DNA from: a virus
Lineage: Duplodnaviria > Caudoviricetes
IMG/VR virus record: IMGVR_UViG_3300028591_000082
DNA length: 64,000 bases
Strand: one strand, 5' to 3'
In this document: positions 1-64,000 of the stretch, piece by piece
How the letters are laid out: each line of letters starts with the position of its first letter
Position numbering within the stretch: the stretch's first letter is position 1
The notes under the pieces: generated by a model
What the model saw: the letters and a program-made list of their open reading frames with translations, nothing else
What the model was told of the DNA's origin: nothing
Database searches by the model: none
Position numbers and translations under genes: made by a program

Positions 1-2
1 AC

Positions 3-152
3 TCACCATATGCTAACTGGATGTCTAGCACAGTTGTTAATCCAGAAAACTTCAACAATGTTCGTGGAACATTTACAAGATATGGATTGACACTCTGTCC
101 ACGTGGACAGTACAACTATGCTACAATCAGAATTGACAACTTGGCAATCTAA
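3..152 (+). CDS. Major capsid protein, T4 gp23-like (3' end only, truncated by window)
   Basis: Own translation SPYANWMSSTVVNPENFNNVRGTFTRYGLTLCPRGQYNYATIRIDNLAI* resembles the gp23 C-terminal PY...P..F....G..TRYG motif; followed by a terminator. Confidence 0.8.
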   Translation, partial: SPYANWMSSTVVNPENFNNVRGTFTRYGLTLCPRGQYNYATIRIDNLAI

Positions 153-170
153 TTGTTAGATAGATAATAT

Positions 171-202
171 AAAAAGGAGGTTGTTAAAACCTCCTTTTTT
201 TT
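171..202 (+). terminator. Intrinsic terminator after capsid gene
   Basis: AAAAAGGAGGTT-gtta..-AACCTCCTTTTTTTT stem with U tract. Confidence 0.85.
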
Positions 203-267
203 GTTTATAGATATTAAAATCATAAAATGGTTTTTAACAAAGTTAATTTATATTGGAGGAATTTTGT

Positions 268-1281
268 ATGAAAATTCAGAAAGAGTTTGATGTTATTCAA
301 GCATCAACAACAGTAAGAATAGAAAAGACAAGAGAAGATGTAACTCCTATTGTAGGATATAAAAAATTCATTTCCAAAGGAATTGAAATTGATGGAGAAG
401 TAGTTAATCAGAGACTCGAAACAGTATTGCCAGAGAACGTTGGTACAACTCTCTTCCAAGATACTACTGCAAATGGAGTAAACATTAAGGAAGCTGTAGA
501 AAATACAACAGCTAAAGCAACAGTTGAGTATGCTGAAAAGACTGGCCAGAGACCTTATATTGAAATGAAGTATAGACAGCCAGCTGCAAACCCAGATGGT
601 GGAAGTGGCTCAACACCAACACCAACACCAGTAACAGTTGCTAAGCCAATAATTTCTATTACATCAGACGGTAAGGTTACTATTACTTGTGCAACAGCAG
701 GAGCAACAATTTATTATACAATAAATAATACTAACCCTTCAGATGCTTCAACAGAATATGCAGGACAGTTCACACTTGCTGATAGTGCAACTGTTAAGGC
801 AATTGCTTATGCAACAATCGAAGGTGAAGAAAAGGTTTCTGCAGTAGTTTCTAAAACTTATACAAAACAGTCTACACCACCACAGCCAACAACTTTCACA
901 GTTTATCATGGTGTTACAACACTTGACTATGATGGAATGTCAAATCAAAACACAGTTGGAACATATCTTGAAGGTGCCGTAACAGCAGAAGTTATTAAGG
1001 GTCTTACAAGATCAGTAGTATCAAATCAATATCAGGATTATTCATTTACTGGTACAGATGAAGATGATGATCATATTTCAACAGCTATTGTTGCATTCCC
1101 AAGTACAGCTGAACCAATTTTACCAGGAATTATGTTTAATGGAGAAATTAAACAGTCTTCAGGTTATCACAAATTCAATGTTGAAATTGACGGCGTAGAT
1201 TATGTTGTATTTGCACTTAAGGGTGGATTAGCAGATTCTGGATCTACAGCTGATGTATATTTCAGAGCAAGCTTTAACTAA
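268..1281 (+). CDS. Putative head decoration protein with Fn3-associated/CHB_HEX_C Ig-like domain
   Basis: KP.I...G.VTITCATAGATIYYT....P...S.EY...FTL..SATVKAIA motif; PT linkers; GGAGGA SD before ATG 268; directly after capsid gene. Confidence 0.65.
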   Translation: MKIQKEFDVIQASTTVRIEKTREDVTPIVGYKKFISKGIEIDGEVVNQRLETVLPENVGTTLFQDTTANGVNIKEAVENTTAKATVEYAEKTGQRPYIEMKYRQPAANPDGGSGSTPTPTPVTVAKPIISITSDGKVTITCATAGATIYYTINNTNPSDASTEYAGQFTLADSATVKAIAYATIEGEEKVSAVVSKTYTKQSTPPQPTTFTVYHGVTTLDYDGMSNQNTVGTYLEGAVTAEVIKGLTRSVVSNQYQDYSFTGTDEDDDHISTAIVAFPSTAEPILPGIMFNGEIKQSSGYHKFNVEIDGVDYVVFALKGGLADSGSTADVYFRASFN

Positions 1282-1305
1282 TTATAATTTTTAGGAGGAA
1301 AACAA

Positions 1306-1641
1306 ATGGTAATAAGCGAAACACTTGAAAATAACACAATGACACCAAATTTTGGAAGAGATACTTTTGCTACACTTGCTGAAATGAAGGCAGTATCTAA
1401 GAAAAAGATGCCACAGATGATTATAGCTACTTGCCAGGAAGATGGTAAAGTTTATATTTATAATAAATCAAACGCAGAAGATGATACTTTGGGTCTTTGG
1501 AGACCACTTGCTACAGAAGAAAAAGTAGAAGAAGAAACAGAAACAAATAAGCTTACATATGTATTGCTTGAAAATCAAGCAGCTTATGATGCTATAGAAA
1601 CAAAAGATCCAAACACTCTTTACCTTATAAAGGAGGAATAA
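1306..1641 (+). CDS. Putative virion protein, module A N-terminus plus C-terminal 'YDAI..KDPNTLYLI' motif
   Basis: N-terminal ~65 aa paralogous to 2284 and 3735; AGGAGG SD. Confidence 0.6.
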   Translation: MVISETLENNTMTPNFGRDTFATLAEMKAVSKKKMPQMIIATCQEDGKVYIYNKSNAEDDTLGLWRPLATEEKVEEETETNKLTYVLLENQAAYDAIETKDPNTLYLIKEE

Positions 1642-1642
1642 A

Positions 1643-2233
1643 ATGATAGTAAGCAAGAATAACGAGAGTGTCAGAGTTGTATCTGGCTTTTATCAAGGTT
1701 ATGGACTTGCTGGTATCTGGAACAAGGGAGTATATGTCCCTTTTACTAATGAGGAAGAAGTTCTTTTCTCAACAGTTAAGGGATATGTAGTTCTTACAGA
1801 TGGTGTGTCACCAGGAGATAATACACCAGCATTTAATGGAGCTACTGTATCAAAAGAACAACTTATAGCTGGACTTAAAAATTGTATTTTAAATTATGAT
1901 ATTGTAGAAATGAAAAAACCATTTGAAGCAGAAGTTGTTTTCAATGAAACTGAAGTTCCTTATACAGATAACGAAGATAACGAATTCCCATTTGGCTTTT
2001 TTGCAATAGAAAAAGCAGCATTACCAGATGGAGCTACTATAGATAATATAGTTACAAAGACAATTAACCCTATAAATAATGAGATTGTTAAATCTAGTGC
2101 ATATGAAATAGGAGAATTAAGCGTCGTTTATAACGAAGGTGAGCCTGAAGAAAAAACAATAGAATATTATGTTATTATTGGTAAGGCAAATGTTTCTGGA
2201 CAAGGAATTATACTTTATCCAACAGTAGAATAA
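1643..2233 (+). CDS. Hypothetical (likely virion) protein
   Basis: ORF with SD, coupled to upstream gene. Confidence 0.55.
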   Translation: MIVSKNNESVRVVSGFYQGYGLAGIWNKGVYVPFTNEEEVLFSTVKGYVVLTDGVSPGDNTPAFNGATVSKEQLIAGLKNCILNYDIVEMKKPFEAEVVFNETEVPYTDNEDNEFPFGFFAIEKAALPDGATIDNIVTKTINPINNEIVKSSAYEIGELSVVYNEGEPEEKTIEYYVIIGKANVSGQGIILYPTVE

Positions 2234-2239
2234 AAATAT

Positions 2240-2270
2240 AGCTAAGAGGCATTTATGCCTCTTAGCTTTT
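2240..2270 (+). terminator. Intrinsic terminator
   Basis: GCTAAGAGGCAT-tt-ATGCCTCTTAGC-TTTT. Confidence 0.75.
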
Positions 2271-2283
2271 AATGGAGACAATA

Positions 2284-3723
2284 ATGATAATAAATGAATC
2301 ATTTGAAAATAATACGATGCTCCCAAATTTTACTAGAGATATTTATGATACATTGGAAAGCATGAAAAATGTTTCTAAGAAAAAGATGCCACAGATGTAT
2401 ATAGCTCTATGTTTGGAAGATGGTAAAGCATATTTATATAATAAATCGAATGAAGTAGATCAAACACTTGGTCTTTGGAGAGAGTTAAATATTAGTGGAG
2501 GCTCTTCTGGTTCAGGTCTTTCAGAAGAACAACTTTCTCATTTAATGTTCCAGTTCTCAGAGCTTCCATCACAGAGCACAGAAAATATGCCAATTACAAC
2601 TGGTACAAAGGCTTTTAATCTTTCAGATGGAAAGATTTACGAAGCAACAGTAGATGGAAATAATATTACTTGGAATGAAGTTGAAAAAGTAACAATTGGA
2701 GCACCAACTATATCAATTGCAAACGATGGAACAATTACAGTTGGAAATATTACAAATGGAGCAACAGCTTACTATTCATTGGATGGTAGCGAACCTTCAA
2801 TTGCTTATGATCCAGCAAATCCACCACAGGCAGAATATGGTCAAACAGTAAAAGTAAAAGTTGTTAAGAGTGGAATTTCAGCAGAAGCTACACCAGCAAC
2901 TTATACAGTACCAGCACCAACAGTAAGTGTTAATAATGATACTGGATCAATTTCTATTACTCAAAATGCAGTAAATGGAAATACTTATTATACAACTGAT
3001 GGCACAACACCAACTGAAGCTTCAACATTACTTGATGGAATTCCAGAGTTTGACGAAGGACAATCAATAGTTAAGGCAATAACAATTGCAGAAAATAATG
3101 TAGAATCAATAGTAGCAAGTGCAACTTATATAGTACCAGCTCCAACAGTAAATGTTGATGGAACTGGACTTGCAACAATTGCACAGGCTTCTTCTGCAGG
3201 AACAACTTATTATACAATTGATAATACAACACCAACTGCAGCTTCAACTTCTTATAGTGAACCAGTTCAATTAGCAGACGGACAAACAATTAAGGCAATA
3301 ACAATTAATAACGGTGTATCTTCAACAGTGGCACAAAAGAGCTATACAGAAGCTAAACCATATTATTATGGATTTATAAACTCTGATAGTGCTGATGCTG
3401 TAGGAGATTTACCAGCAATAACATTTGCTACATTATCTAATACAGCAAATACAAAGTATGAATCTGAAGAAAATGCTACTAATAAGGCAGTAACAATAAG
3501 CCCAGCAGCAACTTCTAAAGAAGAAAATGCTGAATCAGCAAGCTTTATATTCTATGCTTATCCATCTAATTTAGGAAATCTTTCTACATACAACAATGGA
3601 TTTGGAACAGCACCTATAGGTGGTGGATTTACTAAGTTTGTAGATAGTGGATATAACATTTATGTTCAAAATGTAGGTGCTTCATATTCAGCAGGACAAG
3701 GTCCAACTTACACATTTAACTAA
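2284..3723 (+). CDS. Putative decoration/fibre protein: module A plus three Fn3-associated Ig-like repeats
   Basis: Three APT(I/V)...YY(S/T).D..P repeats; module A N-terminus; GGAG SD favours ATG 2284. Confidence 0.65.
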   Translation: MIINESFENNTMLPNFTRDIYDTLESMKNVSKKKMPQMYIALCLEDGKAYLYNKSNEVDQTLGLWRELNISGGSSGSGLSEEQLSHLMFQFSELPSQSTENMPITTGTKAFNLSDGKIYEATVDGNNITWNEVEKVTIGAPTISIANDGTITVGNITNGATAYYSLDGSEPSIAYDPANPPQAEYGQTVKVKVVKSGISAEATPATYTVPAPTVSVNNDTGSISITQNAVNGNTYYTTDGTTPTEASTLLDGIPEFDEGQSIVKAITIAENNVESIVASATYIVPAPTVNVDGTGLATIAQASSAGTTYYTIDNTTPTAASTSYSEPVQLADGQTIKAITINNGVSSTVAQKSYTEAKPYYYGFINSDSADAVGDLPAITFATLSNTANTKYESEENATNKAVTISPAATSKEENAESASFIFYAYPSNLGNLSTYNNGFGTAPIGGGFTKFVDSGYNIYVQNVGASYSAGQGPTYTFN

Positions 3724-3734
3724 GGAGATGCAAG

Positions 3735-4112
3735 ATGGTTATAGGAGAAAATTTTAGCTTAAAAGGAAAATTTCAGAACTTTGAAAGAGATAGTTATGCC
3801 ACACTTGCTGCAATGAAAGCTGTTAAAGATAAAGATTTGCCAAATATCTTCATAGCAACTTGTGAAGAAACTGGTAAACTTTATATCTATAAGAAAACCA
3901 ATGAAGTAGACGAAACTCTTGGCAAGTGGCGTGAAGCTGGCGGTGGCTCTGATTTTGAAGAAGAGACAGACACAATCGACTTCTCTACTTGGCCAGAATT
4001 TGACCCAGATTTGGAAGCTGGTGGTATCATACTTGATGGACAGGGTGGAGCTAACGTAGATGGTTCTAATGTTGGTGTAGACCCAGACGATATTGAACCA
4101 GATGAACCATAA
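3735..4112 (+). CDS. Module A protein with acidic tail
   Basis: NFERDSYATLAAMKAV...CEETGKLYIY...TLGKWR paralogy. Confidence 0.6.
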   Translation: MVIGENFSLKGKFQNFERDSYATLAAMKAVKDKDLPNIFIATCEETGKLYIYKKTNEVDETLGKWREAGGGSDFEEETDTIDFSTWPEFDPDLEAGGIILDGQGGANVDGSNVGVDPDDIEPDEP

Positions 4113-4122
4113 GGAGTGAATA

Positions 4123-4284
4123 ATGGCAAGCACATCAAAGATTACAGTTAACGGTGTTAAGTATGCCGTTAAAGATCAATATCTTAGAGATGAAATTGAA
4201 AAACTGCAAGATCCAGTAACAGCTGGTGACGGGATTGAGATTTCAGCTGACGGCACTGTTTCTCTAGTAGAGGACAATGACTAA
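4123..4284 (+). CDS. 53-aa stand-alone module B protein (not in ORF track)
   Basis: MASTSKITVNGVKYAVKDQYLRDEIEKLQDPVTAGDGIEISADGTVSLVEDND*; AAGGAG SD; similar to N-termini of 7389, 9912, 13405, 14189. Confidence 0.7.
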   Translation: MASTSKITVNGVKYAVKDQYLRDEIEKLQDPVTAGDGIEISADGTVSLVEDND

Positions 4285-4288
4285 AAAG

Positions 4289-4315
4289 AAAGCCTGAGAT
4301 TTCTCAGGCTTTTTT
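4289..4315 (+). terminator. Intrinsic terminator
   Basis: AAAGCCTGAGA-tt-TCTCAGGCTTTTTT. Confidence 0.75.
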
Positions 4316-4332
4316 AGTTTGGAGGAAATATA

Positions 4333-4665
4333 ATGAAATTTATAACATTAAGCAAACTAAATGAAAACTTAAGAAGTTTTTTCAGTAGCATAATTAAACC
4401 TTATATAGATAAAGAACTTGCAAAACCAAGCAGCTTTACAATGACAGCAAACCAACCAGAATGGTGGGATAATAACAATGCTAGTAACACAGTTGTTCCT
4501 GTTGGAAGTAAAGTTTATTTTTCTATATATGGTAATGAAATAACTGTTGTAGAGGGCGATGGTGAAACATCTTTAGGTAGTATAGTAGCACCAACTGGTG
4601 ATTTCAGCATTATGTTTGTTGGTGAAGTAAATGGAGATGTAATTGCTTATCCATATGGAGGTTAA
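4333..4665 (+). CDS. Module C protein
   Basis: MKFITLSKLNENLRSFF..IIKPYI N-terminus shared with 4668, 8212, 12920. Confidence 0.6.
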   Translation: MKFITLSKLNENLRSFFSSIIKPYIDKELAKPSSFTMTANQPEWWDNNNASNTVVPVGSKVYFSIYGNEITVVEGDGETSLGSIVAPTGDFSIMFVGEVNGDVIAYPYGG

Positions 4666-4667
4666 TC

Positions 4668-5870
4668 GTGAAATTTCTTACAAATAACGGATTAAATGAA
4701 AATCTTCATGAGTTTTTTGAGAAAATTGTAAAACCATATATTTCAAAAGAGAAAATAGAATTTCCTTGGAAAAACAAAAAAGTAACTTTTACCAAGAAAT
4801 CAAATTATGATTCTCCTGCAAATTTCATTGTAGATGATACAACTGGCGAAATTATTATGTACTATTCAAAAAAGGATGGAGATACTGTTACTAATACAGT
4901 GTTTTTGAAAAGTACAGATGGAGAAAATTGGGAAGAAGTAGTAAGTAGCTATACTGACAGACCACAAAGTATTGTTAGAGCAAGTAATGGAGACTATTAT
5001 ATTGGACCTCAGATCAATGGCACAACTGTTCCAAAAAATCTTCGTTCTACAGATGATCTAGAAACAATAACTAATGTAGATGCATCAGTTTTACCAGATA
5101 TTAGTGGCGGCATGTTTAATTTTAATAAACAATATGAAATAATCAATTTACCTGATGGTAAGACACTCGCTTATAATAGTAAAGCAAATCTTTATCAGCA
5201 AGATAGCAATGGCAATTTTGTTAGTATTTATAATCCATATGTAGTTGGCTATGAATTACTTGTAACAGAAAATTATGTGTGGATAATAAATCATCATAGT
5301 GGATATACTTATAATTATGTTTACCGAGCTAAACTATGGGAATCAAGTTTAAACTTTGTTCAGGTTTGTACAGTTACAAAAACGGATTATGACAACGCAG
5401 AAAGATGTTTAAGTTTTACAGACGATGAAATTGTTTTAGAGTATGTTTGTTATAAAAATGATACTTATAGTGACTATAAACTTTATTCTATAAAAGGAAA
5501 CGGTACTATTACTCAGTTATCAGTTCAGGATTACTTTAAGGTTCCTGAAAAGCAAGCTGCTTGGAAAGTTACTAAATTAAAAAATGGAAGATTATTTGGA
5601 AGACTAGGATCAGATAAATTATTACGATCTGATGATAATGGTCATAATTGGACTCTTATTACAAATAATGACTATTATTTTAGCAGAATGGCTCAACTGG
5701 ATAATGGCAATGTTTTGATTAGTACAGCAAAAGGTCTTTATGTATCATATGATAACGGAGACAATTTTGAATTAAAAATAAATAAAGATTATTATAAAGA
5801 TTTCTGTGTTTATGGTAATACTGTATCGTTATTAACAAGCGATGGCAATATTGAAACTATGAAATTTTAA
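4668..5870 (+). CDS. Module C plus BNR/Asp-box beta-propeller (putative glycan-binding/receptor-binding protein)
   Basis: Asp-boxes KSTDGENW, RSTDDLET, RSDDNGHNW, SYDNGDNF; GTG start. Confidence 0.65.
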   Translation: MKFLTNNGLNENLHEFFEKIVKPYISKEKIEFPWKNKKVTFTKKSNYDSPANFIVDDTTGEIIMYYSKKDGDTVTNTVFLKSTDGENWEEVVSSYTDRPQSIVRASNGDYYIGPQINGTTVPKNLRSTDDLETITNVDASVLPDISGGMFNFNKQYEIINLPDGKTLAYNSKANLYQQDSNGNFVSIYNPYVVGYELLVTENYVWIINHHSGYTYNYVYRAKLWESSLNFVQVCTVTKTDYDNAERCLSFTDDEIVLEYVCYKNDTYSDYKLYSIKGNGTITQLSVQDYFKVPEKQAAWKVTKLKNGRLFGRLGSDKLLRSDDNGHNWTLITNNDYYFSRMAQLDNGNVLISTAKGLYVSYDNGDNFELKINKDYYKDFCVYGNTVSLLTSDGNIETMKF

Positions 5871-5883
5871 GAGTATCGTTGTA

Positions 5884-6633
5884 ATGTTATTATCAATTGT
5901 AATACCATTCTGCGACAATGATTATAAGCTCCTTGATAGAGCTATAAATTCTATCAGGGAGCATATTAAATTCAATGATTATGAAATTGTTGTTGTAGAT
6001 AATAGGGAAGAAAAAAAAGAAGAAAAAATCTCATTAGAAAACATAAAAATCATTTCAAAAGGATATAATTTTTATACATTTGAAAGTAGAAGGTTTGGGT
6101 TTCAAAATTCTACTGGTAAGTTTATTTGGAATTTTGATGCTGATGATGAAATGATTGGTGATTTGTTTGAAGAAGATATTAAAGAAGATTATGAGTTTCT
6201 TCAAATGTATTATTTGCATGATGAAAAAACTAGACCAAAACCAATTCCACTTTTAAAAAGATACAACCCATCATTATTTGGGCCATGCGTTTGGTCTAGA
6301 TTATATAGAAGAGATTTGTTGGAAAAGATTTATACAAGATTAGAAAAACCAATAATAGTACCAAAATTTGAAGACAGAATTCTTTTTGACTTTGTGCTAT
6401 CTTATAATCCAAAATATGAATATATAGAAAGACCAATTTATATGTACAACCATTCAGTTTCTACAACTAATACAAAACTTGTAGAAAGGGTTGACAAAAT
6501 TGGAATAGGCGGATACGATTATCCTTATGAAGTTTTAGGTAAACCTAATGCTGCAGAAGATTTAAAAAGAAGAGTAGGAATTATATGTCAAAATTTGAAA
6601 AGGAACAGACGTTTCAATACCCAGATGTGTTGA
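5884..6633 (+). CDS. Glycosyltransferase family 2
   Basis: LSIVIP...EIVVVDN...R..G...G.FIWNFDADD...VWSRLY...ED GT-A motifs. Confidence 0.85.
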   Translation: MLLSIVIPFCDNDYKLLDRAINSIREHIKFNDYEIVVVDNREEKKEEKISLENIKIISKGYNFYTFESRRFGFQNSTGKFIWNFDADDEMIGDLFEEDIKEDYEFLQMYYLHDEKTRPKPIPLLKRYNPSLFGPCVWSRLYRRDLLEKIYTRLEKPIIVPKFEDRILFDFVLSYNPKYEYIERPIYMYNHSVSTTNTKLVERVDKIGIGGYDYPYEVLGKPNAAEDLKRRVGIICQNLKRNRRFNTQMC

Positions 6634-7373
6634 TAGCTGGATATGGTATAGTTGGAAAACATTTAAAAGAAGAATTTCCATTTGCAAAAACTTACGATCC
6701 AGACAAAGGTCAAAAAGCAGATTATTTTAGACCACCAAAAGATACTTATGATATTGCATTTATAGCAGTACCAACCCCAAACGATGAACACTTTTTTTGT
6801 AATACTTCATATGTTGAAAAAGCAATAGAAGAAATAGATGCAAAGATTTATGTTATAAAATCTACAGTACCTCCAGAAACAACTTCTAAGCTTTCTGCTA
6901 AATATGGGAAAACAATATTGTTTTCACCAGAATATTATGGTAATACACAGTTTGCTTTAAAGCCAGATTTTGTAATTATTGGTGGAAATTTTAAAGCTTA
7001 TCACGAAGTAAGACAATTATATGAGCTTATTAAATCAGCAGACTTTAAATTTTATCATTGTAGTTCTACAGAAGCAGAGATTATTAAATATATGGAAAAT
7101 TCTTTCTTGGCAATGAAAGTGATTTTCTGCAATCAATTTAAAGATATAGCAGATCTTTATGGTGTAGATTATGATAGAATAAGGGATGGATTTATTCTCG
7201 ATAAAAGAGTTGGTGAATCTCATACTTTTGTGTTTGATGATTACAGAGGATATGATAGCAAATGCTTAAATAAAGATATTCCAGCTTTTTCAAGTGCCGT
7301 TAAAGAAAAAGGATTTAATAAACAATTTATAATGGATGTTGTAGAAAACATAAATGATGGTTATAGAAGTTAA
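6585..7373 (+). CDS. ugd: UDP-glucose/GDP-mannose 6-dehydrogenase (short viral type)
   Basis: GYGIVG, FIAVPTP, IKSTVPP, FSPEY, AEIIKYMENSFLAMK, GYDSKCLNKD. Confidence 0.88.
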   Translation: MSKFEKEQTFQYPDVLIAGYGIVGKHLKEEFPFAKTYDPDKGQKADYFRPPKDTYDIAFIAVPTPNDEHFFCNTSYVEKAIEEIDAKIYVIKSTVPPETTSKLSAKYGKTILFSPEYYGNTQFALKPDFVIIGGNFKAYHEVRQLYELIKSADFKFYHCSSTEAEIIKYMENSFLAMKVIFCNQFKDIADLYGVDYDRIRDGFILDKRVGESHTFVFDDYRGYDSKCLNKDIPAFSSAVKEKGFNKQFIMDVVENINDGYRS

Positions 7374-7388
7374 TCTAAGAGGTATAAA

Positions 7389-8219
7389 ATGACAGAGATT
7401 TACTATATAACACAAAATGGTGAAAAAGTTTATCTAAAAGATGCAACTGGACGTGAACTTCTAGCCTCTAAGCAGACAAAATTAAAACCAGGAAATGGAA
7501 TTTCCATTGCTGAAGATGGAACTATTTCTGCTACTGGCGGTGGTTCTGCTAAAGGCTTTTTTATTAATGCAAGTGGCACTTTGAATAATTTATCTTTTGA
7601 TAAAACACCATTAGAATTAAATGATGCAATTGATAATAATAAAGTTGTAATTGTTAAAGTAAATAATGCAAAATTTATTTTAACAGACAAAAAAGATGAT
7701 ACTTATCTTTTTAGTTACTTGGTAGCTTCTGACGAAGAAGATGCTGTTGCTCAATTAGCAACAATATATGCTAAAGGAACAAATAGTTGGCAAGAAATAA
7801 AAACAAGATTTGTTTCTATTAAAACTTCTGATGGAATTGAAACTGGAGCCACAGCAGAATGTGATGGAGATGTTGATTTTTCTACATTTGAAGATTTTGA
7901 TGAAGACAGTATTTCAATCTATGGAAATAAAGTGGAAGAAGAGGGTATAATTTCTAATATAGAACAAAGATATTATGATTCATCAACTGGAAATTATATA
8001 GATCCAAACGATTACAATACAAATGTTAATATCGATGAAGATGATATAGTCGATGAAGAAACAAACAAAATAATAATAGATAATAAAAAGTATTCAATAG
8101 CTGATGAGTATGCTAGAGAAGTATATGAAACATTACAGGATACATTTGTTTTATCTGACGGTTTTGTTATTTCTGAAGATGGAGAATTGTCTTTAAGTGA
8201 GGAGGTTGGAAATGAATAA
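7389..8219 (+). CDS. Module B protein with a second degenerate module B at the C-terminus
   Basis: MTEIYYITQNGEKVYLKDATGRE...GNGISI; C-terminal IIIDNKKYSIADEYARE...DGFVISEDGELSL. Confidence 0.6.
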   Translation: MTEIYYITQNGEKVYLKDATGRELLASKQTKLKPGNGISIAEDGTISATGGGSAKGFFINASGTLNNLSFDKTPLELNDAIDNNKVVIVKVNNAKFILTDKKDDTYLFSYLVASDEEDAVAQLATIYAKGTNSWQEIKTRFVSIKTSDGIETGATAECDGDVDFSTFEDFDEDSISIYGNKVEEEGIISNIEQRYYDSSTGNYIDPNDYNTNVNIDEDDIVDEETNKIIIDNKKYSIADEYAREVYETLQDTFVLSDGFVISEDGELSLSEEVGNE

Positions 8220-9900
8220 ATTAAATAATTCATTTAAGGTTTTTTTGGATAATGTTATTAAACCATTATTAAAAAAACATAATAGTATGAACTATAAAAT
8301 GGATTATGCTGATGGTTCATATAATTCTTTTAAAACATCAACAACATTTGGAGAAATAAATTATAGTGATCCAAAGAGAAATAAAATAATTAAAATATCA
8401 GATAAAGACAAGGCATTATTTGAATGTAATTATTTAGCAGGTAGTGACTCATCATTTAGCAGTTTAAATACCAGAAACAGTTATAAAAAAGTAAAAGAAA
8501 TCGAAGGACTAAAAGATTATTCATTTATTGTAAATGATGGAGTTAGTGGAAGATATATGTTTGTAAAGTGCTTCCCTAATGGCGGAAAAGTATATGTTAC
8601 TATAACAGATAGTAGTTATAATATTTTAGTTGATTATTTGGAAGTTCCAACAAAAATTATTAAATATTTAGGCAGTACTGGTAAAGCTGGTGACGGTTCT
8701 TGGAACTCTTCTCTTGAATACTATTGTTTTTTGGGTTATGAATATGAATCTATAACTGGTGGAAGTATAACACGATACCAATACATTTTTTTAAATAGAT
8801 CAAAACTATTTAGCGATGATCCACAAACTATTCTTCAGGCTTTTGAAGAAGCAAAAGAATATAGAATAGATAATAGTAATCTTGGAGAAGGAGTAGAAGG
8901 AGAAGAATTAGGAAAATATCAAGATTACTATACTCTAACTTATGATACATATGCAACTCTTCAAAGCGGTTTTATTAGTAATTCTTATGCACATGGTATA
9001 TTATATATAGTAAGATTTATTGAAAAACGTCAAGGGTCAGGTTCTTTTGATGGTATAATAAGAGCTGTTGGAACTGTTATAGATTTTGTTAAGAACCAAG
9101 ACGGAACAGATGTAGTAATGAATATTTCAGAAAGAGTTTTAACAGAATTACCAACATTTAGAGCTGATGCTTATGGTCATCATGTACCAAGAGTTGCTTT
9201 TGCAAATGTAAGTTCTTATGATAGCAATAAAACAGGAACTGTAACAATATTCTATGGTAAAAAACTATATGTTTCAGGATTCCCAAAAGTAGAGGTTGGA
9301 ACTGCAATAACAGCAGTACCAAGTTTTACAGAATATACTACTACAGCAGAAGGAGATTTCCAATCAGTTGCTAATCTTGGTCGTAATTATAACACATCAT
9401 ATGATAGTGTATTCCTTGTAGCTGATTCTTATGGTAATATCTATACATACTCTACTAACTATAATACAACAGTAACATTATTAAAATCTAAAGATGAAAC
9501 AAAAAAGTATCATAATTTTAATTACAAAAATTTACAAAACTTTAGTGGTGCTTGGATAACAGATGGTAGTTATGTTACTAGAGATTTGGTTACTTGGTAT
9601 CCATTATCAAAAAAGACAAATTTACCAAATGGAAATTATAATGATGGAAATTATAGTATAAATTATATAGAAGGAAGAGTAATATATGAACTCAATATTG
9701 ATAAACTTATAAGTGCTGAAACTAGTGGCAATATAAGTTGGATAAAATATAATTTATTGTACAATAACAGTAATTACTATCAAAAAGAGAAACCAATCAA
9801 AAAATTAACATTCTTCTATACACAAAATAAAATACCAATGTTAAACTCAATTAATTTTACTATAGAAGATGATAAATATATTATAAATAATAATTATTAG
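8212..9900 (+). CDS. Module C large putative fibre/receptor-binding protein
   Basis: MNKLNNSFKVFLDNVIKP N-terminus; GGAGG SD favours ATG 8212; beta-rich. Confidence 0.55.
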   Translation: MNKLNNSFKVFLDNVIKPLLKKHNSMNYKMDYADGSYNSFKTSTTFGEINYSDPKRNKIIKISDKDKALFECNYLAGSDSSFSSLNTRNSYKKVKEIEGLKDYSFIVNDGVSGRYMFVKCFPNGGKVYVTITDSSYNILVDYLEVPTKIIKYLGSTGKAGDGSWNSSLEYYCFLGYEYESITGGSITRYQYIFLNRSKLFSDDPQTILQAFEEAKEYRIDNSNLGEGVEGEELGKYQDYYTLTYDTYATLQSGFISNSYAHGILYIVRFIEKRQGSGSFDGIIRAVGTVIDFVKNQDGTDVVMNISERVLTELPTFRADAYGHHVPRVAFANVSSYDSNKTGTVTIFYGKKLYVSGFPKVEVGTAITAVPSFTEYTTTAEGDFQSVANLGRNYNTSYDSVFLVADSYGNIYTYSTNYNTTVTLLKSKDETKKYHNFNYKNLQNFSGAWITDGSYVTRDLVTWYPLSKKTNLPNGNYNDGNYSINYIEGRVIYELNIDKLISAETSGNISWIKYNLLYNNSNYYQKEKPIKKLTFFYTQNKIPMLNSINFTIEDDKYIINNNY

Positions 9901-9911
9901 GAGGAAATAAT

Positions 9912-10568
9912 ATGACAGAAATTAAATATGCTACAGTAAAAAGAGATTATAAAGAAGATGAAAAAGTTTACTTTGCAGATGAAAAACTTAGAGGTGAACT
10001 TGACAAAAAACAAAAAAAAATAACTGTTGGAAGAGGTCTGAGGCTAAATGGAAATGTTCTCTCACTTGCAGACAATATTGGTGGTGGAAGCAACTTTAAG
10101 TATTTTACAATTGATGGCTTAAAAGCTAGTGGATTATATGAAGGTTCAGAGCCTTTTGAAGGAGCTGAGTGTTCAAAGCTTACTGTAGAGTGTGCTTATG
10201 TAGGAAACCCAAAAGTTTATATTGACTATATAGATGCTGGAGATTTTTCTTCTGATAGTTATAACAACAGATGTTTTAGTTTTATTAATGAAGTTAGTGA
10301 TGAAGAAGTAAATATGCAAAAAGCAAGAGAAGTGCTAGCTACTCTTGGAGATAGTGGCGAAGACTTTTTCTGCATACTTCCAACAAGAATAATATCTGGT
10401 GAATTTATAAGAATAATGCATGGTATCCAAGATGATGGATTTGAAGCATGTATTTTTGCGCCATGGTATTATGATTCTTATGGTGTTAAGCAAACAAGAG
10501 AAAGTGTACAACCATCAAGAGATAAATCAGAAATTATACCAGTTATTTGGGAACAACTTGCAAATTAA
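9912..10568 (+). CDS. Module B protein
   Basis: MTEIKY...VYFADEKLR.ELDKKQ.KITVGRGL. Confidence 0.55.
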   Translation: MTEIKYATVKRDYKEDEKVYFADEKLRGELDKKQKKITVGRGLRLNGNVLSLADNIGGGSNFKYFTIDGLKASGLYEGSEPFEGAECSKLTVECAYVGNPKVYIDYIDAGDFSSDSYNNRCFSFINEVSDEEVNMQKAREVLATLGDSGEDFFCILPTRIISGEFIRIMHGIQDDGFEACIFAPWYYDSYGVKQTRESVQPSRDKSEIIPVIWEQLAN

Positions 10569-11296
10569 TGATTCTTAGTGTCGTAATACCTTTTTGCGAT
10601 AATGATTATCAATTCCTTAATGGAGCAGTTAGCTCCATTAAGGAACATATTAAATTTGATGATTATGAAATTATCGCAGTAGATAACAGAGAAAAAAATA
10701 AGTCTCAAATAGATATTAACAATGTTAAAATTGTTTCAAGCGGGCACAACCTTGGCTGCTTTGATGGACGTCGCTTTGGCGTTTCACATAGCCAAGGCGT
10801 TTTTATCTGGAACTTTGATGTAGATGATTTAATGGTCGGAGACCTTTATAGAGAAGATATTAAAGAAGATGCTGATGTTATGCAAATGTATTATATTTAT
10901 AACACAGGCCCAAGATATGATCAAAAAATGTTCCCTGTAGCATATGGTGTTAACGTTTGGTCTCGTTTGTATAAAGCAGAGATTGTTAAAAATTTTTATG
11001 CCAAATTAGAAAAACCTATAAAAATTTTTATGAGAGAAGATTCTTTATTATTTGATGCTGTGTGCGGAACAGCTAAAGTCTGGAAATATATACCAAAAGT
11101 TATATATGAGTACAACTTTAAGAATGCTAGGTTTAATAAATATAACAAAGGTAACAACAAAAAATCTAAAATGTCCGAGCAGGAAGCAAAAGAAACCTAT
11201 GAGGGTTATAAATATATTTATAATATCTTAGGGACACCAGAAAAAGCAGATGTTTTATTCAAAAGAGTAAAAGAAATAACTGAACGAGGATACTAG
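10568..11296 (+). CDS. Glycosyltransferase family 2 (paralog of 5884)
   Basis: LSVVIPFCDNDY...IKEHIKFDDYEI..VDNRE...FIWNFDVDD...VWSRLY; TAATG overlap start. Confidence 0.85.
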   Translation: MILSVVIPFCDNDYQFLNGAVSSIKEHIKFDDYEIIAVDNREKNKSQIDINNVKIVSSGHNLGCFDGRRFGVSHSQGVFIWNFDVDDLMVGDLYREDIKEDADVMQMYYIYNTGPRYDQKMFPVAYGVNVWSRLYKAEIVKNFYAKLEKPIKIFMREDSLLFDAVCGTAKVWKYIPKVIYEYNFKNARFNKYNKGNNKKSKMSEQEAKETYEGYKYIYNILGTPEKADVLFKRVKEITERGY

Positions 11297-11353
11297 ACAT
11301 AAGAGTATAAACCATCGATATGTAAAAATTAAGTTAATCATAGGAGAAAAACG

Positions 11354-11707
11354 GTGAGAACAATTACAGTCGAAAAAATAGATGGTGAATATAAAGTAAA
11401 TACAAAAGCAAAAGCAAGCGCTGGTTCAAATATAGCTTATGCTTGGGTAGAAGAATACGGAAGAGTGTATTACACTAGCTTTGATATAGCACCTGAACAG
11501 GATGCAGCTGAAAATGAGTTTATGCTAGATAGTGATGATTCTGAAACAGGCATACTTGTAAGGGGATTACTGTATGATGCTCCTGGTTATGGTATTGAGT
11601 ATACCAAAATAAGTGATACAGAGTTTTCTCTGGTTAATGAAGCAGAAGGTCGTACATTTACAAGAGACAGTACCAAAGATTTCACATTATGGGAATTGTC
11701 TAATTAA
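11354..11707 (+). CDS. Module D protein
   Basis: MRTITVEKIDGEYKVNTKA N-terminus shared with 12077. Confidence 0.6.
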   Translation: MRTITVEKIDGEYKVNTKAKASAGSNIAYAWVEEYGRVYYTSFDIAPEQDAAENEFMLDSDDSETGILVRGLLYDAPGYGIEYTKISDTEFSLVNEAEGRTFTRDSTKDFTLWELSN

Positions 11708-12134
11708 TTTTGGTGGTTAGCGATGCAAGGAAAAACAAATAGTGTAGTGAATTTAACTGGCTTATATTGTTGGGTAAACAGAAAAACTGGTAGTAATATA
11801 GCCTACTTTTATACTCTTTTTGAAAAACCAGAAATAAATGATATAATTTTTCAACAAAGTAATCTTAGCTCATCCACTAACAATAAAAAGCCATATGCAA
11901 CAACTATTGATAGATGGGTTGGGAAAATAAATAGTGACGGATCTATAGAAAGCTGGTATAATGGCGCCCCTTCTGGAGATCCATATGATAGATGCCCAGA
12001 ATATGATATTGGAAAAACCTGGGGAGTTTTTAGACCAAAGCATGTTTAATTTTTAAGATAGTTGCAGGAAAAAACAATGAGAACAATTACAGTTGAAAAA
12101 ATAGATGGTGAATATAAAGTAAACACAAAAGCAA
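11356..12134 (+). repeat. ~56-bp direct repeat (11356-11411 and 12079-12134)
   Basis: gagaacaattacagt(c/t)gaaaaaatagatggtgaatataaagtaaa(t/c)acaaaagcaa; two synonymous differences. Confidence 0.85.
11723..12049 (+). CDS. Hypothetical protein
   Basis: ORF in operon. Confidence 0.5.
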   Translation: MQGKTNSVVNLTGLYCWVNRKTGSNIAYFYTLFEKPEINDIIFQQSNLSSSTNNKKPYATTIDRWVGKINSDGSIESWYNGAPSGDPYDRCPEYDIGKTWGVFRPKHV

Positions 12135-12916
12135 GTTCTGGAGCTAAAGAGAATACTATAACTTTTTACGCTTGGCAAGAGCAAAATAAAAATAGCGAAG
12201 GTGGACCTGATAGTATAAGCAACAACCTTTCTAGAGGATATGGAAGTGAAAATGTTCATGGGCAAGGAATTATATTCTTTGATTTTGATGTTAGTCCACA
12301 AACAAGAGAAGATTTAATACAATCACATATTCTTTATCAAGGAGTTGTTTATGATTTTTCAGATTATTTTGAAAGAACAGCTCATAATCCGACAACAAAT
12401 ATTTTTAATTATGAAGTTGCTAATGATGGTTTAATTAAATTTGATTACTACTGGAGTAAATACAACACACCTGTACAATTTGCTAGATATGCTTTAGTTG
12501 ATAATATTGAATATAAGATTTCTGATTTTAAAGCAAGCAATACTGCAACTGTTTATGGATATGATCCGTCAACTGGATATGTTGGGCAAAGTAGCCAAAG
12601 AGATCATTCTGAATATTATATGTTTATAAATGCCGATGGTTCTATTGCAACTAAAGATGATTTTTCAAATGTAAATCTTATAATTCGCGGCGGTGCTATT
12701 GGTGGTTCACAAGATATATATTATAAAGGATTAAAACCAGAATTATATGCATCCGAAATGTATGAATTCATAAACATAAATGTTGAAGATACAAATGATA
12801 ACGGAGAGGAAGAAATTATAATATCTGTTAAAGACTCTTCAGATATTGAAATTAGTAGCAGGGCTACAAATGTTTCTGCTATTCAGCTTATGCTTCAAGG
12901 ATATTATGGAGGTTAA
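12077..12916 (+). CDS. Module D protein
   Basis: First 19 aa identical to 11354. Confidence 0.6.
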   Translation: MRTITVEKIDGEYKVNTKASSGAKENTITFYAWQEQNKNSEGGPDSISNNLSRGYGSENVHGQGIIFFDFDVSPQTREDLIQSHILYQGVVYDFSDYFERTAHNPTTNIFNYEVANDGLIKFDYYWSKYNTPVQFARYALVDNIEYKISDFKASNTATVYGYDPSTGYVGQSSQRDHSEYYMFINADGSIATKDDFSNVNLIIRGGAIGGSQDIYYKGLKPELYASEMYEFININVEDTNDNGEEEIIISVKDSSDIEISSRATNVSAIQLMLQGYYGG

Positions 12917-12919
12917 TAA

Positions 12920-13339
12920 ATGAAGTTTATAACTTTAAATAGTTTAAATAAAAACTTAAAGATTTTTTTTAGAAATATAATTAGTCCAAAAATAGAAGAA
13001 GCTAAAGAAACAGCAGTAGGTGCTTTAGCATTAGCAGAACAAGCAAATGAACTAGCATCTGAAGAAAAATTAATAGTTGTTAAAGGAACAGATATTGACG
13101 AAGTTGAGTTTGTGCAAGATGAAACTTATGATGATTATCCATATAAAGCTTCTATTAGAGTTAGCAAAGTTACAGAAAATTTTTCACCAGATGTAAGATT
13201 TGGTCCACAAGATGCTATGAGCGGCAATCTTGCTCCCTTCGCTGATACTGTTGATGGTTATGTAAACATTTATTCAAAAACAGATGATGGTCTCATAGAA
13301 CAGAATTTATTGGCAATTATATTAACAAAAAGTATTTAA
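12920..13339 (+). CDS. Module C protein
   Basis: MKFITLNSLNKNLKIFFRNIISP. Confidence 0.6.
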   Translation: MKFITLNSLNKNLKIFFRNIISPKIEEAKETAVGALALAEQANELASEEKLIVVKGTDIDEVEFVQDETYDDYPYKASIRVSKVTENFSPDVRFGPQDAMSGNLAPFADTVDGYVNIYSKTDDGLIEQNLLAIILTKSI

Positions 13340-13404
13340 GTTAATATACTTGAAAAAAATGAGATATGAAGGTGTTTAAATTATTTTTTAAATAGGAGAT
13401 ATAA

Positions 13405-14178
13405 ATGACAGAAATTAGTTATATTACACAAAATGGTGAGCAGATAAATCTTAAAGATGCTGCTGGTAGAGAAATGTTAGCACAAAAACAGCCTAAGCTT
13501 AAAGCTGGTAAAGGAATTACAATTTCACCCGCTGGAGTAATTAGCGCTGTTGCTGGTAGCGATAGGGTTAAAACAATCGTAGCAGAAGATGTAGAAGTTA
13601 ACGAGTATTCTTCTTGGACAGATTTTACATTTGATGTTGTGGTTGATTATATTGGTAATCCAGCATTAATATCAAAACCTCATGCTATGTTAAGCGAAAG
13701 CGCATCAGCCACTTATAACTTTGAAGATGGATATATGATGGAAATAGGAATAAAAAATGCGCCTGATTTTAATAGTTGGCTTGGACATACTTTTAATGCA
13801 GCTATTAAAGAAGAGATGCTTAAAGAACCAGCCACAGATGACGACTTTTTGATTATTTTCCCAAGAAAAGCTATTACTAAATCTATTGTTTCAAACACTG
13901 AAGGACATGATGTATATGTTCCAGCAGGAGTTCCTGAAGAAAACAATGAATCAGATCTTAGCGTAGTTTATATTTACTTTAAAGATATTGGTAAAGAAGA
14001 CTATCCTATGAATGCTTATACATTTTTTGAGTATGCTGATGATAGCGAACATGATATTTACAGTATGGAATCATCTTACAGTTGGTCTTATATAAATAGT
14101 GATGGTGAAGTTGATTATATTACAAGTCCTTCTGAATATTCAATTTTAGCCATGATGATTAAAGATCTTTTGAAGTAG
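13405..14178 (+). CDS. Module B protein
   Basis: MTEISYITQNGEQINLKDAAGREMLAQKQPKLKAGKGITIS. Confidence 0.6.
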   Translation: MTEISYITQNGEQINLKDAAGREMLAQKQPKLKAGKGITISPAGVISAVAGSDRVKTIVAEDVEVNEYSSWTDFTFDVVVDYIGNPALISKPHAMLSESASATYNFEDGYMMEIGIKNAPDFNSWLGHTFNAAIKEEMLKEPATDDDFLIIFPRKAITKSIVSNTEGHDVYVPAGVPEENNESDLSVVYIYFKDIGKEDYPMNAYTFFEYADDSEHDIYSMESSYSWSYINSDGEVDYITSPSEYSILAMMIKDLLK

Positions 14179-14188
14179 GAGGTATAAT

Positions 14189-14971
14189 ATGACAGAAATT
14201 AGCTATATAACACAAAACGGACAGCAGATAAATTTAAAAGACGCTGCAGGTAGAGAAATGCTTGCAACTAAACAATCAAAGCTTAAAGCAGGTAAAGGAA
14301 TTAATATTTCTGATAATGGAGTTATTTCAGTAAAAGATGCTAAAGGTAGTGATTTTAGTGATCTTGTTATTGAAAATATTCAAGTAACAACAAGTGATGA
14401 AGAATATACATATACAATAGGCAGTATGAATGTTAAGTATAAAGGTAATCTTTCATTGCTTAAGGATGTAATAGACTCTTCTGAATCTTCAGGAAATTTT
14501 TATTTATTGACTTCTATCCTTGACGATAGTTATATAAGAGAACCACTAAACAAGTATGCAAGTTTTTATGATGGTGAAAATTCTTTAGGAAAAGTTGTAA
14601 GCGTTGCTATTAATAAACTTATTGCAAATGGAGATTGTGAAGATACAGGTGAAGATTATCTTTATTTTGTACCAATGACTATTAACAACGTAAATCCTGT
14701 TGGTGGTGAAAGACTTCCAAACAGTCAATTCCATATTGATGAAGAAAGTTGTAATATGATCATTGCCCTTAAAGATGCAGATTATAGTATAAATATTGCT
14801 GAAGAAGAAGAACACAGAGGCGATATTCCTGCTGACTATGACAGTAATCGTTTGGTAGGTGCTTATATTGCTTCAAAAAGCGAGTATGTAGATTTGTATG
14901 AATTCTATTCTAACAGTTACGGTACTGATGGAAGAGAAGGAATATTTACAGAACTAATGGCACTTCTTTAA
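14189..14971 (+). CDS. Module B protein
   Basis: First ~47 aa nearly identical to 13405, then divergent. Confidence 0.6.
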   Translation: MTEISYITQNGQQINLKDAAGREMLATKQSKLKAGKGINISDNGVISVKDAKGSDFSDLVIENIQVTTSDEEYTYTIGSMNVKYKGNLSLLKDVIDSSESSGNFYLLTSILDDSYIREPLNKYASFYDGENSLGKVVSVAINKLIANGDCEDTGEDYLYFVPMTINNVNPVGGERLPNSQFHIDEESCNMIIALKDADYSINIAEEEEHRGDIPADYDSNRLVGAYIASKSEYVDLYEFYSNSYGTDGREGIFTELMALL

Positions 14972-14990
14972 ATAAAAAAGAATTATTAAT

Positions 14991-15018
14991 AAAAGCCAAT
15001 TCTTAAGAATTGGCTTTT
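14991..15018. terminator. Bidirectional terminator
   Basis: AAAAGCCAATTCTTAAGAATTGGCTTTT palindrome between convergent genes. Confidence 0.8.
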
Positions 15019-15022
15019 TAAA

Positions 15023-15565
15023 TTATTTTACCGAACAACTAATAGTTGGACTTCTACAGTTATGACAATCAACACAAGTATTGCACCCAGTGCAATTATT
15101 ACAAGAATCACATTTACTATCGCAGGTTTTGCAGCCATGTTTTCCAGTACAGCTATCGCATGAATTGCATCCAGAACAATTAGTTGAGTTTTGACAATTA
15201 GCATTGCAATCAATGCATAATCTACAATCTGTGCAAGTAGTTGAGTTTTGACAATTAGCATTGCAATCAATACAGCTAACACACTCATCAACACATCTAA
15301 AACATAAATAAGTTTGAGCATTTACATTACAGGTATAAAATTCTATATTATCTATAAAGGATCCTGTTTTTTTTACATTTGAATTTTCTATACCACTTGG
15401 AGTAAAGTCTGTTAAATTACTTGTATCAAAAAATATATGTTTTGGGTTTTTATTTTCAGATATTAAAGTTCCACTATCTTTAAGATTATTAGAATTCATA
15501 TATAAGAGATATTTATTATTTTCTTCAAGGCTTATTCTATCTGATATTTTTCCTATTGTAATCAT
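15023..15565 (-). CDS. Cys-rich CxxC-repeat protein
   Basis: C-terminal half has Cys about every third residue; internal duplication CIDCNANCQNST. Confidence 0.75.
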   Translation of the reverse strand: MITIGKISDRISLEENNKYLLYMNSNNLKDSGTLISENKNPKHIFFDTSNLTDFTPSGIENSNVKKTGSFIDNIEFYTCNVNAQTYLCFRCVDECVSCIDCNANCQNSTTCTDCRLCIDCNANCQNSTNCSGCNSCDSCTGKHGCKTCDSKCDSCNNCTGCNTCVDCHNCRSPTISCSVK

Positions 15566-15580
15566 ATTTATATTCCTGTA

Positions 15581-16168
15581 TTAGCTATTGCCGCCCATAC
15601 ATACACCACCTTGACATCCAGTAGTACATGCTCCTTGACAATCTGCTGCACAAGCACTGTTACATCCATTGCAAGGTGAGCAAGAAGGTCCTGGTGTTGG
15701 TGTATTGCTACATTGGGCAGCAAAATGACAGCCATTATTACATCCACTATTGCAGTTATTACAACTTACACAAGATTTTTGACATCCATTGCAGGTTACA
15801 CATTTTCCTGTACAATTTGTGCAGGTATCACAATCAGTAGTACATGTTTGACAGCTATCACAACTTTGGCAACTATTACATCCAGTGCAATTATCACATG
15901 CTGTACATCCACTATCACAATTTGCGCAATTATTACAAGAAGTACAATTATTACAAGAAGTGCAATTATCACAAGTAGTACAATCTACACAGTTATTACA
16001 GTTATAAAATATTCTGTTGCCATTAAAATATACATAATCATCTTTAAAAATTAAGTTTTTAACATTATTATTTTTTATAAAATTTATTCTATCCTGCTTT
16101 ATTTCTATTTTATCAAATAATGAAGAATAATAAGAATTAAATTGCATTCTTTTTGCCAATGTAATCAT
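15581..16168 (-). CDS. Cys-rich CxxC/CxxxC-repeat protein
   Basis: Long run of CxxC ending CNSACAADCQGACTTGCQGGVC. Confidence 0.75.
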   Translation of the reverse strand: MITLAKRMQFNSYYSSLFDKIEIKQDRINFIKNNNVKNLIFKDDYVYFNGNRIFYNCNNCVDCTTCDNCTSCNNCTSCNNCANCDSGCTACDNCTGCNSCQSCDSCQTCTTDCDTCTNCTGKCVTCNGCQKSCVSCNNCNSGCNNGCHFAAQCSNTPTPGPSCSPCNGCNSACAADCQGACTTGCQGGVCMGGNS

Positions 16169-16206
16169 AAAATTAACTTAAAGTTTAACTTTAAGTTAAT
16201 TTTATG
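16166..16206. promoter_or_regulatory. Perfect 41-bp palindrome forming a bidirectional late promoter
   Basis: CATAAAATTAACTTAAAGTT-T-AACTTTAAGTTAATTTTATG; contains both start codons and AAGTTAAT on each strand. Confidence 0.85.
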
Positions 16207-16656
16207 GTACTAATTGGTGGAACAAATATTGGTTTTGATGACGAAAACAATTTAGTATATTTAGGAAACAAAAGAAACTCAGGAACTGAATTAATACACG
16301 AAAACGCAAATGAAGTTTTCTTCGACAATAAAAATGTTCCAAATATTACAGATATTACACAAAATAACAATAATATAGAATTAATAAATACAGCAAGTTT
16401 TATAAATGATGCTAATTTTTATACATGTAATGCAAATGCTCAAACTTATTTATGTTTTAGATGCTTTAATAGTTGTGTATTATGTGTTAGTTGCAACACT
16501 TGTGATGCTTGTAATGACTGTACTAACTGCACCAGTAATTGCAATACTGGATGTGACTCTATATGTTTTGATAGATGCCAAACCTGTGTTAATTGTACTA
16601 CTTGCAATAACTGCCAAAGTTGTGATGGTTGTTATAAACATAGTAATATTAAATAA
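16204..16656 (+). CDS. Cys-rich CxxC-repeat protein (paralog of 15023..15565)
   Basis: Shares SFI....FYTCN.NAQTYLCFRC with 15023..15565. Confidence 0.75.
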   Translation: MVLIGGTNIGFDDENNLVYLGNKRNSGTELIHENANEVFFDNKNVPNITDITQNNNNIELINTASFINDANFYTCNANAQTYLCFRCFNSCVLCVSCNTCDACNDCTNCTSNCNTGCDSICFDRCQTCVNCTTCNNCQSCDGCYKHSNIK

Positions 16657-16677
16657 AAGTTAATATAGGAGATAATT

Positions 16678-17346
16678 ATGATTAAAGCGCAAATAATTAT
16701 AGAAATGACAGATGGTCAGCTTTATACATATGTAAATAGCCATCTTGCAGATAAAGCAGAAACAGATAATAATGGAAATTATATATTCAAAGGAGAGCCT
16801 GGAAAATACTATATGTATACAGGTGAAGATGGGGATGAATATGATGACCAAGATTCTGCTGGAATGGCAAAAGCAGATTACGAAGCACTTTTAAGTGATG
16901 CTGCTGGAACATCTGGATACCTTCATTTTCCTGATGGATATGATGAACTTCTTATTCCAAGAGATAAAGAAATAAACAATGAAGATGCTTTTACAAGAGT
17001 AAAGCTCCCAAGAGAAAATGTAAAATCAATTAAACTTGTAGAAACACATGTTGTTTATCCTTTTGGTAGACCAAGTACAGATTATGTTGCAAAACCTCCA
17101 AAAATGGGAGAACTTTATTCTATTCCAAAAGAAGTTAAAACAACTTATGACAGATATGTTTCAATGCCAGTTGTAAAAGAAAATAAGGTAAATAATTTTA
17201 ATGATTTTGAATTTGTTTACTACAGAAAACCAAAAACAGAACAGTGGATTGAAATTGATAATGAAAACTTTACAGTTGATTTTGACTGCGAACTTGTTGG
17301 TGAAATAAACGGAATTAAAGGCGGGGTTTCATTTTATAAGGCTTAA
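16678..17346 (+). CDS. Hypothetical late protein
   Basis: AGGAG SD and AAGTTAAT upstream. Confidence 0.6.
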   Translation: MIKAQIIIEMTDGQLYTYVNSHLADKAETDNNGNYIFKGEPGKYYMYTGEDGDEYDDQDSAGMAKADYEALLSDAAGTSGYLHFPDGYDELLIPRDKEINNEDAFTRVKLPRENVKSIKLVETHVVYPFGRPSTDYVAKPPKMGELYSIPKEVKTTYDRYVSMPVVKENKVNNFNDFEFVYYRKPKTEQWIEIDNENFTVDFDCELVGEINGIKGGVSFYKA

Positions 17347-17349
17347 TAG

Positions 17350-17940
17350 ATGAGTTTTTATTCTTCTATAATAAATTGGATGAGGGGGCTTAGAAAAAAC
17401 AATGGCTCTCTTTATGTAGATGGAAACAAATATGTTTTCGGTGCTATCGTATCTGGTAGCTATCAAAATGCCAAGACAGATAACAATCCAACATTACTCT
17501 GTCTTGGCAATTATTTTGACCAAAAAAATAATAATTGGAAAGTTCACGGAATTCAATTTCATCATTTAAATCCATACGATTTGCAATGGTTATTACAACA
17601 ATTAATTATTTGGAAAAAGAATGGAGCAATTATAGACCCACGCTCTTTTTATAATTACTTGAAAAGTTCACATAAAGAAATAATAGATGCTTACAGAACA
17701 TACCATACAGAACTTACTTCTTTTAAAGTAATATCTCCAGGAATTTCAAATGTTTCTTTTGAAAATTGTTCTGCTCCGTTTGATTCTAGAGATGGTATTA
17801 TAAATCAATTTAATCAATTTATAAGAAATCCATCTGAACTTTCTAACTATCATCAAGCTTCTGAAGTACAACAGCAATATGATGTCCAAGAACTCAATAT
17901 GCGTGTTGCAGAAACAATTAACCAAAGAAAACTATGGTAG
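17350..17940 (+). CDS. Possible T4 gp2-like DNA end protector
   Basis: D..P..L......HGIQFHHL.P...AYRTY pattern resembles gp2 G.NLHYLP...K.Y. Confidence 0.45.
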   Translation: MSFYSSIINWMRGLRKNNGSLYVDGNKYVFGAIVSGSYQNAKTDNNPTLLCLGNYFDQKNNNWKVHGIQFHHLNPYDLQWLLQQLIIWKKNGAIIDPRSFYNYLKSSHKEIIDAYRTYHTELTSFKVISPGISNVSFENCSAPFDSRDGIINQFNQFIRNPSELSNYHQASEVQQQYDVQELNMRVAETINQRKLW

Positions 17941-18324
17941 CTCAGCTTCAACATCTTTAATCAAATTGGTGTGTTCTTTAAAGAACGGTTCTTTACTAAG
18001 AAGCTCTTCTTCGTCAGTTGTTCTTTTTATAAGACATTCAATAAGTCTAAAAATAAATAATCTTTTTACATACCTTTGTGATTGCTTTAATGTTTTATTA
18101 TAGCGATTATCAAAAGCTTCTTTCTTCTCAAGATAATCATCTTCTCCAACATGATCTCTTATCCAAGCACAAATACAGTCTTGATATTTTTTGATAAAAG
18201 ATGTAGTGCCTTTTGTTATTACTAAATTGTATTTTAAGAATTTTAAATAATATTTTTTAAATAAATAAATAGATATTGCAATAACCACAAACGCAATTAT
18301 TGCAACTGCTATACTTTTTTCCAT
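17932..18324 (-). CDS. Hypothetical protein with N-terminal TM helix
   Basis: Hydrophobic N-terminus; sigma70 promoter upstream. Confidence 0.55.
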   Translation of the reverse strand: MEKSIAVAIIAFVVIAISIYLFKKYYLKFLKYNLVITKGTTSFIKKYQDCICAWIRDHVGEDDYLEKKEAFDNRYNKTLKQSQRYVKRLFIFRLIECLIKRTTDEEELLSKEPFFKEHTNLIKDVEAELP

Positions 18325-18341
18325 ATTTTTTCCTTTTATTT

Positions 18342-18370
18342 ATTATACTATAAACTTTAGTATAAGTCAA
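18342..18370 (-). promoter_or_regulatory. Sigma70-type early promoter (similar ones near 29317-29345, 30356-30384, 44550-44578, 45559-45587, 49621-49649, 57909-57937 on -, 33014-33041 on +)
   Basis: TTGAC(T/A)-N16/17-TATAAT. Confidence 0.75.
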
Positions 18371-18452
18371 TAAAAAGGCTGGCGATAGTTTGCCAGCCAC
18401 AACTTTTTTATTTATGCCACAGGTGAGAAACCCACTCAAACCTCACCAGGCT

Positions 18453-19301
18453 CTACTGTAAGAGCGCTAATACACTTTGAGATTGTGAGTTTGCTTGACT
18501 AAGCATTGCTACAGCAGACTGACTCAAAATCTGATTTTTTGTATATTCAACCATTTCCTGAGCAATATCTGCATCACGAATTCTTGATTCAGCAGCTTGA
18601 GTATTCTCTGCGGCTACATTGATTCCTTTCTGTGCCATTTCCATTCTGTTCTGGTAAGCACCAAGATCAGCACGCTGTTTGTTAACATTTTTCAATGCTT
18701 CATCAAGAGTAGCAATTGTTAAATTTGCTTCATCTGGTGATGAAATAGAAATTGTGTTTTCATCACTCTGTAATCCTTTAAGCCCAAGTGCTGAAGCAGT
18801 CATTGTTCCAATATATGCTCTTATGTTTTGATCGCAGTTTGCACCTACTTGGAACTGCATTACAGTATCAGACTCTCTTGAGAATTTACCAGTAAGCAAT
18901 GACATTCCATTAAACTGAGCAGAAGAAGCAATTCTGTCTACTTCAGCTACAAGCTGACTTACTTCTACCTGAATTTGCATTCTGTCTTCGTCTGAGTAAA
19001 CACCATTTGAAGCCTGAACTGCAAGTTCACGAATTCTCTGAAGAACATCTGTTGTTTCTGAAAGATAACCTTCTGCTACCTGTACGAATGAAACAGCATC
19101 TCCAATATTTCTTGAAGCCTGATTAAGACCTCTAATCTGAGATCTCATTTTTTCAGAAACCGCAAGACCGCTGGCATCATCACCAGCTTTGTTAATTCTT
19201 TCACCACTTGAAAGTTTTGACATTGAGTTCTGTAAATTTGCGGCATTAATGCCTTCTTGGCGTGCTGCAAACATACTAGATAAATTGTGATTTATAATCA
19301 T
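18453..19301 (-). CDS. flaB: Flagellin, spirochete FlaB-type core protein
   Basis: MIINHN...[30 protein letters not shown]...[10 protein letters not shown]...[11 protein letters not shown]...[15 protein letters not shown]...VLALLQ; 282 aa, no D2/D3. Confidence 0.96.
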
Positions 19302-19305
19302 ATTA

Positions 19306-19323
19306 ATGCGCCTCCTTGCGCAT
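19306..19323 (-). promoter_or_regulatory. CsrA-type hairpin containing the flagellin SD
   Basis: ATGCGC-AAGGAG-GCGCAT: 6-bp stem with ANGGAN loop. Confidence 0.65.
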
Positions 19324-19327
19324 AATT

Positions 19328-19355
19328 ATTATCGGATTTTTTTGTGATAACTTAA
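19328..19355 (-). promoter_or_regulatory. Sigma28 (FliA)-type promoter for flagellin
   Basis: TTAA-N16-CCGATAAT versus consensus TAAA-N15-GCCGATAA. Confidence 0.75.
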
Positions 19356-19552
19356 ATACTTTTACTTCCATTACTTTTTCCAAACCAACCATCGCCAGAA
19401 CCAGTGGCAATACCATTCCATTCTAGCTTTCTAGTTAATTTGCTTCCACATTTACTGCAGATTTGTTTATGTTTTACTTCGTCATATTCATTTATTGGAA
19501 TGTCTTTTACTTCTTCGTTATCGCATTTACTGCAAATAAATGTGTACTCCAT
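19352..19552 (-). CDS. FmdB-like zinc-ribbon protein
   Basis: YTFICSKC...CSKCGS.L.R......GSGDGW. Confidence 0.7.
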   Translation of the reverse strand: MEYTFICSKCDNEEVKDIPINEYDEVKHKQICSKCGSKLTRKLEWNGIATGSGDGWFGKSNGSKSI

Positions 19553-19553
19553 A

Positions 19554-20102
19554 TTATTCTTCCTTTCCTATGTATGCAAGTGCTCTTTTTCTGTTTGCAT
19601 GTACTTTATCATAGTTAGGATAATCAATTTTATTACTTCCTCTTGAATGAGAATATATCTCAGGGAAGAAATAGCACATTGAACGAATTGTGAAAAAATC
19701 ATAAAGTGCAAGATCTTTATCTTTTACTTCTGGAATTGTTTCTGCTCCAGATGTTTCAGCAGCTTCACGATTTTTTAAAGCTCTTTCGAGTGCAAGTTTA
19801 ATTCCAACTGCAGGAATATCTCCGTCTTTATTTGATTTATATGCTACTCCAATATAAACCTTGTTATCTTTTCCCTTAATTGAAACCATTGTTCCACGAG
19901 GTCTGCTTCTTTCTGTTTGGAGTTTTTTACCTGATGAGTCAAGTTCTTTTCCAATGTATCCATCTCTGATACGAATAGAAACATACTTTTCTCCAGAAGC
20001 TCTAAAATCTTTCGCAAACTTAATTGCTTCATCACGAGCCTTTATTCTTGCTTCGCGTTCTTCTGCAGCTTTCTTCTTAGCTGCTTCAAGTTTTTCATTC
20101 AT
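19554..20102 (-). CDS. Hypothetical protein (paralog of 51271..51774)
   Basis: IRDGYIGK...RPRG motif. Confidence 0.6.
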   Translation of the reverse strand: MNEKLEAAKKKAAEEREARIKARDEAIKFAKDFRASGEKYVSIRIRDGYIGKELDSSGKKLQTERSRPRGTMVSIKGKDNKVYIGVAYKSNKDGDIPAVGIKLALERALKNREAAETSGAETIPEVKDKDLALYDFFTIRSMCYFFPEIYSHSRGSNKIDYPNYDKVHANRKRALAYIGKEE

Positions 20103-20496
20103 TTATTTTCTCCTTTTTTACATTCCAAATTTTGATTCAAATCCGATATATTTTTTTCTTATTTCTTCTTTTTGTTTTGTTGATACTGGTCCTCTATATA
20201 CAAGTTCCATATTTTTGCCATATATTAAAATATCATCACCCCAAAATACATAGCAACAGCATTCACTTAATAAATTATTTATATCCATTTTATCCCCTTC
20301 TTTTTATTATTATATTCTATTGCAGAATAATAAATAGATTCAAAAGCATACTTTTCTGCTGGACACTCGTTTGGATTTTGAAACATATAAAAATTCCATA
20401 ATGGATTTTTGTAATATTTACAATTATAAACGTATGGGCATGAAAAGCATTTAATATTTATTTTGTTTATTTTTTCTATATCCACAAAATTATCTT

Positions 20497-20961
20497 CTAG
20501 TTATAAAGCTTTAGGTTTCCAGTTATTGGATCAACCAAGCTAGAATAACAAGGTCCGATTGCAAGACAAGTTTTTGTTGGAACTCCGTTAAAACAAGTAT
20601 GTCCGTTATCTGTAATAAGACATACATTTAATTCAGCTTCTTCTGCTTTGTTATAAACATCTAACAATTCTTCTTCTGAATCAACGCAAACACAAATTTT
20701 TGTAAATTCGCCAGCAAGCCAATCTTTTGTAGCAGAATCAGCATATGCATTTTTTCTTATTTTATAAGCATATACATCTAAATGAAAATCTGTTTCTTCT
20801 AAACGAGAATCATACAATGCCTTAATTACTGCTCCAACAGCGGCATGAGAAGCTTGTGCAGCAATTTTTCCACGAGGCATTTTTAAATCTTTACGAACTA
20901 CTATAACCATTTTTGGTTTATCTTCTGATTCGTCTACTGGTACTTTCCATTCGTCACTCAT
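20497..20961 (-). CDS. pth2: Peptidyl-tRNA hydrolase Pth2
   Basis: KMVIVVRKDLKMPRGKIAAQASHA...KIC...ITDNGHT...T.TCLAIGP...ITG.LKL. Confidence 0.92.
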   Translation of the reverse strand: MSDEWKVPVDESEDKPKMVIVVRKDLKMPRGKIAAQASHAAVGAVIKALYDSRLEETDFHLDVYAYKIRKNAYADSATKDWLAGEFTKICVCVDSEEELLDVYNKAEEAELNVCLITDNGHTCFNGVPTKTCLAIGPCYSSLVDPITGNLKLYN

Positions 20962-21195
20962 TTAATCCCTCTTGTATTCAACAGTAAAAAAATTTGTTGA
21001 AATTGTAATATTATCATTTGTTGTAAAAATTAATCTTCCACAACAATAACTATATGATTTTATATCTGTAAATGTTGTATATTCGCCATTATAAATACAT
21101 TAAACTGTTACAGTTTCATCACTTTGTTCTAAACATCCAGTAAATCCAAAAATAGTTGCCAATACAAATAAAATAACAATTATTTTCTTTTTCAT
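20962..21195 (-). pseudogene. Lipoprotein gene with in-frame TAA at 21100-21102
   Basis: MKKKIIVILFVLATIFGFTGCLEQSDETVTV*CIYNGEY...VEYKRD*; frame continues to the Pth2 start. Confidence 0.6.
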
Positions 21196-21449
21196 TTGCC
21201 TTTTCCTATATAAGCCTTATACGGAAATAATTTTTTTAATGTTTCCAAATAACCAATTTCATTATATCTTAAATATTTTAATCTAAGATTTTCAAGTAAA
21301 ATAACATATTCATTTAAACTAGTAGATACAATTTCATCCAAAGAATCCCAAGATTGTACTGAGTGTTCTCCATCCCAATTAAAATCTTCTAATTCAATAG
21401 GTTTATTTATATCTATTGGAAATTCATCAATCTTTTTATTTCTTGGCAT
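21192..21449 (-). CDS. Hypothetical protein
   Basis: ORF with SD. Confidence 0.5.
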   Translation of the reverse strand: MPRNKKIDEFPIDINKPIELEDFNWDGEHSVQSWDSLDEIVSTSLNEYVILLENLRLKYLRYNEIGYLETLKKLFPYKAYIGKGK

Positions 21450-21506
21450 AACAATATCCTATAAAAATACCAACAAATATAAAATACAAAGTGTATCCCA
21501 ACATTT

Positions 21507-21950
21507 TTATTTTGCCTCTTTTAAAACTTTGTCTTTACCAACAATCGTTATTTTATTAGAACCAAATGTTCCTCTTAAAAGCATAGAACCAGCTCTAAAA
21601 TCTCTTGTAAATTCTTGTCCTACACTAACGCTGTTATAAAAATCTTTATCTACAGGAACTTGAAATGTATAAGCATTTACAGCATCTTTTAAATGTTCAG
21701 AAAGGTCTAAAGAAAAATGTGTTTGTCTTGCTTCAAATGTTACAATGTAATATACCATTTCTTTGTTTTCTGCAATACTTATTGCTTCTGAATTAAGCTT
21801 TTTTATTTTTGAATTAAGGCTGTTAATTTCTTCTTTTTTATTATCAATTGTTTGTTCAAGTTCTGCTATTCTTTCTTCAAGAACCTCATCTTTTGGTCTG
21901 CATCCAATAAACATAAAAGCAATTGCAAAAAGAAATAAAAATTTTTTCAT
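21507..21950 (-). CDS. Lipoprotein with coiled coil
   Basis: MKKFLFLFAIAFMFIGC lipobox. Confidence 0.65.
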   Translation of the reverse strand: MKKFLFLFAIAFMFIGCRPKDEVLEERIAELEQTIDNKKEEINSLNSKIKKLNSEAISIAENKEMVYYIVTFEARQTHFSLDLSEHLKDAVNAYTFQVPVDKDFYNSVSVGQEFTRDFRAGSMLLRGTFGSNKITIVGKDKVLKEAK

Positions 21951-21963
21951 AGTTTTCTCCATA

Positions 21964-22191
21964 TTATTTTTCAAGTTTTATAATTCCACCTTCAGATGGA
22001 ACAAGATATTCTGCACCAGTCTTTGTGTCAACAATAACATATAAACTCCACAAACTAGCTGCTTTATAAACTTCAAATCTTTCAATATATGGATTTTCAG
22101 AAGAATCATGTTCTTCTGAGCAGCTACTTAATCCAATAACAGACATTAAACAAATTAAAATAATTGTTAAAAATATAATAATTTTTTTCAT
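21964..22191 (-). CDS. Small lipoprotein
   Basis: MKKIIIF...GLSSC lipobox; YVIVDTKTGAEYL. Confidence 0.65.
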   Translation of the reverse strand: MKKIIIFLTIILICLMSVIGLSSCSEEHDSSENPYIERFEVYKAASLWSLYVIVDTKTGAEYLVPSEGGIIKLEK

Positions 22192-22214
22192 GATTATTTT
22201 TTTTCTCCATGTAT

Positions 22215-22250
22215 ATTATACACCAAAAAATATATTTTAGCAGGGTGCAA
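22215..22250 (-). promoter_or_regulatory. Phage-specific promoter TTGCACCCTG-N20-TATAAT (copy 1)
   Basis: Same 36-nt geometry in four copies. Confidence 0.7.
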
Positions 22251-23061
22251 AAATTTCGTGTTTATTTTCAAAATTGTTATTGTGGCTAATCATTCTTTCT
22301 AATCCAATTTTGAAATAATTACTATCTTTTTCTATACCTATAAAATCTCTATTTGTATTCATACAAGCAATACCAGTTGAGAAACTTCCAGCTGTAAAAT
22401 CTAAAACTGTTTCACCTTCTGACGAATATGTGTTTATTAAATACTCAAGAAGCTCTACTGGTTTTTGTGTTGGGTGAATGACTTCTCTTGTACCAATAGA
22501 AGGAAATTTTAATATGTTTGTTGGAAAACCAGTAAATCCTTCATATTCTTTCCCTTCTTGAAACTCTCTTCTTCCAAGAATATTTCCATGCTTGTTTTTA
22601 GTTACCGTTTTAACACCATCACTTTCTACTCCTTGAGGATTATAAATCATTCTATTATCTCTAAGTTGAGAAAGATGACCAACATTAGCATTACTAAACA
22701 TACTAATGTTTTCTGTAATGCTCATTGGTCTATTTTTTGCGTGTTGAAAACCAGTTGGGCGAGACTTTTCCCAAATCCAATCATATTTGTAATTATCTAT
22801 ATTTGAACTTCTTAATAAAGTAGAAAATGGTTCAGTTCCAAATAATGCAATTGCGCCATTATGTTTTATAATTCTATTTAATTGTTGCCACATTTCCTCA
22901 AATGGAATTATAACATCCCATTTACATCTTATAGATCCATATGGTGGATCTGTAAGAATAAAATCAATTGAATTATCTGGAATTGTTTTAAGTATTTCTA
23001 AACAATCATTATTGTGAATTACTGCTTTCAAAGAATACTTCTCCCATTTGTATATACACAA
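22237..23061 (-). CDS. DNA N4/N6 methyltransferase (beta class); probable TTG start at 23031
   Basis: TDPPYG, HPTQKP..L, VLDFTAGSFSTG. Confidence 0.92.
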   Translation of the reverse strand: MCIYKWEKYSLKAVIHNNDCLEILKTIPDNSIDFILTDPPYGSIRCKWDVIIPFEEMWQQLNRIIKHNGAIALFGTEPFSTLLRSSNIDNYKYDWIWEKSRPTGFQHAKNRPMSITENISMFSNANVGHLSQLRDNRMIYNPQGVESDGVKTVTKNKHGNILGRREFQEGKEYEGFTGFPTNILKFPSIGTREVIHPTQKPVELLEYLINTYSSEGETVLDFTAGSFSTGIACMNTNRDFIGIEKDSNYFKIGLERMISHNNNFENKHEIFAPC

Positions 23062-23377
23062 TACTTTTTATTATTTTGAATTTACCGAAACAAGCAAGTC
23101 TTTCACCGATTTTTGGTATAAACTTTTCGTTCTTTTGGCAAAGAACTGGTGGTACTAATTCTCCATCTAGTGTCCTAACCCCAAGAACATCTACTCTTTC
23201 ACTTAGTGGTTTAATTCCTTCTATTATACCTACAAAGTATACAAGATTAGTTATTTTGCCAAGCTCTTTAAGTATATCACTATTTAGAAGTTGCTGATGA
23301 TTTTCTAGTTTTCTTTTTTGTTCCTGCTGTTCCAGTACTTCCGAACCCTGCTTTTCCTCTACCGTCGTTATTCTCAT
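23009..23377 (-). CDS. Hypothetical, possible OB-fold protein (start uncertain)
   Basis: VG.I..IKP...VD.L.V......V...K.E....GE...F pattern. Confidence 0.35.
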   Translation of the reverse strand: MRITTVEEKQGSEVLEQQEQKRKLENHQQLLNSDILKELGKITNLVYFVGIIEGIKPLSERVDVLGVRTLDGELVPPVLCQKNEKFIPKIGERLACFGKFKIIKSIVYIQMGEVFFESSNSQ

Positions 23378-23774
23378 CCGTAAACTCCTTTACTTCTTCT
23401 ACTGAATCTATGATAGGAATAAGATGTGGCACTAATTGTGCTATTTTATCTCCTGCAGATATCTTTATAGGGAAGAATGAATTGTTTTTAAGAACAACAC
23501 CAATATCTCCAGTATATCCCTGGTCTACAACACCGCCCATAGGTTGAAGACCTTTTTTCTTTGCATTACCAGAAGTACCTTCTACTTTTGCAAAGAATTT
23601 GAATCCTTTTGGGATATCTCTAGCTTGAACAGCTATATTTGTAGGAATAAATGCTCTGCGTTTTCCCCAAATAAAAATAGGATCTGCTGCATAAAGATCA
23701 TATCCAGCATCAAGCTCATGTTCTTTATAAGGAATCTTTCCTTTTTCTGATAATTTTTTAAATAAAAGCTTCAT
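23280..23774 (-). CDS. dut: Trimeric dUTPase
   Basis: DAGYDL, GVVDQGYTGDI, GDKIAQL, RGKAGFGSTG. Confidence 0.93.
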   Translation of the reverse strand: MKLLFKKLSEKGKIPYKEHELDAGYDLYAADPIFIWGKRRAFIPTNIAVQARDIPKGFKFFAKVEGTSGNAKKKGLQPMGGVVDQGYTGDIGVVLKNNSFFPIKISAGDKIAQLVPHLIPIIDSVEEVKEFTDENNDGRGKAGFGSTGTAGTKKKTRKSSATSK

Positions 23775-23848
23775 TATTTTCCTCTTAAAAAAATTATAAA
23801 ATATTTTAAGTTATAAGTCAAGAAAAGTTAATCCTATAGGAGCGAACA

Positions 23849-26140
23849 ATGGTAAGCTTTAAAGAATTTTTATTAATGGAAGAAGAGAAAAAAATAAAAA
23901 ATGAAAATAATATAGTTAAAAAATTAAATGGAATTAACGATACACTTGGAAGACTTGGTGCTGAAGATAATAAAAAAGAATGTATAGCCACACTTACAAA
24001 AAGTAAAAACTACAAGCAAATATTACCATATTTGTGTTTTATTTATTTTGCTAGTAGCAAAAAAACTTTTTTAGAGAAAAAAATTAATTCAAAAGACAGT
24101 GATGGCAAATATATATATAATAACATAAGAAAGTGTTTAAGTCGTAATGGTGGAAATTCTTTAGTAAGCACATTTGATGAAATATATGAAAAATATAATG
24201 ATGAATTAAGTAAAGTTGCAACAATTGATGATCTTATTGGCATTTTTGATAAAAATATTAATAAAATGTTAATAAATGATTCAATGAATGATATTTCATT
24301 CAGAGAAAAAAAGGAAGATCTTATCACAAAAATAGATCGAGAAGCACTTAGTGACGAAGATAAAAGAGCACTTGAAGAAATAGAAAACAAAAATAATGTT
24401 AATAATAAAGACATTAATGATTTAGAAGAATTAATAAACAAATCAAAATCACATGATGCAAATTCAAACCAAGCACAAAATGATGAAAATAAAGATGCTC
24501 CAAAAGATACTCCAAAAGATGAAACAGAAGAAAATCAAAAAGAAGATGATAACCAAAAAGTAAATACTTCATCTTTATCTTCTTCATTTTCTGAAGATGA
24601 TTGGGAAACTCTTTTTAAAGAAAAAAACGAAGCAAAAATAGAAAAAATACTTAATAAAGTTGCAGGCAATACCATTTCAAAAATGGAGAAAATACTTAAT
24701 GATAGAGCATCACAAGTATTAAAAGACAAAGATTTAATGGAAGAAGATGCTCAAGAAGAATTGTGGAATGTAATTAACGAAAAAATAAATCTTGGTAATG
24801 GCTCATACTTGGAAAGAGATAAAGGAAAATCTGTTAATATGTATAAAGATGGAAGTGTTGGCAAAAATGATGATGGAAGTATAAATGCTGGAAATGCTAA
24901 CAAAACTTTTGAACATTACAAACAAGAAATAGAGTATATGACATCAAACGTTGCTGGAAGAATTGCAGAAATAAATGGAAGTAGAAGCTTTAACTCAAGT
25001 AATGGAAAACTAAATAAATTAAGAAATCAAGTTCGTTCTGTAGTTCTTGACTACCACAATGAATTATTGGATATAAAAAATGAATTTGATAAAAAAATAT
25101 CAAAAGTTGGTTTATTCCAAAAAAATAAAATAAATAAAGCTAGACAAAAAGAAAAAGATGATGAGCGTTTTAATTCATCAGAACAAGGTGAAATGTATGG
25201 TAGTGCTTTGAAAGAAAAAACAAATCAGATTTATAACGCATTTAATTCAACACTTAAACGTTCACAAGTAAAGACATTTGATGATATGGTAGCAAAACAA
25301 ATTGCAACTTTAGCTGCATCTTCTATGGATGCAAAATCTTTTGCAAAATCTTGTATGTTTAAAAGAGTTCTTACAGAAGATGGCAAAACAATATTTGTTT
25401 TAAAATATTTATCAAACAAAGGAATTAAAATACCATTATTTGATGGAAAGGATCATAAACAATCTGGTCTTGATGCCAAAGCATATTCTGATGCATTTAA
25501 TAAATTTAAACAAGAACTTGCAGATAATGAAAAATATAGTAATGATTCTGTAATAAAAAATCTTGTAGATGCTATAAATAAAGAAACACCTCAAAATAAG
25601 GCTAATACTGAAGGATTAGATACAGAAGCCAATCTTATAAGAAAAGCTTTAAAAAGAGATCAGCCACAAGATGAGAATAATGATCAATCTACAAATGAAG
25701 GAAATAACCAGAATAGTCAAAATAATAATTCTGAAAATAATGATAAATTTAAACTACCAAATGGAAAATTACCAGAAACACCAGAAGAAGTAGACGAATT
25801 ATTAAAGACTGGAAAAATATCACAATCAGATGCAAATGATTTAAAACAGCAAATAGCTAATAATAAATTAAGAGATGAAGGAAAATTATTAGATAAAGCA
25901 TTAAGTGAATTAAACGGCGATAACGTAAACGATCAAAATAAACTAAATGAAATAATAAGAAAATATAATCTTTATGGAAAAGATTTAAAGAAATTCAATG
26001 AGCAAGTTCAAGCATATAACGATCCTAGATATAATTCTACCGTTACAACAAAAGCTTGTGATGGTCTTCCAATAGGAGCTAGAAAATATTCTAGGGCTAT
26101 TAGAAGAAGAATGAATTATGCATTAAATAAATATATGTAA
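23849..26140 (+). CDS. Large putative internal head protein
   Basis: MVSFKEFLLMEE N-terminus resembles T4-like capsid-targeting propeptides; late motif upstream. Confidence 0.5.
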   Translation: MVSFKEFLLMEEEKKIKNENNIVKKLNGINDTLGRLGAEDNKKECIATLTKSKNYKQILPYLCFIYFASSKKTFLEKKINSKDSDGKYIYNNIRKCLSRNGGNSLVSTFDEIYEKYNDELSKVATIDDLIGIFDKNINKMLINDSMNDISFREKKEDLITKIDREALSDEDKRALEEIENKNNVNNKDINDLEELINKSKSHDANSNQAQNDENKDAPKDTPKDETEENQKEDDNQKVNTSSLSSSFSEDDWETLFKEKNEAKIEKILNKVAGNTISKMEKILNDRASQVLKDKDLMEEDAQEELWNVINEKINLGNGSYLERDKGKSVNMYKDGSVGKNDDGSINAGNANKTFEHYKQEIEYMTSNVAGRIAEINGSRSFNSSNGKLNKLRNQVRSVVLDYHNELLDIKNEFDKKISKVGLFQKNKINKARQKEKDDERFNSSEQGEMYGSALKEKTNQIYNAFNSTLKRSQVKTFDDMVAKQIATLAASSMDAKSFAKSCMFKRVLTEDGKTIFVLKYLSNKGIKIPLFDGKDHKQSGLDAKAYSDAFNKFKQELADNEKYSNDSVIKNLVDAINKETPQNKANTEGLDTEANLIRKALKRDQPQDENNDQSTNEGNNQNSQNNNSENNDKFKLPNGKLPETPEEVDELLKTGKISQSDANDLKQQIANNKLRDEGKLLDKALSELNGDNVNDQNKLNEIIRKYNLYGKDLKKFNEQVQAYNDPRYNSTVTTKACDGLPIGARKYSRAIRRRMNYALNKYM

Positions 26141-26144
26141 AATT

Positions 26145-26171
26145 AAAGCCGCTCGAATGAGCGGCTTTTTT
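26145..26171. terminator. Bidirectional terminator
   Basis: AAAGCCGCTC-gaat-GAGCGGCTTTTTT. Confidence 0.8.
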
Positions 26172-26172
26172 G

Positions 26173-28317
26173 TTATTCTTTTATAACTGAAAATTCATTT
26201 TCATCCCAAGATATTTCTATTTTATTTTCTATAAGTTCTTTAACATTATCATTATGACTTATTACATAAACAGTTGAATCTGTAAAGCCTTGAAGAACAC
26301 TTAATGCAGCTTTGATACCGTATATATCAAGACCGTCATCAATCATTTCATCAACCATAAGAATATTATTGCAATTTGAGTAATAATATCTACTTAATTC
26401 AAATAAAGCAAACGCTATTGCAAGCTCCGCTCTTGTTTTTTGTCCTTTACTCAAACTTTTATAACTAATTTTTTCTCCATCCATTTCTATTGAATCATTT
26501 AAATCTTTATCAAAAGAAATTGAAAGATTATTACTACTAAAAAAGAATGGAATAAATTTATTTATATTCTCATTAAATGTATCTATCATTTCTCCAATAA
26601 AATATTTTTTAAATCCTCCAGATTTATTAGAGAAACAATCAGCAAGATATTCATAATATTTTTCATCTTCTTCAAAAGAAGATTTTTCATTTGTTAGTTT
26701 GTCTAATTCTTTTGCTTTTTCTTCTATTATTTTTTCATTTTTTTCTACAAAAGATTTATCATAAGCAGTTGATACAGAACCAAGAATCGATGCAATATCA
26801 ATATCGCATTGAGATATTTCTTTATCTATTTTTTCTAATTCATTGCTTATATTATCAAGCTCTTCTATTGTCCATTTTGTATTGCTATCGCCAGAATATT
26901 TATCAATAGTCTCTTTCATTCTTGCGAGATCTGCTTCAACTATTTCATTTCCAGTTTTAATTATTTCATTACTTTCTTCTATACTTTTTATTTCTGTAGA
27001 ATATTTAATAAATTTTTCTTTAAGAATAGCAGAATTATTTATACAATTTTCTAAAATAATATTATCAATTTTTTCTTTTAATTCTATGCATTCTTTTTTT
27101 ATTTTTTGAATTTCTGCAGAATTATCAGAATTATTTAATATTACCATTTCTGCAGATAATTCTTCTTTTCTTTTTTCATATTCATTTTTTTGCCTATCAG
27201 ATTCTTCTTTTCCTATTGGTTGATGGCAAGTAGGACAAATACCTATTTCAATTTTAGAAATTTTACTTTCTAAATCTTCTATTTCTTTTTGAATGTTTTT
27301 CTTTTTATCGTCTCTATTATCATCTTCTTTTTTAAGAAGTTCTGCTTTATTTGCTTTTTCTTTTAATTCAGATAAAAGCTTTTCTTTTTCTTCAGAAAGA
27401 GCTTTATTTTTTTCTTCTTTTTTTATTTCTGCATCAAAATCTATTCCAGTATATTTTTCTACAAAATCTATTGCTTCATAAGAAGCAACTTTAGAATCTT
27501 TTAAATCTTTTTTTCTTTCTTCATAAGATTTTTTAAGTTCTTCTAATGCTTCTTTATTTGAGAGAATTTCTTTTTCTTTTTCAATATCTATTGTTGATAA
27601 TTCATTTTTTCTTTCAATAAGAATTTCTTTTTTTTCTTCTACTTCTGTTTTTTTCTTTTTCAATTCAAGAAGTTTATTTTTTGCAGATTGTTTATATTCA
27701 ACAATAGATTCATTAAGAGAAGATATTTCAGATGATTTTGCAGTACATTTAGATTGAGATTCTGTAAGTAATTTCTTTGTATCCTTTATTAAATCTTTTG
27801 TTTTTGCATAAAAAGCAGTAATTTGTTTTAAATCCAAAAGATTTTCCATTACAACAAGTCTGTCTTTATTATCTGCGTCTAAAAATTTATTATAAAGAGT
27901 TGAAGAAAATATTGATGAATTTACAAAAGTAATATAATTAAATCCAAGAATATCTTGGATCTTTTGATTTGCTTCTGTTGCAGTATGAGGAGTTTTATCT
28001 TCGTCATTTATAAATATGAGAATATTATTTTTTTGAAGTGTGTGCTGGCGATATCTGATTATTTTATATTCATTTTTTCCATCAGTAAAAGTTACAGAAA
28101 CCTTACAATCTTTTTTTGTCTTTCTGTTTACAACATCATCAACAACATCTTGTCTTGTTTTACCAAATAAACACCAAACTATAGCTTCAATAATAGTAGA
28201 TTTTCCATAGCCATTATTTCCATAAATTGACCATATGCCTCCTCTATCAAGCTTGAATGTTTGCTCGTTATTTCCATATCTATAAAAATTTTTTAAAGCA
28301 ACTTCTTTAAATAACAC
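26173..28317 (-). CDS. sbcC: SbcC/Rad50/gp46 recombination ATPase
   Basis: GNNGYGKST Walker A, CPTC zinc hook, LSKGQ signature, ILMVDE, VISH. Confidence 0.93.
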   Translation of the reverse strand: MLFKEVALKNFYRYGNNEQTFKLDRGGIWSIYGNNGYGKSTIIEAIVWCLFGKTRQDVVDDVVNRKTKKDCKVSVTFTDGKNEYKIIRYRQHTLQKNNILIFINDEDKTPHTATEANQKIQDILGFNYITFVNSSIFSSTLYNKFLDADNKDRLVVMENLLDLKQITAFYAKTKDLIKDTKKLLTESQSKCTAKSSEISSLNESIVEYKQSAKNKLLELKKKKTEVEEKKEILIERKNELSTIDIEKEKEILSNKEALEELKKSYEERKKDLKDSKVASYEAIDFVEKYTGIDFDAEIKKEEKNKALSEEKEKLLSELKEKANKAELLKKEDDNRDDKKKNIQKEIEDLESKISKIEIGICPTCHQPIGKEESDRQKNEYEKRKEELSAEMVILNNSDNSAEIQKIKKECIELKEKIDNIILENCINNSAILKEKFIKYSTEIKSIEESNEIIKTGNEIVEADLARMKETIDKYSGDSNTKWTIEELDNISNELEKIDKEISQCDIDIASILGSVSTAYDKSFVEKNEKIIEEKAKELDKLTNEKSSFEEDEKYYEYLADCFSNKSGGFKKYFIGEMIDTFNENINKFIPFFFSSNNLSISFDKDLNDSIEMDGEKISYKSLSKGQKTRAELAIAFALFELSRYYYSNCNNILMVDEMIDDGLDIYGIKAALSVLQGFTDSTVYVISHNDNVKELIENKIEISWDENEFSVIKE

Positions 28318-28326
28318 TTACTTCTC

Positions 28327-29310
28327 CTACATAGATTTTAAAACTTTTTCAAAATATTTTAAAAGTTTACTATTATCAATTCCTTCTGCTTTTGTTTCTT
28401 TTAAATATTTTGTCATTCCAACACTAACACTTTCTGTAGAAGATATTGTATGAACTCCAACATCTTGTGGAGTTTCTTCTTTTATAAATTCTGGTTCTAC
28501 AGAAATACAGCCTTTAGAATACATTATGTCTCTAAGTTTTACAAAATTTTCAACTTTTTTAGATATTCTGATTGTTATCATTTTATTAGAAAAATCTAAA
28601 TCTTCATTAAATTGCTCTGCGTTTATTATCATATATTTTGGAGCATCTTCGTATCTTACAAGTTCATAAGTTGCTGGTCTATCTGGCTCAGCATAGACCA
28701 CGCAGAAATAATTTTCTTTACCCATTTCATCTTTTCGTGTTTCGTATGGAGAACCAATAAAAAGCATATTTTTTCCTTCTTGCTTTTTGTGTAAATGCCC
28801 AGAAACTACAAGTTCATAATTTTCAAATAAATCTTCTGTAAAAAGAGAACCTTCAACTTTTTTCTTGGCATTAAAATAATAACCCTCTACTTCAAGATGT
28901 CCAAATAAAATTCTTCCTTCGTTTGGAATATCAGATACATCTTCTGTGTAAGCTAAGAAATCACAAGGAACTCCATCTATATCTATTGTTTGAGATTTTT
29001 TAATAAAAGTTGAGAATGCACAGAATGTTTCTGCAAGACAATCATTATCATTTGACATTATATCATGATTGCCTGGAAAAACATAAAGATGAAATTCTTT
29101 GCTCATTTCAAATAATTTCATAAATACAGGAACAAATGCCTGATTTTTTATTGAATTTGCTGTGTCGAAAATATCACCACCAAAAATAATATTTGGAATA
29201 TTATGTTCTCTACAATATTCTTGCAAATAATCTAAGAAGTTTAGTCCTTCCATAATTCTTATATTATTTTTTGCCGTGAAATGTAAATCACTACAAAATG
29301 CTGCTTTCAT
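28327..29310 (-). CDS. sbcD: SbcD/Mre11/gp47 nuclease
   Basis: SDLH, GGDIFD, GNHD, GH, SGHLH, GSPY. Confidence 0.92.
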   Translation of the reverse strand: MKAAFCSDLHFTAKNNIRIMEGLNFLDYLQEYCREHNIPNIIFGGDIFDTANSIKNQAFVPVFMKLFEMSKEFHLYVFPGNHDIMSNDNDCLAETFCAFSTFIKKSQTIDIDGVPCDFLAYTEDVSDIPNEGRILFGHLEVEGYYFNAKKKVEGSLFTEDLFENYELVVSGHLHKKQEGKNMLFIGSPYETRKDEMGKENYFCVVYAEPDRPATYELVRYEDAPKYMIINAEQFNEDLDFSNKMITIRISKKVENFVKLRDIMYSKGCISVEPEFIKEETPQDVGVHTISSTESVSVGMTKYLKETKAEGIDNSKLLKYFEKVLKSM

Positions 29311-29468
29311 AAATATATTATACCTATTGTTTTTATTAATGTCAAGAAAAAAAGAAGCATTGAAAAATATACTCTGATGTTCTAATCTAGAGTTAACTAT
29401 GATAGGAAACTATCAAACTCCTTTTTCTTTTTTCTTTTCTTGGGTGGTAGAAATACCACCCTTTTTAT

Positions 29469-29690
29469 TTAGATTTCTCCATCATAAAAATAATCTTTAT
29501 CATTTAACCAGTCTGGTTCTTCATTTAAAATTTTCTGAAATTCTTTTTCAGCTTTATCTGAATCATCTCTCCAGTCTGGTAAAGAATTCAAAACATCTGA
29601 TGGTGGATCTATATAAACATCATTTTTTTCATCATAAGCCCACCACTGTTTTGTATTAAAACCAAGTACTGCCAAATATCTAGCCATTAT
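29469..29690 (-). CDS. Hypothetical protein
   Basis: MARYLAVLG... with GGAGG SD. Confidence 0.5.
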   Translation of the reverse strand: MMARYLAVLGFNTKQWWAYDEKNDVYIDPPSDVLNSLPDWRDDSDKAEKEFQKILNEEPDWLNDKDYFYDGEI

Positions 29691-29695
29691 TCCTC

Positions 29696-30334
29696 CTATA
29701 TCCAATCTATTGTTGGTAAACCGTTAAATCCTTTTTGCCAAACAAACCAACAATAACATACTGCAGAACTTCCTCCAATATCTTCATCATTTTTTAAACA
29801 TTTTTGTCTTTCTGAGAAAACCCATACAAATTTTGGTGGATACTTTTTAAACATATTTTTTCTTGCTTTTCCCTCTAAGAATTGGATTTTTAAAAGCATA
29901 ATACAATATTCATTATCATCTAATAATTCCATACTATGCTCAACAAAATCTTTTGCAAGACTATATGGTGGATTTGTAATAATTGATTTGGTTTCTTCTT
30001 TTGGAAGTTCTTCTTTAGTTAAAGTTAAAAAATCTTGAATATTTGTTCTTTCAAAACCTCTATCAACTATATCATAAGCAAGAAATTTATTATATTTTTC
30101 ACCACATCCACGTTTAAAAAATGCTTTAAGAATATTTCCACTGCCTACTGCAGGCTCAATTAGTATATTATCTTCTATTGATATATTGTTTTCTTCAAGT
30201 TTATCAATAAGAGCAGTTACAGTACTTTCTTGTGTTGAATAAAAATCTTCAGATTGCCTATCTCCATCTGAATGATTTGAGGCACCTAATGTTGTATAAA
30301 TACTTTTGACATTTCCAGTCCAATCTTTAGCCAT
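29696..30334 (-). CDS. Phage adenine-specific DNA methyltransferase
   Basis: DFY.T, EPAVGSG, ITNPPY, WFVW. Confidence 0.85.
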   Translation of the reverse strand: MAKDWTGNVKSIYTTLGASNHSDGDRQSEDFYSTQESTVTALIDKLEENNISIEDNILIEPAVGSGNILKAFFKRGCGEKYNKFLAYDIVDRGFERTNIQDFLTLTKEELPKEETKSIITNPPYSLAKDFVEHSMELLDDNEYCIMLLKIQFLEGKARKNMFKKYPPKFVWVFSERQKCLKNDEDIGGSSAVCYCWFVWQKGFNGLPTIDWI

Positions 30335-30385
30335 TTATTTCCTCCACATATTTTAATTATATATTTAAATAAAAATTAAGTCAAC

Positions 30386-30574
30386 CTAGAAAGAAAAAAG
30401 AAAACTTTTTCTTTCTAGCTAATTTTTTATAATTAGTATGTTTAATGGCGGTCAAAAATGTCTTTTTAAAGGACAAATTTGTCTTCCGAATGGACATTTT
30501 TGACCATAAAAAATTTTAATATTTTTACTTGACAAAAATCATGTCACAAAAAATATACAATTTTTGTGACATGA
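30386..30574. repeat. Cluster of inverted repeats and phased boxes (candidate replication origin or operator)
   Basis: IRs at ~30386-30418, 30450-30505 and 30539-30574; three 13-bp boxes with 21-bp period. Confidence 0.6.
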
Positions 30575-30617
30575 AAAAAATATGATTTAGAAAGTTAATA
30601 ATATTAAGGAGAATAAT

Positions 30618-31061
30618 ATGGATATTAATGCTGTATTAACTGCTGAAAAACCAGAGGCTAACCAAATAGCAAAGAAAATAAATTTCAGATCTGCTGTTGT
30701 AGATATCAAAAGCAGACTTTCAGATTACCCAAAAGAAATTACAAATAGAATTAATTGGATTGTAAGAGATACAATTCTTGCAACAGACTATTGTGGACCA
30801 ACAAGAACACCAAAATTCTCTCCAGAAGAACAAAAGGAGCTCATTAAGGTTCTTGCAAGTGCACTTAAGGATTTACCAAAAGAAATTGAAAATTCAATTA
30901 ATGAATATATTGGAATTATCGGAGCGGAAAAAACAAATGCTTCTGACGAAACTTCTGAAGGAGATCAGGCATCTGCTAGTGATGAAGCTAGTGGAGAAGG
31001 TGATGGAGGAGAAGCTTCTGTAAATACTTCTGTACCAACACAGAAAGTATTTAATTACTAA
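30618..31061 (+). CDS. Hypothetical late protein
   Basis: AAGTTAAT plus AAGGAG. Confidence 0.6.
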   Translation: MDINAVLTAEKPEANQIAKKINFRSAVVDIKSRLSDYPKEITNRINWIVRDTILATDYCGPTRTPKFSPEEQKELIKVLASALKDLPKEIENSINEYIGIIGAEKTNASDETSEGDQASASDEASGEGDGGEASVNTSVPTQKVFNY

Positions 31062-31071
31062 GGAGAAATTT

Positions 31072-31545
31072 ATGACATTTGAACAGGCAACTATTTTAGC
31101 AGAAGCTAGTAAGTATAAGCCTTATTACAACGGACATAAAGAAGATCCAAATAAGAATGGTCATAGAGCAGATCAGGGAAAGCATAAGAATTATTACAAT
31201 CACGATTCTTATTATAAACATCTTTATGATGTAGATGAAAGAGACCCAGATTATGACTGGCACAGAGAAGTTCTTGTTTCAAGAATTGCAAATAGACTTC
31301 TTGAAGAAACAGGATATGCTCCAGAAAGAAAGAGAATTCGTGAGTATCTTGTTGAAAAAAGAAAGCATCCAGGTGCTGCTCTTAGAAGAAAACACTCTTC
31401 TATGAAGCCAGAACAGTTTTATGCAATGATGACAGAAATGGCTGTTAGGCACTTTACTAAGAATTCTACAAATAAGAAATATGGAAGTAGAAGAGCTAGA
31501 GAGGCGGATACATTTACTAACAAGGATACAAAGAAAAGTAAATAA
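31072..31545 (+). CDS. Basic hypothetical protein (possible internal head protein)
   Basis: MTFEQATILAEA N-terminus; K/R/H-rich. Confidence 0.55.
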   Translation: MTFEQATILAEASKYKPYYNGHKEDPNKNGHRADQGKHKNYYNHDSYYKHLYDVDERDPDYDWHREVLVSRIANRLLEETGYAPERKRIREYLVEKRKHPGAALRRKHSSMKPEQFYAMMTEMAVRHFTKNSTNKKYGSRRAREADTFTNKDTKKSK

Positions 31546-31558
31546 TAAAAAGTAAATC

Positions 31559-31586
31559 AAGCCAGTTAGAAATAACTGGCTTTTTT
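31559..31586 (+). terminator. Intrinsic terminator
   Basis: AAGCCAGTTA-gaaa-TAACTGGCTTTTTT. Confidence 0.8.
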
Positions 31587-31625
31587 ATTGACTTGAAAAA
31601 AATAATTTGATATATAAATAATATT

Positions 31626-33017
31626 ATGAAAATAAGGCTTACCGATAGAGTATGTATACTTAATTTTAAAAACTCATTTGAAGAAAAATCTATAAATAAA
31701 TTTCTTACATATAAAGATACATCTTTATGTTTTTCTCGTGGTGGGTATGACCCAATGAAAGAAAAGATGGTTCATTTTTTAAAAGAATCTCAAAAGGCTC
31801 CTGGAAACTTTGTATGCTTTGCTGGATTTTGTAAAGAGATAATGGTTTTCTCTAAAGAAAATGGAATAGAAATAGAAGATTTTGAAGACCAAAGAACTCA
31901 TTTTGATTTCCAAGATAAGCCTTGGGAACACGATGAATTAAGAGAATTATTTGATCCAAATTTTAAATATGTAGAGCATCAGATAAGAACACTTCAAGCA
32001 ATGCAAAAAACAAATACAGCACTTTGTGTTCTTCCAACTTCTGCTGGTAAATCATATATAATGGCAGCATTTATGAAAAAAACTGGGCTTAAAACTTTGA
32101 TACTTAATGATAGAGCAACGCTTGCTATGCAGCTTGCAGAAGATTTTAATAAATATGGGCTTGATTGTGGATGGTGTTGCGGTAAGGGCAGAAAAGAAGG
32201 ATATAATATGGTATCAACAATTCAGTCTGTAAAAAAGATACCAGATTTAAATTTATATGATTGTGTAATAATTGATGAGTGCCATCGTGCAAGTGCAGCA
32301 ACATTCCAAGAGTTTTTATCTGCTTTCGGATGCCCACTTAAATATGGTTTCTCGGCTTCTCCGAATAATGGTAATTATTTGAATTATGCAAAAATAAGAC
32401 AGTTTCTTGGTTCTCCTTGTATAGATGTTGGATCAGAAGAGCTTGTAGAAAATGAAGTAATGGCAAAGCCAGTAATAAAATTAGTAGAAGTAAATTGTAT
32501 GGAAACATTTGATTATGTTTCAGCATATGATTCTGAACTTGTTCATAATAGTCAAAGAAATAATATAATAGCAGAAATAGCAAACTCATATGAAGATGGT
32601 GTTGCAATTCTTGTAACACATCTTGATCACGGAAAAATACTTGAGGAAATGATTCCAGATTCTGTATTTATAAGAGGAGAAACATCTCTTAGTGAAAGAA
32701 TGAGAATATTAAAAGAATTTAATGAAGGAAAAATAAAAAGAATTATAGGTTCAAATATTTTAAATGAAGGAATTTCTATTACAAATATGAAAGTACTTAT
32801 AATGGCAAGTGGAAATAAAGGTCTTGCACAAACTACACAAAAAATTGGTCGTGTTCTTAGAATTTCAAAAGACAAAAAAGAAGGAATATTTTATGACTTT
32901 ATTGATAAAGGAAATAAATATCTTTTAAAACATTCAAAACTGAGAATTTCTATTTATAGAAAAAATGGATTTAATGATATTACTTTATATAATTCAGATC
33001 TTACTCCAAAAGCTTGA
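31626..33017 (+). CDS. uvsW: UvsW-like SF2 helicase
   Basis: PTSAGKS, DECH, SAS, EGISI, QKIGRVLR, H...R...Y. Confidence 0.88.
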   Translation: MKIRLTDRVCILNFKNSFEEKSINKFLTYKDTSLCFSRGGYDPMKEKMVHFLKESQKAPGNFVCFAGFCKEIMVFSKENGIEIEDFEDQRTHFDFQDKPWEHDELRELFDPNFKYVEHQIRTLQAMQKTNTALCVLPTSAGKSYIMAAFMKKTGLKTLILNDRATLAMQLAEDFNKYGLDCGWCCGKGRKEGYNMVSTIQSVKKIPDLNLYDCVIIDECHRASAATFQEFLSAFGCPLKYGFSASPNNGNYLNYAKIRQFLGSPCIDVGSEELVENEVMAKPVIKLVEVNCMETFDYVSAYDSELVHNSQRNNIIAEIANSYEDGVAILVTHLDHGKILEEMIPDSVFIRGETSLSERMRILKEFNEGKIKRIIGSNILNEGISITNMKVLIMASGNKGLAQTTQKIGRVLRISKDKKEGIFYDFIDKGNKYLLKHSKLRISIYRKNGFNDITLYNSDLTPKA

Positions 33018-33063
33018 CAAATATTTTTAAGTTTTTATAATAATTAAAATTTCGGAGGAAATA

Positions 33064-33369
33064 ATGGTAGAATATGTCTATTTACCAATAGAAGATAAAG
33101 ATGAAAAAGAAAGGCTTGCAAAAATAGTAGAAACAACAATATCAGTTTTTAAGAAATGTGATTTTGTTAATCCAAAAGGTCAAACGATAGCTTATGCTTC
33201 TAAGTTTGAAGTACTTGGAAGTGGTTTGAGTTTTGAACTAAACGATCCAATAATGGATAATGATACTATAAAAAGAGGTGTTGCACAAGATTATAAAATA
33301 GAACCTTTTATAAAAAACGTAAAAAATAAGCCAAAAGAAATGGAAAGAATAACAGAGATAGTTATTTAA
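33064..33369 (+). CDS. Hypothetical protein
   Basis: GGAGG SD, sigma70 promoter. Confidence 0.55.
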   Translation: MVEYVYLPIEDKDEKERLAKIVETTISVFKKCDFVNPKGQTIAYASKFEVLGSGLSFELNDPIMDNDTIKRGVAQDYKIEPFIKNVKNKPKEMERITEIVI

Positions 33370-33382
33370 AAAAGTTAATTCT

Positions 33383-35776
33383 ATGATTGAGAACTATATT
33401 TTTAAAACTGAGAAAGAGCCATATAATTTTGAGGCTATAGAAGATAAAGTTTATCTCAGAAAATATCAGCCATTTTTGGTATTTTATTCAGCACTTGATG
33501 GAAATAAAGCAAAATACTGTCTTGATGATGAAACAGCTATTTATAATACAGAACCAGAATTTTTAACTGGTGGAAAATTTGGAGCAAATTTAAAACTAAG
33601 TGATAAGTTCTCTTTCAATGGAAAAAACATTCTTCCACTAGAAGATTCTGGAAGAATTAGTTTTTGGACTAAACCAGTTGTTAGATATGGCAGACAAATA
33701 ATAGCTATCAAACCTAAATTAGAATTTTATCAAGGTGATTTTTCTTTTAAGGTTTCTATAGATGATAATATAACTCAAGATGTATTAATTAATTTAACAC
33801 GTCCAACTTCATTTAAAGAATTAGCAAATAAAGTATCATTTTTAATGGATCCTTCTATATATTTTGCAGAAGCAGAATATGATTCAGAAAATGATGAATT
33901 ACTTATTTTTACATCAAATACACAGGAAAGAATTTCGCTTCTTAATGGAACAGACGGAACAGATTTACTTCTTTATACAGAACAAAATTATAAATCTTAT
34001 GGATATATAACAACAGAAGAAGTACTTCTTGCAGAAGTAGGAAATTTTTCATTCTATCATTTTACAGAAAAAAATGTTTCAAAACTTAAAGTAAAATTAT
34101 TTGAAAATGAATATATAGTTGACTGGAATAGCAATGGTATTGATTTTGATAATATAGAAGTAGATTTTGATAAAACAGTAATTTATATATTTATAAATGG
34201 AAAGTTAAAACTTTGCTCAGTTCTTGAACAACCAAATACACCAATAGAAAAAGAAATATCATTATATGGTCATCAAAATAATGAATATTGTTTTGATGAA
34301 TTTATAGTAAATTCAAAGGTATATCACAGATTTGATTTTGAGCTTCCAGAAGCTCAACTTACAGAATACACAACAGAAAAACCATATATTGATTATTCAT
34401 TTGCTGGAAATAATATAGCAGAAGGAAGTGAGCTTATTATGGAAAGCTCAAATAATATTCATGCTCTTATTTCTTATAAAGATCAATTCTACTATTATAT
34501 GGCTGGTTCTTGGAGAAAATCTGATGGAACATATGAACAGTCAAATGATATATATACATTTAGAGATAGAATTTCTACATTCCCATTTGATGGAGAAAAC
34601 TTCTTTATAAGATTTTATTTTGCTTCAAATGGAACTGCTCCAGCTTGGATAGGAAAGTGTTACTTTACTTCTCTAGCAAAAGAAGATGATCTTGTTGGAG
34701 AAGATGGAGAAACACCAGCAATTTTAGTTGGAGAAAAAGAATTTGTAGATGATGAAGTAATAGAACTTGAAGGTAAAACTCTTGAAATAACAACAGATAA
34801 AGGCAAAACAGAAATAACATTTGAAAATGATTTTACAATAGATGAATTAATTGATTATCTTAATGATTTATTCCCTAAGGGAATAGCTAAAATATACAAA
34901 GACAATCTTGGAAGATTAGTATTAATTTCAGAAACAAAAGGTGCTGACGCATATATAAAAGTTGGTGGAGATGCTGCTGATGAATTATTTGGCGGAAATA
35001 GAATAGCACAAGGTTCTGATCCTCATCAGGCAGAAATAGATTATAGTTCTTATCTTGAAATGATAAGAAAAGACTCTGGTGCTCCAAATCTTATTTGGGA
35101 AATATCAGATGATCAGATGCTTGATTATCTTAAAGAAGGTATAGAATACTATAACAGGTATAATCAAGGAAATTTCTCTACATATTCTGTTAAACTTGAA
35201 GGTAATGCAAAAGAAGGATATAAGATTCCTTCTATTATAAGAACTCCTAAAGACATTGTAGATATTATATTTAAACCTATATTCCCATTGAATTTCTATG
35301 CTGGAGCTGATTTTGGTGATACTGAAGATATAGTATCTCTTGCACTTGTTAATTCATTATTTGGCGGTGCTGGTGGAGCAAGAGGTCAGAATATTGCAGC
35401 TGATTTTTATATCTCACTTATGGCAATACAAGACTTTAAACAAACACTTGGTCTTGATCCAAAATGGGAAATTCTTAATAGAAGAATTTATATTTATCCA
35501 AATAATATTTCAAGATATACAAATGTTTGTATTAAATACAAATCTGCAATTTCTATTGAAGAAGCAATGGCTTCACCAGAAATGAAGCTTTATGTAACTG
35601 GAAGATGTTGGCAGACAATGGCAGCAATTCGTGGGCAATATGGTGCTTCAGTTCAGACTGGTATATTTGCTCTTACACTTAATGCAGATATAATGTTCCA
35701 GCGTGGAACTGATATGATTAATCAAGCACTTAATTATTGGAAAGGCTGTGACGAACCATTTATGGTTATAGGATAA
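33383..35776 (+). CDS. Neck protein (gp13-like C-terminus) with large N-terminal extension including LamG-like region
   Basis: GAP.L.WEISDDQM...GIEYY; RGQYG...LNAD at C-terminus; ISFW.KP, IFING, FDEF.V in N-terminal part; synteny. Confidence 0.65.
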   Translation: MIENYIFKTEKEPYNFEAIEDKVYLRKYQPFLVFYSALDGNKAKYCLDDETAIYNTEPEFLTGGKFGANLKLSDKFSFNGKNILPLEDSGRISFWTKPVVRYGRQIIAIKPKLEFYQGDFSFKVSIDDNITQDVLINLTRPTSFKELANKVSFLMDPSIYFAEAEYDSENDELLIFTSNTQERISLLNGTDGTDLLLYTEQNYKSYGYITTEEVLLAEVGNFSFYHFTEKNVSKLKVKLFENEYIVDWNSNGIDFDNIEVDFDKTVIYIFINGKLKLCSVLEQPNTPIEKEISLYGHQNNEYCFDEFIVNSKVYHRFDFELPEAQLTEYTTEKPYIDYSFAGNNIAEGSELIMESSNNIHALISYKDQFYYYMAGSWRKSDGTYEQSNDIYTFRDRISTFPFDGENFFIRFYFASNGTAPAWIGKCYFTSLAKEDDLVGEDGETPAILVGEKEFVDDEVIELEGKTLEITTDKGKTEITFENDFTIDELIDYLNDLFPKGIAKIYKDNLGRLVLISETKGADAYIKVGGDAADELFGGNRIAQGSDPHQAEIDYSSYLEMIRKDSGAPNLIWEISDDQMLDYLKEGIEYYNRYNQGNFSTYSVKLEGNAKEGYKIPSIIRTPKDIVDIIFKPIFPLNFYAGADFGDTEDIVSLALVNSLFGGAGGARGQNIAADFYISLMAIQDFKQTLGLDPKWEILNRRIYIYPNNISRYTNVCIKYKSAISIEEAMASPEMKLYVTGRCWQTMAAIRGQYGASVQTGIFALTLNADIMFQRGTDMINQALNYWKGCDEPFMVIG

Positions 35777-35779
35777 TTT

Positions 35780-36628
35780 ATGGAACAGAATCAAGTATTT
35801 AATTATGTAGACTCGCTTCAGACAGCTGCGCAAAAACAATATTTCTCAAACATACATGACACTGCAATTTTGCAGACTGGAAGACGCGCATTTATATATC
35901 CACTTGATAAAAAACTTACAAAAACAGATATTTACAATAATACACTTAATAGAGTTTATTTACCACATTTTGAGTTAAGAGCACTTTATAAAACAAATGC
36001 ATTTGTTCCAAATCTTTCTCTTGATGGAATGTATCAGGAAAAAGAAGAGAATATGGAATTTATATTTAATTTTGAAAGAATGGTAAATACAATAAGAGAC
36101 TTAAAAGATAGTATTTCTGGTACATTTAAAATAAGAAATGTATCAAAAGAAGAAATGCTTATTGAAATAAGTAATGGAATGTTTAAGGCAACTACTCCTT
36201 TGGGAGTAGTAATATTTAACGAAAAATTAGAAGATTATAGTTCTGTAAGATTATTGATAGATAGCATTTCAGAACAAACTGATTTTATAAGATTAGAGTA
36301 TGATGGAAATTCTGAACCAGCTTCTTCTATAAATAATTTTCATACAATACTAAAAAAAGGGAATACATTTGAAGTAAATGTAGACAATAGTATTTATAAG
36401 AATATATCCGATGTTATTGAAGCTGGATTTGTAATAATAACTGATAGAGCAAGGGTTTATAGTGTTGTGTCTGCTGTTCCAGAAAATGATTCTTATGGAA
36501 ATGAATATATAGGTTGGAAATGTATGGGTAAACTTGAAAATCTTGCTGTTGTTGATACACTTCCTAATGATGCTAAACAGCTTGTACAAAAACTTACTTA
36601 TGGGCTTTCTAAAATTAATATGGAGTAA
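35780..36628 (+). CDS. Neck/head-closure protein (gp14-like)
   Basis: Synteny between gp13-like gene and sheath; weak motif resemblance. Confidence 0.5.
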   Translation: MEQNQVFNYVDSLQTAAQKQYFSNIHDTAILQTGRRAFIYPLDKKLTKTDIYNNTLNRVYLPHFELRALYKTNAFVPNLSLDGMYQEKEENMEFIFNFERMVNTIRDLKDSISGTFKIRNVSKEEMLIEISNGMFKATTPLGVVIFNEKLEDYSSVRLLIDSISEQTDFIRLEYDGNSEPASSINNFHTILKKGNTFEVNVDNSIYKNISDVIEAGFVIITDRARVYSVVSAVPENDSYGNEYIGWKCMGKLENLAVVDTLPNDAKQLVQKLTYGLSKINME

Positions 36629-36631
36629 TAA

Positions 36632-37219
36632 ATGCAGGATATTTTTAAGAATTATACAGAAGTAGTAGAACAAGGATTAAAAGATATTCTCAGTGATTAT
36701 AATATAGGAAAAGATGATGGACCATATGTTGCTTACGGAAAGACACCAGCAGCTTTTGCAAAATTTTTAGAAAATATCAGAAACGGTAAAAAAGTAGGTC
36801 CTCTTATTACTTATACATTATCATCTGTTAATATAAATCATAATCAGCAAATGCTTGGGTTTGGTTCATTAAGAGTTGAAAGCGGTGGATATATAATTCA
36901 AAGACCTCCTCTTATTGCAACACTTGATTATACAATAGAAATAAATGCATTAACAGAAGAAGAGGCAAATATATTTTCAATTGAATTATTAATGAAGGCA
37001 CCATTTGCAAGACCATATGCAACTATGAGAGATGGACAATGGGTTACTTTTACAATAGAAGAACCTAATGGAAAGTCAGAAGTAGAAAACGAAGATATGG
37101 TTTTTAAGAAAACATTAAAGTTAAATATACAGAGGGCATATTTAGATTATACAATGAAAGAAATAAAAGATCGTATAATTGGAGATATCCGTCTTAATGT
37201 AGTATCCGTGGAGGAATAG
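36632..37219 (+). CDS. Tail terminator (gp15-like)
   Basis: P.VAYG...PLI...L.Y.IEI.A; synteny. Confidence 0.5.
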   Translation: MQDIFKNYTEVVEQGLKDILSDYNIGKDDGPYVAYGKTPAAFAKFLENIRNGKKVGPLITYTLSSVNINHNQQMLGFGSLRVESGGYIIQRPPLIATLDYTIEINALTEEEANIFSIELLMKAPFARPYATMRDGQWVTFTIEEPNGKSEVENEDMVFKKTLKLNIQRAYLDYTMKEIKDRIIGDIRLNVVSVEE

Positions 37220-37221
37220 TA

Positions 37222-37374
37222 ATGAAGATCACAAATAATACAAGTAAGAAACTTAGTTTAATAAATAAAATTTTTATTAATCCATATGGAGAAAAAGAAA
37301 TTAAAGAAGTTTCTGAAGAACTTAAAGAACAGCTAAAGACATTGGAGAAGAATAAGATTATTAAAATTCATTAA
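37222..37374 (+). CDS. 50-aa hypothetical protein (not in ORF track)
   Basis: MKITNNTSKKLSLINKIFINPYGEKEI...KIIKIH*; GGAGG SD. Confidence 0.55.
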   Translation: MKITNNTSKKLSLINKIFINPYGEKEIKEVSEELKEQLKTLEKNKIIKIH

Positions 37375-37763
37375 TTACATTTTGGGCACCTGCATTTCCA
37401 AGATAATATATTTATTGGAAGAGCTTTAAAAGCTCCATGTTTTTTGCAGATTATTGTTACGGGTGTCTTGTTATTTACGTACAATACTTGGCGGAAGTCA
37501 TAATTTTCGCCAAGTATTTTTTTTGCCTTATTTATAAATTGCTGTCTTGTAAAAGAACGGGAAATTTTACTTTTTTCTTTACCGCATTCTGGACAGCCTT
37601 CTCCTCTTAAAAGATGATCTGGTCTTATTAAAAACTCTCCATGTTCTGGACAAATAAGTTCGATTTTTGTATGCATATTTATATACTCAACTTTTGAGAT
37701 ATCATAATTAAGGAACATTCCTTTTAGTCTATTTTTAAATTCTTCGTTAGTAAGTTTCTTCAT
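37371..37763 (-). CDS. DUF723-like Zn-binding repeat protein (homing-endonuclease-associated domain, no nuclease domain)
   Basis: Two YD...V.Y.N..T...I.C..HG.F...P......CP.C repeats. Confidence 0.7.
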   Translation of the reverse strand: MKKLTNEEFKNRLKGMFLNYDISKVEYINMHTKIELICPEHGEFLIRPDHLLRGEGCPECGKEKSKISRSFTRQQFINKAKKILGENYDFRQVLYVNNKTPVTIICKKHGAFKALPINILSWKCRCPKCN

Positions 37764-37829
37764 AATATTATCTTATCCCCAAATACGGAATAAGTCATCA
37801 GAAAAGATAATACCATAAAGGAGAAATAT

Positions 37830-40800
37830 ATGGCAACAAAAAGCCCTGGTATTTATGTAAATGAAATTGATAATACAACTTATACCAATGTTTCAACAAC
37901 AACTGGTACTAATGTATGTGTTATTGGTTATGCAAGAAAAGGACCAGTAGGTGTTCCTACTGAAATTTATTCTTACAATTCTTTCATAAAGACATTTGGT
38001 TATCCTATTAAGGGAACTTATTCTGCTATGGCTGTTAGAAATATTCTTTCTGCAGGTGGTGGAGTTCTTTATATAAGAATTGGTGATGAAAACTCTTTGT
38101 CTTCATCAAAGTATGTTGTTAAAAATGCTGTACCATTCAGATATGGTAGAACATTATTCAAGAGAACAAACAATATTACAAAAGGAACTGCTGGATACAA
38201 AACAGCTTCAAACTATGTTTTTGATATTAAAAATACAGCAGGAAACAGAAAGACAATTTTCCTTAGATCTCCAGATGGTATGTGGACAATGTCTAAGATT
38301 TATGAGCAGATCTCAAAGCAGATGGGAGCTACAGAAGGCTGGAAGGAAATTAAAGCTGGAAGCGAAGTAATTAGCAAATCTGGACTTTTCTCATACAACT
38401 TCAAAGTAAATGACATTAAAGTAAGTGCTAATCCATACTATATCGTACTTTCTGCTGGTGCAACAACAACAGTTGAAACACTTGCAAAGCGTCTTAATAA
38501 GGCTTTGGAAACTGGTTCAAATGCTACATTCGAACTTGATATTTTCGGTTCTGTTGCAGCTCCAGTTGGAGCAATTGATGGTTTTGATAACTATGAATAT
38601 AAAACTGTAATAGTAAAAGATTCAGACCTTGCTTTCAATGTAGAAGATGAAAATGGAAAATCTATCTATGTTGGATATATGGAACAGATTGGTACTGATG
38701 ATTCAACAAAAAGAGTAACACCAATTTCTATTTCATTCGCACCTGGTTCATATACATATGCAAATGTAGTAGATGCTCTTAATACAAAACTTAGAGAATC
38801 TGGTGTATATGTTTACTTTAAAGAAGGAAAAACAAATGTTCCATCTAAGTTTGTATTTGTTTCTACAATTACAGATGCTGGTTTCAAGTTTGGTCTTCAG
38901 ACAGCAGTAACAGATGCACCTGGAAGCTATGAAGCAATTAAAGATCTTTTTGTAACAGCAGAAGATGGAGAAGTTTTCCAAAATGTATTCGGTCTTGAAG
39001 GAGAAAGAGATGGTTCAATTTCTTTAGTTGTTAATAAAGACCCAGAACCAGAAATGGTTGGACAGAAAGTTGATAACTTCTATGTTGAAGCATCTGGAAA
39101 TAGCTTGTTCCTTAGAACAGTTGCAACTGGTAATGGTCAGTCTGTAGGAACTTGGGATTATGAAGGAGAATATGGAGATTATTTATTTGATGGATTTACA
39201 GAAGTTTCTTCAGTAGAAGGAACAGATGCAATTTCATTGTCTGTTTTGAAAGAAGGAAATATCTTCTTCTATGATTTGGCAGATATTAACCCTCCAGCAA
39301 TTTTGGAAACTGATACAACTTCTTATATTTTTGATGATCCTACATCAGCAGCAGAAAACTTTAATAATGTAATTCCTCTTCTTGGTGGAATTGAAACTAT
39401 TAATGGTAATACAAAAATTTCTGCAATTAACCGTGATATGGTTGTATTCTCTTCTAAGGAAAAGGGAACTGGAACTGCAGATCTTTCAGTTGTTGTTAAA
39501 ACATTTGTAAGCCCTCTTTACAAAGAAAGTGTTTATGTAAGCGCAATTGAAGAACTTCAGGGAAATCTTTACAATGAAAGAGAACAGCTTGCTACACTTC
39601 AGGCACAGCTTGCAGAAGAAACTAATAAACCAGTTTCTCAGCAGGATCCAACAAGAATTGATTCTTTGAATGCTTCTATTGCAAGAAGTACAGAAGCTGT
39701 AACTCAGTATACAGAACTTATAGAACATAAAGAAAAGGAAATGGAAGAAGCAAAAGCTGCTAATACTTCTCATTCTATTCTTGTATACCAGGGAAATACA
39801 CAGGTTGAATCATTCGAAAATGTATCTTATGATACAACATCAAATGAATGCTTCGATAGAATTATGAATGAAACAACAGAAAATGGTGGCTCTGCTTATA
39901 TTGAAGTTGAAATTGTTAAGAATGATTTTGATACAAATATTGTAGAAATTAAAGATGGTAGATATTATCTTGGAAAGGCAAATCAGGATACAGATGTTGA
40001 AAAGACAGAATCTATGCTTGATGATGATTATAATCTTTATGATTATGCTATCGGTTCAGATGGTATTGTTGAAGATCCTTCAGATTTGTTCCTCGATCAG
40101 CTTGATAAGGATAATTCACTTATTATGAATAAGGATCTTTATGACTTCCATATTCTTATTACTCCAGATTGTAACGAAGCAATGGAAGTACAGGATGCTG
40201 CATTTGCTTGTTGTGAAGAAAGAGGCGATGCAATCTATATTATGGACCCACCTATCGGACTTTCAAAACAAGCTGTAATTGATTGGCATAATGGTCGTGG
40301 TTTCGGAAGAAGCAATGGACCAGATAATACTTATGTAGCTACATACTGGCCTTGGGGTAAGACATTTGATTCTTATTCTCAGTCATACGTATGGACAATG
40401 CCTTCAGTATTTATGGCTGCACAGTACTGTAAAGTTGATAAAGCTGTTGGACCTTGGCAGGCACCAGCTGGTGATCTTTACGGAGCTGTTTCAATCGTTG
40501 ATATTGAAACTCCTACAACAAGACAAGATAGAGATGAACTTTACACAGAAGCTAACAGAATTAATCCATTCATTAAGTACGGTGATGGAACAATCGTTTG
40601 CTATGGTGAAAAGACAATGCAGAGAAAGAATTCTACTCTTACAAAAGTTCATACAAGACGTATGATGATTCAGATTAAGAAGGATCTTAGAGCTGCACTT
40701 AGTTCATATATCTTCATGCCTTCTACAGACATGAACTTGTCAGATATTAATGCAACTATTAATACAATTATGCAGAAGTACAAGACAGTTGGTGGTATTT

Positions 40801-40961
40801 CAAGATTCACAGTTACTTGCGACTCTACAAATAACACACCTGAAAGCTTGCAGCAGGATATTATTAATGCTTACATTTCTTGTGTTCCAGTTGGAACTAT
40901 CGAGCAAATTAACATTGATTGTGCCCTCGACAAGAATAACGAAACTGTTTCTGTTGCATAA
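37830..40961 (+). CDS. Contractile tail sheath protein
   Basis: SPGIYVNEID, G.A.KGP...PT, YWPW, PW.APAG, RINP, GEKT, V.TRR. Confidence 0.95.
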   Translation: MATKSPGIYVNEIDNTTYTNVSTTTGTNVCVIGYARKGPVGVPTEIYSYNSFIKTFGYPIKGTYSAMAVRNILSAGGGVLYIRIGDENSLSSSKYVVKNAVPFRYGRTLFKRTNNITKGTAGYKTASNYVFDIKNTAGNRKTIFLRSPDGMWTMSKIYEQISKQMGATEGWKEIKAGSEVISKSGLFSYNFKVNDIKVSANPYYIVLSAGATTTVETLAKRLNKALETGSNATFELDIFGSVAAPVGAIDGFDNYEYKTVIVKDSDLAFNVEDENGKSIYVGYMEQIGTDDSTKRVTPISISFAPGSYTYANVVDALNTKLRESGVYVYFKEGKTNVPSKFVFVSTITDAGFKFGLQTAVTDAPGSYEAIKDLFVTAEDGEVFQNVFGLEGERDGSISLVVNKDPEPEMVGQKVDNFYVEASGNSLFLRTVATGNGQSVGTWDYEGEYGDYLFDGFTEVSSVEGTDAISLSVLKEGNIFFYDLADINPPAILETDTTSYIFDDPTSAAENFNNVIPLLGGIETINGNTKISAINRDMVVFSSKEKGTGTADLSVVVKTFVSPLYKESVYVSAIEELQGNLYNEREQLATLQAQLAEETNKPVSQQDPTRIDSLNASIARSTEAVTQYTELIEHKEKEMEEAKAANTSHSILVYQGNTQVESFENVSYDTTSNECFDRIMNETTENGGSAYIEVEIVKNDFDTNIVEIKDGRYYLGKANQDTDVEKTESMLDDDYNLYDYAIGSDGIVEDPSDLFLDQLDKDNSLIMNKDLYDFHILITPDCNEAMEVQDAAFACCEERGDAIYIMDPPIGLSKQAVIDWHNGRGFGRSNGPDNTYVATYWPWGKTFDSYSQSYVWTMPSVFMAAQYCKVDKAVGPWQAPAGDLYGAVSIVDIETPTTRQDRDELYTEANRINPFIKYGDGTIVCYGEKTMQRKNSTLTKVHTRRMMIQIKKDLRAALSSYIFMPSTDMNLSDINATINTIMQKYKTVGGISRFTVTCDSTNNTPESLQQDIINAYISCVPVGTIEQINIDCALDKNNETVSVA

Positions 40962-40979
40962 CAGATAGTTTATAACAAT

Positions 40980-41011
40980 AAAAAAGGCTAACCAATTGGT
41001 TAGCCTTTTTT
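40980..41011. terminator. Bidirectional terminator
   Basis: AAAAAAGGCTAACCAATTGGTTAGCCTTTTTT. Confidence 0.85.
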
Positions 41012-41061
41012 ATTTATTAGGTATTGCGGTGGTGAATCCACTACACTTTTTGTTTTAATAC

Positions 41062-41649
41062 CTACTGTGTCTTATACTCTCCTGTTTTGTCATTAACTCC
41101 AGAGCCACCTCTTATTGCAAGGATATCAGAGTTATGGTTATTAAGGAACATTGATCTATCAAGAACTCTTGAAGAGTTTCTATCAACTTTTGCTGCTGCT
41201 GATGAAGCTGCTTGTGCAGATGCTGGGTCTGCCGCAATAGCCATTGCTTCAACTTCTGGATCATTACCTTTATTAAAGTTAGAACCATTTTCACGAACAT
41301 TTGCTTCTGCACTATAAACAGATTTATCTTCAATGTTTGAACCAACAAAAGCTGTTCCGTCTATTGTTTTTAGTCTAGCACCCATTACATTATTAATTAA
41401 TCCAACTCTATCCATATGAGTTCTTATAGAAGAACTTGTGGCATAATCAGAACCAAATACAGTTCCTTCATTTGCTACCCATTCTTTTTTTCCTTCATCA
41501 AAAACATAAGTTGTATTTTTGTATGTGTTATATGCTTCGTTTTCGTTTTGCCTTCTGTTTGATTCAACATTATCAAGATTAGTTCCTGCAAAAACGTTTA
41601 TGTCTACTGTTGTATCTGGTTTCCAGGTTTTATTTAAATTTCCTGCCAT
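41062..41649 (-). CDS. Hypothetical late protein
   Basis: AAGTTAAT plus AAGGAG before ATG 41649. Confidence 0.6.
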   Translation of the reverse strand: MAGNLNKTWKPDTTVDINVFAGTNLDNVESNRRQNENEAYNTYKNTTYVFDEGKKEWVANEGTVFGSDYATSSSIRTHMDRVGLINNVMGARLKTIDGTAFVGSNIEDKSVYSAEANVRENGSNFNKGNDPEVEAMAIAADPASAQAASSAAAKVDRNSSRVLDRSMFLNNHNSDILAIRGGSGVNDKTGEYKTQ

Positions 41650-41722
41650 AAAAAAAGTCTCCTTATCGTAAATTAACTTTACAATAAGGAGACTCAAGGG
41701 AGGCTATAATATATGAAATCTT

Positions 41723-42706
41723 TTAATCATATAGTTCTTCATAATCATTTGCATAGTAGTAACCTTTTTGACTACCTGCTGGTTTTACTTCATCTTTTTT
41801 TTTACCACCATAATTGTTTCCGTAGTTTCCACCACCATATGCTCCGTAGCCATTCCAAGAACCACCATATAAATCATCGTCATATGAATTTCCGCCGTAC
41901 TTGTTATAACCACCATATGCTGGGTAAGTTGTTGGTTTCTTTTCTTCGAATGGAATTGTGCGATCCAAATTTTTTATCAAATCGCATACATAGTCAAATG
42001 TATTCAGCATTTCAGAAATTACAACATATTCTGTTTTTGTATGTGGGTTGTAATATCCAACACTTAAATTTGCAGCATTCATATAATCTGCAAATGTTGC
42101 AGTATCACTCATTCCGCCGCGAACTGAAACAAAACCATATTTCAAACCAATTTTTTCAAGAGCTTCGTCAAAAGTTTTACTTCCAAAGCTATTTTTTTCA
42201 CAGATGATATCTCCACCGTTCTTTCTGTCAAGAACTATACAATATGGAGCTTTCTTAAATCCATCTGTATCTTTTATATTGTTTACAATTGTCTTGATTC
42301 CAGTTGCAACACTATGTTCTTCTCCAGTCGAGAAAACAAAGTTTATGTTTTTGTTTACTTTCAACATATAAAGTAAAATCAAGAAAATTCCGATTTTGTC
42401 GTCTGCTCCAATATTTCCATTTCCTTTAAGAATTTTTTCTCCATCAAGATCATAAATATCTATGAACTCAACAAGACTTCCACAAAGAGCATCACCAACG
42501 CAATCTTGATGTGCACAAAGAATTGGCTCTCCAGGATATTTCATGGAATATATATTGTTATATTGATCCATTACAAAATCTATTCCATTCTTTTCAAGAA
42601 AGTTCGCAAGAAACAAACTTAATGATGCTTCTCCATTCGTTGGAGAATAAATATGAAAAATATCTAATAAAAGTTCTTTTTCGTCAGCTTCTAAAAATTC
42701 TTTCAT
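41723..42706 (-). CDS. M20/M28-family Zn peptidase with Gly/Tyr-rich tail
   Basis: AHQD, GADDKIG, GEE, LDR, SD, NLSVGYYNPHT. Confidence 0.85.
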   Translation of the reverse strand: MKEFLEADEKELLLDIFHIYSPTNGEASLSLFLANFLEKNGIDFVMDQYNNIYSMKYPGEPILCAHQDCVGDALCGSLVEFIDIYDLDGEKILKGNGNIGADDKIGIFLILLYMLKVNKNINFVFSTGEEHSVATGIKTIVNNIKDTDGFKKAPYCIVLDRKNGGDIICEKNSFGSKTFDEALEKIGLKYGFVSVRGGMSDTATFADYMNAANLSVGYYNPHTKTEYVVISEMLNTFDYVCDLIKNLDRTIPFEEKKPTTYPAYGGYNKYGGNSYDDDLYGGSWNGYGAYGGGNYGNNYGGKKKDEVKPAGSQKGYYYANDYEELYD

Positions 42707-44014
42707 CTATTCTAATCCTTCCTTTTTTGTATATTCACCTCTAACATCATCCCAAATTATAGAATCATCTGCAAGCTCTATATCACCTTCCTTTAATAAA
42801 AGATGTTTGGAATATGTATAAGTGTTTTTTCTTTTTTTGTCATAAATTAAATATCTTCCAAAAGCATCAAGATATTTACTTCGGCAGAATTTACAAGTAT
42901 GCATTCTTGTTTTCAGAAAAACTGTTCCACAAACAGGGCATATGTTATCTTCTTCCGTTAAACAATCATCACAAACATATTGATTATTTGTATCTATTTT
43001 ACAACTTTTTAATTGTCCGCACCTCACACAAGTTTCTTTGTGTGTTGGCAAACAACTTTTACAATAATTTATATTATTGATTGTTTTAATTATTCCATAC
43101 TCACTAAAGCAAACGTCACAATGTTTCTTTACTCTGTTTTGTTCGCTTCCGAAATAAAAATAATCATCAAAGAATAAGATCTCTCCATCGACTATTACTT
43201 TTGCTTCATATCTATCATAACCACATCCAGTAGCAAATCCGTAACTAGAACCAACTTTTATTATTTTTCCTTTGTCTATATAAGGGAATACAAATGCTCC
43301 TTTATCATTAGGAACAATATCAAAATAATATTTTGATCTTACTTCAGTTTCGGGTGCATTTAATGTAATTCCACTTTTTGAAAAAACAAAATTTGTTCTT
43401 GTTGGATAATACAAAGTTGTATATAATTTTCCGTCAGTTCCAACAAACCCAAAACTTCTTGAAAGCATTCTATAGCTTTTAAGTTCTTTATATTCTTTTT
43501 GCTTTAAGTCTGTAATAAATACTACAAACATTCCTTTGTTAAACAAAGTTCCAAATACTGTTCTTTTGTAATCGCCATCTACAAGGTTTATACAAGAAGT
43601 CCAATTATTTAAAGTTGAAGCAAGAAGAAAATCGTTATAGTTAAGCGATAAACAGAAATACAAATCTTCGTCAGGAAATTTGTAAGTTCCTATTTCTTCT
43701 GAAATCTGCTTTAGTTTTTCTTTTCCGTACTTTTTTAAATATTTTTTGTCTTGAAATAAATATTTAAATAACTTAAAAGATTGTTTTCCAATTGTAATTT
43801 TATTTTCTCTAAAATCTTTATAAGATATTTCAATATCGAAGTATTTTTTAAATAGAATAAAACCATGATCTATTTTTTCAAGATCATCGTTGGTAAGCTC
43901 AATGAACACTCTTTGTTCTTTCTCTTTTGCTATAAATAAAAGCTCATCGGCAAAATCTTTTTTGATTAAGTAATTTAAACATTCAGAATATTCGAATTCC
44001 TCGAATACTCCCAA
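42707..44014 (-). CDS. Hypothetical protein with C-terminal Zn ribbons (paralog of 46082..47737)
   Basis: LSLNYNDFLLAS...WTSCINL; multiple CxxC. Confidence 0.65.
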   Translation of the reverse strand: MGVFEEFEYSECLNYLIKKDFADELLFIAKEKEQRVFIELTNDDLEKIDHGFILFKKYFDIEISYKDFRENKITIGKQSFKLFKYLFQDKKYLKKYGKEKLKQISEEIGTYKFPDEDLYFCLSLNYNDFLLASTLNNWTSCINLVDGDYKRTVFGTLFNKGMFVVFITDLKQKEYKELKSYRMLSRSFGFVGTDGKLYTTLYYPTRTNFVFSKSGITLNAPETEVRSKYYFDIVPNDKGAFVFPYIDKGKIIKVGSSYGFATGCGYDRYEAKVIVDGEILFFDDYFYFGSEQNRVKKHCDVCFSEYGIIKTINNINYCKSCLPTHKETCVRCGQLKSCKIDTNNQYVCDDCLTEEDNICPVCGTVFLKTRMHTCKFCRSKYLDAFGRYLIYDKKRKNTYTYSKHLLLKEGDIELADDSIIWDDVRGEYTKKEGLE

Positions 44015-44017
44015 TGA

Positions 44018-44530
44018 CTACTCTAACGCAAAAGAGAAAGTGTTTATATTTTCTGTAGCGGCCTTCCACAAATCTGCGGCAGGATACCACATTGGTCTGA
44101 GCATAACCAATTTTTCCCCTTTGTTCCTTAAGTATTCGTTGTAATCAATTTTTCCACTTACGATAGGTTTACAACATTTTATGAAAGTTGTGTTGGCTTT
44201 TTCAAATAATTTTTCAATATCTTTATAACTGAAAAAATTATCATTACAACATATATCGTAAACATATAAAACTTCGTCTTTCAAAAGATTGTCCATTATA
44301 CAATGAAGACTTAATTTCGGAAAACCAAGTTTTTTGATTTTCAAAAGATCTTCATAATGCTTATTGAAAAAATTGTTTTTAGGCAAGATACAAGATTTTT
44401 CGTCAAGTTTAATGTCTACAATTTTTTCTTCAAAAGATACCGTAACTGATGTTTTGCCAGTAATATCTACCATTCTTACATCAATTGGATATCTGTTAAG
44501 CTTACTTGGTGAAAGTTTAATATTTTCCAT
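44018..44530 (-). CDS. Hypothetical protein
   Basis: ORF with sigma70 promoter. Confidence 0.55.
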   Translation of the reverse strand: MENIKLSPSKLNRYPIDVRMVDITGKTSVTVSFEEKIVDIKLDEKSCILPKNNFFNKHYEDLLKIKKLGFPKLSLHCIMDNLLKDEVLYVYDICCNDNFFSYKDIEKLFEKANTTFIKCCKPIVSGKIDYNEYLRNKGEKLVMLRPMWYPAADLWKAATENINTFSFALE

Positions 44531-44634
44531 TTTTTTTCCTTATGTATATATTATACAATTTTTTAGTAATTTTGTCAATTAAATTTCTTTTTTAATTGTC
44601 AAGTTTTTTACTTATTCACTTAAAAGTTAATTGT

Positions 44635-45057
44635 ATGACACTCAATGAAATTTTAAGTGAAGAAGTAAAACTACCTGAAGAACTTCTAGACGAAGCAAAA
44701 CATGTAAGACCTGATGATTATAATAGAGAGTGGGTAAAAGGTAAAAATGGCGAAAAAGGTCATTGGCTTCCGAAACAAAGGGAAGTTATGGGACTTTCAC
44801 CAAGTGATCCAAGAGTAGTACATCATAAAAATGGGGACAAACACGATAATAGAAAATCTAATCTGCAGGTTGTTTCAAGAGCAGAGCATTGTAAGATAGA
44901 CCCTAATGCATTACAATATACTGACTGTAAAATTCCAGGATGTAAGAACCCTCATTATTCTCACCACTTGTGTAAAATGCATTATATGCGAGCTTTCCGA
45001 AAAGGTAAATTTGGAAAGTACGACAAATCAAAAAATTATTCAAAGAAAGATAGATAA
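44635..45057 (+). CDS. HNH endonuclease with C-terminal Zn finger
   Basis: VVHHKNGDKHDNRKSNL...EH; CKIPGC...LCKMHY. Confidence 0.85.
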   Translation: MTLNEILSEEVKLPEELLDEAKHVRPDDYNREWVKGKNGEKGHWLPKQREVMGLSPSDPRVVHHKNGDKHDNRKSNLQVVSRAEHCKIDPNALQYTDCKIPGCKNPHYSHHLCKMHYMRAFRKGKFGKYDKSKNYSKKDR

Positions 45058-45063
45058 TATAAC

Positions 45064-45088
45064 AAAAGGCTGGACTTACCAGCCTTTT
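45064..45088. terminator. Bidirectional terminator
   Basis: AAAAGGCTGG-actta-CCAGCCTTTT. Confidence 0.75.
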
Positions 45089-45104
45089 GTTTTAAAGAGA
45101 AGCG

Positions 45105-45536
45105 TTAAGCTTTCTTAGCTTCGTCAGCGATAGGAGCGTTTACATCTCCTTTTGTTTCCTCAACTGCTGAACCACGAGCAACAGCTGTCTTAGGAAGAAC
45201 AATGCGAACTACACCGTTTTCTGCTTTCCAGCGAAGAGCATCGAAGTCGAAGTCTCCAGAGTTAAGACGAACAAAGTCATCGCTTGTGATAGTTACCTTG
45301 AATGTCTCGTCGATTGCGCCCTCGTAAGCCAACTTTGAAACCTTTTCAGGATTGTCTGGGTCTTTTGAGAACTTGTGAACGCCGTTTACGATAATCTTTG
45401 CAGTTTCACCTCCGTCTGTGAAGGCTACTTTTACTCCGAATTCGCTGTAGCCAGGAGCTACAACATCAAAAACAGCACGAGAGTCTGTGTATGAACGATA
45501 AACTTTTGCTGAACCGAAATCAATCACTTTAACCAT
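45105..45536 (-). CDS. Divergent Hsp20/alpha-crystallin protein
   Basis: FDVVAPGY...V.V...ENGVVRIVLPK. Confidence 0.55.
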   Translation of the reverse strand: MVKVIDFGSAKVYRSYTDSRAVFDVVAPGYSEFGVKVAFTDGGETAKIIVNGVHKFSKDPDNPEKVSKLAYEGAIDETFKVTITSDDFVRLNSGDFDFDALRWKAENGVVRIVLPKTAVARGSAVEETKGDVNAPIADEAKKA

Positions 45537-45702
45537 ATATTTTTTTCTCCTTTTCTATATTATAACATTTTTTAAATAATTTGTCAATTAAACAAATAAC
45601 CAAACTTTTTTAAATAAAAACTTTTTTAAATCACTATTTATAAAATAAGGACTTTTCAATCCGAGCCTAAGGAAGTTGAAAACTCGGAAAGAATCGTCCT
45701 AA

Positions 45703-46098
45703 TTACCGAGCTTTCAATACAGCAATTCTTTTCTTCAATTTCCTCTTCATTAAGAATGGGAAAAATTTTATTTTTTTGCTGCAAATCTCTAAGCCTATTT
45801 TTTCAGCCTCTTCAAATGAAGAAGCAGAAAAAATAATTTCAATTGTTCTTGAGTTTTTTGTTTTTCTTTTCCTTATGAAAGAACCATTTGAAATTTTATA
45901 ATCGCCAATATTTTCTTTTTCTTTAGAAACTTGGCTTTCATAATAATTTTTGTCGATCTGTTTTAATGGTATAAGACTATAATCAATCTTGATTTTGGGT
46001 ACGAAAACACTTACGCATCCAAAATCTTGATATTCATATTGATCTTCCATTTTATAAACATTTATAAAAAGTTTATAAATGTTAGATGATAGCTCCAT
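45703..46098 (-). CDS. Hypothetical protein
   Basis: ORF overlapping upstream gene end. Confidence 0.5.
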   Translation of the reverse strand: MELSSNIYKLFINVYKMEDQYEYQDFGCVSVFVPKIKIDYSLIPLKQIDKNYYESQVSKEKENIGDYKISNGSFIRKRKTKNSRTIEIIFSASSFEEAEKIGLEICSKKIKFFPFLMKRKLKKRIAVLKAR

Positions 46099-47737
46099 TT
46101 CTGTACCTCATTATTATAGGTGAAATGTTTGCTCCCATATGATCTTCGCAGTTGTCGAATTCAAAGTTTGGATTTTCCTGAATCAAAATTCTATTATTCT
46201 CTTTGTCGAGAACCATATAAGCATTTTCTTTCAAGATAACCTTTCCGTTTGAACATCTTATATATTTTGATGATGGTTTGTTTATACAAGAGTTACAAAC
46301 TCTCTTACCATCTACTGTAACTGCATCTTCATCGTATGTACCACAAATGCTACAAATGTGTTGTCTAGCATACTCGTCACAACGAGGACAGAAATCCATT
46401 CTGTCTCCGTTTCTGTTGAAGATAAGAGCTTTCTTAGGTTTAGAAAAATCTTCCCAATATTCATTTCCACATCTTGAACATCTCTTTCTGTGATCTTCGA
46501 AACAATCATAACAATAGAAATCATTATCTCTGAAGAAACCAGCTTTTTCTTCTGAACCACAGATATTACATCTGTATGTAGTAAACATTTTAGAAAGACT
46601 TAAGCCAGTTTTAAGCCATCTTGAATAGATAAACTTAAGAGCACTTGGAGGATTCAAATTGTAAGTACTGTCACCTGTTTCGTCAAACCTTGTTCCGCGT
46701 TTTGTGAAAACCTGCTGACCGTCTTTACCATTTCCTTCGTGAATAATCATTCCTGATTCTTTATCGAATTTCCAATGACCAAGGTCATTATAAACAGAAA
46801 TAATAGCACCAGTCTTTGTTGAAATTGGTTCAATAGGATACAAACCTCTTCTGAAGTTTTCTCCACTACGGAACATTTTGAGATTAAGAGCAATATTTAA
46901 TGCTTCTGCATTAAATATTTCGTTTGGATACCATTTACAGATATCAACTCTCTTATCTGTATCAAGGAAAGCCCAAGTTCTTGCAAGAACTGATTCTACC
47001 TTAATACCTTCCCATTCCTTCATTTCACCTCTTGTGAGATAAACAAAACATCTGTTTTTATCTGTGTTAAGGAATGGAAGACCAAGAGAGAATCTGTATC
47101 CACTACCACCTCTTATATCATTCAAATTGAAACAAGAGCTGAAGTGAGATTCAGATGTAGAAGCCAAGAACCAATCACAAGGGTTGAAACTGATTACCAA
47201 AGAAAGACCATTTTTTGAAGGTCTTTTCTTTTCACCAATTTTTTCATAAGCCTTTGTGATGTATTTGTTAATATAATCAAGCTTCTTTTCGTCGCTTAAT
47301 CGACTGCCAGTTTCATAAGGCAAATCATGCTCGCCAGCCTCGCGGCAGAAATAATCGTAATGTTCTAAGTACCACTTTTCAAAAACCTTTTTGATTTTTG
47401 TAATATTCTTGTTGTAAACAATTTTGTTATTCAAGAAATCTTCATAGGAAACAGAAATCTGTTCCAAAGGTCTTTTGAAATATCTTGTAAAAAGTCTGTA
47501 GCTTTCGTCAAATTCTTTGATTGCTTTTGAGAGCATTGGATTTTTGAAATCTACAGGAATTCTGTATCTTTGGTTTTCATACTTGAAAGCCTTAAGATAC
47601 TCCTGATATTCAGGAGCAGGTTGCCATTCGTCTGTGGTTCTTACCTTAATAAAATCCATAGACTTTTCGTCGAGATCCCAAATTTTACTAACAATTTCGA
47701 GATATCTTTTACGGTTAGATTCGTCTAATTCTGTCAT
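46082..47737 (-). CDS. Hypothetical protein with C-terminal Zn ribbons (paralog of 42707..44014)
   Basis: ISFNPCDWFLAS....SSCFNL; multiple CxxC. Confidence 0.65.
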   Translation of the reverse strand: MTELDESNRKRYLEIVSKIWDLDEKSMDFIKVRTTDEWQPAPEYQEYLKAFKYENQRYRIPVDFKNPMLSKAIKEFDESYRLFTRYFKRPLEQISVSYEDFLNNKIVYNKNITKIKKVFEKWYLEHYDYFCREAGEHDLPYETGSRLSDEKKLDYINKYITKAYEKIGEKKRPSKNGLSLVISFNPCDWFLASTSESHFSSCFNLNDIRGGSGYRFSLGLPFLNTDKNRCFVYLTRGEMKEWEGIKVESVLARTWAFLDTDKRVDICKWYPNEIFNAEALNIALNLKMFRSGENFRRGLYPIEPISTKTGAIISVYNDLGHWKFDKESGMIIHEGNGKDGQQVFTKRGTRFDETGDSTYNLNPPSALKFIYSRWLKTGLSLSKMFTTYRCNICGSEEKAGFFRDNDFYCYDCFEDHRKRCSRCGNEYWEDFSKPKKALIFNRNGDRMDFCPRCDEYARQHICSICGTYDEDAVTVDGKRVCNSCINKPSSKYIRCSNGKVILKENAYMVLDKENNRILIQENPNFEFDNCEDHMGANISPIIMRYRNGAII

Positions 47738-47760
47738 AACTATTTTACTTCCTTATGTAT

Positions 47761-47796
47761 ATTATATAACAAAAATACTAATTTAACAGGGTGCAA
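47761..47796 (-). promoter_or_regulatory. TTGCACCCTG-N20-TATAAT promoter (copy 2)
   Basis: Same geometry as other copies. Confidence 0.7.
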
Positions 47797-47837
47797 AAAA
47801 TCTTATTGTTGAGAATAATTTTTTTTTGAAAAGATTA

Positions 47838-48413
47838 TTAAAGTTTTATGTCTGGAAATCTTTTTAACCAAAATGAAGATTTTGAATTAAATATTCCAGT
47901 CGAGAAAACGATATCAATAAATTCTTTTATGAATTCTTTATTAACCATATTCCATTGAATACTATTGTTCATAAGATAACTGACAATTTCTTCTTTATAG
48001 TTAGAATGAATATCTTGGTCTTTTCCAGTTAAAAACTTATTGATATCATTTTTCTTTATGTTCTTTTCTATAAGTTTTGATAATCTTAAATTTAATTGAA
48101 TTAAATCATTAAATTTAGATGTATTTGACAAAGCATGAACTAATTCATGCAAAAGATATATTACTGCTTGATCTGTAGGAATATCATAAATCTTATCGCT
48201 TATATAGATTTCAGTTCCTTTTGTGTAAGCCATTATATTTGAAGTTTTTTCGAATTCTTTTATTTTAATATTTTTATCAAATACTCTATCTATTTTTTCA
48301 AGATAAGCATCTGAATATACCGAAGATAAACGATTTCTAAAAAGTTTGTTGAGAGATTTGCTTCTTGTATTGAATTTTAACTCTTCGTTAAGATAGGCTT
48401 CATAGAACTTCAT
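47838..48413 (-). CDS. HExxH zinc metalloprotease-like protein
   Basis: AYT...IYI...LLHELVHA...EE; MKFYEAYLNEE N-terminus. Confidence 0.7.
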   Translation of the reverse strand: MKFYEAYLNEELKFNTRSKSLNKLFRNRLSSVYSDAYLEKIDRVFDKNIKIKEFEKTSNIMAYTKGTEIYISDKIYDIPTDQAVIYLLHELVHALSNTSKFNDLIQLNLRLSKLIEKNIKKNDINKFLTGKDQDIHSNYKEEIVSYLMNNSIQWNMVNKEFIKEFIDIVFSTGIFNSKSSFWLKRFPDIKL

Positions 48414-48429
48414 AATATTATCTTTGCCA

Positions 48430-48563
48430 GCAGAATAGGTTTAAATCTAACTCCCAATAGTTGTTTTTTGGAACTGCCTCGGATCACATGGTCGCAATGA
48501 CGGTACATCCGAAAATCCCTGAAACAAAGGTCTATAGTTGTTAAATACAAACGCTATTTCTGC
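48430..48563 (-). ncRNA. Candidate structured RNA (long imperfect hairpin)
   Basis: Nested complementary segments in a GC-enriched intergenic region. Confidence 0.4.
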
Positions 48564-48576
48564 GGACTTAATAATT

Positions 48577-49599
48577 TTATACTATGTAAGCAGCAAGATA
48601 AGGTTTTTCATTACTTGAGAAGAATGAATATCCAATATCCCACCAATTAGGATCTACACCGTCAATACGACGCTCAGTATCATAACCAGTTATGTACTGA
48701 AGATCCTTATCAAAGATGTTAAGAAGCTTGTCGAGAACCTCGAAGCTTGAAACAAAATTTATATCGCAAGGAGCCTGCCTTCCGTGATTAAGATATGAAT
48801 TATTTGAGAAATCACTATCTTCACAAACAGCATCCATTTTATCTGAATCAATATGGAAAGAATATGCTGTATTTGGAATTCTTTCAATATCTGTATTCAT
48901 AAAATCGTCAAATTTGTAATCGTTTACAGCAGCGGCGATTATATCTTTGTTAAGTTCTGTTTTTGGATAAGCGGCAATAATCTTGAAAACTTCAGTGTGC
49001 TTTGAATAAGAACCGTTATATGATTTTGTTTTCAAGTAAACAGTTTTGCCATTTCCGACAAATTTCAAATAAGAATTTGAAACAAACATTTCAACTTCTT
49101 CGCATTCGCCGAAAACATTTTTCAAAAGGAAAGCACCTTTGAGATCGATTGTTTTAACTCCAAAACCCAAATCGCTGTTGCAAAGACAAGAAACAACAAT
49201 AATCTGTTTTGAAGGAACTGAAAGATAAAGTTTTCCATCTTTCTGAACGAAAGCATAACCACAGTTTCCATTTCCAATGGCATGGCTTGGATCAACCAAT
49301 TTCTTACCATCAAATTTTCCTGCAGAAGTAAAACTCTTTTCAATTACTTCAGTAATATTACCAATACTAACAGGAGCATCAGCAACATTTGCAGAAAGAT
49401 GATTTTCAAATGCTTTCTTGAAATCATATCTTTGATAAAGAGAAATTACATCGTTCTCCTGTCTTGACAAGAGATCGTCGTAAACCAAAATAATTTCGTT
49501 TTCGTAAGAAACGAAAAATTTACCGTTCTTAATTCCAAATGTATTGTATACATTTGAATTTAACTCTTTAGGGATTTCTTTTAAAAAATTAAACTCCAT
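48577..49599 (-). CDS. Hypothetical protein
   Basis: 340-aa ORF with sigma70 promoter. Confidence 0.6.
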   Translation of the reverse strand: MEFNFLKEIPKELNSNVYNTFGIKNGKFFVSYENEIILVYDDLLSRQENDVISLYQRYDFKKAFENHLSANVADAPVSIGNITEVIEKSFTSAGKFDGKKLVDPSHAIGNGNCGYAFVQKDGKLYLSVPSKQIIVVSCLCNSDLGFGVKTIDLKGAFLLKNVFGECEEVEMFVSNSYLKFVGNGKTVYLKTKSYNGSYSKHTEVFKIIAAYPKTELNKDIIAAAVNDYKFDDFMNTDIERIPNTAYSFHIDSDKMDAVCEDSDFSNNSYLNHGRQAPCDINFVSSFEVLDKLLNIFDKDLQYITGYDTERRIDGVDPNWWDIGYSFFSSNEKPYLAAYIV

Positions 49600-49654
49600 T
49601 TTTTTCTTCCTTATGTATATATTATAACATTTTTTGGATTTTTTGTCAAGTATT

Positions 49655-50200
49655 TTATTGTTCGATCAACCAAGCATCAGTAAGTGAAATTCTTCTGTAC
49701 TCTCCGTTTTTGTTCTTATTTTTGTCAGTTATATAACTGCCATCTTCACTTAAGAAGTAACCGCCAAACTGCAAAAAATCTTTATTAAATCTTTCAGAGA
49801 AAGTTCTATAAAGACTATTTACATGTGATTTGTATTCATTAAGAGTAAGCCTCTTTTTGAAAATTCTGTCTTTTGGTACATAAGCAAATCTTATTTTGTC
49901 TTCGTTAGATTTAAAATCATATATGCTTTGACGAGGTAAAAATTCTTCATAATCATTTTTAATCTTTTCAAAGCTTAAAGGAAAAAATTCTTTAAGCATT
50001 TCAATTTCAAGACCAACATAAATCATAACATTTGCAAAATAGTTAAAATTTTTTGGTTCCGCTTTATTGAAAACTTTAGATTTTATTTTTTTTATTATTG
50101 TTCTTTTTTTAAAGAAATCTTGATCGTTTATTTCTATTCCAAAAGAACTACCAAAAGTTTTTACTTTATCACAATATGGTTTATAAACTATTTTCTTCAT
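49655..50200 (-). CDS. Hypothetical protein
   Basis: ORF in operon. Confidence 0.5.
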   Translation of the reverse strand: MKKIVYKPYCDKVKTFGSSFGIEINDQDFFKKRTIIKKIKSKVFNKAEPKNFNYFANVMIYVGLEIEMLKEFFPLSFEKIKNDYEEFLPRQSIYDFKSNEDKIRFAYVPKDRIFKKRLTLNEYKSHVNSLYRTFSERFNKDFLQFGGYFLSEDGSYITDKNKNKNGEYRRISLTDAWLIEQ

Positions 50201-51014
50201 ATTCCATTATCTCGCAAAATTTTTTAGATGATATTACTGGAATTCCTAATTGCTTTGCTTTTACCATTTTAGAAGATGTTGAATCTATATCATCAGAAAC
50301 AACGAAACTTGTTTTAGAAGATACAGAAGACGAAACCTTATGTCCTCTGCTTTCTGCTATTTCAGAAAGTTTAGAACGCGGGAAACAACCAGCACCAGTA
50401 AAACAAAATGTATAAGAATTATCAGTAGACTTTTTCTCAATGGTTTTTACACCAAAGATATCTATTGCTTTTTTTATTTTTTCTTTGTTATTTTTTATAA
50501 ACTCAACGAATGAAGAAGAACTGATCTCTGCAAATCCATCAAAATTCATAAAATCTTTTTCTTTATATGTGAGTAGCTCTTCTATGGGGATGTTATCAAA
50601 TACTGCAAGTTTTTTAACATCAAAACCGTCTGCATCAAATATTGCAAAAAGTTTTGAGTTTTCTAGTGGGACAATCTTTTCTCTTGTGGCGTTTATTATT
50701 TTTTCGCCATTTACCCCACCAGCACAGACTTTCACTTCGTCTATAAAATCTTTTGTTGGATTTTTACAATTTTCTGAAAATCTTAATATATTATAACCTG
50801 CTTTAGTAATTTTGTCAATAAAAGCGGGTCCACCACCTTTTATATCAAGTACATCAAAAAACCTTTCAAATTGATGTTTCAACTTTTGTTCGCAATCTGG
50901 ATAAGGACAAAAAATAGTACCAGACGATTCGTCTACAACAAAGTCTGCTCCACATACAGGACATTTTTCTGGAATATGCCAATTATGCTTTTTATTTAAT
51001 TCAGAAACAACCAT
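50181..51014 (-). CDS. ligA: NAD+-dependent DNA ligase, C-terminal part (Zn finger, HhH, BRCT)
   Basis: PEKCPVCG...FCPYPDC...LDIKGGG; FCFTG...R..L....G.KVSSSVSSKT..VV...SSK..KA..LGIP. Confidence 0.88.
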   Translation of the reverse strand: MVVSELNKKHNWHIPEKCPVCGADFVVDESSGTIFCPYPDCEQKLKHQFERFFDVLDIKGGGPAFIDKITKAGYNILRFSENCKNPTKDFIDEVKVCAGGVNGEKIINATREKIVPLENSKLFAIFDADGFDVKKLAVFDNIPIEELLTYKEKDFMNFDGFAEISSSSFVEFIKNNKEKIKKAIDIFGVKTIEKKSTDNSYTFCFTGAGCFPRSKLSEIAESRGHKVSSSVSSKTSFVVSDDIDSTSSKMVKAKQLGIPVISSKKFCEIMEYEENSL

Positions 51015-51271
51015 TATTCTAATTCCTCACATTCTAATTCTCTAAATAAAGAAGCAATTAACAGATATTTATTTTCTTTTTTGTCCTTTAAAAGAAGACA
51101 GTCATATGAATAACATTTTAAATCTTTGAAATCATATACTGCAAAATCTACAAATTCATTAGCTTTTGCAATTGGGAAAAGATTATAAGGATCCTTTGCT
51201 GGAATCGCTATAGTTTTCCCATCTTTATAATCTTTTAATTCTGCTTCTGTTAATTTATAAAAGGCAATCAT
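51014..51271 (-). CDS. Hypothetical protein
   Basis: Coupled ORF. Confidence 0.5.
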   Translation of the reverse strand: MIAFYKLTEAELKDYKDGKTIAIPAKDPYNLFPIAKANEFVDFAVYDFKDLKCYSYDCLLLKDKKENKYLLIASLFRELECEELE

Positions 51272-51774
51272 TACTTCCTCTTTGTCTTTTTTGGTTTTAT
51301 TTCTTTTTCTGCGGTAGCATGTATCATTGCTTCAAAAAGATGTTTTGCTTTTGCATTTCCTTCGTCCTTTCCACGGAAAGTGCTTGCAATCATTTCATAA
51401 CATTTCTGCTCAAGAATATCTCTTTCATTCTTTTCAACTTTTGAATTTTCAACTTTAAAGTAGCTGTGTGCTCTGTTAAAGAAATGTTTAAACTGCTGCA
51501 TAAATTTTGTTGGAATTTCAAAATTCTGTGCTTCAAGTTTTTCAACGGCTTTATCATAACCAGTCTTTTTGTCAAACTTATCATAAGTTCCATCTGAGTT
51601 TTCTCTTCCATCTACTGAAGAAAAACCAAACGCAACAGTATCGCCAACTTTTTTAGCTACAAAATATCCTTTTGGCTTACCACGAGAAACCTGAACGTAT
51701 TCAATTCCTTCATCGTCATAAACCTTTTTCCCAATGTAACCTTTTCTTATGTTTTCACAAATAATTTCCTTCAT
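51271..51774 (-). CDS. Hypothetical protein (paralog of 19554..20102)
   Basis: IRKGYIGK...KPKG motif. Confidence 0.6.
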   Translation of the reverse strand: MKEIICENIRKGYIGKKVYDDEGIEYVQVSRGKPKGYFVAKKVGDTVAFGFSSVDGRENSDGTYDKFDKKTGYDKAVEKLEAQNFEIPTKFMQQFKHFFNRAHSYFKVENSKVEKNERDILEQKCYEMIASTFRGKDEGNAKAKHLFEAMIHATAEKEIKPKKTKRK

Positions 51775-51785
51775 ATCTATATCTC

Positions 51786-52112
51786 CTAAATTTTTATAAT
51801 CTGTCTTAGGCTTTGAACAAGCATTTCGTCTACAAATTTAAAACGATATCTTGAACCATCAAAATTAAGATCATTTAATTCTTTTTTAAAAAAATCTAAA
51901 TGATAATATGTTTTTGGTTTTTCATCAACACTATATTCATATTTACAAACATCTTTAATTACTGCAGCTTCTCCAAGAAATGGAGTCATTGGGCTAACAA
52001 ATGAAAGTATAAGTTTATTTCCGTTAATTTTGTCAACTCTGAATAGTTCATTTTTATATTTTTCATACCATTCTTTTGGTTGAATTCTAACCTTGTCTCC
52101 TATACGAAACAT
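51786..52112 (-). CDS. Array paralog 6 (KOW/SH3-like small protein)
   Basis: FRIGDKVRI...WY...F..PM..F.G....F..EML. Confidence 0.65.
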   Translation of the reverse strand: MFRIGDKVRIQPKEWYEKYKNELFRVDKINGNKLILSFVSPMTPFLGEAAVIKDVCKYEYSVDEKPKTYYHLDFFKKELNDLNFDGSRYRFKFVDEMLVQSLRQIIKI

Positions 52113-52114
52113 TA

Positions 52115-52420
52115 TTAAATCCTTATATTTCTATTTAAATATTTTTCAAACATGTCTTCACTAAAAGAATATCTACTTACAGATGCTCCAGGCGCCATTC
52201 CATAAGTATTATTACATTCATTTTTTTGCCTTTCGTTTAAATAATCTAACCGTATGAATGCTGATTCAATAAAAGTTATTTTAAAAGTTTTTCCACAAAA
52301 TCTTGTCATCTCAGGTGTAAAATTGAAATATGTAGGAACGCTTCCACCTATTCCTTTATTTTTATAATACCATTCGAGAGATTTTATTTTTACTTTTTGA
52401 CCTATTCTATAATTTTTCAT
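52115..52420 (-). CDS. Array paralog 5
   Basis: GQKVKIKSLEWY...MTRFCGKTFKI...FSEDMFE. Confidence 0.7.
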   Translation of the reverse strand: MKNYRIGQKVKIKSLEWYYKNKGIGGSVPTYFNFTPEMTRFCGKTFKITFIESAFIRLDYLNERQKNECNNTYGMAPGASVSRYSFSEDMFEKYLNRNIRI

Positions 52421-52734
52421 ATCTTTATGCTTCTTTTTTGCACAATATCATCAAACATGTCTTCACTAAAAGAATACCAAGTAATTGGTTTAAAATCTCT
52501 AAGCCTAACATAATATTTATAATCATATCTTGCATCTTCAGGAGATATGAAATCTAATGTAACATCTTCTCCATCGACATTTATTATTTTAAAAGTTTTA
52601 CCACAAAATCTACTCATTGGCATAACAAAAGAAAAATAACATGGTACTATCCCATTGACATTGTTTTCATTATACCATTTGATAGATTTTATTTTTACTT
52701 TATCACCAACTAAATGATAAAAATTGTCTTTCAT
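52417..52734 (-). CDS. Array paralog 4
   Basis: GDKVKIKSIKWY...MSRFCGKTFKI...FSEDMFD. Confidence 0.7.
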   Translation of the reverse strand: MKDNFYHLVGDKVKIKSIKWYNENNVNGIVPCYFSFVMPMSRFCGKTFKIINVDGEDVTLDFISPEDARYDYKYYVRLRDFKPITWYSFSEDMFDDIVQKRSIKI

Positions 52735-52994
52735 ATTTTTGCCATCCTTGTACTTGGCTCAAACATTTGTTCTGACCAATTATAATGGTTTTCTTTTAAA
52801 TGATATATATAAAATTCTTCCGTATGATGAAATTCTACAAATTTAATAGTAAAAATTTTCCCACAACATTCTGCCATATTTTTAGTAAAATGGCATGGTA
52901 CATAAACAGTTTCACTAAATGGATCTTTGTTTGCTTCATACCATTTTAGAGATTTTATTTTTACTTTATCACCAACTTTATATTTTGATTTCAT
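52731..52994 (-). CDS. Array paralog 3
   Basis: GDKVKIKSLKWY...MAECCGK...WSEQMFE; ATGA-overlap start at 52994. Confidence 0.7.
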   Translation of the reverse strand: MKSKYKVGDKVKIKSLKWYEANKDPFSETVYVPCHFTKNMAECCGKIFTIKFVEFHHTEEFYIYHLKENHYNWSEQMFEPSTRMAKI

Positions 52995-53248
52995 ATTTTC
53001 ATTGCTCTGCATGGATAAACTTTTTCAAACATTTGTTCTGACCAAACAAACCCAGAATCTATATTACCATTTCTATATAATCTAATTACATGTCCTTCAA
53101 TATCTATTACTTTTAAAATCTTACTACAATATTGTGACATTTGTGAAACAAATTTACATGGAACAGGTACTTCACCATATTCATTTTTATTTGTTTCATA
53201 CCATTTTAAAGATTTTATTTTTACTCTATAGCCGACTTTGATTTTCAT
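52991..53248 (-). CDS. Array paralog 2
   Basis: VKIKSLKWY..NKNEYGEVPV...WSEQMFEK...RAMKI. Confidence 0.7.
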   Translation of the reverse strand: MKIKVGYRVKIKSLKWYETNKNEYGEVPVPCKFVSQMSQYCSKILKVIDIEGHVIRLYRNGNIDSGFVWSEQMFEKVYPCRAMKI

Positions 53249-53252
53249 ATTT

Positions 53253-53519
53253 TCATATTTTCATTGCTCTATATGATAGATAAATTTTTTCAAACATTTG
53301 TTCAGACCAAGAAAATCCAGTATCTTTAATACCAGGTTTCTCCCATAAAAGAAAATCATTATAACTACCAATTACTCTTACTTTCAAAGTTTTACCACAA
53401 AATCTTGCCATTTCTTTAACAAAATTAAATCGAACAGGCACTTCACCATATTCATTTTTATTTTCATTATACCAATCAAGAGATTTTATTTTTACCGCTT
53501 TGATATTAGGCTTTTTCAT
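53253..53519 (-). CDS. Array paralog 1
   Basis: VKIKSLDWY..NKNEYGEVPV...WSEQMFEK...RAMKI. Confidence 0.7.
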   Translation of the reverse strand: MKKPNIKAVKIKSLDWYNENKNEYGEVPVRFNFVKEMARFCGKTLKVRVIGSYNDFLLWEKPGIKDTGFSWSEQMFEKIYLSYRAMKI

Positions 53520-53522
53520 AAT

Positions 53523-54608
53523 TTAATCTATTATTTTTTCAACTTTAGGTATTATTTCTCCTCGTTTTGTTATCATGGCATGTTTACCAATTTCAACCCC
53601 AAGTCTTTCCATAATATTTACATTATGTAATGATGCTCTTGAAACTGTAGTTCCATTAAGTTCTACTGGCTCAATTATTGCAACGGGTGCCAATATACTA
53701 CCCTTGAAACTCCATTCTATGTCTATTATTTTTGAAATAGCATAATCGAGATCAAATTTAATTGCAAAGTTCTTTAATGGAGTAACTCTACTTAAATCTT
53801 CGTAATCAACTTTTTGAGATTTTGCTACAATTCCATCAATTGGGTATTGAAGCTTGTCTCTTGTTTGAGAAACTTCTTTTCTCCATTCTATCATTTCTTC
53901 AGCAGAAGAAACTTCTTTAAATGTTGGAACTGTAAATCCATTATTTATAAGGAATAAAAGTTTATCCTTTTCTGTTTTGTCTGCAAAATAATCGTTAAAA
54001 ACATCATAAGCAATAAAATTTAAATCTTCACAGCCATCACCATCAAGTCTTTTCATTATACCTGCGGCAGCAGCTCTTTGATTTTTCATTTGCTTTGAAT
54101 ATTTTTTATTGAATGTTTCGTTAGACATATATACTTCACCACGAATAAATCCAGAAAATGGCATACCATTTTCAAGAACTATAGGGTTTGAATTTTTTCT
54201 AAATGGAATTTTTATAAAGTTTTTGGTCATGTCAAAACCGTTTGTTGCGTTTCCTCTTGAAATTACAAGAGATAAACTACCATAATCACAACAGAGTAAT
54301 TGACCATTTCCGTCAATTTTTAATTCGAGAAGATATTTATTATTTCCTAGCTTTTTAAATATATCAAATATTTCTTTTTCGTTCTGACATTTTTTCAAAG
54401 TTCCCATTGTAACTGGTAACTTCTTTTTTTCAAAACCTTCAATATCGCGAACATTATCAATAACTGTATCAAGTAATGGATTATTTGGATCGAGTGCTCT
54501 AAGTTCTGCTATCAATTTATCATATTCGACATCAGAAATTATTTCTCCTCCATCATAATATTCTTCATTACATTTTTTTATTTTTTCTTCGAGTTCTTTT
54601 ATATTCAT
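53523..54608 (-). CDS. ligA: NAD+-dependent DNA ligase, N-terminal part (Ia, adenylation, OB)
   Basis: YY....ISD.EYD, ELKIDG, SRG, IRGEV, IDGIV, AIKF, PVEL.GTTVSRASLHN, RGEIIPKV. Confidence 0.92.
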   Translation of the reverse strand: MNIKELEEKIKKCNEEYYDGGEIISDVEYDKLIAELRALDPNNPLLDTVIDNVRDIEGFEKKKLPVTMGTLKKCQNEKEIFDIFKKLGNNKYLLELKIDGNGQLLCCDYGSLSLVISRGNATNGFDMTKNFIKIPFRKNSNPIVLENGMPFSGFIRGEVYMSNETFNKKYSKQMKNQRAAAAGIMKRLDGDGCEDLNFIAYDVFNDYFADKTEKDKLLFLINNGFTVPTFKEVSSAEEMIEWRKEVSQTRDKLQYPIDGIVAKSQKVDYEDLSRVTPLKNFAIKFDLDYAISKIIDIEWSFKGSILAPVAIIEPVELNGTTVSRASLHNVNIMERLGVEIGKHAMITKRGEIIPKVEKIID

Positions 54609-55000
54609 TATATTTTTGTTTCCCTAGTATGAAAAATACGTTTTTTAAGTTTATTTAATAATTGCATATTTACACAAGCACCAATACAAGAATGTCCTTC
54701 GCAAGTATATAAATATTTGTCTGCCATTTTGTCTGAAAATTTAAAATCATTCATTAAAAGAAACTTAGATACTCTCCAACAATCTGAATGATCGACATCA
54801 CATAATGCAAATTTTAGTGATTCTTTAGTAAATGGTTCTTCAATATTATGTACTTTTTTATAATAATTATTTATAGGGCATCTATCAGATGAACCACCTT
54901 GGCAAATAAGATCTGGATCACTTCCAGTATCGTAACCAAGATGTTCTTGAAGTATTAATTTTCGTGTAAATAAATCTATTAAAACTTTTACTTTATTCAT
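54608..55000 (-). CDS. Cys-containing hypothetical protein
   Basis: Coupled ORF; ends RETKI. Confidence 0.5.
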   Translation of the reverse strand: MNKVKVLIDLFTRKLILQEHLGYDTGSDPDLICQGGSSDRCPINNYYKKVHNIEEPFTKESLKFALCDVDHSDCWRVSKFLLMNDFKFSDKMADKYLYTCEGHSCIGACVNMQLLNKLKKRIFHTRETKI

Positions 55001-56009
55001 ATTTTGTTTCTGAATATTTTAAAATTTCTTCTGCTTCTTCAAGAAGTGTTTCTGCTCTTTTCAGATTTCTTTTGTCGTCTGGAATTAGATTTATATTATG
55101 CTTCAAACATAATAAATTTATAATACCATTTTCAAGACAAGGAATTACAAGCTTTTTCACTTCTTCCAAATCAACTGTTTTGCCCTTTACAAAATCTCTT
55201 ACAATTTCAAATTCTCCAAGATCTTTGTCTTTACCAATTATTTCTTCACAGATAAGTTTGAATTTTGTTTTGCTCATTGTATCTGTGAGTGGGTTATTTT
55301 TATAAAATCTTAAATTTTCTACAGCAGAAGAAGGACAAGTTTTTATTATTCTTCTTATACTGTCATATCCACCAACAGCTCCATAAAGTTGGTCATTTAT
55401 CAAAGACTTTTTTGTAAGATTTATAAAATCTGTTTTCACATGAGTTATTTCAATATAATACTGAAACAACTTTTTATATAAATTATAAAACTTCATATAT
55501 GCACGAAGATTTTCTTCGTTTTCATAAAGAGTTTCACATTCGTCTACTAAATCTGTTAATGGAAATGGTTTTTCCTGAAAGAAAAGAGATATATCGATAT
55601 CATCACTATTTGTAAGTTCTATGATTCTTCCAAGACTTTCTTTTATCAAATCTTTTGAACTTTCTGATTTGAGTTTTTGAACGCTGAATGTATCACTTAT
55701 TGCACATCTTGTTTTTTCAAGAATATCCAATATTTCTTCACCAACAATTTTTCCACCAAACAATGTTGTGTATAAATCAAGCCTATACAATGAACAAAGT
55801 TCTTCAAAATCTTCATAAGTTTCAAGACCATTAAAAAGCCAGAATTGTTCTTCTATTTCTTCGTCGGTTAATCTTCCGATCTCAAAACAATTCTGATAAA
55901 GGAAAGCGAGTTTTTTACCGTATTTTGAGAGAGTTCTTTTTGTGAATTTTTTACTTAATTCTTTTTGGGTATAGATATATACCTTATAATTTTTATAATC
56001 AATATTCAT
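54993..56009 (-). CDS. Hypothetical protein
   Basis: 338-aa ORF after promoter copy 3. Confidence 0.6.
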   Translation of the reverse strand: MNIDYKNYKVYIYTQKELSKKFTKRTLSKYGKKLAFLYQNCFEIGRLTDEEIEEQFWLFNGLETYEDFEELCSLYRLDLYTTLFGGKIVGEEILDILEKTRCAISDTFSVQKLKSESSKDLIKESLGRIIELTNSDDIDISLFFQEKPFPLTDLVDECETLYENEENLRAYMKFYNLYKKLFQYYIEITHVKTDFINLTKKSLINDQLYGAVGGYDSIRRIIKTCPSSAVENLRFYKNNPLTDTMSKTKFKLICEEIIGKDKDLGEFEIVRDFVKGKTVDLEEVKKLVIPCLENGIINLLCLKHNINLIPDDKRNLKRAETLLEEAEEILKYSETKYE

Positions 56010-56028
56010 AAATTTTCCCTTATATATA

Positions 56029-56064
56029 ATTATACCACGAAAATACTATTTGAGCAGGGTGCAA
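56029..56064 (-). promoter_or_regulatory. TTGCACCCTG-N20-TATAAT promoter (copy 3)
   Basis: Same geometry as other copies. Confidence 0.7.
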
Positions 56065-56089
56065 AAGTTTTTATATTCGAGAAAAAATA

Positions 56090-56278
56090 TTAATTGTAAC
56101 CATTAGAGGCATCATGAATTGCACTGAGGAAACCACCAACTAATCCAAGACAAAGTGATGATGTTGGAATTTCACTTCTTGAATGGAACCAAGTAAGATC
56201 GAAAAATATATTTGCCAAAATCATAGCGATTACAAATATAACAAATCCCCATTTAATCCAACTTCCAAAAAATCTCAT
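56090..56278 (-). CDS. Small two-TM membrane protein
   Basis: Two hydrophobic segments; AAGGAG SD. Confidence 0.6.
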   Translation of the reverse strand: MRFFGSWIKWGFVIFVIAMILANIFFDLTWFHSRSEIPTSSLCLGLVGGFLSAIHDASNGYN

Positions 56279-56310
56279 ATATAACTCCTTATTTCCTATA
56301 ATCTATATAT

Positions 56311-56346
56311 ATTATACACCGAAAATACTATTTCAGCAGGGTGCAA
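56311..56346 (-). promoter_or_regulatory. TTGCACCCTG-N20-TATAAT promoter (copy 4)
   Basis: Same geometry as other copies. Confidence 0.7.
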
Positions 56347-56403
56347 AAAATTTTAGGCTAAACGAAAGAAGGCTCCACAAAGGGAGCCTTCCGTCAATCA
56401 CTG

Positions 56404-56838
56404 TTATCTTATTTCAATAAGAGATTTCTTTTTCTTTGCCTCTTCAAGAGGTGGAATTGTGATTGTTAGGATACCATCTTCAAGTTTTGCTGAAGTTTTT
56501 TCGGTATCGAGCTTTGTAATAGGTATGCTATATCCATACCTAAAAGCAGGTGTTTTGATAGTTGACACCACAACGTCTTTTTCCTCTTCTGGTTCCTTAA
56601 AGGTTTCAGAAGTAGAAAGAATAAGACTACTTCTCTCAAAGTCAATCTTTAAATCTTCTTTCTTGTAACCTGCGACGTTAAATCTAAACAACATTCCGTT
56701 GTCATTTGCTTTTACCTCTACAGGTGGAAAAGGTGGAACACAGTATTTCTTTTCTACTGTGAAACCATCATCAGTTGGGAAAAACTTGAATGAACGACCA
56801 AACACTGCGTCGAACATATCATCAAAAACATCACGCAT
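56404..56838 (-). CDS. Small heat-shock protein Hsp20
   Basis: FPPV.V....F.VAGY.KEDL.I...F......A.LEDGILTI.IP; C-terminal IEI. Confidence 0.9.
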   Translation of the reverse strand: MRDVFDDMFDAVFGRSFKFFPTDDGFTVEKKYCVPPFPPVEVKANDNGMLFRFNVAGYKKEDLKIDFERSSLILSTSETFKEPEEEKDVVVSTIKTPAFRYGYSIPITKLDTEKTSAKLEDGILTITIPPLEEAKKKKSLIEIR

Positions 56839-56903
56839 ATATATCTCCTACCTAAGACCTTGATTCACAAGCGCCCTAGGATTTTATGCAATGTTTATTT
56901 CTT

Positions 56904-57554
56904 TTAATTATCTTTTATAATTGCTCCAGACTTTACAAACCACGCAAATGAATAAGCGATAAGCATTATAAACTCTGAAATTCCAACATAATAATGTGGA
57001 ATAAGACCTACAGTAGCCATTATAAGAATAACTACACCAATTAAAATTCCAACTGCAGAACTCTTAAAACAGATGTTCTTTTTCTTTTTCTGTGGATTAG
57101 TTTTATCTCCTAAGCAGAATAAGTAAATGCAATTAAAGAAGAATGAAGCAAACAAAATTGTAGCAGAAGCATTATGTATTATAGAACATACATTTGCATA
57201 TTCTCCAAAATTTATAAGCCCATCATATCCTCTGTTTGGAAAGAATATAACACCTAATGCAGAGAATGAAGAAATCCAGTTTACAAGTCTGTCTCTCCAG
57301 TCATATCCTCTATATGTAAAGAAATAATATGCTGCCAAGAATAATACACCAATCATCATACCTTTTGATGATGCATAATATGTATCAGAAATTGAATGCC
57401 ACCATTGCGGTGGATTTGCTTTTCCTGCTAAAAGTCCAAAAAGAATTGCAGCAGGATAAAGAATAAAACAAAGAATTCCAAGTATTGTTCTTTGTGTTTT
57501 AAAAGTAGCTTTTATTACTTCTTCTGAGTCTGTTGATTTGTAATTAAAAATCAT
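56904..57554 (-). CDS. Multi-pass membrane protein (DUF998-like)
   Basis: About six TM segments; SIS.TYY, FP, H...A, E...L.A..FAW.VK. Confidence 0.65.
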   Translation of the reverse strand: MIFNYKSTDSEEVIKATFKTQRTILGILCFILYPAAILFGLLAGKANPPQWWHSISDTYYASSKGMMIGVLFLAAYYFFTYRGYDWRDRLVNWISSFSALGVIFFPNRGYDGLINFGEYANVCSIIHNASATILFASFFFNCIYLFCLGDKTNPQKKKKNICFKSSAVGILIGVVILIMATVGLIPHYYVGISEFIMLIAYSFAWFVKSGAIIKDN

Positions 57555-57962
57555 TTTTTATTTTTCTCCTTATGTGGTATTGGGCGAATATGTGCAGTCT
57601 TATTCATAAGTTTAACATCAATACCATAATGTTTATCTCCAATACTTATTGTTACTGGAACCTGCGCATATCCTTGGTGACAAAGTTGCGTAAGTTCATC
57701 GCATAATTGCGCAACTGTTTTATTCATTTACTACCTCTTTTTTTCTTTTAATTTTTTCTTCCTTTTTATTTCCTCTTCCTCTTCTTCTTCCATAAGCATA
57801 CGCAAACGACGTTGCCGTTTCATATTAAGTAAATTAATTGTATTTATTGTATTAGCAGCATTAATTGCTGTAAAAAGAGCTACATTCATTTTTTTTCCTT
57901 ATATAAAAATTATACCATTTTTTGGCTTAAAAGTCAACATTTTTATAAGATGGCAAAAGAAA

Positions 57963-59033
57963 CTAACTAATGGTTATTATATTTTTACCATTTTTCTTAG
58001 AGTTATATAATAATTCATCTGCTTTCTTTACTATATTTTCATTTGACTCAAAATCAGTAATTCCTATGGAAACTGTTGCTTCAAATCCAAGTTCATTAAC
58101 CATTTTCTGTAGGAATATTAATTGTTTTAATTCCAAATATTTTTTAAGTTCTTCTTTAACAAAATGAGATAAAACAACAAATTCGTCTCCGTGAATTCTG
58201 TATAAAACACAATGTTTTCCAGAAAAAGATTCTGCAAATTTTATTAAAGTTTTATCTCCGATATCATGCCCATATGTGTCATTTATTGATTTAAAATCAT
58301 CTATATCAATATAAGCAATTGACTTATAATCAATTTCTTTTATATCATTCAAAAGTTTTACTTCGTTAAATAAATTTGTAAGATGGTCATACATAAGTTT
58401 ATTACTTGCATTATCAGCATCTATTACAGATTCAACTACCTTTTCTGATATTATATAAATAAGTTTTTGTATTTCTTTGCAAGTAAAGTACATTGCTATA
58501 TAAATAGAAAGAACTATACTACTTATAAATATGTAAACTTTTGGATTTGAAGGGTATGCACTTAATACTTTAAATTTATGCATAAGTACTTGATAAGTTG
58601 TATATATTATTATAAGCAATATACCAGCCATAAAATTTTTAAAAAGTGTTTTCTTATCAAATGGTATTAATATAATTATTTGAGCTAGTACAGTAACTAT
58701 AAGAAAATCAAATCTTATTGTAAAAAAACAATAGACCGCACAAGCAAATAAGTAGTATGAAGAGAGTATATCTATTTGTTTGTTTATACTATTAGCGTTT
58801 TTATTTAGATACGACGAAACGAAATACCCAGTAAAATTCAACAAAGCTGGAGTAGCCGCAATAAATATTTCATATGGCTCACCTCCATTGTTCATAATTG
58901 TAATACCTATAAATATTTCAACAATACTTATTATACTTACAACAATTAAAAGAGCTTTGTAGAAGTTATCTATGTATTTTTTTTTGAATTCTTGAGTAAT
59001 TTTTTCTTTTATTTTTAAATGGTTAAATTGCAT
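57963..59033 (-). CDS. Membrane-anchored GGDEF-domain protein with HGDEF variant
   Basis: About five TMs; DHLTNLFN, IDIDDFKSINDTYGHDIGD, RIHGDEF, TVSIG, ADELLY..K.NGKN. Confidence 0.9.
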   Translation of the reverse strand: MQFNHLKIKEKITQEFKKKYIDNFYKALLIVVSIISIVEIFIGITIMNNGGEPYEIFIAATPALLNFTGYFVSSYLNKNANSINKQIDILSSYYLFACAVYCFFTIRFDFLIVTVLAQIIILIPFDKKTLFKNFMAGILLIIIYTTYQVLMHKFKVLSAYPSNPKVYIFISSIVLSIYIAMYFTCKEIQKLIYIISEKVVESVIDADNASNKLMYDHLTNLFNEVKLLNDIKEIDYKSIAYIDIDDFKSINDTYGHDIGDKTLIKFAESFSGKHCVLYRIHGDEFVVLSHFVKEELKKYLELKQLIFLQKMVNELGFEATVSIGITDFESNENIVKKADELLYNSKKNGKNIITIS

Positions 59034-59138
59034 ATTGCTTCTAGTCTTCTTTATCTTTTTTAAAATAGTAAATAGAAATAAAATTATATTAAACTTTTTT
59101 CTGATATACTATATTATTAAGATAAAATTTGTGGGAAT

Positions 59139-59651
59139 ATGGAAACAGATACAGAGATCTGCATCAAAAGCCATATAAAAAGCGTTCAAGAAAAGCTTAA
59201 GGTCCTCATAGAAGAATTACAACAAAGACTCAAAAACCATGATAAGTCCAAATTGGAAAAAGAACTACCATTTTGGGAGGCTATGGATAAAGAGCCAAAA
59301 TATACTTATGGAACCCAAGAATATTTTGAAAAGGCTAGAAGAAACAAAATGGTTTTTGAAATGCATTACAAAAATAACAGACATCACCCAGAACATTTTA
59401 TAAATGGAGTAAGTGATATGAATCTCATTGATATTATTGAAATGCTTTGTGATTGGATTTCATACAAAGATGATATATCCATAACTGATGCTGTTGAAAT
59501 AATAGAAGAGCAAAGTGAAAGATTTGGATTTAGTGATGAACTAAAAAATCTTATGATTAACACTTTGTTTGAATATTTTGCAAAACTAAGAATGCCTGCA
59601 GAATCAACAATTCATATATTAGGTGCAGACATTCCAGTTTCAAATTTTTAG
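59139..59651 (+). CDS. HD-like phage protein (DUF5662-like)
   Basis: H...V...HD.SK...HY..NRHHPEH...M...D..EM.CDW. Confidence 0.75.
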   Translation: METDTEICIKSHIKSVQEKLKVLIEELQQRLKNHDKSKLEKELPFWEAMDKEPKYTYGTQEYFEKARRNKMVFEMHYKNNRHHPEHFINGVSDMNLIDIIEMLCDWISYKDDISITDAVEIIEEQSERFGFSDELKNLMINTLFEYFAKLRMPAESTIHILGADIPVSNF

Positions 59652-59908
59652 AAAATTATTTCCCCGTTTTCATCGTATAAACCTTCATCATTAAATCCAT
59701 TAAGGATATCACGAAGTTTCTTTCCTTCTTCTCCAGTCAATGTAATTCCTTTTCCACATTTTTTGTGGTCTGGGCTCCAAGGTCTTATATCAAGTTTTGG
59801 AGCTGCCCCATTCCAAGAAATAACATTAAATTCTGTATTCCAAAGACCTTCTTCATTTTCGGTTAAATTACCGATATGCTTTTTAATTTCAAAAGTTATA
59901 TCTGCCAT
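59648..59908 (-). CDS. YdbC/PC4-like ssDNA-binding protein
   Basis: FEIKKHIG.L...W..E.N.ISWNG..PK.DIR.WSPDH.K.GKGITLT. Confidence 0.88.
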   Translation of the reverse strand: MADITFEIKKHIGNLTENEEGLWNTEFNVISWNGAAPKLDIRPWSPDHKKCGKGITLTGEEGKKLRDILNGFNDEGLYDENGEIIF

Positions 59909-59911
59909 ATT

Positions 59912-60154
59912 TTATTTAAGTTCTGCCCAATACTCGTGTCCACCTGCACATTTGTATTTTGCATATACTTTATCTCCTTCTATTTTATATGGATCTGTTG
60001 CTCTCCAAGCTATATTTATATAATGTCCTGGCCACTTCTTTGCTGTTTCAACACATTTAGCACATTTTACACTATAGCAAGAGTGTTTATAATTGCTGCT
60101 ACTTAAAACCAACATACCTGCAAGAACAATAATTAAAGCAAAAATTTTTTTCAT
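59912..60154 (-). CDS. Small secreted Cys-containing protein
   Basis: Signal peptide; CAKC and YKCAGGH. Confidence 0.55.
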   Translation of the reverse strand: MKKIFALIIVLAGMLVLSSSNYKHSCYSVKCAKCVETAKKWPGHYINIAWRATDPYKIEGDKVYAKYKCAGGHEYWAELK

Positions 60155-60178
60155 ATATTCTCCACTTAAAAATAACTT

Positions 60179-60682
60179 TTAGTTAATTTTAGTGATATAT
60201 GAATTTGTGTCAACTTCATAGAGATTAATGTTGTCAACCATAGCCAAAGAAACTGTATTAAATCTTATGAAGTTATTATACTGTCTTTCAAGTACTTCAC
60301 GAGGAACATTTGAACGATCTTTTCCGTCTGCAAGATCTTTCTGAATACGGCTCCAGCAAAGTTCCTTGTTGCGGCTATCTGTCATTAAAAATACTTCTAC
60401 GTCATTAAACGGGAATCTTTCTGCAAGTTCCTTTATTTTTTCTGCGTGAAGATTTGTGTTTGAGATAAATACAGAATAACCTCCTGCAAGATACATTACC
60501 ATTGCTTTATCAATTTCTTCAAAAACAACTTTGTTTATATCCTGGTCGTTCACACCTTTGCCAAGTGCTTTTCGATAGTTATCTGCATTAAGCTCTATAG
60601 CTTCGGAAGTTTTGCAAAAAGTTTCTGCAAATCTACTTTTTCCCGAGCCAGATATTCCAACGCTTATATATATTTTTCCCAT
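60179..60682 (-). CDS. Polynucleotide kinase-like P-loop protein (AAA_33)
   Basis: GISGSGKS, AD.YR, NTNL, R...VP..V..RQ. Confidence 0.8.
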   Translation of the reverse strand: MGKIYISVGISGSGKSRFAETFCKTSEAIELNADNYRKALGKGVNDQDINKVVFEEIDKAMVMYLAGGYSVFISNTNLHAEKIKELAERFPFNDVEVFLMTDSRNKELCWSRIQKDLADGKDRSNVPREVLERQYNNFIRFNTVSLAMVDNINLYEVDTNSYITKIN

Positions 60683-60691
60683 AATTTACCT

Positions 60692-60988
60692 CTACATTTT
60701 TGTAGCACCTATAACTTCTTGAAGACCAATTTTCTTTGCAAATTTATTATATACACCATTGATTTCACCTACGTTTATCAAATAGCCTCCACCAAGGTAT
60801 AAGCTAGTCGCTTCAACAAGTTCTTTTCTGAAATCTTGAAAAAGCTTTTTTAGTTCTTTGTTTTCATTTTCGAGAATTTGTATTCTTATTTCTTTTGATG
60901 TAAGAAGAGCCTTTAATGCTTCATCTTCATACTCTTCTTCATGTAAATTCAAATCCATTCCCATAATTACTCCTAACGAGGTAAACAA
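60692..60988 (-). CDS. Hypothetical protein
   Basis: ORF in operon. Confidence 0.5.
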   Translation of the reverse strand: MFTSLGVIMGMDLNLHEEEYEDEALKALLTSKEIRIQILENENKELKKLFQDFRKELVEATSLYLGGGYLINVGEINGVYNKFAKKIGLQEVIGATKM

Positions 60989-61191
60989 TAATCAATAAGC
61001 TCTGATTTTGTTACAGAACCTTTTTCTTTAATAAGCTGCATAACATCTTCTAAAACAAAAGCAGATACACCATCGCTCCATTCAATGTCTACAAGCTTAA
61101 CTCCATCCGATTCCCAAATATTGATGGCGCCACAATCAGTTGGATATAAATTACTTATATGCTTTGTAATATATTTTAATTTGTTTTTCAT
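60973..61191 (-). CDS. Hypothetical protein
   Basis: ORF in operon. Confidence 0.5.
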   Translation of the reverse strand: MKNKLKYITKHISNLYPTDCGAINIWESDGVKLVDIEWSDGVSAFVLEDVMQLIKEKGSVTKSELIDYCLPR

Positions 61192-61529
61192 TATCTATTT
61201 GGATTGCTGCATTCCATACCGCCAATAGCAGTACCCTTGAACCAAGATTTTCTTTCTGCTGTTTTGCCCGTAAACATACCTTCACTTTGAAGAGCATAAT
61301 CATAAAGAGTTATCAAGGCATCGTCTTTTGTCTTTTTGGATTTAACAACTGATATAAATGTTTTGACTTCATTTATTTGAGTTTTAGTTAAATCACTTGA
61401 AGTGTTTTTCAAAAGAGAAAATAAAACCTTTGGAATTTGTTCTAATGTAGCGTCTTTAAGGGCTGGGATTGAATTTACCAGCCCTTTGTAAAACTTATTC
61501 GGTTTTGTCATACTGCTCCAAGAATTCAT
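61191..61529 (-). CDS. Hypothetical protein
   Basis: ORF in operon. Confidence 0.5.
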   Translation of the reverse strand: MNSWSSMTKPNKFYKGLVNSIPALKDATLEQIPKVLFSLLKNTSSDLTKTQINEVKTFISVVKSKKTKDDALITLYDYALQSEGMFTGKTAERKSWFKGTAIGGMECSNPNR

Positions 61530-61860
61530 AAATTGATTCTGGTGTATTTATTTCAAATCTCTTTTTTGGCTTTCCTTTCTCGTCCTTTATTTCGATATAA
61601 GGATTATCCATACCTGGAGTTTCATAAATATACCAAGAGAAGTAGTCGGCGATCACTTCTGGTTTTATATTTGGAAACAGCAAATACAAAATATCAAGAG
61701 TTGCTTCGTAGCAAGTGTGTGAAATAGTAAAATCGAAAATCCGAGTTTCACCGCTTCCATCATCAAGAGCTTTCTCAAACAATCTTGTTTTTGTATCTTC
61801 GATAGACATTGCGTTTTGCAAACGTGCTACCGCTTTTAGAAACATTGCTTTTTTGTCCAT
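61495..61860 (-). CDS. Hypothetical protein
   Basis: GGAGG SD. Confidence 0.55.
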   Translation of the reverse strand: MDKKAMFLKAVARLQNAMSIEDTKTRLFEKALDDGSGETRIFDFTISHTCYEATLDILYLLFPNIKPEVIADYFSWYIYETPGMDNPYIEIKDEKGKPKKRFEINTPESIYEFLEQYDKTE

Positions 61861-63138
61861 TTATGCCTCCAAGCTTTTTAAAACTTCAATATATTCTTTG
61901 TATCCGTCTTTCTTCTGTTTCAAGAAATCCCAATATATTTTGAGATATTCTTTTGGGTCGTGATCTATCGCCTTAAAATAGATAGGGCGGAGATTTGGAG
62001 CAACCTGCTCATTTACCCAAAGAGCAAATTCTTTACGATTTTTCTTGTAGTCATTCAACCAAACATCTGAAGCATAAGCCATAGTTGCAAGGAACTCTTT
62101 GTTGAACTTATTTATTTCTTTTACCTGAGCGTCTGTTTTCTCTTTGAGCTCTGGGAAATCGTCGTGATTCTCGTCAACACAAAGACGCCAAATTCCTTCA
62201 GGTGTATCGTTGTCACGAACATATTTCAAAGCCAAATAAGAAGGTGACTTCATTTTTACGCGAGTCCAATTCTCTTCATCTACTACAACGAAACCTTCCT
62301 GCTCTTCTCCTTTGAACTTTGCAAGAGCTGCGAGAATATCTTCCTTCTTTGAAAGGTTGTAACGTTTAGGAATATCATAAGGTATTCCAAACATTTCCTT
62401 TACTTCTTCAGGTGAATGCTCAACACCATTAGGATCACGAGCACCGTGAAACCATATTTTTATTTCATTGTATTTAACAATGATACGGTTCTGAGGAGAA
62501 GTAAGTTCGAACATTAAAGTCCAACCGTCAGGTATAGCCTTTACCCAATCTGCATCAACATGGAAATCTTCATTTCCAAAATCAACACAGGCAAATTTTC
62601 CTTTTGAACGCATACTTACTTTGAAATCTTCTGTATTATAACCTTTAGGAAAATTTCCACATACTCCGCCAAGAGCAACTGATACGAGCTGCTTGTAATT
62701 TTCGATAGTGTCAGTAGCATAATCAAGAGGAGTATTCAAGCCAGTTCCTCCGTTTGTTACCCAGAAGTCCTCGCCTTTATATTTGAACATCTTTATAAGT
62801 TGTCCATCTATTTTTTCCTCACACTTGAGTTTCTTAGAATCCCAATTGATTATGTCTGCGTGAGGATCGTTTATATCAAAGAACTTTGTGTATGGTGCAC
62901 AAATAACATTTACAGTTCCATCGTCAAGTATTTCCAAAATAGAACCACGACAAGCTTTTACAACATTGTTATCTAAATCAGATTCAAACAAATTGTAATT
63001 AAACATTTTCCAATTTGGGTGCTCTGTAAATGTTGTTATATTTTTAAGGTTGTAAGGAGCTTTCAAAAGCTTCTTATCATAATCCTTTGGGTGTTTTGAT
63101 ACATAGTCTATTAAAGCATTATAATATTTGTTTTCCAT
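61861..63138 (-). CDS. RNA ligase, T4 Rnl1-like
   Basis: CRG.I, KFF.I, EEKIDG, FEL.SP.NRI.V.Y, EGFVV, RVKMK...Y. Confidence 0.9.
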   Translation of the reverse strand: MENKYYNALIDYVSKHPKDYDKKLLKAPYNLKNITTFTEHPNWKMFNYNLFESDLDNNVVKACRGSILEILDDGTVNVICAPYTKFFDINDPHADIINWDSKKLKCEEKIDGQLIKMFKYKGEDFWVTNGGTGLNTPLDYATDTIENYKQLVSVALGGVCGNFPKGYNTEDFKVSMRSKGKFACVDFGNEDFHVDADWVKAIPDGWTLMFELTSPQNRIIVKYNEIKIWFHGARDPNGVEHSPEEVKEMFGIPYDIPKRYNLSKKEDILAALAKFKGEEQEGFVVVDEENWTRVKMKSPSYLALKYVRDNDTPEGIWRLCVDENHDDFPELKEKTDAQVKEINKFNKEFLATMAYASDVWLNDYKKNRKEFALWVNEQVAPNLRPIYFKAIDHDPKEYLKIYWDFLKQKKDGYKEYIEVLKSLEA

Positions 63139-63146
63139 ATTACCTC

Positions 63147-63677
63147 CTAACTGGCAAAAACTTGATAAGCCAATTTCTTGGTTTGTTCCGACAAGTCTCT
63201 TGCCATAACTAAGTCTGAAGTGTTTTTAAGCATACGTACATATGCTTTGTCCTGAGGTTGGTCGTTTATATTGTATAACATATCTGCAAGCTTAACAAAA
63301 AGAGCATCTTCGGAAATGCGAGTAAGTTTCTCGCTCATATATGCTTCTTTGCCAAGTTTCTCTACGTCAAATTTCGAATTTGTAAGTTCCCAAACCATTT
63401 TAGCAACATTGTCACCAAAAATAGTTCTGAGTTCCAATGAAGATGTTTCAGTATCTTCAAGCGTGTCATGAAGTAAGGCGGCATTTATCTGATCGATAGT
63501 TCCACCATTTTCAAGTACAATCATAGCAACACCTTTTGGGTGAACAAAATATGGCAGCCCAGAACCTTTTCTTACGGCTCCAGTCTGTTTATGTTTGTAC
63601 TTTGCGAAGGCATATGCAGCCCTACACTCAATTGGAAAGTCTGCCATTTTGATTCTTTGAAAAATTGTCTCATACAT
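63147..63677 (-). CDS. Stand-alone RelA/SpoT-type HD hydrolase (Mesh1/SAH-like)
   Basis: RKGSGLPY..HP..VA, AALLHDTLEDT, FG..VA..V..LT, VKLAD...N. Confidence 0.88.
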   Translation of the reverse strand: MYETIFQRIKMADFPIECRAAYAFAKYKHKQTGAVRKGSGLPYFVHPKGVAMIVLENGGTIDQINAALLHDTLEDTETSSLELRTIFGDNVAKMVWELTNSKFDVEKLGKEAYMSEKLTRISEDALFVKLADMLYNINDQPQDKAYVRMLKNTSDLVMARDLSEQTKKLAYQVFAS

Positions 63678-63689
63678 AATATGCCTCCT

Positions 63690-63878
63690 TTATCGTGGAA
63701 TATACTTATCAGCATATTCAAGTTTAAGCTTATTGGGAACAATTCCAATTTGAGTATTTAAAAGTTCATTATGCAATGATTGCAATCTTAAAAGCCTTTC
63801 AATAGCTTGCAGCTCATTGTAATCAAGTTTTTCTTGATTTTTGATTTTATCAAAAAGTTTTTGTTCCCAATCTCCCAT
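63690..63878 (-). CDS. Hypothetical protein
   Basis: GGGGAG SD; coupled ORF. Confidence 0.45.
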   Translation of the reverse strand: MGDWEQKLFDKIKNQEKLDYNELQAIERLLRLQSLHNELLNTQIGIVPNKLKLEYADKYIPR

Positions 63879-64000
63879 TACTGCTCCCCTTTTATATCCT
63901 TAAGTGCCTCGTACTTTGCTTTAAGCACCATCATTTGCTGTATTTGATTCTCAAGTCTTGCATTTCTTTTACGCTGTAGACTTAGTTCTCTTCTGCGATG

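What the first reader, a model, noticed from the sequence alone, without database searches (positions are those of the whole stretch)
253..14971. Mix-and-match virion-surface gene block: four reusable N-terminal modules on unrelated payload domains
Seen: directly after the capsid gene, 14 ORFs fall into four families defined only by their N-termini. Module A (NFxRD..ATL..MK.V....P...IA.C.E.GK.Y.Y.K.N..D.TLG.WR) occurs at 1306, 2284, 3735. Module B (I...NG....KD...RE....Q..L..G.GI.I..DG.IS) occurs at 4123, 7389 (twice), 9912, 13405, 14189. Module C (MKF.T...LN.NL..FF..I.KP) occurs at 4333, 4668, 8212, 12920. Module D (MRTITVEKIDGEYKVNTKA) occurs at 11354, 12077. C-termini are unrelated (Ig/Fn3-associated repeats, Asp-box propeller, acidic domains), and a payload-free module B (4123) also exists. 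Inference: the modules are docking anchors in a hierarchical head-fibre/decoration assembly that displays interchangeable adhesins, and their DNA similarity could drive payload shuffling.
Basis: partly seen in the sequence, partly recalled or inferred. Interest (0 to 1): 0.8.

Follow-up and report, generated by a model that had tools for sequence, protein, structure and literature searches.

The report
Modular phage fibre array with plug-and-socket docking
A large T4-like gut phage carries a 15-kb block of about 20 genes whose products share a few short docking modules joined to unrelated outer domains. Related phages have swapped those outer domains exactly at the module borders, so this is most likely a branched host-binding fibre set of a known general kind, built from docking parts that have not been described.

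Summary
Fourteen ORFs at 1306-14971 fall into four N-terminal families (A x3, B x5 plus an internal copy, C x4, D x2), directly after the end of the gp23 capsid gene.

I also found C-terminal modules:
- Domain Y, about 120 aa, in the ORFs at 253 and 2272, and probably 1643.
- An acidic tail T, in the ORF at 3735.
- A second B copy at the C-terminus of the ORF at 7389.
- A Pfam Phage_tail_C motif, in the ORF at 1306.

Seven related arrays keep the order of module types but carry unrelated payloads. DNA identity collapses exactly at module ends, and one relative holds a clean hybrid of two window genes.

Module A is always N-terminal in 87 proteins of 79-1608 aa, including Crassvirales. Its payloads there match tail-fibre families or, by eye, look like beta-helix spikes. 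Its modelled fold best matches the D3' module reported only from tailspikes, but weakly (Z 5.5).

A Y-ending gene lies directly upstream of 64 of 87 A genes, in 16 sequence clusters.

The docking-anchor and cassette-swap reading is supported. The head-decoration reading is not, because the evidence points to tail-type fibres, though a head location is not excluded.

I class it as a new variant of the known branched receptor-binding systems (CBA120, phiKp24). Another window of this scan noted the same stretch.

The parts
3..152 (+). C-terminal 49 codons of the gp23 major capsid gene (cut by the window start)
   Evidence: 49/49 identical to the end of L001:1686-3173, which matches Pfam Gp23 at E 2e-55
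171..199 (+). Terminator-like hairpin closing the capsid gene; upstream boundary of the block
   Evidence: 12-bp stem followed by a T run
240..247 (+). AAGTTAAT motif, a candidate late promoter. Further copies lie at 7367, 11331 and 13338 inside the block
   Evidence: By my comparison with the ORF starts, 9 of the 12 window copies lie 5-26 nt upstream of a start codon in the right orientation. The number of copies is not above chance
253..1281 (+). First array protein (likely start ATG 268): own N-terminal domain, one Fn3_assoc Ig-like domain, C-terminal domain Y (residues 215-338)
   Evidence: Pfam; Y HMM E 2e-28; 62% identical orthologue in L001
1306..1641 (+). Module A (residues 1-70) plus Phage_tail_C motif; minimal 111-aa fibre
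   Evidence: BLASTP; PF24243 39.9 bits against a cutoff of 23.7; 81% identical orthologue in L001
1643..2233 (+). Protein ending in a divergent Y-like domain
   Evidence: hhalign against the Y profile: probability 73%, E 3e-5. The homologue at the same position in L027 (1643-2152) is picked up by the Y HMM
2240..2267 (+). Palindromic hairpin between the ORFs at 1643 and 2272
2272..3723 (+). Module A, a small beta domain, three Fn3_assoc domains, then domain Y (residues 361-483)
   Evidence: Pfam; AlphaFold2 model with mean pLDDT 84.8; 170 relatives, those listed 290-311 aa; the ten read lack the Ig repeats
3735..4112 (+). Module A fused directly to acidic tail module T (DFSTWPEF motif); an empty cassette slot
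   Evidence: Relatives carry 0, about 113, about 260 or about 360 unrelated residues between A and T
4123..4284 (+). Payload-free module B (53 aa)
   Evidence: Present directly after the A-T gene in all 8 arrays; 83% identical in L027
4289..4312 (+). Terminator-like hairpin after the B-only gene
4333..4665 (+). Module C (about 30-aa N-terminal segment) plus a 78-aa payload
   Evidence: Module 93% identical to L001:6049-6696 while the payloads are unrelated; DNA identity collapses at about 4410-4423
4668..5870 (+). Module C plus a payload with Asp-box (BNR) motifs
   Evidence: BLASTP; BNR hit below the Pfam cutoff
5884..7373 (+). Family 2 glycosyltransferase (5884-6633) and a short UDP-glucose dehydrogenase-like gene (6585-7373) embedded in the array
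   Evidence: Pfam. The same cassette sits at a different array position in L031, at 77% and 73% identity
7389..8219 (+). Protein with module B at both ends (residues 1-49 and 222-271) and an acidic DFSTF motif between them
   Evidence: orthologues in L029, L031 and L034 keep both B copies
8197..9900 (+). Long C protein (likely start 8212). Its payload is unrelated to the 608-655 aa proteins at the same position in L029, L031 and L034
9912..10568 (+). Module B plus payload
   Evidence: 45% identical orthologue in L034, 25% in L031
10547..11296 (+). Second family 2 glycosyltransferase (45% identical to the one at 5884)
11354..11707 (+). Module D plus an 80-aa payload that also occurs behind other N-termini
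   Evidence: The payload is found behind a C-like module in L001:7516-8136 (E 2e-5) and behind an unrelated 115-aa N-terminus in P0277 (E 1e-8)
11723..12049 (+). 108-aa ORF without a module, lying between the two D genes
12062..12916 (+). Module D (start ATG 12077) plus a larger payload
12920..13339 (+). Module C plus payload
13405..14178 (+). Module B plus payload
14189..14971 (+). Module B plus payload; 78% identical orthologue in L031
14991..15018 (+). Terminator-like hairpin; downstream boundary of the block

Best explanation
The block encodes the parts of a branched, multi-protein fibre or adhesin apparatus on the virion surface, most likely attached on the tail side.

Each protein is a cassette. 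A short conserved docking module sits at one or both ends: A, B, C or D at the N-terminus; Y, T, a second B or Phage_tail_C at the C-terminus. Between or beyond these lies a freely replaceable outer domain (Ig-like repeats, an Asp-box domain, or small unknown domains).

Domain Y, a roughly 120-aa beta-sandwich at the C-terminus of one protein, probably acts as the socket. Module A of the protein encoded by the next gene probably acts as the plug. A consists of a conserved arm of about 20 residues that is modelled as disordered, followed by a small D3'-like alpha/beta domain. In this way fibres are stacked or branched. In the window the chain would run 253[Y] to 1306[A], then 1643[Y-like] to 2272[A...Y] to 3735[A...T].

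The modules stay nearly identical between related phages, so recombination between co-infecting relatives exchanges payloads at module borders without breaking assembly.

What is shown: the modules, their positions, the swaps, the breakpoints and the Y-A gene pairing. What is inferred: physical docking, trimeric state, presence in the virion and location on the tail.
For: 1. The modules are real and portable. See the BLASTP and HMM results. Among same-module pairs at 50% module identity or more, payloads are unrelated in 14 of 24 (A), 37 of 53 (B), 69 of 78 (C) and 1 of 1 (D).

2. Crossovers fall at module ends. L001:5282-5689 is 85-90% identical in DNA to window 2272 onward for about 240 nt. 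It then switches to 90-100% identity with the tail of the ORF at 3735. Window-to-L001 identity is 80-100% through the B-only gene, the spacer and module C. It falls to noise at about 4410-4423.

3. Eight arrays keep the order of module types while payloads differ.

4. Module A sits at residues 1-70 in all 87 proteins found, from 67 loci, with lengths of 79-1608 aa. Beside a nearly invariant 182-aa Y protein in 24 crassvirus contigs, the A protein takes 16 different lengths from 79 to 1084 aa.

5. A payloads elsewhere match PHROG tail fibre, minor tail and tail collar fibre families. In the crassvirus contigs the sequence after A looks, by eye, like the start of a beta-helix spike.

6. In the fold search, module A residues 17-70 give the top hits, all to tailspike D3' regions. 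The best are Z 5.5, 5.2, 5.2 and 5.0, at rmsd 2.0-3.2 A over 51-55 residues. More than ten tailspike entries appear among the 50 listed. PMC7506556 reports this fold only in tailspikes.

7. Y-A pairing. Sixty-four of 87 A genes have a Y-ending gene directly upstream. Sixty-four of 66 Y genes are followed by an A gene. The gaps are mostly -4 to +26 nt, and the pairs fall into 16 clusters at 50% identity.

8. The second half of module B is a fibre-shaft repeat. It occurs up to 19 times in proteins of 500-5000 aa, and one of these ends in a Peptidase_G2 chaperone domain.

9. The ORF at 1306 passes Pfam Phage_tail_C.

10. In crassvirus cr6_1 the pair lies between the head gene and a Pb4-like tail protein.

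11. A modules of one genome cluster together in the tree, in 4 starred cases, as expected if they share one co-evolving partner.
Against: - No protein of the block has been seen in a virion.
- No solved structure or curated family covers A, B, C, D, Y or T.
- The D3' match is modest. Z 5.5 lies below the roughly 7-8 that unrelated models typically reach as a best hit in this tool. In known tailspikes D3' is an internal module, not the anchor.
- The Y match to the CBA120 TSP4 XD3 docking domain is weak (Z 4.8) and sits among generic beta-sandwich hits.
- Adjacent genes do not prove binding.
- In the window the payloads are small and none is a beta-helix enzyme.
- The block sits right after gp23 and carries Ig-like domains. 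Both features fit head decoration.
- The first A gene of L031 has no Y gene upstream.
Confidence: 0.55

Rival explanations
1. Head fibres or decoration. The modules dock into distinct hexamer or vertex sites of the large T4-like capsid and display adhesins there. This would resemble crAss001 gp21 and gp29, which are small proteins whose N-terminal 38-58 residues sit in hexon pockets, or T4 Hoc.
For: - In the window and in L001 the block follows gp23 directly.
- Many members are 53-140 aa, the size of crAss001 head fibres (PMC10172136).
- Fn3_assoc Ig-like domains are present.
- The several module families could map to several non-equivalent capsid sites.
Against: - The array is an insertion that is absent after gp23 in the other gp23 loci with downstream sequence. 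In L027 and L031 no gp23 is in view upstream of it.
- Module A's best fold match is a module reported only from tailspikes.
- A payloads elsewhere match tail-fibre families or look like beta-helix spikes.
- The crassvirus pair lies in the tail gene cluster.
- The ORF at 1306 matches Phage_tail_C.
- There is no sequence match to any solved head fibre or decoration protein.
Confidence: 0.2
2. Plain tandem paralogues. The genes arose by duplication. The N-termini merely diverge more slowly than the rest, with no docking role and no cassette exchange.
For: - The D pair and the B genes at 13405 and 14189 look like recent tandem duplicates, with similarity reaching beyond the module.
- Copies within a genome cluster together in the module A tree.
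Against: - DNA identity steps sharply from 80-100% to noise at module ends.
- Payloads differ in kind: Ig repeats, an Asp-box domain, acidic tails.
- The same module A is found on unrelated payloads in Crassvirales and in contigs of about 340 kb.
- One payload is found behind three different N-termini.
Confidence: 0.1
3. Not virion parts. The modules are address tags for export, packaging or placement on the host surface of proteins that act in the infected cell. One possibility is action together with the embedded glycosyltransferases on the host envelope.
For: - Two family 2 glycosyltransferases and a UDP-glucose dehydrogenase-like gene lie inside the array.
- No virion data exist.
Against: - Modules A and Y are modelled as folded domains, not short signal peptides.
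- Fibre-shaft repeats, the Phage_tail_C match and tailspike-like relatives point to virion fibres.
Confidence: 0.07

Closest known systems
Hyperbranched tail fibres of Klebsiella jumbo phage phiKp24 (PMC9700779), and the related phiK64-1 and Menlow groups
   Same: Both are jumbo myoviruses with about fourteen fibre genes that sort into four groups by their N-terminal structural parts. The phiKp24 model has peripheral layers docking onto inner ones, with variable outer domains.
   Different: The phiKp24 fibres are beta-helix depolymerases that dock through T4gp10-like domains. Here the window payloads are small non-enzymatic-looking domains. The docking modules (A, B, C, D, Y, T) match no described family. 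Payload-free stubs exist, and several proteins carry modules at both ends.
CBA120 TSP1-4 and G7C gp63.1/gp66 branched tailspike complexes (PMC8825819, PMC7506556)
   Same: Docking is hierarchical, with trimeric spikes sitting on jellyroll XD2/XD3 platforms of another spike. Module A resembles the D3' module of TSP2 and TSP4. The second half of Y aligns weakly to the TSP4 XD3 domain (Z 4.8).
   Different: No XD or gp10-like sequence signal was found. In CBA120, D3' is internal and lies after the head domains and neck, whereas here it is the N-terminal module itself. The socket Y sits at the C-terminus of the preceding gene's product, not at the N-terminus of a primary spike.
Anchor-branch design of Klebsiella podophage receptor-binding proteins, with a conserved docking peptide on the second protein (PMC6872550, PMC13352976)
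   Same: A conserved short N-terminal peptide on the secondary protein binds a branching domain on the primary one, and the two genes are adjacent. The outer parts are exchangeable.
   Different: The sequence families are different. The system here extends to at least four plug types and to chains of three or more links.
crAss001 head fibres gp21 and gp29 and tail fibre gp22 (PMC10172136)
   Same: These are small proteins whose first 26-58 residues insert into a pocket, either a capsid hexon or the tail hub. The outer domains are flexible.
   Different: No sequence similarity was found. The Y-A pair occurs in other crassvirus families (cr6_1, cr52_1, cr60_1, cr109_1, cr113_1), where it is annotated as hypothetical.

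Membership tests
Branched receptor-binding complexes with T4gp10-like docking (CBA120, G7C, phiKp24, Klebsiella anchor-branch) | Several tandem fibre or spike genes with conserved N-terminal structural modules and variable outer parts | tested here: met
   Fourteen ORFs fall into four N-terminal families. Payloads are unrelated in most same-module pairs
Branched receptor-binding complexes with T4gp10-like docking (CBA120, G7C, phiKp24, Klebsiella anchor-branch) | T4 gp10-like XD2/XD3 jellyroll branching domain on the primary protein | tested here: inconclusive
   No Pfam or PHROG hit. Y residues 210-292 align to TSP4 XD3 at Z 4.8, rmsd 2.5 A over 63 residues, among generic beta-sandwich hits
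Branched receptor-binding complexes with T4gp10-like docking (CBA120, G7C, phiKp24, Klebsiella anchor-branch) | Physical attachment to the baseplate and protein-protein docking between members | not testable with these tools
   Only gene adjacency is available: 64 of 87 A genes lie behind a Y gene. No multimer prediction or virion data
Branched receptor-binding complexes with T4gp10-like docking (CBA120, G7C, phiKp24, Klebsiella anchor-branch) | Beta-helix depolymerase bodies as payloads | tested here: not met
   Window payloads are Ig-like repeats, a domain with Asp-box motifs and small unknown domains. Beta-helix-like sequence follows module A only in crassvirus relatives, judged by eye
Tailspike D3' fold module (PMC7506556) | About 59 residues: a four-stranded antiparallel sheet wrapped around a two-turn helix | tested here: inconclusive
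   The model has one short helix and three to four strands in residues 19-67. The top-ranked hits are D3' regions of tailspikes, at Z 4.4-5.5 and rmsd about 2 A over 51 residues. Z is below the level that excludes chance
Tailspike D3' fold module (PMC7506556) | Lies between the neck helix and the beta-helix of a tailspike | tested here: not met
   Module A is at the extreme N-terminus in 87 of 87 proteins. A beta-helix-like segment follows it only in some crassvirus members
Pfam PF24243 Phage_tail_C | Score above the curated cutoff | tested here: met
   ORF at 1306, residues 91-109: 39.9 bits against a cutoff of 23.7. The L001 orthologue scores 36.3 bits
Capsid decoration or head fibres (T4 Hoc, crAss001 gp21 and gp29) | Sequence or fold similarity to a known capsid-binding module | tested here: inconclusive
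   No hit in sequence searches of solved structures with the ORF at 1306, the module A profile or the Y profile. No head protein appears among the listed fold hits. Modules B, C and D were not folded
Capsid decoration or head fibres (T4 Hoc, crAss001 gp21 and gp29) | Stable linkage to the capsid gene module | tested here: inconclusive
   The array is adjacent to gp23 in the window and in L001. It is absent after gp23 in the other gp23 loci with downstream sequence. In L027 and L031 no gp23 lies in the 1.3 kb and 7.5 kb held upstream of the array

The most novel reading that the evidence does not exclude
Domain Y and module A are an undescribed, widely shared socket-and-plug pair. Crassvirales, phages on contigs of about 340 kb and T4-like jumbo phages would all use it to hang exchangeable receptor-binding proteins. 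In arrays like this one, gene order would spell assembly order: each product's C-terminal socket (Y, T, second B) would receive the N-terminal plug (A, B, C) of the next gene's product. The payload-free stubs such as the 53-aa B protein would act as caps or connectors.
Probability: 0.3. Interest if true: 0.8.

Novelty: new variant of a known kind. Interest (0 to 1): 0.62.

Why it matters
Host recognition is the least understood part of uncultured gut and rumen phages. In several crassvirus families the receptor-binding protein is still annotated as hypothetical.

If Y-A is a real docking pair, it marks the hypervariable host-range gene and its conserved adaptor in these phages from sequence alone. 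It also supplies natural rules for which parts can be exchanged without breaking assembly.

The array adds a case in which recombination breakpoints, hybrid genes and empty cassette slots can be read directly from related genomes. Fibre modularity can therefore be tested here rather than assumed.

Tried and rejected
Searches and tools that gave nothing:
- Megablast of 1-15000 against 50,697 phage records found no match.
- PHROGs and Pfam on all block proteins gave nothing for modules A-D, Y or T.
- Sequence searches of solved structures with the ORF at 1306, the module A profile, the Y profile and a B-repeat protein gave only chance hits to WD40, RCC1 and an adenovirus fibre shaft.
- Foldseek against the PDB was swamped by Ig arrays for the 2272 model. 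It gave nothing at E 0.001 or better for the 292-aa model.
- The ESM Atlas search on the N-terminal domain of the ORF at 253 scored at noise level.
- PHROGs on ten other large window proteins, meant to locate baseplate genes, gave nothing useful.
- The word-based search with module C residues 1-40 found only two proteins.
- No whole genome is held for this window. The genomic context of the 170 relatives of the ORF at 2272 could therefore not be read.

Ideas considered and dropped:
- T4-style capsid-targeting or cleavage signals. The LNE in module C is not conserved.
- Recombination between module copies within this genome as the main driver. Exact shared runs are only 7-29 nt.
- Position-specific subtypes of module A. 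The tree groups copies by genome instead.

Full report
**What is in the sequence.** Window 3-152 encodes the last 49 residues of a T4-type major capsid protein. They are identical to the end of L001:1686-3173, which matches Pfam Gp23 at E 2e-55. A strong hairpin at 171-199 closes that gene. Twenty same-strand ORFs then run from 253 to 14971 and end at another hairpin at 14991-15018.
- A at 1306, 2272/2284 and 3735.
- B at 4123, 7389 (both ends), 9912, 13405 and 14189.
- C at 4333, 4668, 8197/8212 (weak) and 12920.
- D at 11354 and 12062/12077.

Pfam finds Fn3_assoc/CHB_HEX_C_1 in the ORFs at 253 and 2272, and Phage_tail_C at the end of the ORF at 1306. It also finds two family 2 glycosyltransferases, a short UDP-glucose dehydrogenase-like protein and a sub-threshold BNR hit in the ORF at 4668. 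PHROGs gives almost nothing. The rest of the window holds a 1043-aa tail sheath, SbcCD-like genes, a helicase and ligases, so this is a large T4-like myovirus. Earlier notes of this scan call it a jumbo phage of rumen Treponema. I did not test the host.

**The block is a lineage-specific island.** Twenty-six loci with gp23 at 39-100% identity were fetched. In those that extend downstream, gp23 is followed directly by reverse-strand genes. Next come a large forward ORF, an SbcC-like gene and an SbcD-like gene, which is the backbone seen at 18-29 kb of the window. None of these loci holds any block protein. Only L001 shares the block. In L027 no gp23 lies in the 1.3 kb held upstream of the array. 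In L029 and L031, a 378-kb contig, none lies in the 7.5 kb upstream. Adjacency to gp23 is therefore not a fixed property.

**Comparative anatomy.** Eight arrays (window, L001, L027, L028, L029, L031, L033, L034) keep the same order of module types:
- a Y-ending protein;
- A with Phage_tail_C;
- a Y-like protein;
- A...Y;
- A...T;
- B alone;
- a small C protein;
- B...B;
- a long C protein;
- B, then a glycosyltransferase.

The payloads are not kept. Among same-module pairs with at least 50% module identity and payloads of at least 60 aa, payloads are unrelated (BLASTP E above 1e-3) in 14 of 24 (A), 37 of 53 (B), 69 of 78 (C) and 1 of 1 (D).

The slot between A and the acidic tail T holds 0 residues in the window, L001 and L034. 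It holds about 113 in L028, about 260 in L027 and about 360 in L029 and L031, and these inserts are mutually unrelated. The long C protein of the window has no similarity to the 608-655 aa proteins at the same position in L029, L031 and L034. The glycosyltransferase/dehydrogenase cassette sits at a different position in L031, at 77% and 73% identity.

**Breakpoints.** L001:5282-5689 is a clean hybrid. Its first 240 nt or so are 85-90% identical to window 2272 onward, covering module A and the Gly/Ser linker. The rest is 90-100% identical to the tail of the ORF at 3735. Relative to the window, L001 lacks the 2272 payload and the A module of 3735. The window and L001 are 80-100% identical in DNA through the B-only gene, the spacer and module C. 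Identity drops to noise at about 4410-4423, the end of module C. Within the window, module copies share only 7-29 identical bases in a row. The homology that matters is therefore between related genomes.

Payloads shared behind different N-termini are few but real. The Fn3_assoc-plus-Y unit sits behind A in L031 and behind a different N-terminal domain in the ORF at 253, at 36% identity over 241 aa. The 80-aa payload of the ORF at 11354 sits behind D in the window. It sits behind a C-like module in L001:7516-8136 (E 2e-5) and behind an unrelated 115-aa N-terminus in P0277 (E 1e-8 against the whole database).

**Module A.** A scan of metagenome contigs with the A alignment returned 67 loci. A profile finds A in 87 proteins, always at residues 1-70, with total lengths of 79-1608 aa. 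The hosts of the module include rumen contigs, contigs of 340-378 kb and human-gut contigs of about 100 kb that read TAG as a sense codon. These last match Crassvirales reference genomes cr6_1, cr52_1, cr60_1, cr109_1 and cr113_1.

Payloads behind A in those phages match PHROG tail fibre, minor tail and tail collar fibre families. In the crassvirus contigs the sequence after A looks, by eye, like the start of a beta-helix spike.

Two AlphaFold2 models were made: the ORF at 2272 (mean pLDDT 84.8) and a 292-aa relative (73.4). Both show a disordered but conserved arm, with residues 1-20 at pLDDT about 35, ending in the invariant NFxRD motif. A small helix-plus-sheet domain follows.

An all-against-all structural search puts tailspikes on top for residues 17-70. 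The hits are Acinetobacter phage Belisarius gp86, vB_ApiP_P1, AS12 gp42, Fri1 gp49 and APK14, CBA120 TSP2 residues 266-329, TSP4, Klebsiella Depo32, a K1 lyase and WceF. They score Z 4.0-5.5, mostly at rmsd about 2 A over about 51 residues. These regions are the D3' module, which PMC7506556 describes as seen only in tailspikes. The Z values are modest, so I treat this as a consistent lead and not as proof.

**Domain Y and the Y-A pair.** The gene directly upstream of the A gene belongs to one family in 52 loci. These proteins have variable N-termini, often an Ig-like domain, and a conserved C-terminal domain of about 120 aa. Its motif runs YxG ... YAYP..fG.L..I.D ... v.YYvY. The C-termini of the ORFs at 253 and 2272 are members, at E 2e-28 and 5e-23. 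The 1643 family is a probable divergent member (hhalign 73%, E 3e-5). The homologue at the same position in L027 is caught by the HMM.

The pairing counts are as follows:
- Y is C-terminal in 62 of 66 proteins.
- 64 of 87 A genes have a Y-ending gene directly upstream.
- 64 of 66 Y genes are followed by an A gene.
- The gaps are mostly -4 to +26 nt.
- The pairs fall into 16 clusters at 50% identity.

Many contigs are near-duplicates, so the number of independent lineages is nearer ten to sixteen than sixty-four. In the largest cluster, 24 crassvirus contigs, the 182-aa Y protein is nearly invariant while the A protein takes 16 different lengths from 79 to 1084 aa. That is the pattern of a conserved adaptor beside a hypervariable receptor-binding protein.

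Y has no Pfam, PHROG or solved-structure sequence match. Its model is a beta-sandwich. Against the PDB it gives only weak hits (Z 5 or less), among them the CBA120 TSP4 XD3 docking domain (Z 4.8) and phage tail or baseplate chains. Against predicted viral structures the 292-aa model gives 34 hits at E 0.001 or better. These include proteins named baseplate wedge, tail fibre and structural protein from cultured Cellulophaga, Erwinia, Dickeya and Tenacibaculum phages. Aligned ranges are not reported there. Assigning those hits to Y is my inference, from alignment lengths of about 125-139 columns.

In cr6_1 the pair lies after the head gene and five hypothetical genes, and before a Pb4-like 1692-aa tail protein.

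**Modules B, C and D.** A profile of B was run against 1.84 billion representative proteins and found 1958 hits. The second half of B (KQxKLxAGxGIxIxxDGxIS) is a repeat unit. It occurs up to 19 times in proteins of 500-5000 aa, and one of these ends in a Peptidase_G2 intramolecular-chaperone domain typical of fibres. The whole of B occurs at the N-terminus of 200-320 aa proteins and alone as 48-59 aa proteins. B is therefore an N-terminal cap plus the first shaft repeat of a fibre.

C is a segment of about 30 residues, too short for wide searches. D is confined to this phage and a few close relatives, and looks like a recent tandem pair. In the module A tree, copies from one genome cluster together in four well-supported cases. 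This fits concerted evolution with a shared partner.

**Head or tail.**

For the tail:
- the D3'-like fold of module A;
- the Phage_tail_C match of the ORF at 1306;
- the fibre repeats;
- the spike and fibre payloads of relatives;
- the position of the crassvirus pair;
- the lack of a fixed link to gp23.

For the head:
- the position after gp23 in this phage;
- the Ig-like domains;
- the small size of many members;
- the crAss001 precedent of small head fibres docked by their first 38-58 residues (PMC10172136).

I put the tail side, including neck or baseplate, at about 0.55-0.6. I put head fibres at 0.2 and the remainder on non-docking or non-virion readings.

**Mechanism proposed.** The proteins would form a chain or tree of probably trimeric units. 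In it, a C-terminal socket (Y, perhaps T and the second B copy) receives the N-terminal plug of the next gene's product. The outer domains act as adhesins, and some may be sugar-modified by the embedded transferases. The L001 hybrid fits this model. It keeps the 2272-type A next to its upstream Y-like gene and keeps T next to the downstream B-only gene, which simply removes one link. Docking, oligomeric state and location are inferred, not shown.

**Comparison with known systems.** The design matches branched receptor-binding systems:
- CBA120 TSP1-4 (PMC8825819, PMC7506556).
- The anchor-branch and docking-peptide scheme of Klebsiella phages (PMC6872550, PMC13352976).
- The jumbo phage phiKp24, with fourteen fibres in four N-terminal groups (PMC9700779).

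It differs in its docking families, which are undescribed. It also differs in having modules at both ends of some proteins, in payload-free stubs conserved across arrays, in small non-enzymatic payloads, and in the Y-A pair shared with Crassvirales. I found no paper describing the pair. I therefore rate it a new variant of a known kind.

Noticed in passing
window 240, 7367, 11331, 16172(-), 16193, 16657, 23825, 30592, 33372, 41672(-), plus 13338 and 44624: AAGTTAAT is not more frequent than chance (12 copies against 11.3 expected). By my comparison with the ORF starts, 9 of the 12 copies lie 5-26 nt upstream of a start codon in the right orientation. These include the ORFs at 253, 7389 and 11354, and large ORFs near the tail sheath. 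It is a candidate late promoter or leader element.
   Followed up: partly
window 5884-7373 and 10547-11296; L031:15623-18630: Two family 2 glycosyltransferases and a short (262 aa) UDP-glucose dehydrogenase-like gene lie inside the fibre array. In L031 the same cassette (73-77% identical) sits at another position in the array, so it moves as a unit. Fibre glycosylation is possible but was not tested.
   Followed up: partly
L027:255-1266: A fifth N-terminal module (motif VEGV.YTYD.ESR.PL) occurs once alone as a 53-aa protein. It occurs once more in front of an Fn3_assoc segment that is 74% identical to that of the ORF at 253, with different sequence on both sides. This gives another payload-free stub and a three-part mosaic.
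   Followed up: partly
window 3975-4000 (ORF at 3735) and about 7870-7900 (ORF at 7389): An acidic DFS(T/x)(W/F)xxF motif is shared by the A-T proteins and the middle of the B...B proteins. It is also present in relatives P0132 and P0152. It may be a short linear docking peptide.
   Followed up: no
L044-L051 and L060-L093 (human-gut contigs of about 100 kb): These Crassvirales contigs need TAG read as a sense codon (Gln assumed) to open their structural genes, including the Y and A genes. Under the standard code module A appears cut into 41-68 aa pieces.
   Followed up: partly
L002:3869-4714 and L003:6035-6880 (reverse strand, directly after gp23): In relatives that lack the block, a flagellin-like gene (N-terminus typical of spirochete FlaB, judged by eye) follows gp23 directly. 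In the window the corresponding gene lies at 18453-19301, beyond the inserted block.
   Followed up: no
L037:655-3048 and L036:3397-5757: Proteins of about 790 aa with long Ig-like arrays end in a divergent Y-like motif. Each is followed by A genes, one of which carries two A modules in tandem (L037:3076-3927).
   Followed up: no

Follow-up and report, generated by a model that had tools for sequence, protein, structure and literature searches.

A FlaB3-type flagellin gene in phages with putative Treponema hosts, and its candidate sigma28- and CsrA-type control signals

Why should a tailed phage carry an intact gene for a spirochete core flagellin, and by which signals would such a gene be controlled? 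The question is raised by a stretch of 64,000 nucleotides from the IMG/VR virus record IMGVR_UViG_3300028591_000082 (Duplodnaviria; Caudoviricetes), which is referred to here, at its full length, as the window. An earlier note, made from the DNA letters alone, had described its flaB gene as retaining the flagellar regulatory signals of the host, and had proposed what the phage might gain from it. The features on which the following analysis turns are collected in Table 1.

Table 1. Features of the flaB locus in the window
Feature	Position	Strand	Details	Basis
sigma28 (FliA)-type promoter	19328..19355	-	-35 TTAA, 19355-19352; 16-nt spacer; -10 CCGATAAT, 19335-19328	read in sequence
Leader hairpin, CsrA-type GGA-in-loop, putative	19306..19323	-	6-bp stem ATGCGC/GCGCAT; loop AAGGAG = Shine-Dalgarno	folding
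flaB, FlaB3-type spirochete core flagellin	18453..19301	-	282 aa; D0/D1 only	Pfam and phylogeny
Intrinsic flaB terminator	18369..18398	-	GGCTGGC-loop-GCCAGCC, hairpin 18398-18377, then T-run	7 pairs, 6 G-C, then TTTTTATT

Identity and phage setting of flaB

That an intact FlaB-type flagellin lies amid phage genes is borne out by full-length Pfam matches, by its phage neighbours and by the agreement of a second assembly, L093. Flagellin_N (PF00669, 9.7e-43) covers profile positions 1-137 of 139, and Flagellin_C (PF00700, 1.2e-25) positions 2-86 of 86. The protein aligns end to end with the solved Treponema flagellins and has no D2/D3 insert, and both of the segments named earlier (the C-terminal region and the QRIRELAVQ region) are present. 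Its best solved match is the unsheathed FlaB3 filament of T. denticola (PDB 10PP). Comparison with the three paralogues from each of five Treponema genomes gives identities of 70-75% for the FlaB3 type, 65-68% for FlaB1 and 64-66% for FlaB2, and the diagnostic columns 66, 149, 151, 178 and 206 follow FlaB3 as well. The phylogeny suggested by the earlier note gives the same placement: the phage-context copies form one clade (support of 98 in FastTree, SH-aLRT of 94 in IQ-TREE), which is nested within the Treponema FlaB3 group (support of 99 for FlaB3 plus phage), and copies are present in related phages. By sequence, flaB belongs to the Treponema FlaB3 paralogue.

Profile and homology searches of the 64 kb place flaB in the company of a 1043-aa tail sheath, SbcCD, a helicase, a tail-tip domain, a dUTPase and ligases; no tRNA was found in the window, and its start corresponds, by homology to L094, to the 3' end of a Gp23-like capsid gene. 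The immediate neighbours of flaB are a 66-aa zinc ribbon and small ORFans. The longest recorded contig with the FlaB protein of the window measures 222,619 bp and is presumably the window's own. A chimera had been named as one way in which the locus could be spurious. However, L093, which was assembled from a separate sample, is 98.6% identical to the window over 3205 nt, collinear, gapless and with identical gene order; flaB is a real phage locus and not an assembly chimera. The carrier appears to be a T4-like phage of very large size that infects Treponema of the gut or rumen, and it is presumably lytic, since no integrase was seen in the window (no integrase or TnpB-like match among the scanned ORFs).

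Other flagellar genes were sought in the same DNA. Among window ORFs of at least 100 aa, no Pfam match to FliW, CsrA, FliS, FliA or FlaA was obtained, and tblastn likewise gave no match to FliW or CsrA in the window; genes for these two were found neither there nor in two complete relatives. A BLASTP comparison of window ORFs with the phage loci gave no FlaA match. A 130-aa gene downstream of flaB was considered as a short FlaA and ruled out, as it has an N-terminal membrane anchor and no Pfam match; it shows no similarity to the 130-aa gene of L094. The window does encode a membrane GGDEF-like protein with an HGDEF motif, putatively cyclase-like. A sigma factor of the relative G006 lies no nearer to a FliA candidate than to RpoD.

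Spread, selection and conserved residues

About 20 phage-context copies of flaB were recovered, on contigs of 50-590 kb from many samples. A FlaB3-type flagellin was probably captured once, by an ancestor of a clade of huge T4-like gut and rumen Treponema phages, and held by purifying selection ever since. The FlaB of L094 is 89% identical to that of the window, and the adjoining SbcC, SbcD and dUTPase are 39-54% identical. Kinship of the carrier phages is shown, through shared neighbours, only for the L094 group and L097, because the tail-sheath probe found no match: it retrieved no close relatives from IMG/VR, and the sheath of the window has no match in four flaB-carrying IMG/VR phages. In a sister subclade, flaB is followed by a FlaA gene (PF04620) in L006 and L007, and L008 and L071 have a gene of FlaA-like size at the same place. 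No flaA adjoins flaB in the subclade of the window itself (the window, the L094 group, L097, L096, L011 and L001/L002).

The dN/dS check proposed earlier gave values of 0.06-0.2 among the phage copies, at a dS of about 1 or more, which is saturated. Between the window and the L093 strain, all 12 flaB differences are synonymous (12/12), and the promoter and leader show none. The GC3 of phage flaB, 0.16-0.38, tracks phage GC, the host flaB3 mean being 0.45; the composition of the gene has drifted to that of the phage.

These data bear directly on whether flaB is a passive passenger without a role for the phage, acquired by recent transfer of a host gene or by an assembly chimera. The GenBank phage collection yielded no close flagellin, only unannotated fragments at 35-54% identity, and the mostly uncertain origin of such matches would suit a passenger, as would a 1-nt frameshift in the flaB of one relative, L005. 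Yet an independent assembly keeps the gene order, more than 20 phage-context contigs from many samples have the gene, the nearest host genes are at most 76% identical, the phage copies are monophyletic, dS is saturated with low dN/dS, and the composition has become that of the phage. A passenger is thus already contradicted and scarcely credible. The earlier statement that flaB is not a passive relic stands, on the clade, the selection, the GC3 drift and the invariance of key residues.

The roles of the FlaB contact and O-glycosylation residues have been described (PMC13439194). In 12 phage copies, Q88, R91, E92, D106, S115, S126 and T137 are invariant, and position 166 is T or S. In FlaB3 the O-glycosylation sites are S115, S126, T137 and T167, and Ser is absent at the position of FlaB1 S152 (PMC13439194); in keeping with that absence, all 12 phage copies have Q at 151. 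An Asn needed for FliW binding is known from T. pallidum (N237), B. subtilis (N255) and B. burgdorferi (N287) (PMC12327847), and its counterpart, N233 (...AAEN...), is likewise invariant in 12/12 phage copies. Domain by domain, the conservation of phage FlaB mirrors that of host FlaB3. The most diverged part is the N-terminal 30 residues, a portion of D0, with 47-53% identity to any host paralogue; we take the export signal to lie here. Three clade-specific substitutions, L16E, S19N and N26S, fall in the D0 N-helix and a fourth, F220M, lies elsewhere; all are present in 12/12 phage copies. The N-helix changes could alter export or polymerisation.

Such changes would suit a reading in which phage FlaB is exported and added at the tip in order to change or stop filament growth. 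Swimming would be arrested, or swimming and cell shape altered, for instance so that the cell stays where it is or so that large capsids have space within its narrow body, perhaps in concert with the GGDEF-like protein encoded in the same window. FlaB3-type filaments are, moreover, unsheathed and without one stabilising glycan (PMC13439194). However, the contact residues are unchanged and the domain conservation profile is that of host FlaB3, some host FlaB2 proteins also have a polar residue (Q) at position 16, and the cyclase role of the HGDEF protein is only putative. A poisoned or reshaped filament is therefore quite improbable.

Control signals and their origin

Upstream of flaB, the earlier reading of TTAA-N16-CCGATAAT is upheld as sequence. 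Its hexamers are those of PflaB2, the mapped sigma28 promoter of T. denticola (-35 TTAA, -10 CCGATAA; PMC9481697), and the arrangement recurs in divergent relatives. As the sigma28 class-III criterion, a -35 of TAAA or TTAA and a GCCGATAA-like -10 were required, with about 15-16 nt between them, on the sense strand and just upstream of the gene; such a pair precedes flaB in the window. CCGATAA occurs twice in the 64 kb, both strands included. A motif of this type lies upstream of 6 of the 12 distinct phage flaB loci, with unrelated spacers and against a background of 0.039 per kb, and of flaB in five further contigs; as T[TA]AA-N16-[GT][CT]CGATAAT it is found in five independent phage lineages whose spacers have nothing in common. 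In L008 and L071, flaB looks co-transcribed with the upstream gene.

Host flaB1 and flaB2 also carry the sigma28-type motif. Like that of the phage, the promoters of Treponema flaB2 (mapped) and of gut and rumen flaB1 (by sequence) combine a -35 of TTAA or TAAA(GT) with a -10 of (G)CCGATAA/T, separated by about 16 nt, and the recurrent phage motif matches the host flaB1 promoters, TAAAGT-N14-GCCGATAT, with the extended -35 included. These likenesses suggest that transcription of the window flaB would be sigma28-dependent.

The same stretch could be read as part of the phage's own transcription programme, the flagellin being functional and its sigma28-like appearance incidental. Transcription would then start at an AAGTTAT element, a variant of the phage AAGTTAAT motif, or at a weak sigma70 promoter, TTTAAG-N17-GATAAT, and the leader hairpin would be a 5' stabiliser, not a CsrA site. 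Consistent with this, AAGTTAAT stands within about 25 nt upstream of 12 gene starts, AAGTTATC overlaps the flaB -35, the GATAAT inside the -10 agrees with the sigma70 hexamer at 5/6 positions, and the promoter spacer of the L094 group doubles as a terminator hairpin. The window has three phage motif classes, of which flaB uses none. AAGTTATC, however, is 45 nt away from the ATG, beyond the range seen for its class, and differs at two positions, and a sigma70 scan calls no consensus promoter at the site upstream of flaB. The recurrence of the sigma28-type form in five lineages with unlike spacers, and the match to host flaB1 promoters, further speak against a phage programme, which is very unlikely.

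The 6-bp hairpin with the Shine-Dalgarno sequence as its loop was also confirmed; it coincides with, or adjoins, the predicted start of the transcript. Its folding energy is -8.4 kcal/mol (z = -2.6), with 4/200 shuffles as good. In the L094 group this position is taken by TACCC-AAGGAG-GGGTA, in which two pairs have changed in a compensatory manner; L006 and L007 also hold the Shine-Dalgarno sequence in the loop of unrelated stems and have two GGA sites each. GGA-in-loop hairpins are present in 7/12 phage flaB leaders, in 16/154 (10%) other phage genes and in 70/70 host flaB1 leaders. CsrA dimers usually use two GGA sites; the window leader has a single one, which is the Shine-Dalgarno sequence itself in the loop, and so departs from the two-site pattern. 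The recurrence of GGA-in-loop leaders in divergent phage relatives suggests that the leader may be CsrA-dependent.

At the other end of the gene stands the terminator (Table 1), and the gene after flaB has its own 11/12 sigma70 promoter; because of these two features, flaB is a self-contained unit.

The claim that these signals had been retained from the host proved wrong. Host flaB3 comes second in a flaB1-flaB3 tandem, downstream of flaB1, and in T. denticola the tandem forms one operon. No sigma28 motif precedes host flaB3 (0/78), and GGA-in-loop hairpins are at background level there (7/78), whereas the window flaB is predicted to be a monocistronic unit that has a promoter, a leader and a terminator to itself. 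The phage signals instead resemble the control regions of host flaB1 and flaB2, compacted: the phage leaders span about 25-45 nt and place the hairpin directly at the Shine-Dalgarno sequence, versus about 100-160 nt in the host. A possible chimeric origin, in which a flaB1 leader and N-terminus were joined to a flaB3 body, is hinted at by ATTCCAAGGAG, common to the L003 and L011 leaders and to host flaB1 leaders, and by residues 1-40 of phage FlaB, which are marginally nearer to FlaB1 and FlaB2 than to FlaB3 and diverged from all three.

The broader proposal, that the phage plugs into the host FliA/FliW/CsrA circuit, is sustained in part. The promoter match, the recurring GGA leaders and the conserved FliW Asn favour it; the sigma28 motif in only about half of the relatives and the single GGA of the window do not.

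Proposed role and relation to known systems

If phage FlaB acts within this circuit, it might do so as a regulatory decoy, which binds cytoplasmic FliW and/or FliS; the CsrA so released would repress host flagellin along with its other targets and reprogramme host translation. Conservation is indeed seen in the FliW-binding Asn and in the C-terminal D1/D0 helices (PMC12327847), and the diverged N-terminal segment with its clade-specific changes would fit reduced export. Yet the gene has a CsrA-type leader of its own, so that freed CsrA would turn the decoy off; its glycosylation sites and longitudinal filament contacts are invariant, although a cytoplasmic decoy has no need of them; sigma28 control would restrict expression to cells already exporting flagellin; and the sister subclade couples flaB to flaA, a Sec-exported sheath gene. 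The decoy, put forward earlier as a FliW sponge, is thus unsupported and unlikely, and a structural role is argued for, because the leader would shut off a sponge and because flaA lies outside the FliW/CsrA circuit. Nothing supports the further suggestion of TLR5 or immune signalling; the TLR5 segment is also a polymerisation contact, through R91 and E92 (PMC13439194).

The structural reading, to which we assign a probability of roughly 0.55, is that phage flaB is an auxiliary gene supplying a working filament subunit under host class-III control. As a monocistronic cassette of host-type class-III promoter, short leader, coding sequence and terminator, it would be transcribed by host RNA polymerase with FliA (sigma28), and hence its product would be restricted to cells in which the flagellar export apparatus has reached filament mode. 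The Shine-Dalgarno/GGA is displayed in a loop of the kind bound by CsrA, which would tie its translation to the host FliW-CsrA flagellin homeostat. As the FliW Asn, the D0/D1 contacts and the four FlaB3 O-glycosylation sites are kept, the protein is proposed to be chaperoned, exported by the flagellar type III route, glycosylated and added to the growing filament at its distal tip. The distal filament of T. denticola, which has no sheath, consists of FlaB3 (PMC13439194). Its late, distal and unsheathed addition leads us to propose that a FlaB3-type subunit could be added without sheath protein. The pay-off would be that the motility organelle of the infected cell is kept or remodelled through a long jumbo-phage cycle, for which the Enterobacter prophage flagellin FliC^P, or psbA in cyanophages, offers a parallel.

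Several observations count against this reading: the sigma28 motif is missing in half of the relatives, the window leader has a single GGA, and the N-terminal 30 residues of FlaB are diverged. The GGDEF-like HGDEF protein of the phage also counts against it, since, if active, it would more likely damp motility.

A wider and more tentative possibility is that the huge phages of Treponema possess a motility regulon, small but their own. Here a class-III cassette, re-assembled rather than inherited from the donor, would let the phage capture distal periplasmic flagellar growth, supplemented in some lineages by the FlaA sheath and in the window phage by the membrane HGDEF cyclase-like protein, so that the virus would set spirochete swimming or shape to benefit a long jumbo-phage cycle.

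The closest known system is FliC^P of the Enterobacter prophage FRphi, which uses host FliA and is built into host flagella, changing motility (PMC10705468, PMC13418256). Both are phage-encoded flagellins with conserved polymerisation domains; use of FliA/sigma28 is documented for FliC^P and predicted here. FRphi is temperate, whereas the window carrier is a huge T4-like phage and presumably lytic. In fliC^P-tldR the flagellin is paired with an RNA-guided repressor, TldR (a dead TnpB), and a guide RNA that represses the host flagellin promoter, neither of which adjoins flaB in the window. Unlike FliC^P, the window FlaB has no D2/D3 domain and has a CsrA-type leader. Escape from flagellotropic phages and variation of a surface antigen are inapplicable here, because spirochete flagella are periplasmic. 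Another close counterpart is Treponema FlaB3 (TDE1475 in T. denticola; PDB 10PP), which belongs to the same paralogue and length class as phage FlaB and has the same four O-glycosylation sites and longitudinal contacts.

In a literature search, no flagellin was reported for jumbo, Treponema or spirochete phages. To our knowledge, flagellins encoded by phages have been demonstrated to date only for temperate phages of enterobacteria, in which it is the exposed surface of the filament that matters. In the present case an entire clade of huge phages retains, under strong selection, a core subunit of a flagellum that lies inside the cell, in the periplasm, and their flaB bears host-type flagellar checkpoint signals that are absent from the donor gene. 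The gene also gives a practical host marker, by which numerous uncultured jumbo phages from gut and rumen are tied to Treponema. Were the subunit incorporated, the virus would maintain or rewire an organelle of motility and cell shape, and phage flaB would give natural access to sigma28, to CsrA-FliW and to the sequential assembly of FlaB in Treponema, in which these are hard to study genetically.

The flaB cassette and its phage setting

The flagellin gene of the window, flaB, is followed by its own intrinsic terminator, and the gene next downstream has its own 11/12 sigma70 promoter; flaB therefore forms a self-contained unit of promoter, leader, coding sequence and terminator. Every detail that the earlier note had given for the locus, namely the flagellin reading frame, the TTAA-N16-CCGATAAT arrangement and the SD hairpin, was borne out by direct reading and Pfam. 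The spacer between TTAA and CCGATAAT is 16 nt long, the leader stem-loop lies five bases past CCGATAAT, and the ATG follows after another seven bases. The hairpin has a folding energy of -8.4 kcal/mol (z = -2.6 against shuffles), and CCGATAA occurs twice on both strands of the 64 kb, one occurrence being the flaB promoter.

Coordinates of flaB elements and other features of the window
Feature	Position	Strand	Details
flaB ORF	18453-19301	-	282 aa; Flagellin_N (E 9.7e-43) and Flagellin_C (E 1.2e-25), both full-length
flaB -35 TTAA	19355-19352	-	direct sequence reading
flaB -10 CCGATAAT	19335-19328	-	direct sequence reading
flaB leader stem-loop	19323-19306	-	ATGCGC-AAGGAG-GCGCAT
flaB intrinsic terminator	18398-18377	-	clean hairpin, then T-run
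PTH2-type peptidyl-tRNA hydrolase	20497-20961	-	E 6e-34; 79% identical to the copy adjoining flaB in L097
TTGCACCCTG sites	22241, 47787, 56055, 56337 (-)		~22 nt before TATAAT, upstream of four genes
AAGTTAAT sites, examples	240, 7367, 11331, 16193, 23825, 33372		
Split NAD-dependent DNA ligase	53523-54608 and 50181-51014	-	apparently two genes
GGDEF-domain membrane protein	57963-59033	-	356 aa; ~five TM helices; E 1.5e-21; signature HGDEF
HD_4 protein	63147-63677	-	176 aa; E 1e-13
Sugar-metabolism genes	6585-7373 and 10547-11296	+	within ORFan-rich block, 4.6-15 kb

The setting is that of a phage. The window has a GC content of ~30% and no tRNA genes in its 64 kb, and encodes a 1043-aa tail sheath, a tail-tip domain protein, SbcCD and a helicase, a dUTPase and an HNH endonuclease, DNA and RNA ligases, and a DNA methyltransferase. 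By homology to the phage contig L094, it opens within the 3' end of a gene for a Gp23-type capsid protein, and the largest recorded contig with its FlaB protein (222,619 bp) is presumably its own. L093, a contig of 3.2 kb assembled from another sample, matches positions 16759-19963 collinearly and without gaps at 98.6% identity and has the five neighbours in common, which excludes an assembly chimera at the flaB borders. Between the two, 12 of 12 differences in flaB are synonymous, the promoter and leader have none, and neighbouring genes have 0-3 amino-acid changes each.

Among the other window genes, the apparently split ligase has its adenylation and OB domains in one gene; the second, which encodes the zinc finger and BRCT, has homologues a few kb away from flaB in L003, L006, L007, L008 and L071. 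The HD_4 protein has a domain of the type seen in (p)ppGpp hydrolases, and may be a phage alarmone hydrolase. One sugar-metabolism gene resembles the PHROG 'UDP-glucose dehydrogenase', and the other encodes a GT2 glycosyltransferase.

Paralogue identity and maintenance of the gene

The best solved-structure matches of phage FlaB are Treponema flagellins, the top match being PDB 10PP, according to its depositors the unsheathed wild-type T. denticola filament, composed of FlaB3. When compared with the three flaB paralogues in each of five Treponema genomes, phage FlaB was 70-75% identical to the FlaB3 type (second gene of the flaB1-flaB3 tandem), 65-68% to the FlaB1 type (first gene) and 64-66% to the FlaB2 type (separate locus). 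Treponema species representatives reach at most 76% identity. Proteins 84-90% identical to the window's are found on many large contigs, and all of those that were examined are phage-like: in the L094 group (L094 and L121-L126) the neighbours of flaB are genes for a Gp23 capsid protein, a radical-SAM protein and dUTPase, L097 has PTH2 and a small ORF in common with the window, and L096 is a 592-kb contig of ORFans. Copies of 70-84% identity occur on 12 viral contigs from IMG/VR, the longest being 386 kb.

In a 166-sequence tree, all phage-context FlaB proteins form one clade (support 98). With FlaB2 included, IQ-TREE placed this clade (SH-aLRT 94) within the Treponema FlaB3 clade (support 99), near its base. 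Such a single nested clade points to a FlaB3-type gene that was acquired once, long ago, and then diversified within huge phages. The clade takes in L071 (JAZNWZ010000130.1, 306 kb), which is binned in a 'Candidatus Fimenecus sp.' MAG, groups with IMG/VR phages and has a same-sized flaA-like gene after its phage-clade flaB; it is probably a misbinned jumbo phage contig.

Pairs of sequences from the phage clade have dN/dS values of 0.06-0.22 and dS of about 1 or above, as expected of a gene that is maintained rather than decaying. The FlaB proteins of the window and L094 are 89% identical, as against 39-54% for the neighbours common to both, SbcC, SbcD, dUTPase and a 182-aa protein. In phage flaB, GC at third positions (0.16-0.38; host flaB3 mean, 0.45) tracks the GC of each phage (0.30-0.37), which argues for long residence. 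That flaB is a passive passenger or a chimera is thus scarcely credible, being contradicted by the collinear L093, the single phage clade and the low dN/dS. In the 386-kb IMG/VR phage L005, flaB has a 1-nt frameshift after codon 43 (L005 positions 10120-10135), beyond which it is still open and 84% identical; either the gene has been lost very recently or the assembly is in error.

Domain by domain, phage FlaB has the same conservation profile as host FlaB3. The residues making longitudinal filament contacts, Q88, R91, E92 and D106 (PMC13439194), do not vary among the 12 distinct phage copies, nor do the FlaB3 O-glycosylation sites S115, S126 and T137, the fourth site being T or S. The Asn required for FliW binding in T. 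pallidum, B. subtilis and B. burgdorferi (PMC12327847) corresponds to the invariant N233. Four substitutions distinguish the phage clade from host FlaB3 (L16E, S19N, N26S and F220M), and divergence is greatest in the first 30 residues.

Promoter, leader and the origin of the control region

The hexamers upstream of the window's flaB are those of the mapped T. denticola flaB2 sigma28 promoter, with -35 TTAA and -10 CCGATAA (PMC9481697). The pattern T[TA]A[AT]-N14-17-[CT]CGATAA, scanned within 80 nt upstream, was found at 6 of 12 distinct phage flaB genes (the window, L094, L001, L002, L003 and L007), the background in these loci being 0.039 per kb. The hexamers are constant, including an extended CGATAAT, and the spacers have nothing in common. 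Five further L094-group contigs have TAAAGT-N14-GCCGATAA, or GTCGATAT. Within the 60 nt before flaB in L094 and L121-L126, the spacer is itself an 8-bp GC-rich hairpin, TCGGCAGA-GAAA-TCTGCCGA, with a T-run after it, so that terminator and flaB promoter overlap.

Elsewhere in the window, some genes have consensus TTGACA-N17-TATAAT promoters, and four have TTGCACCCTG before TATAAT, which looks like a phage-specific promoter class. A third signal, AAGTTAAT, has 12 copies, a frequency no higher than chance, yet each lies within ~25 nt before a gene start; it probably functions as a late promoter or a start-site element. flaB matches none of the three: AAGTTATC, 45 nt from its ATG, has two mismatches to the AAGTTAAT element, and no sigma70 promoter was called upstream of flaB in the scan. 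Transcription of flaB by the phage's own programme is very unlikely, contradicted as it is by the recurrence of the sigma28-type motif.

A hairpin with GGA in its loop, counted within 80 nt upstream, is present at 7 of 12 phage flaB genes, 16 of 154 other SD-bearing phage genes, all 70 host flaB1 and 7 of 78 host flaB3. The SD-in-loop form occurs in the window, the L094 group, L006 and L007 on differing stems; when the stems ATGCGC/GCGCAT (window) and TACCC/GGGTA (L094 group) are compared, two pairs are altered on both sides and the loop AAGGAG is unchanged. In L006 and L007 there is also a second, long hairpin, whose loop contains AAGGA or AGGA.

The earlier note described these signals as retained from the host. 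This does not hold, since in host flaB3, whose coding sequences are the closest, GGA hairpins are at background frequency and no sigma28 motif lies within 200 nt upstream (0/78). In T. denticola the flaB1-flaB3 tandem is a single operon, host flaB3 lying behind flaB1. In gut and rumen Treponema (L013-L092), flaB1 has TAAAGT-N14-GCCGATAT ~180 nt upstream at no fewer than 45 of 69 loci, many of these sites lying at the margin of the sequence examined, its leaders always contain a GGA hairpin and ATTCCAAGGAGG, and host flaB2 has a sigma28 motif ~100-125 nt upstream. The T. denticola flaB1 promoter was reported as sigma70-like (PMC9481697), and control of the operon may differ between Treponema species. 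Judged by sequence, the phage cassette is a FlaB3-type coding sequence joined to flaB1- or flaB2-type control elements, compacted to a 25-45-nt leader, as flaB3 lacks the signals that flaB1 and flaB2 bear. Such a re-joined control region argues more strongly for function than mere retention. Deletion of flaB1 from a captured operon is one possible origin; the L003 and L011 leaders have ATTCCAAGGAG in common with host flaB1 leaders, and phage FlaB shows no clear FlaB1/FlaB3 chimerism.

A proposed filament subunit under host control

A structural role is favoured over a regulatory one for two reasons. Firstly, flaB carries its own CsrA-type site, so that a FliW sponge freeing CsrA, as proposed in the earlier note, would shut itself off. 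Secondly, a sister subclade pairs flaB with the sheath gene flaA, which directly follows it (PF04620, 3e-10 in L007 and 1e-8 in L006; a gene of the same size occupies this position in L008 and L071), and FlaA is a Sec-exported sheath protein without part in the FliW-CsrA circuit. These two observations disfavour FliW sequestration, and a decoy for FliW or FliS is unlikely: the conserved N233 and the diverged N-terminus would suit it, but the glycosylation and contact residues are invariant as well. FliW and CsrA genes were not found in the window or two complete relatives, and the phage must therefore depend on those of its host.

A poison or shape modifier of the filament is distinctly unlikely; while the D0 substitutions peculiar to the clade and the window's HGDEF protein speak for it, the contact residues are unchanged. 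The suggestion of TLR5-mediated immune signalling is without support, the segment quoted for it being a polymerisation contact.

T. denticola FlaB3 makes up the distal, unsheathed and late-added part of the filament (PMC13439194), and the FlaB3 type is thus the subunit that could join existing flagella without a sheath protein. The closest published analogue also offers a precedent: FliC^P, a flagellin from a prophage of Enterobacter, depends on host FliA and has been shown to be assembled into host flagella (PMC10705468, PMC13418256). No report of a flagellin in jumbo, Treponema or spirochete phages was found in the literature searched. New findings are the placement of the gene in the FlaB3 paralogue, a control region re-assembled rather than retained, and a phage flaB subclade without flaA.

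With a probability of roughly 0.55, we infer that, from transcription onward, phage flaB would be expressed under host class-III promoter control, its product would be subject to the host CsrA-FliW checkpoint, and the subunit would be added to the filament, so that the flagella of the infected cell are kept or remodelled. Spirochetes use c-di-GMP as a motility signal, and the phage could influence this as well, should the HGDEF protein be active.
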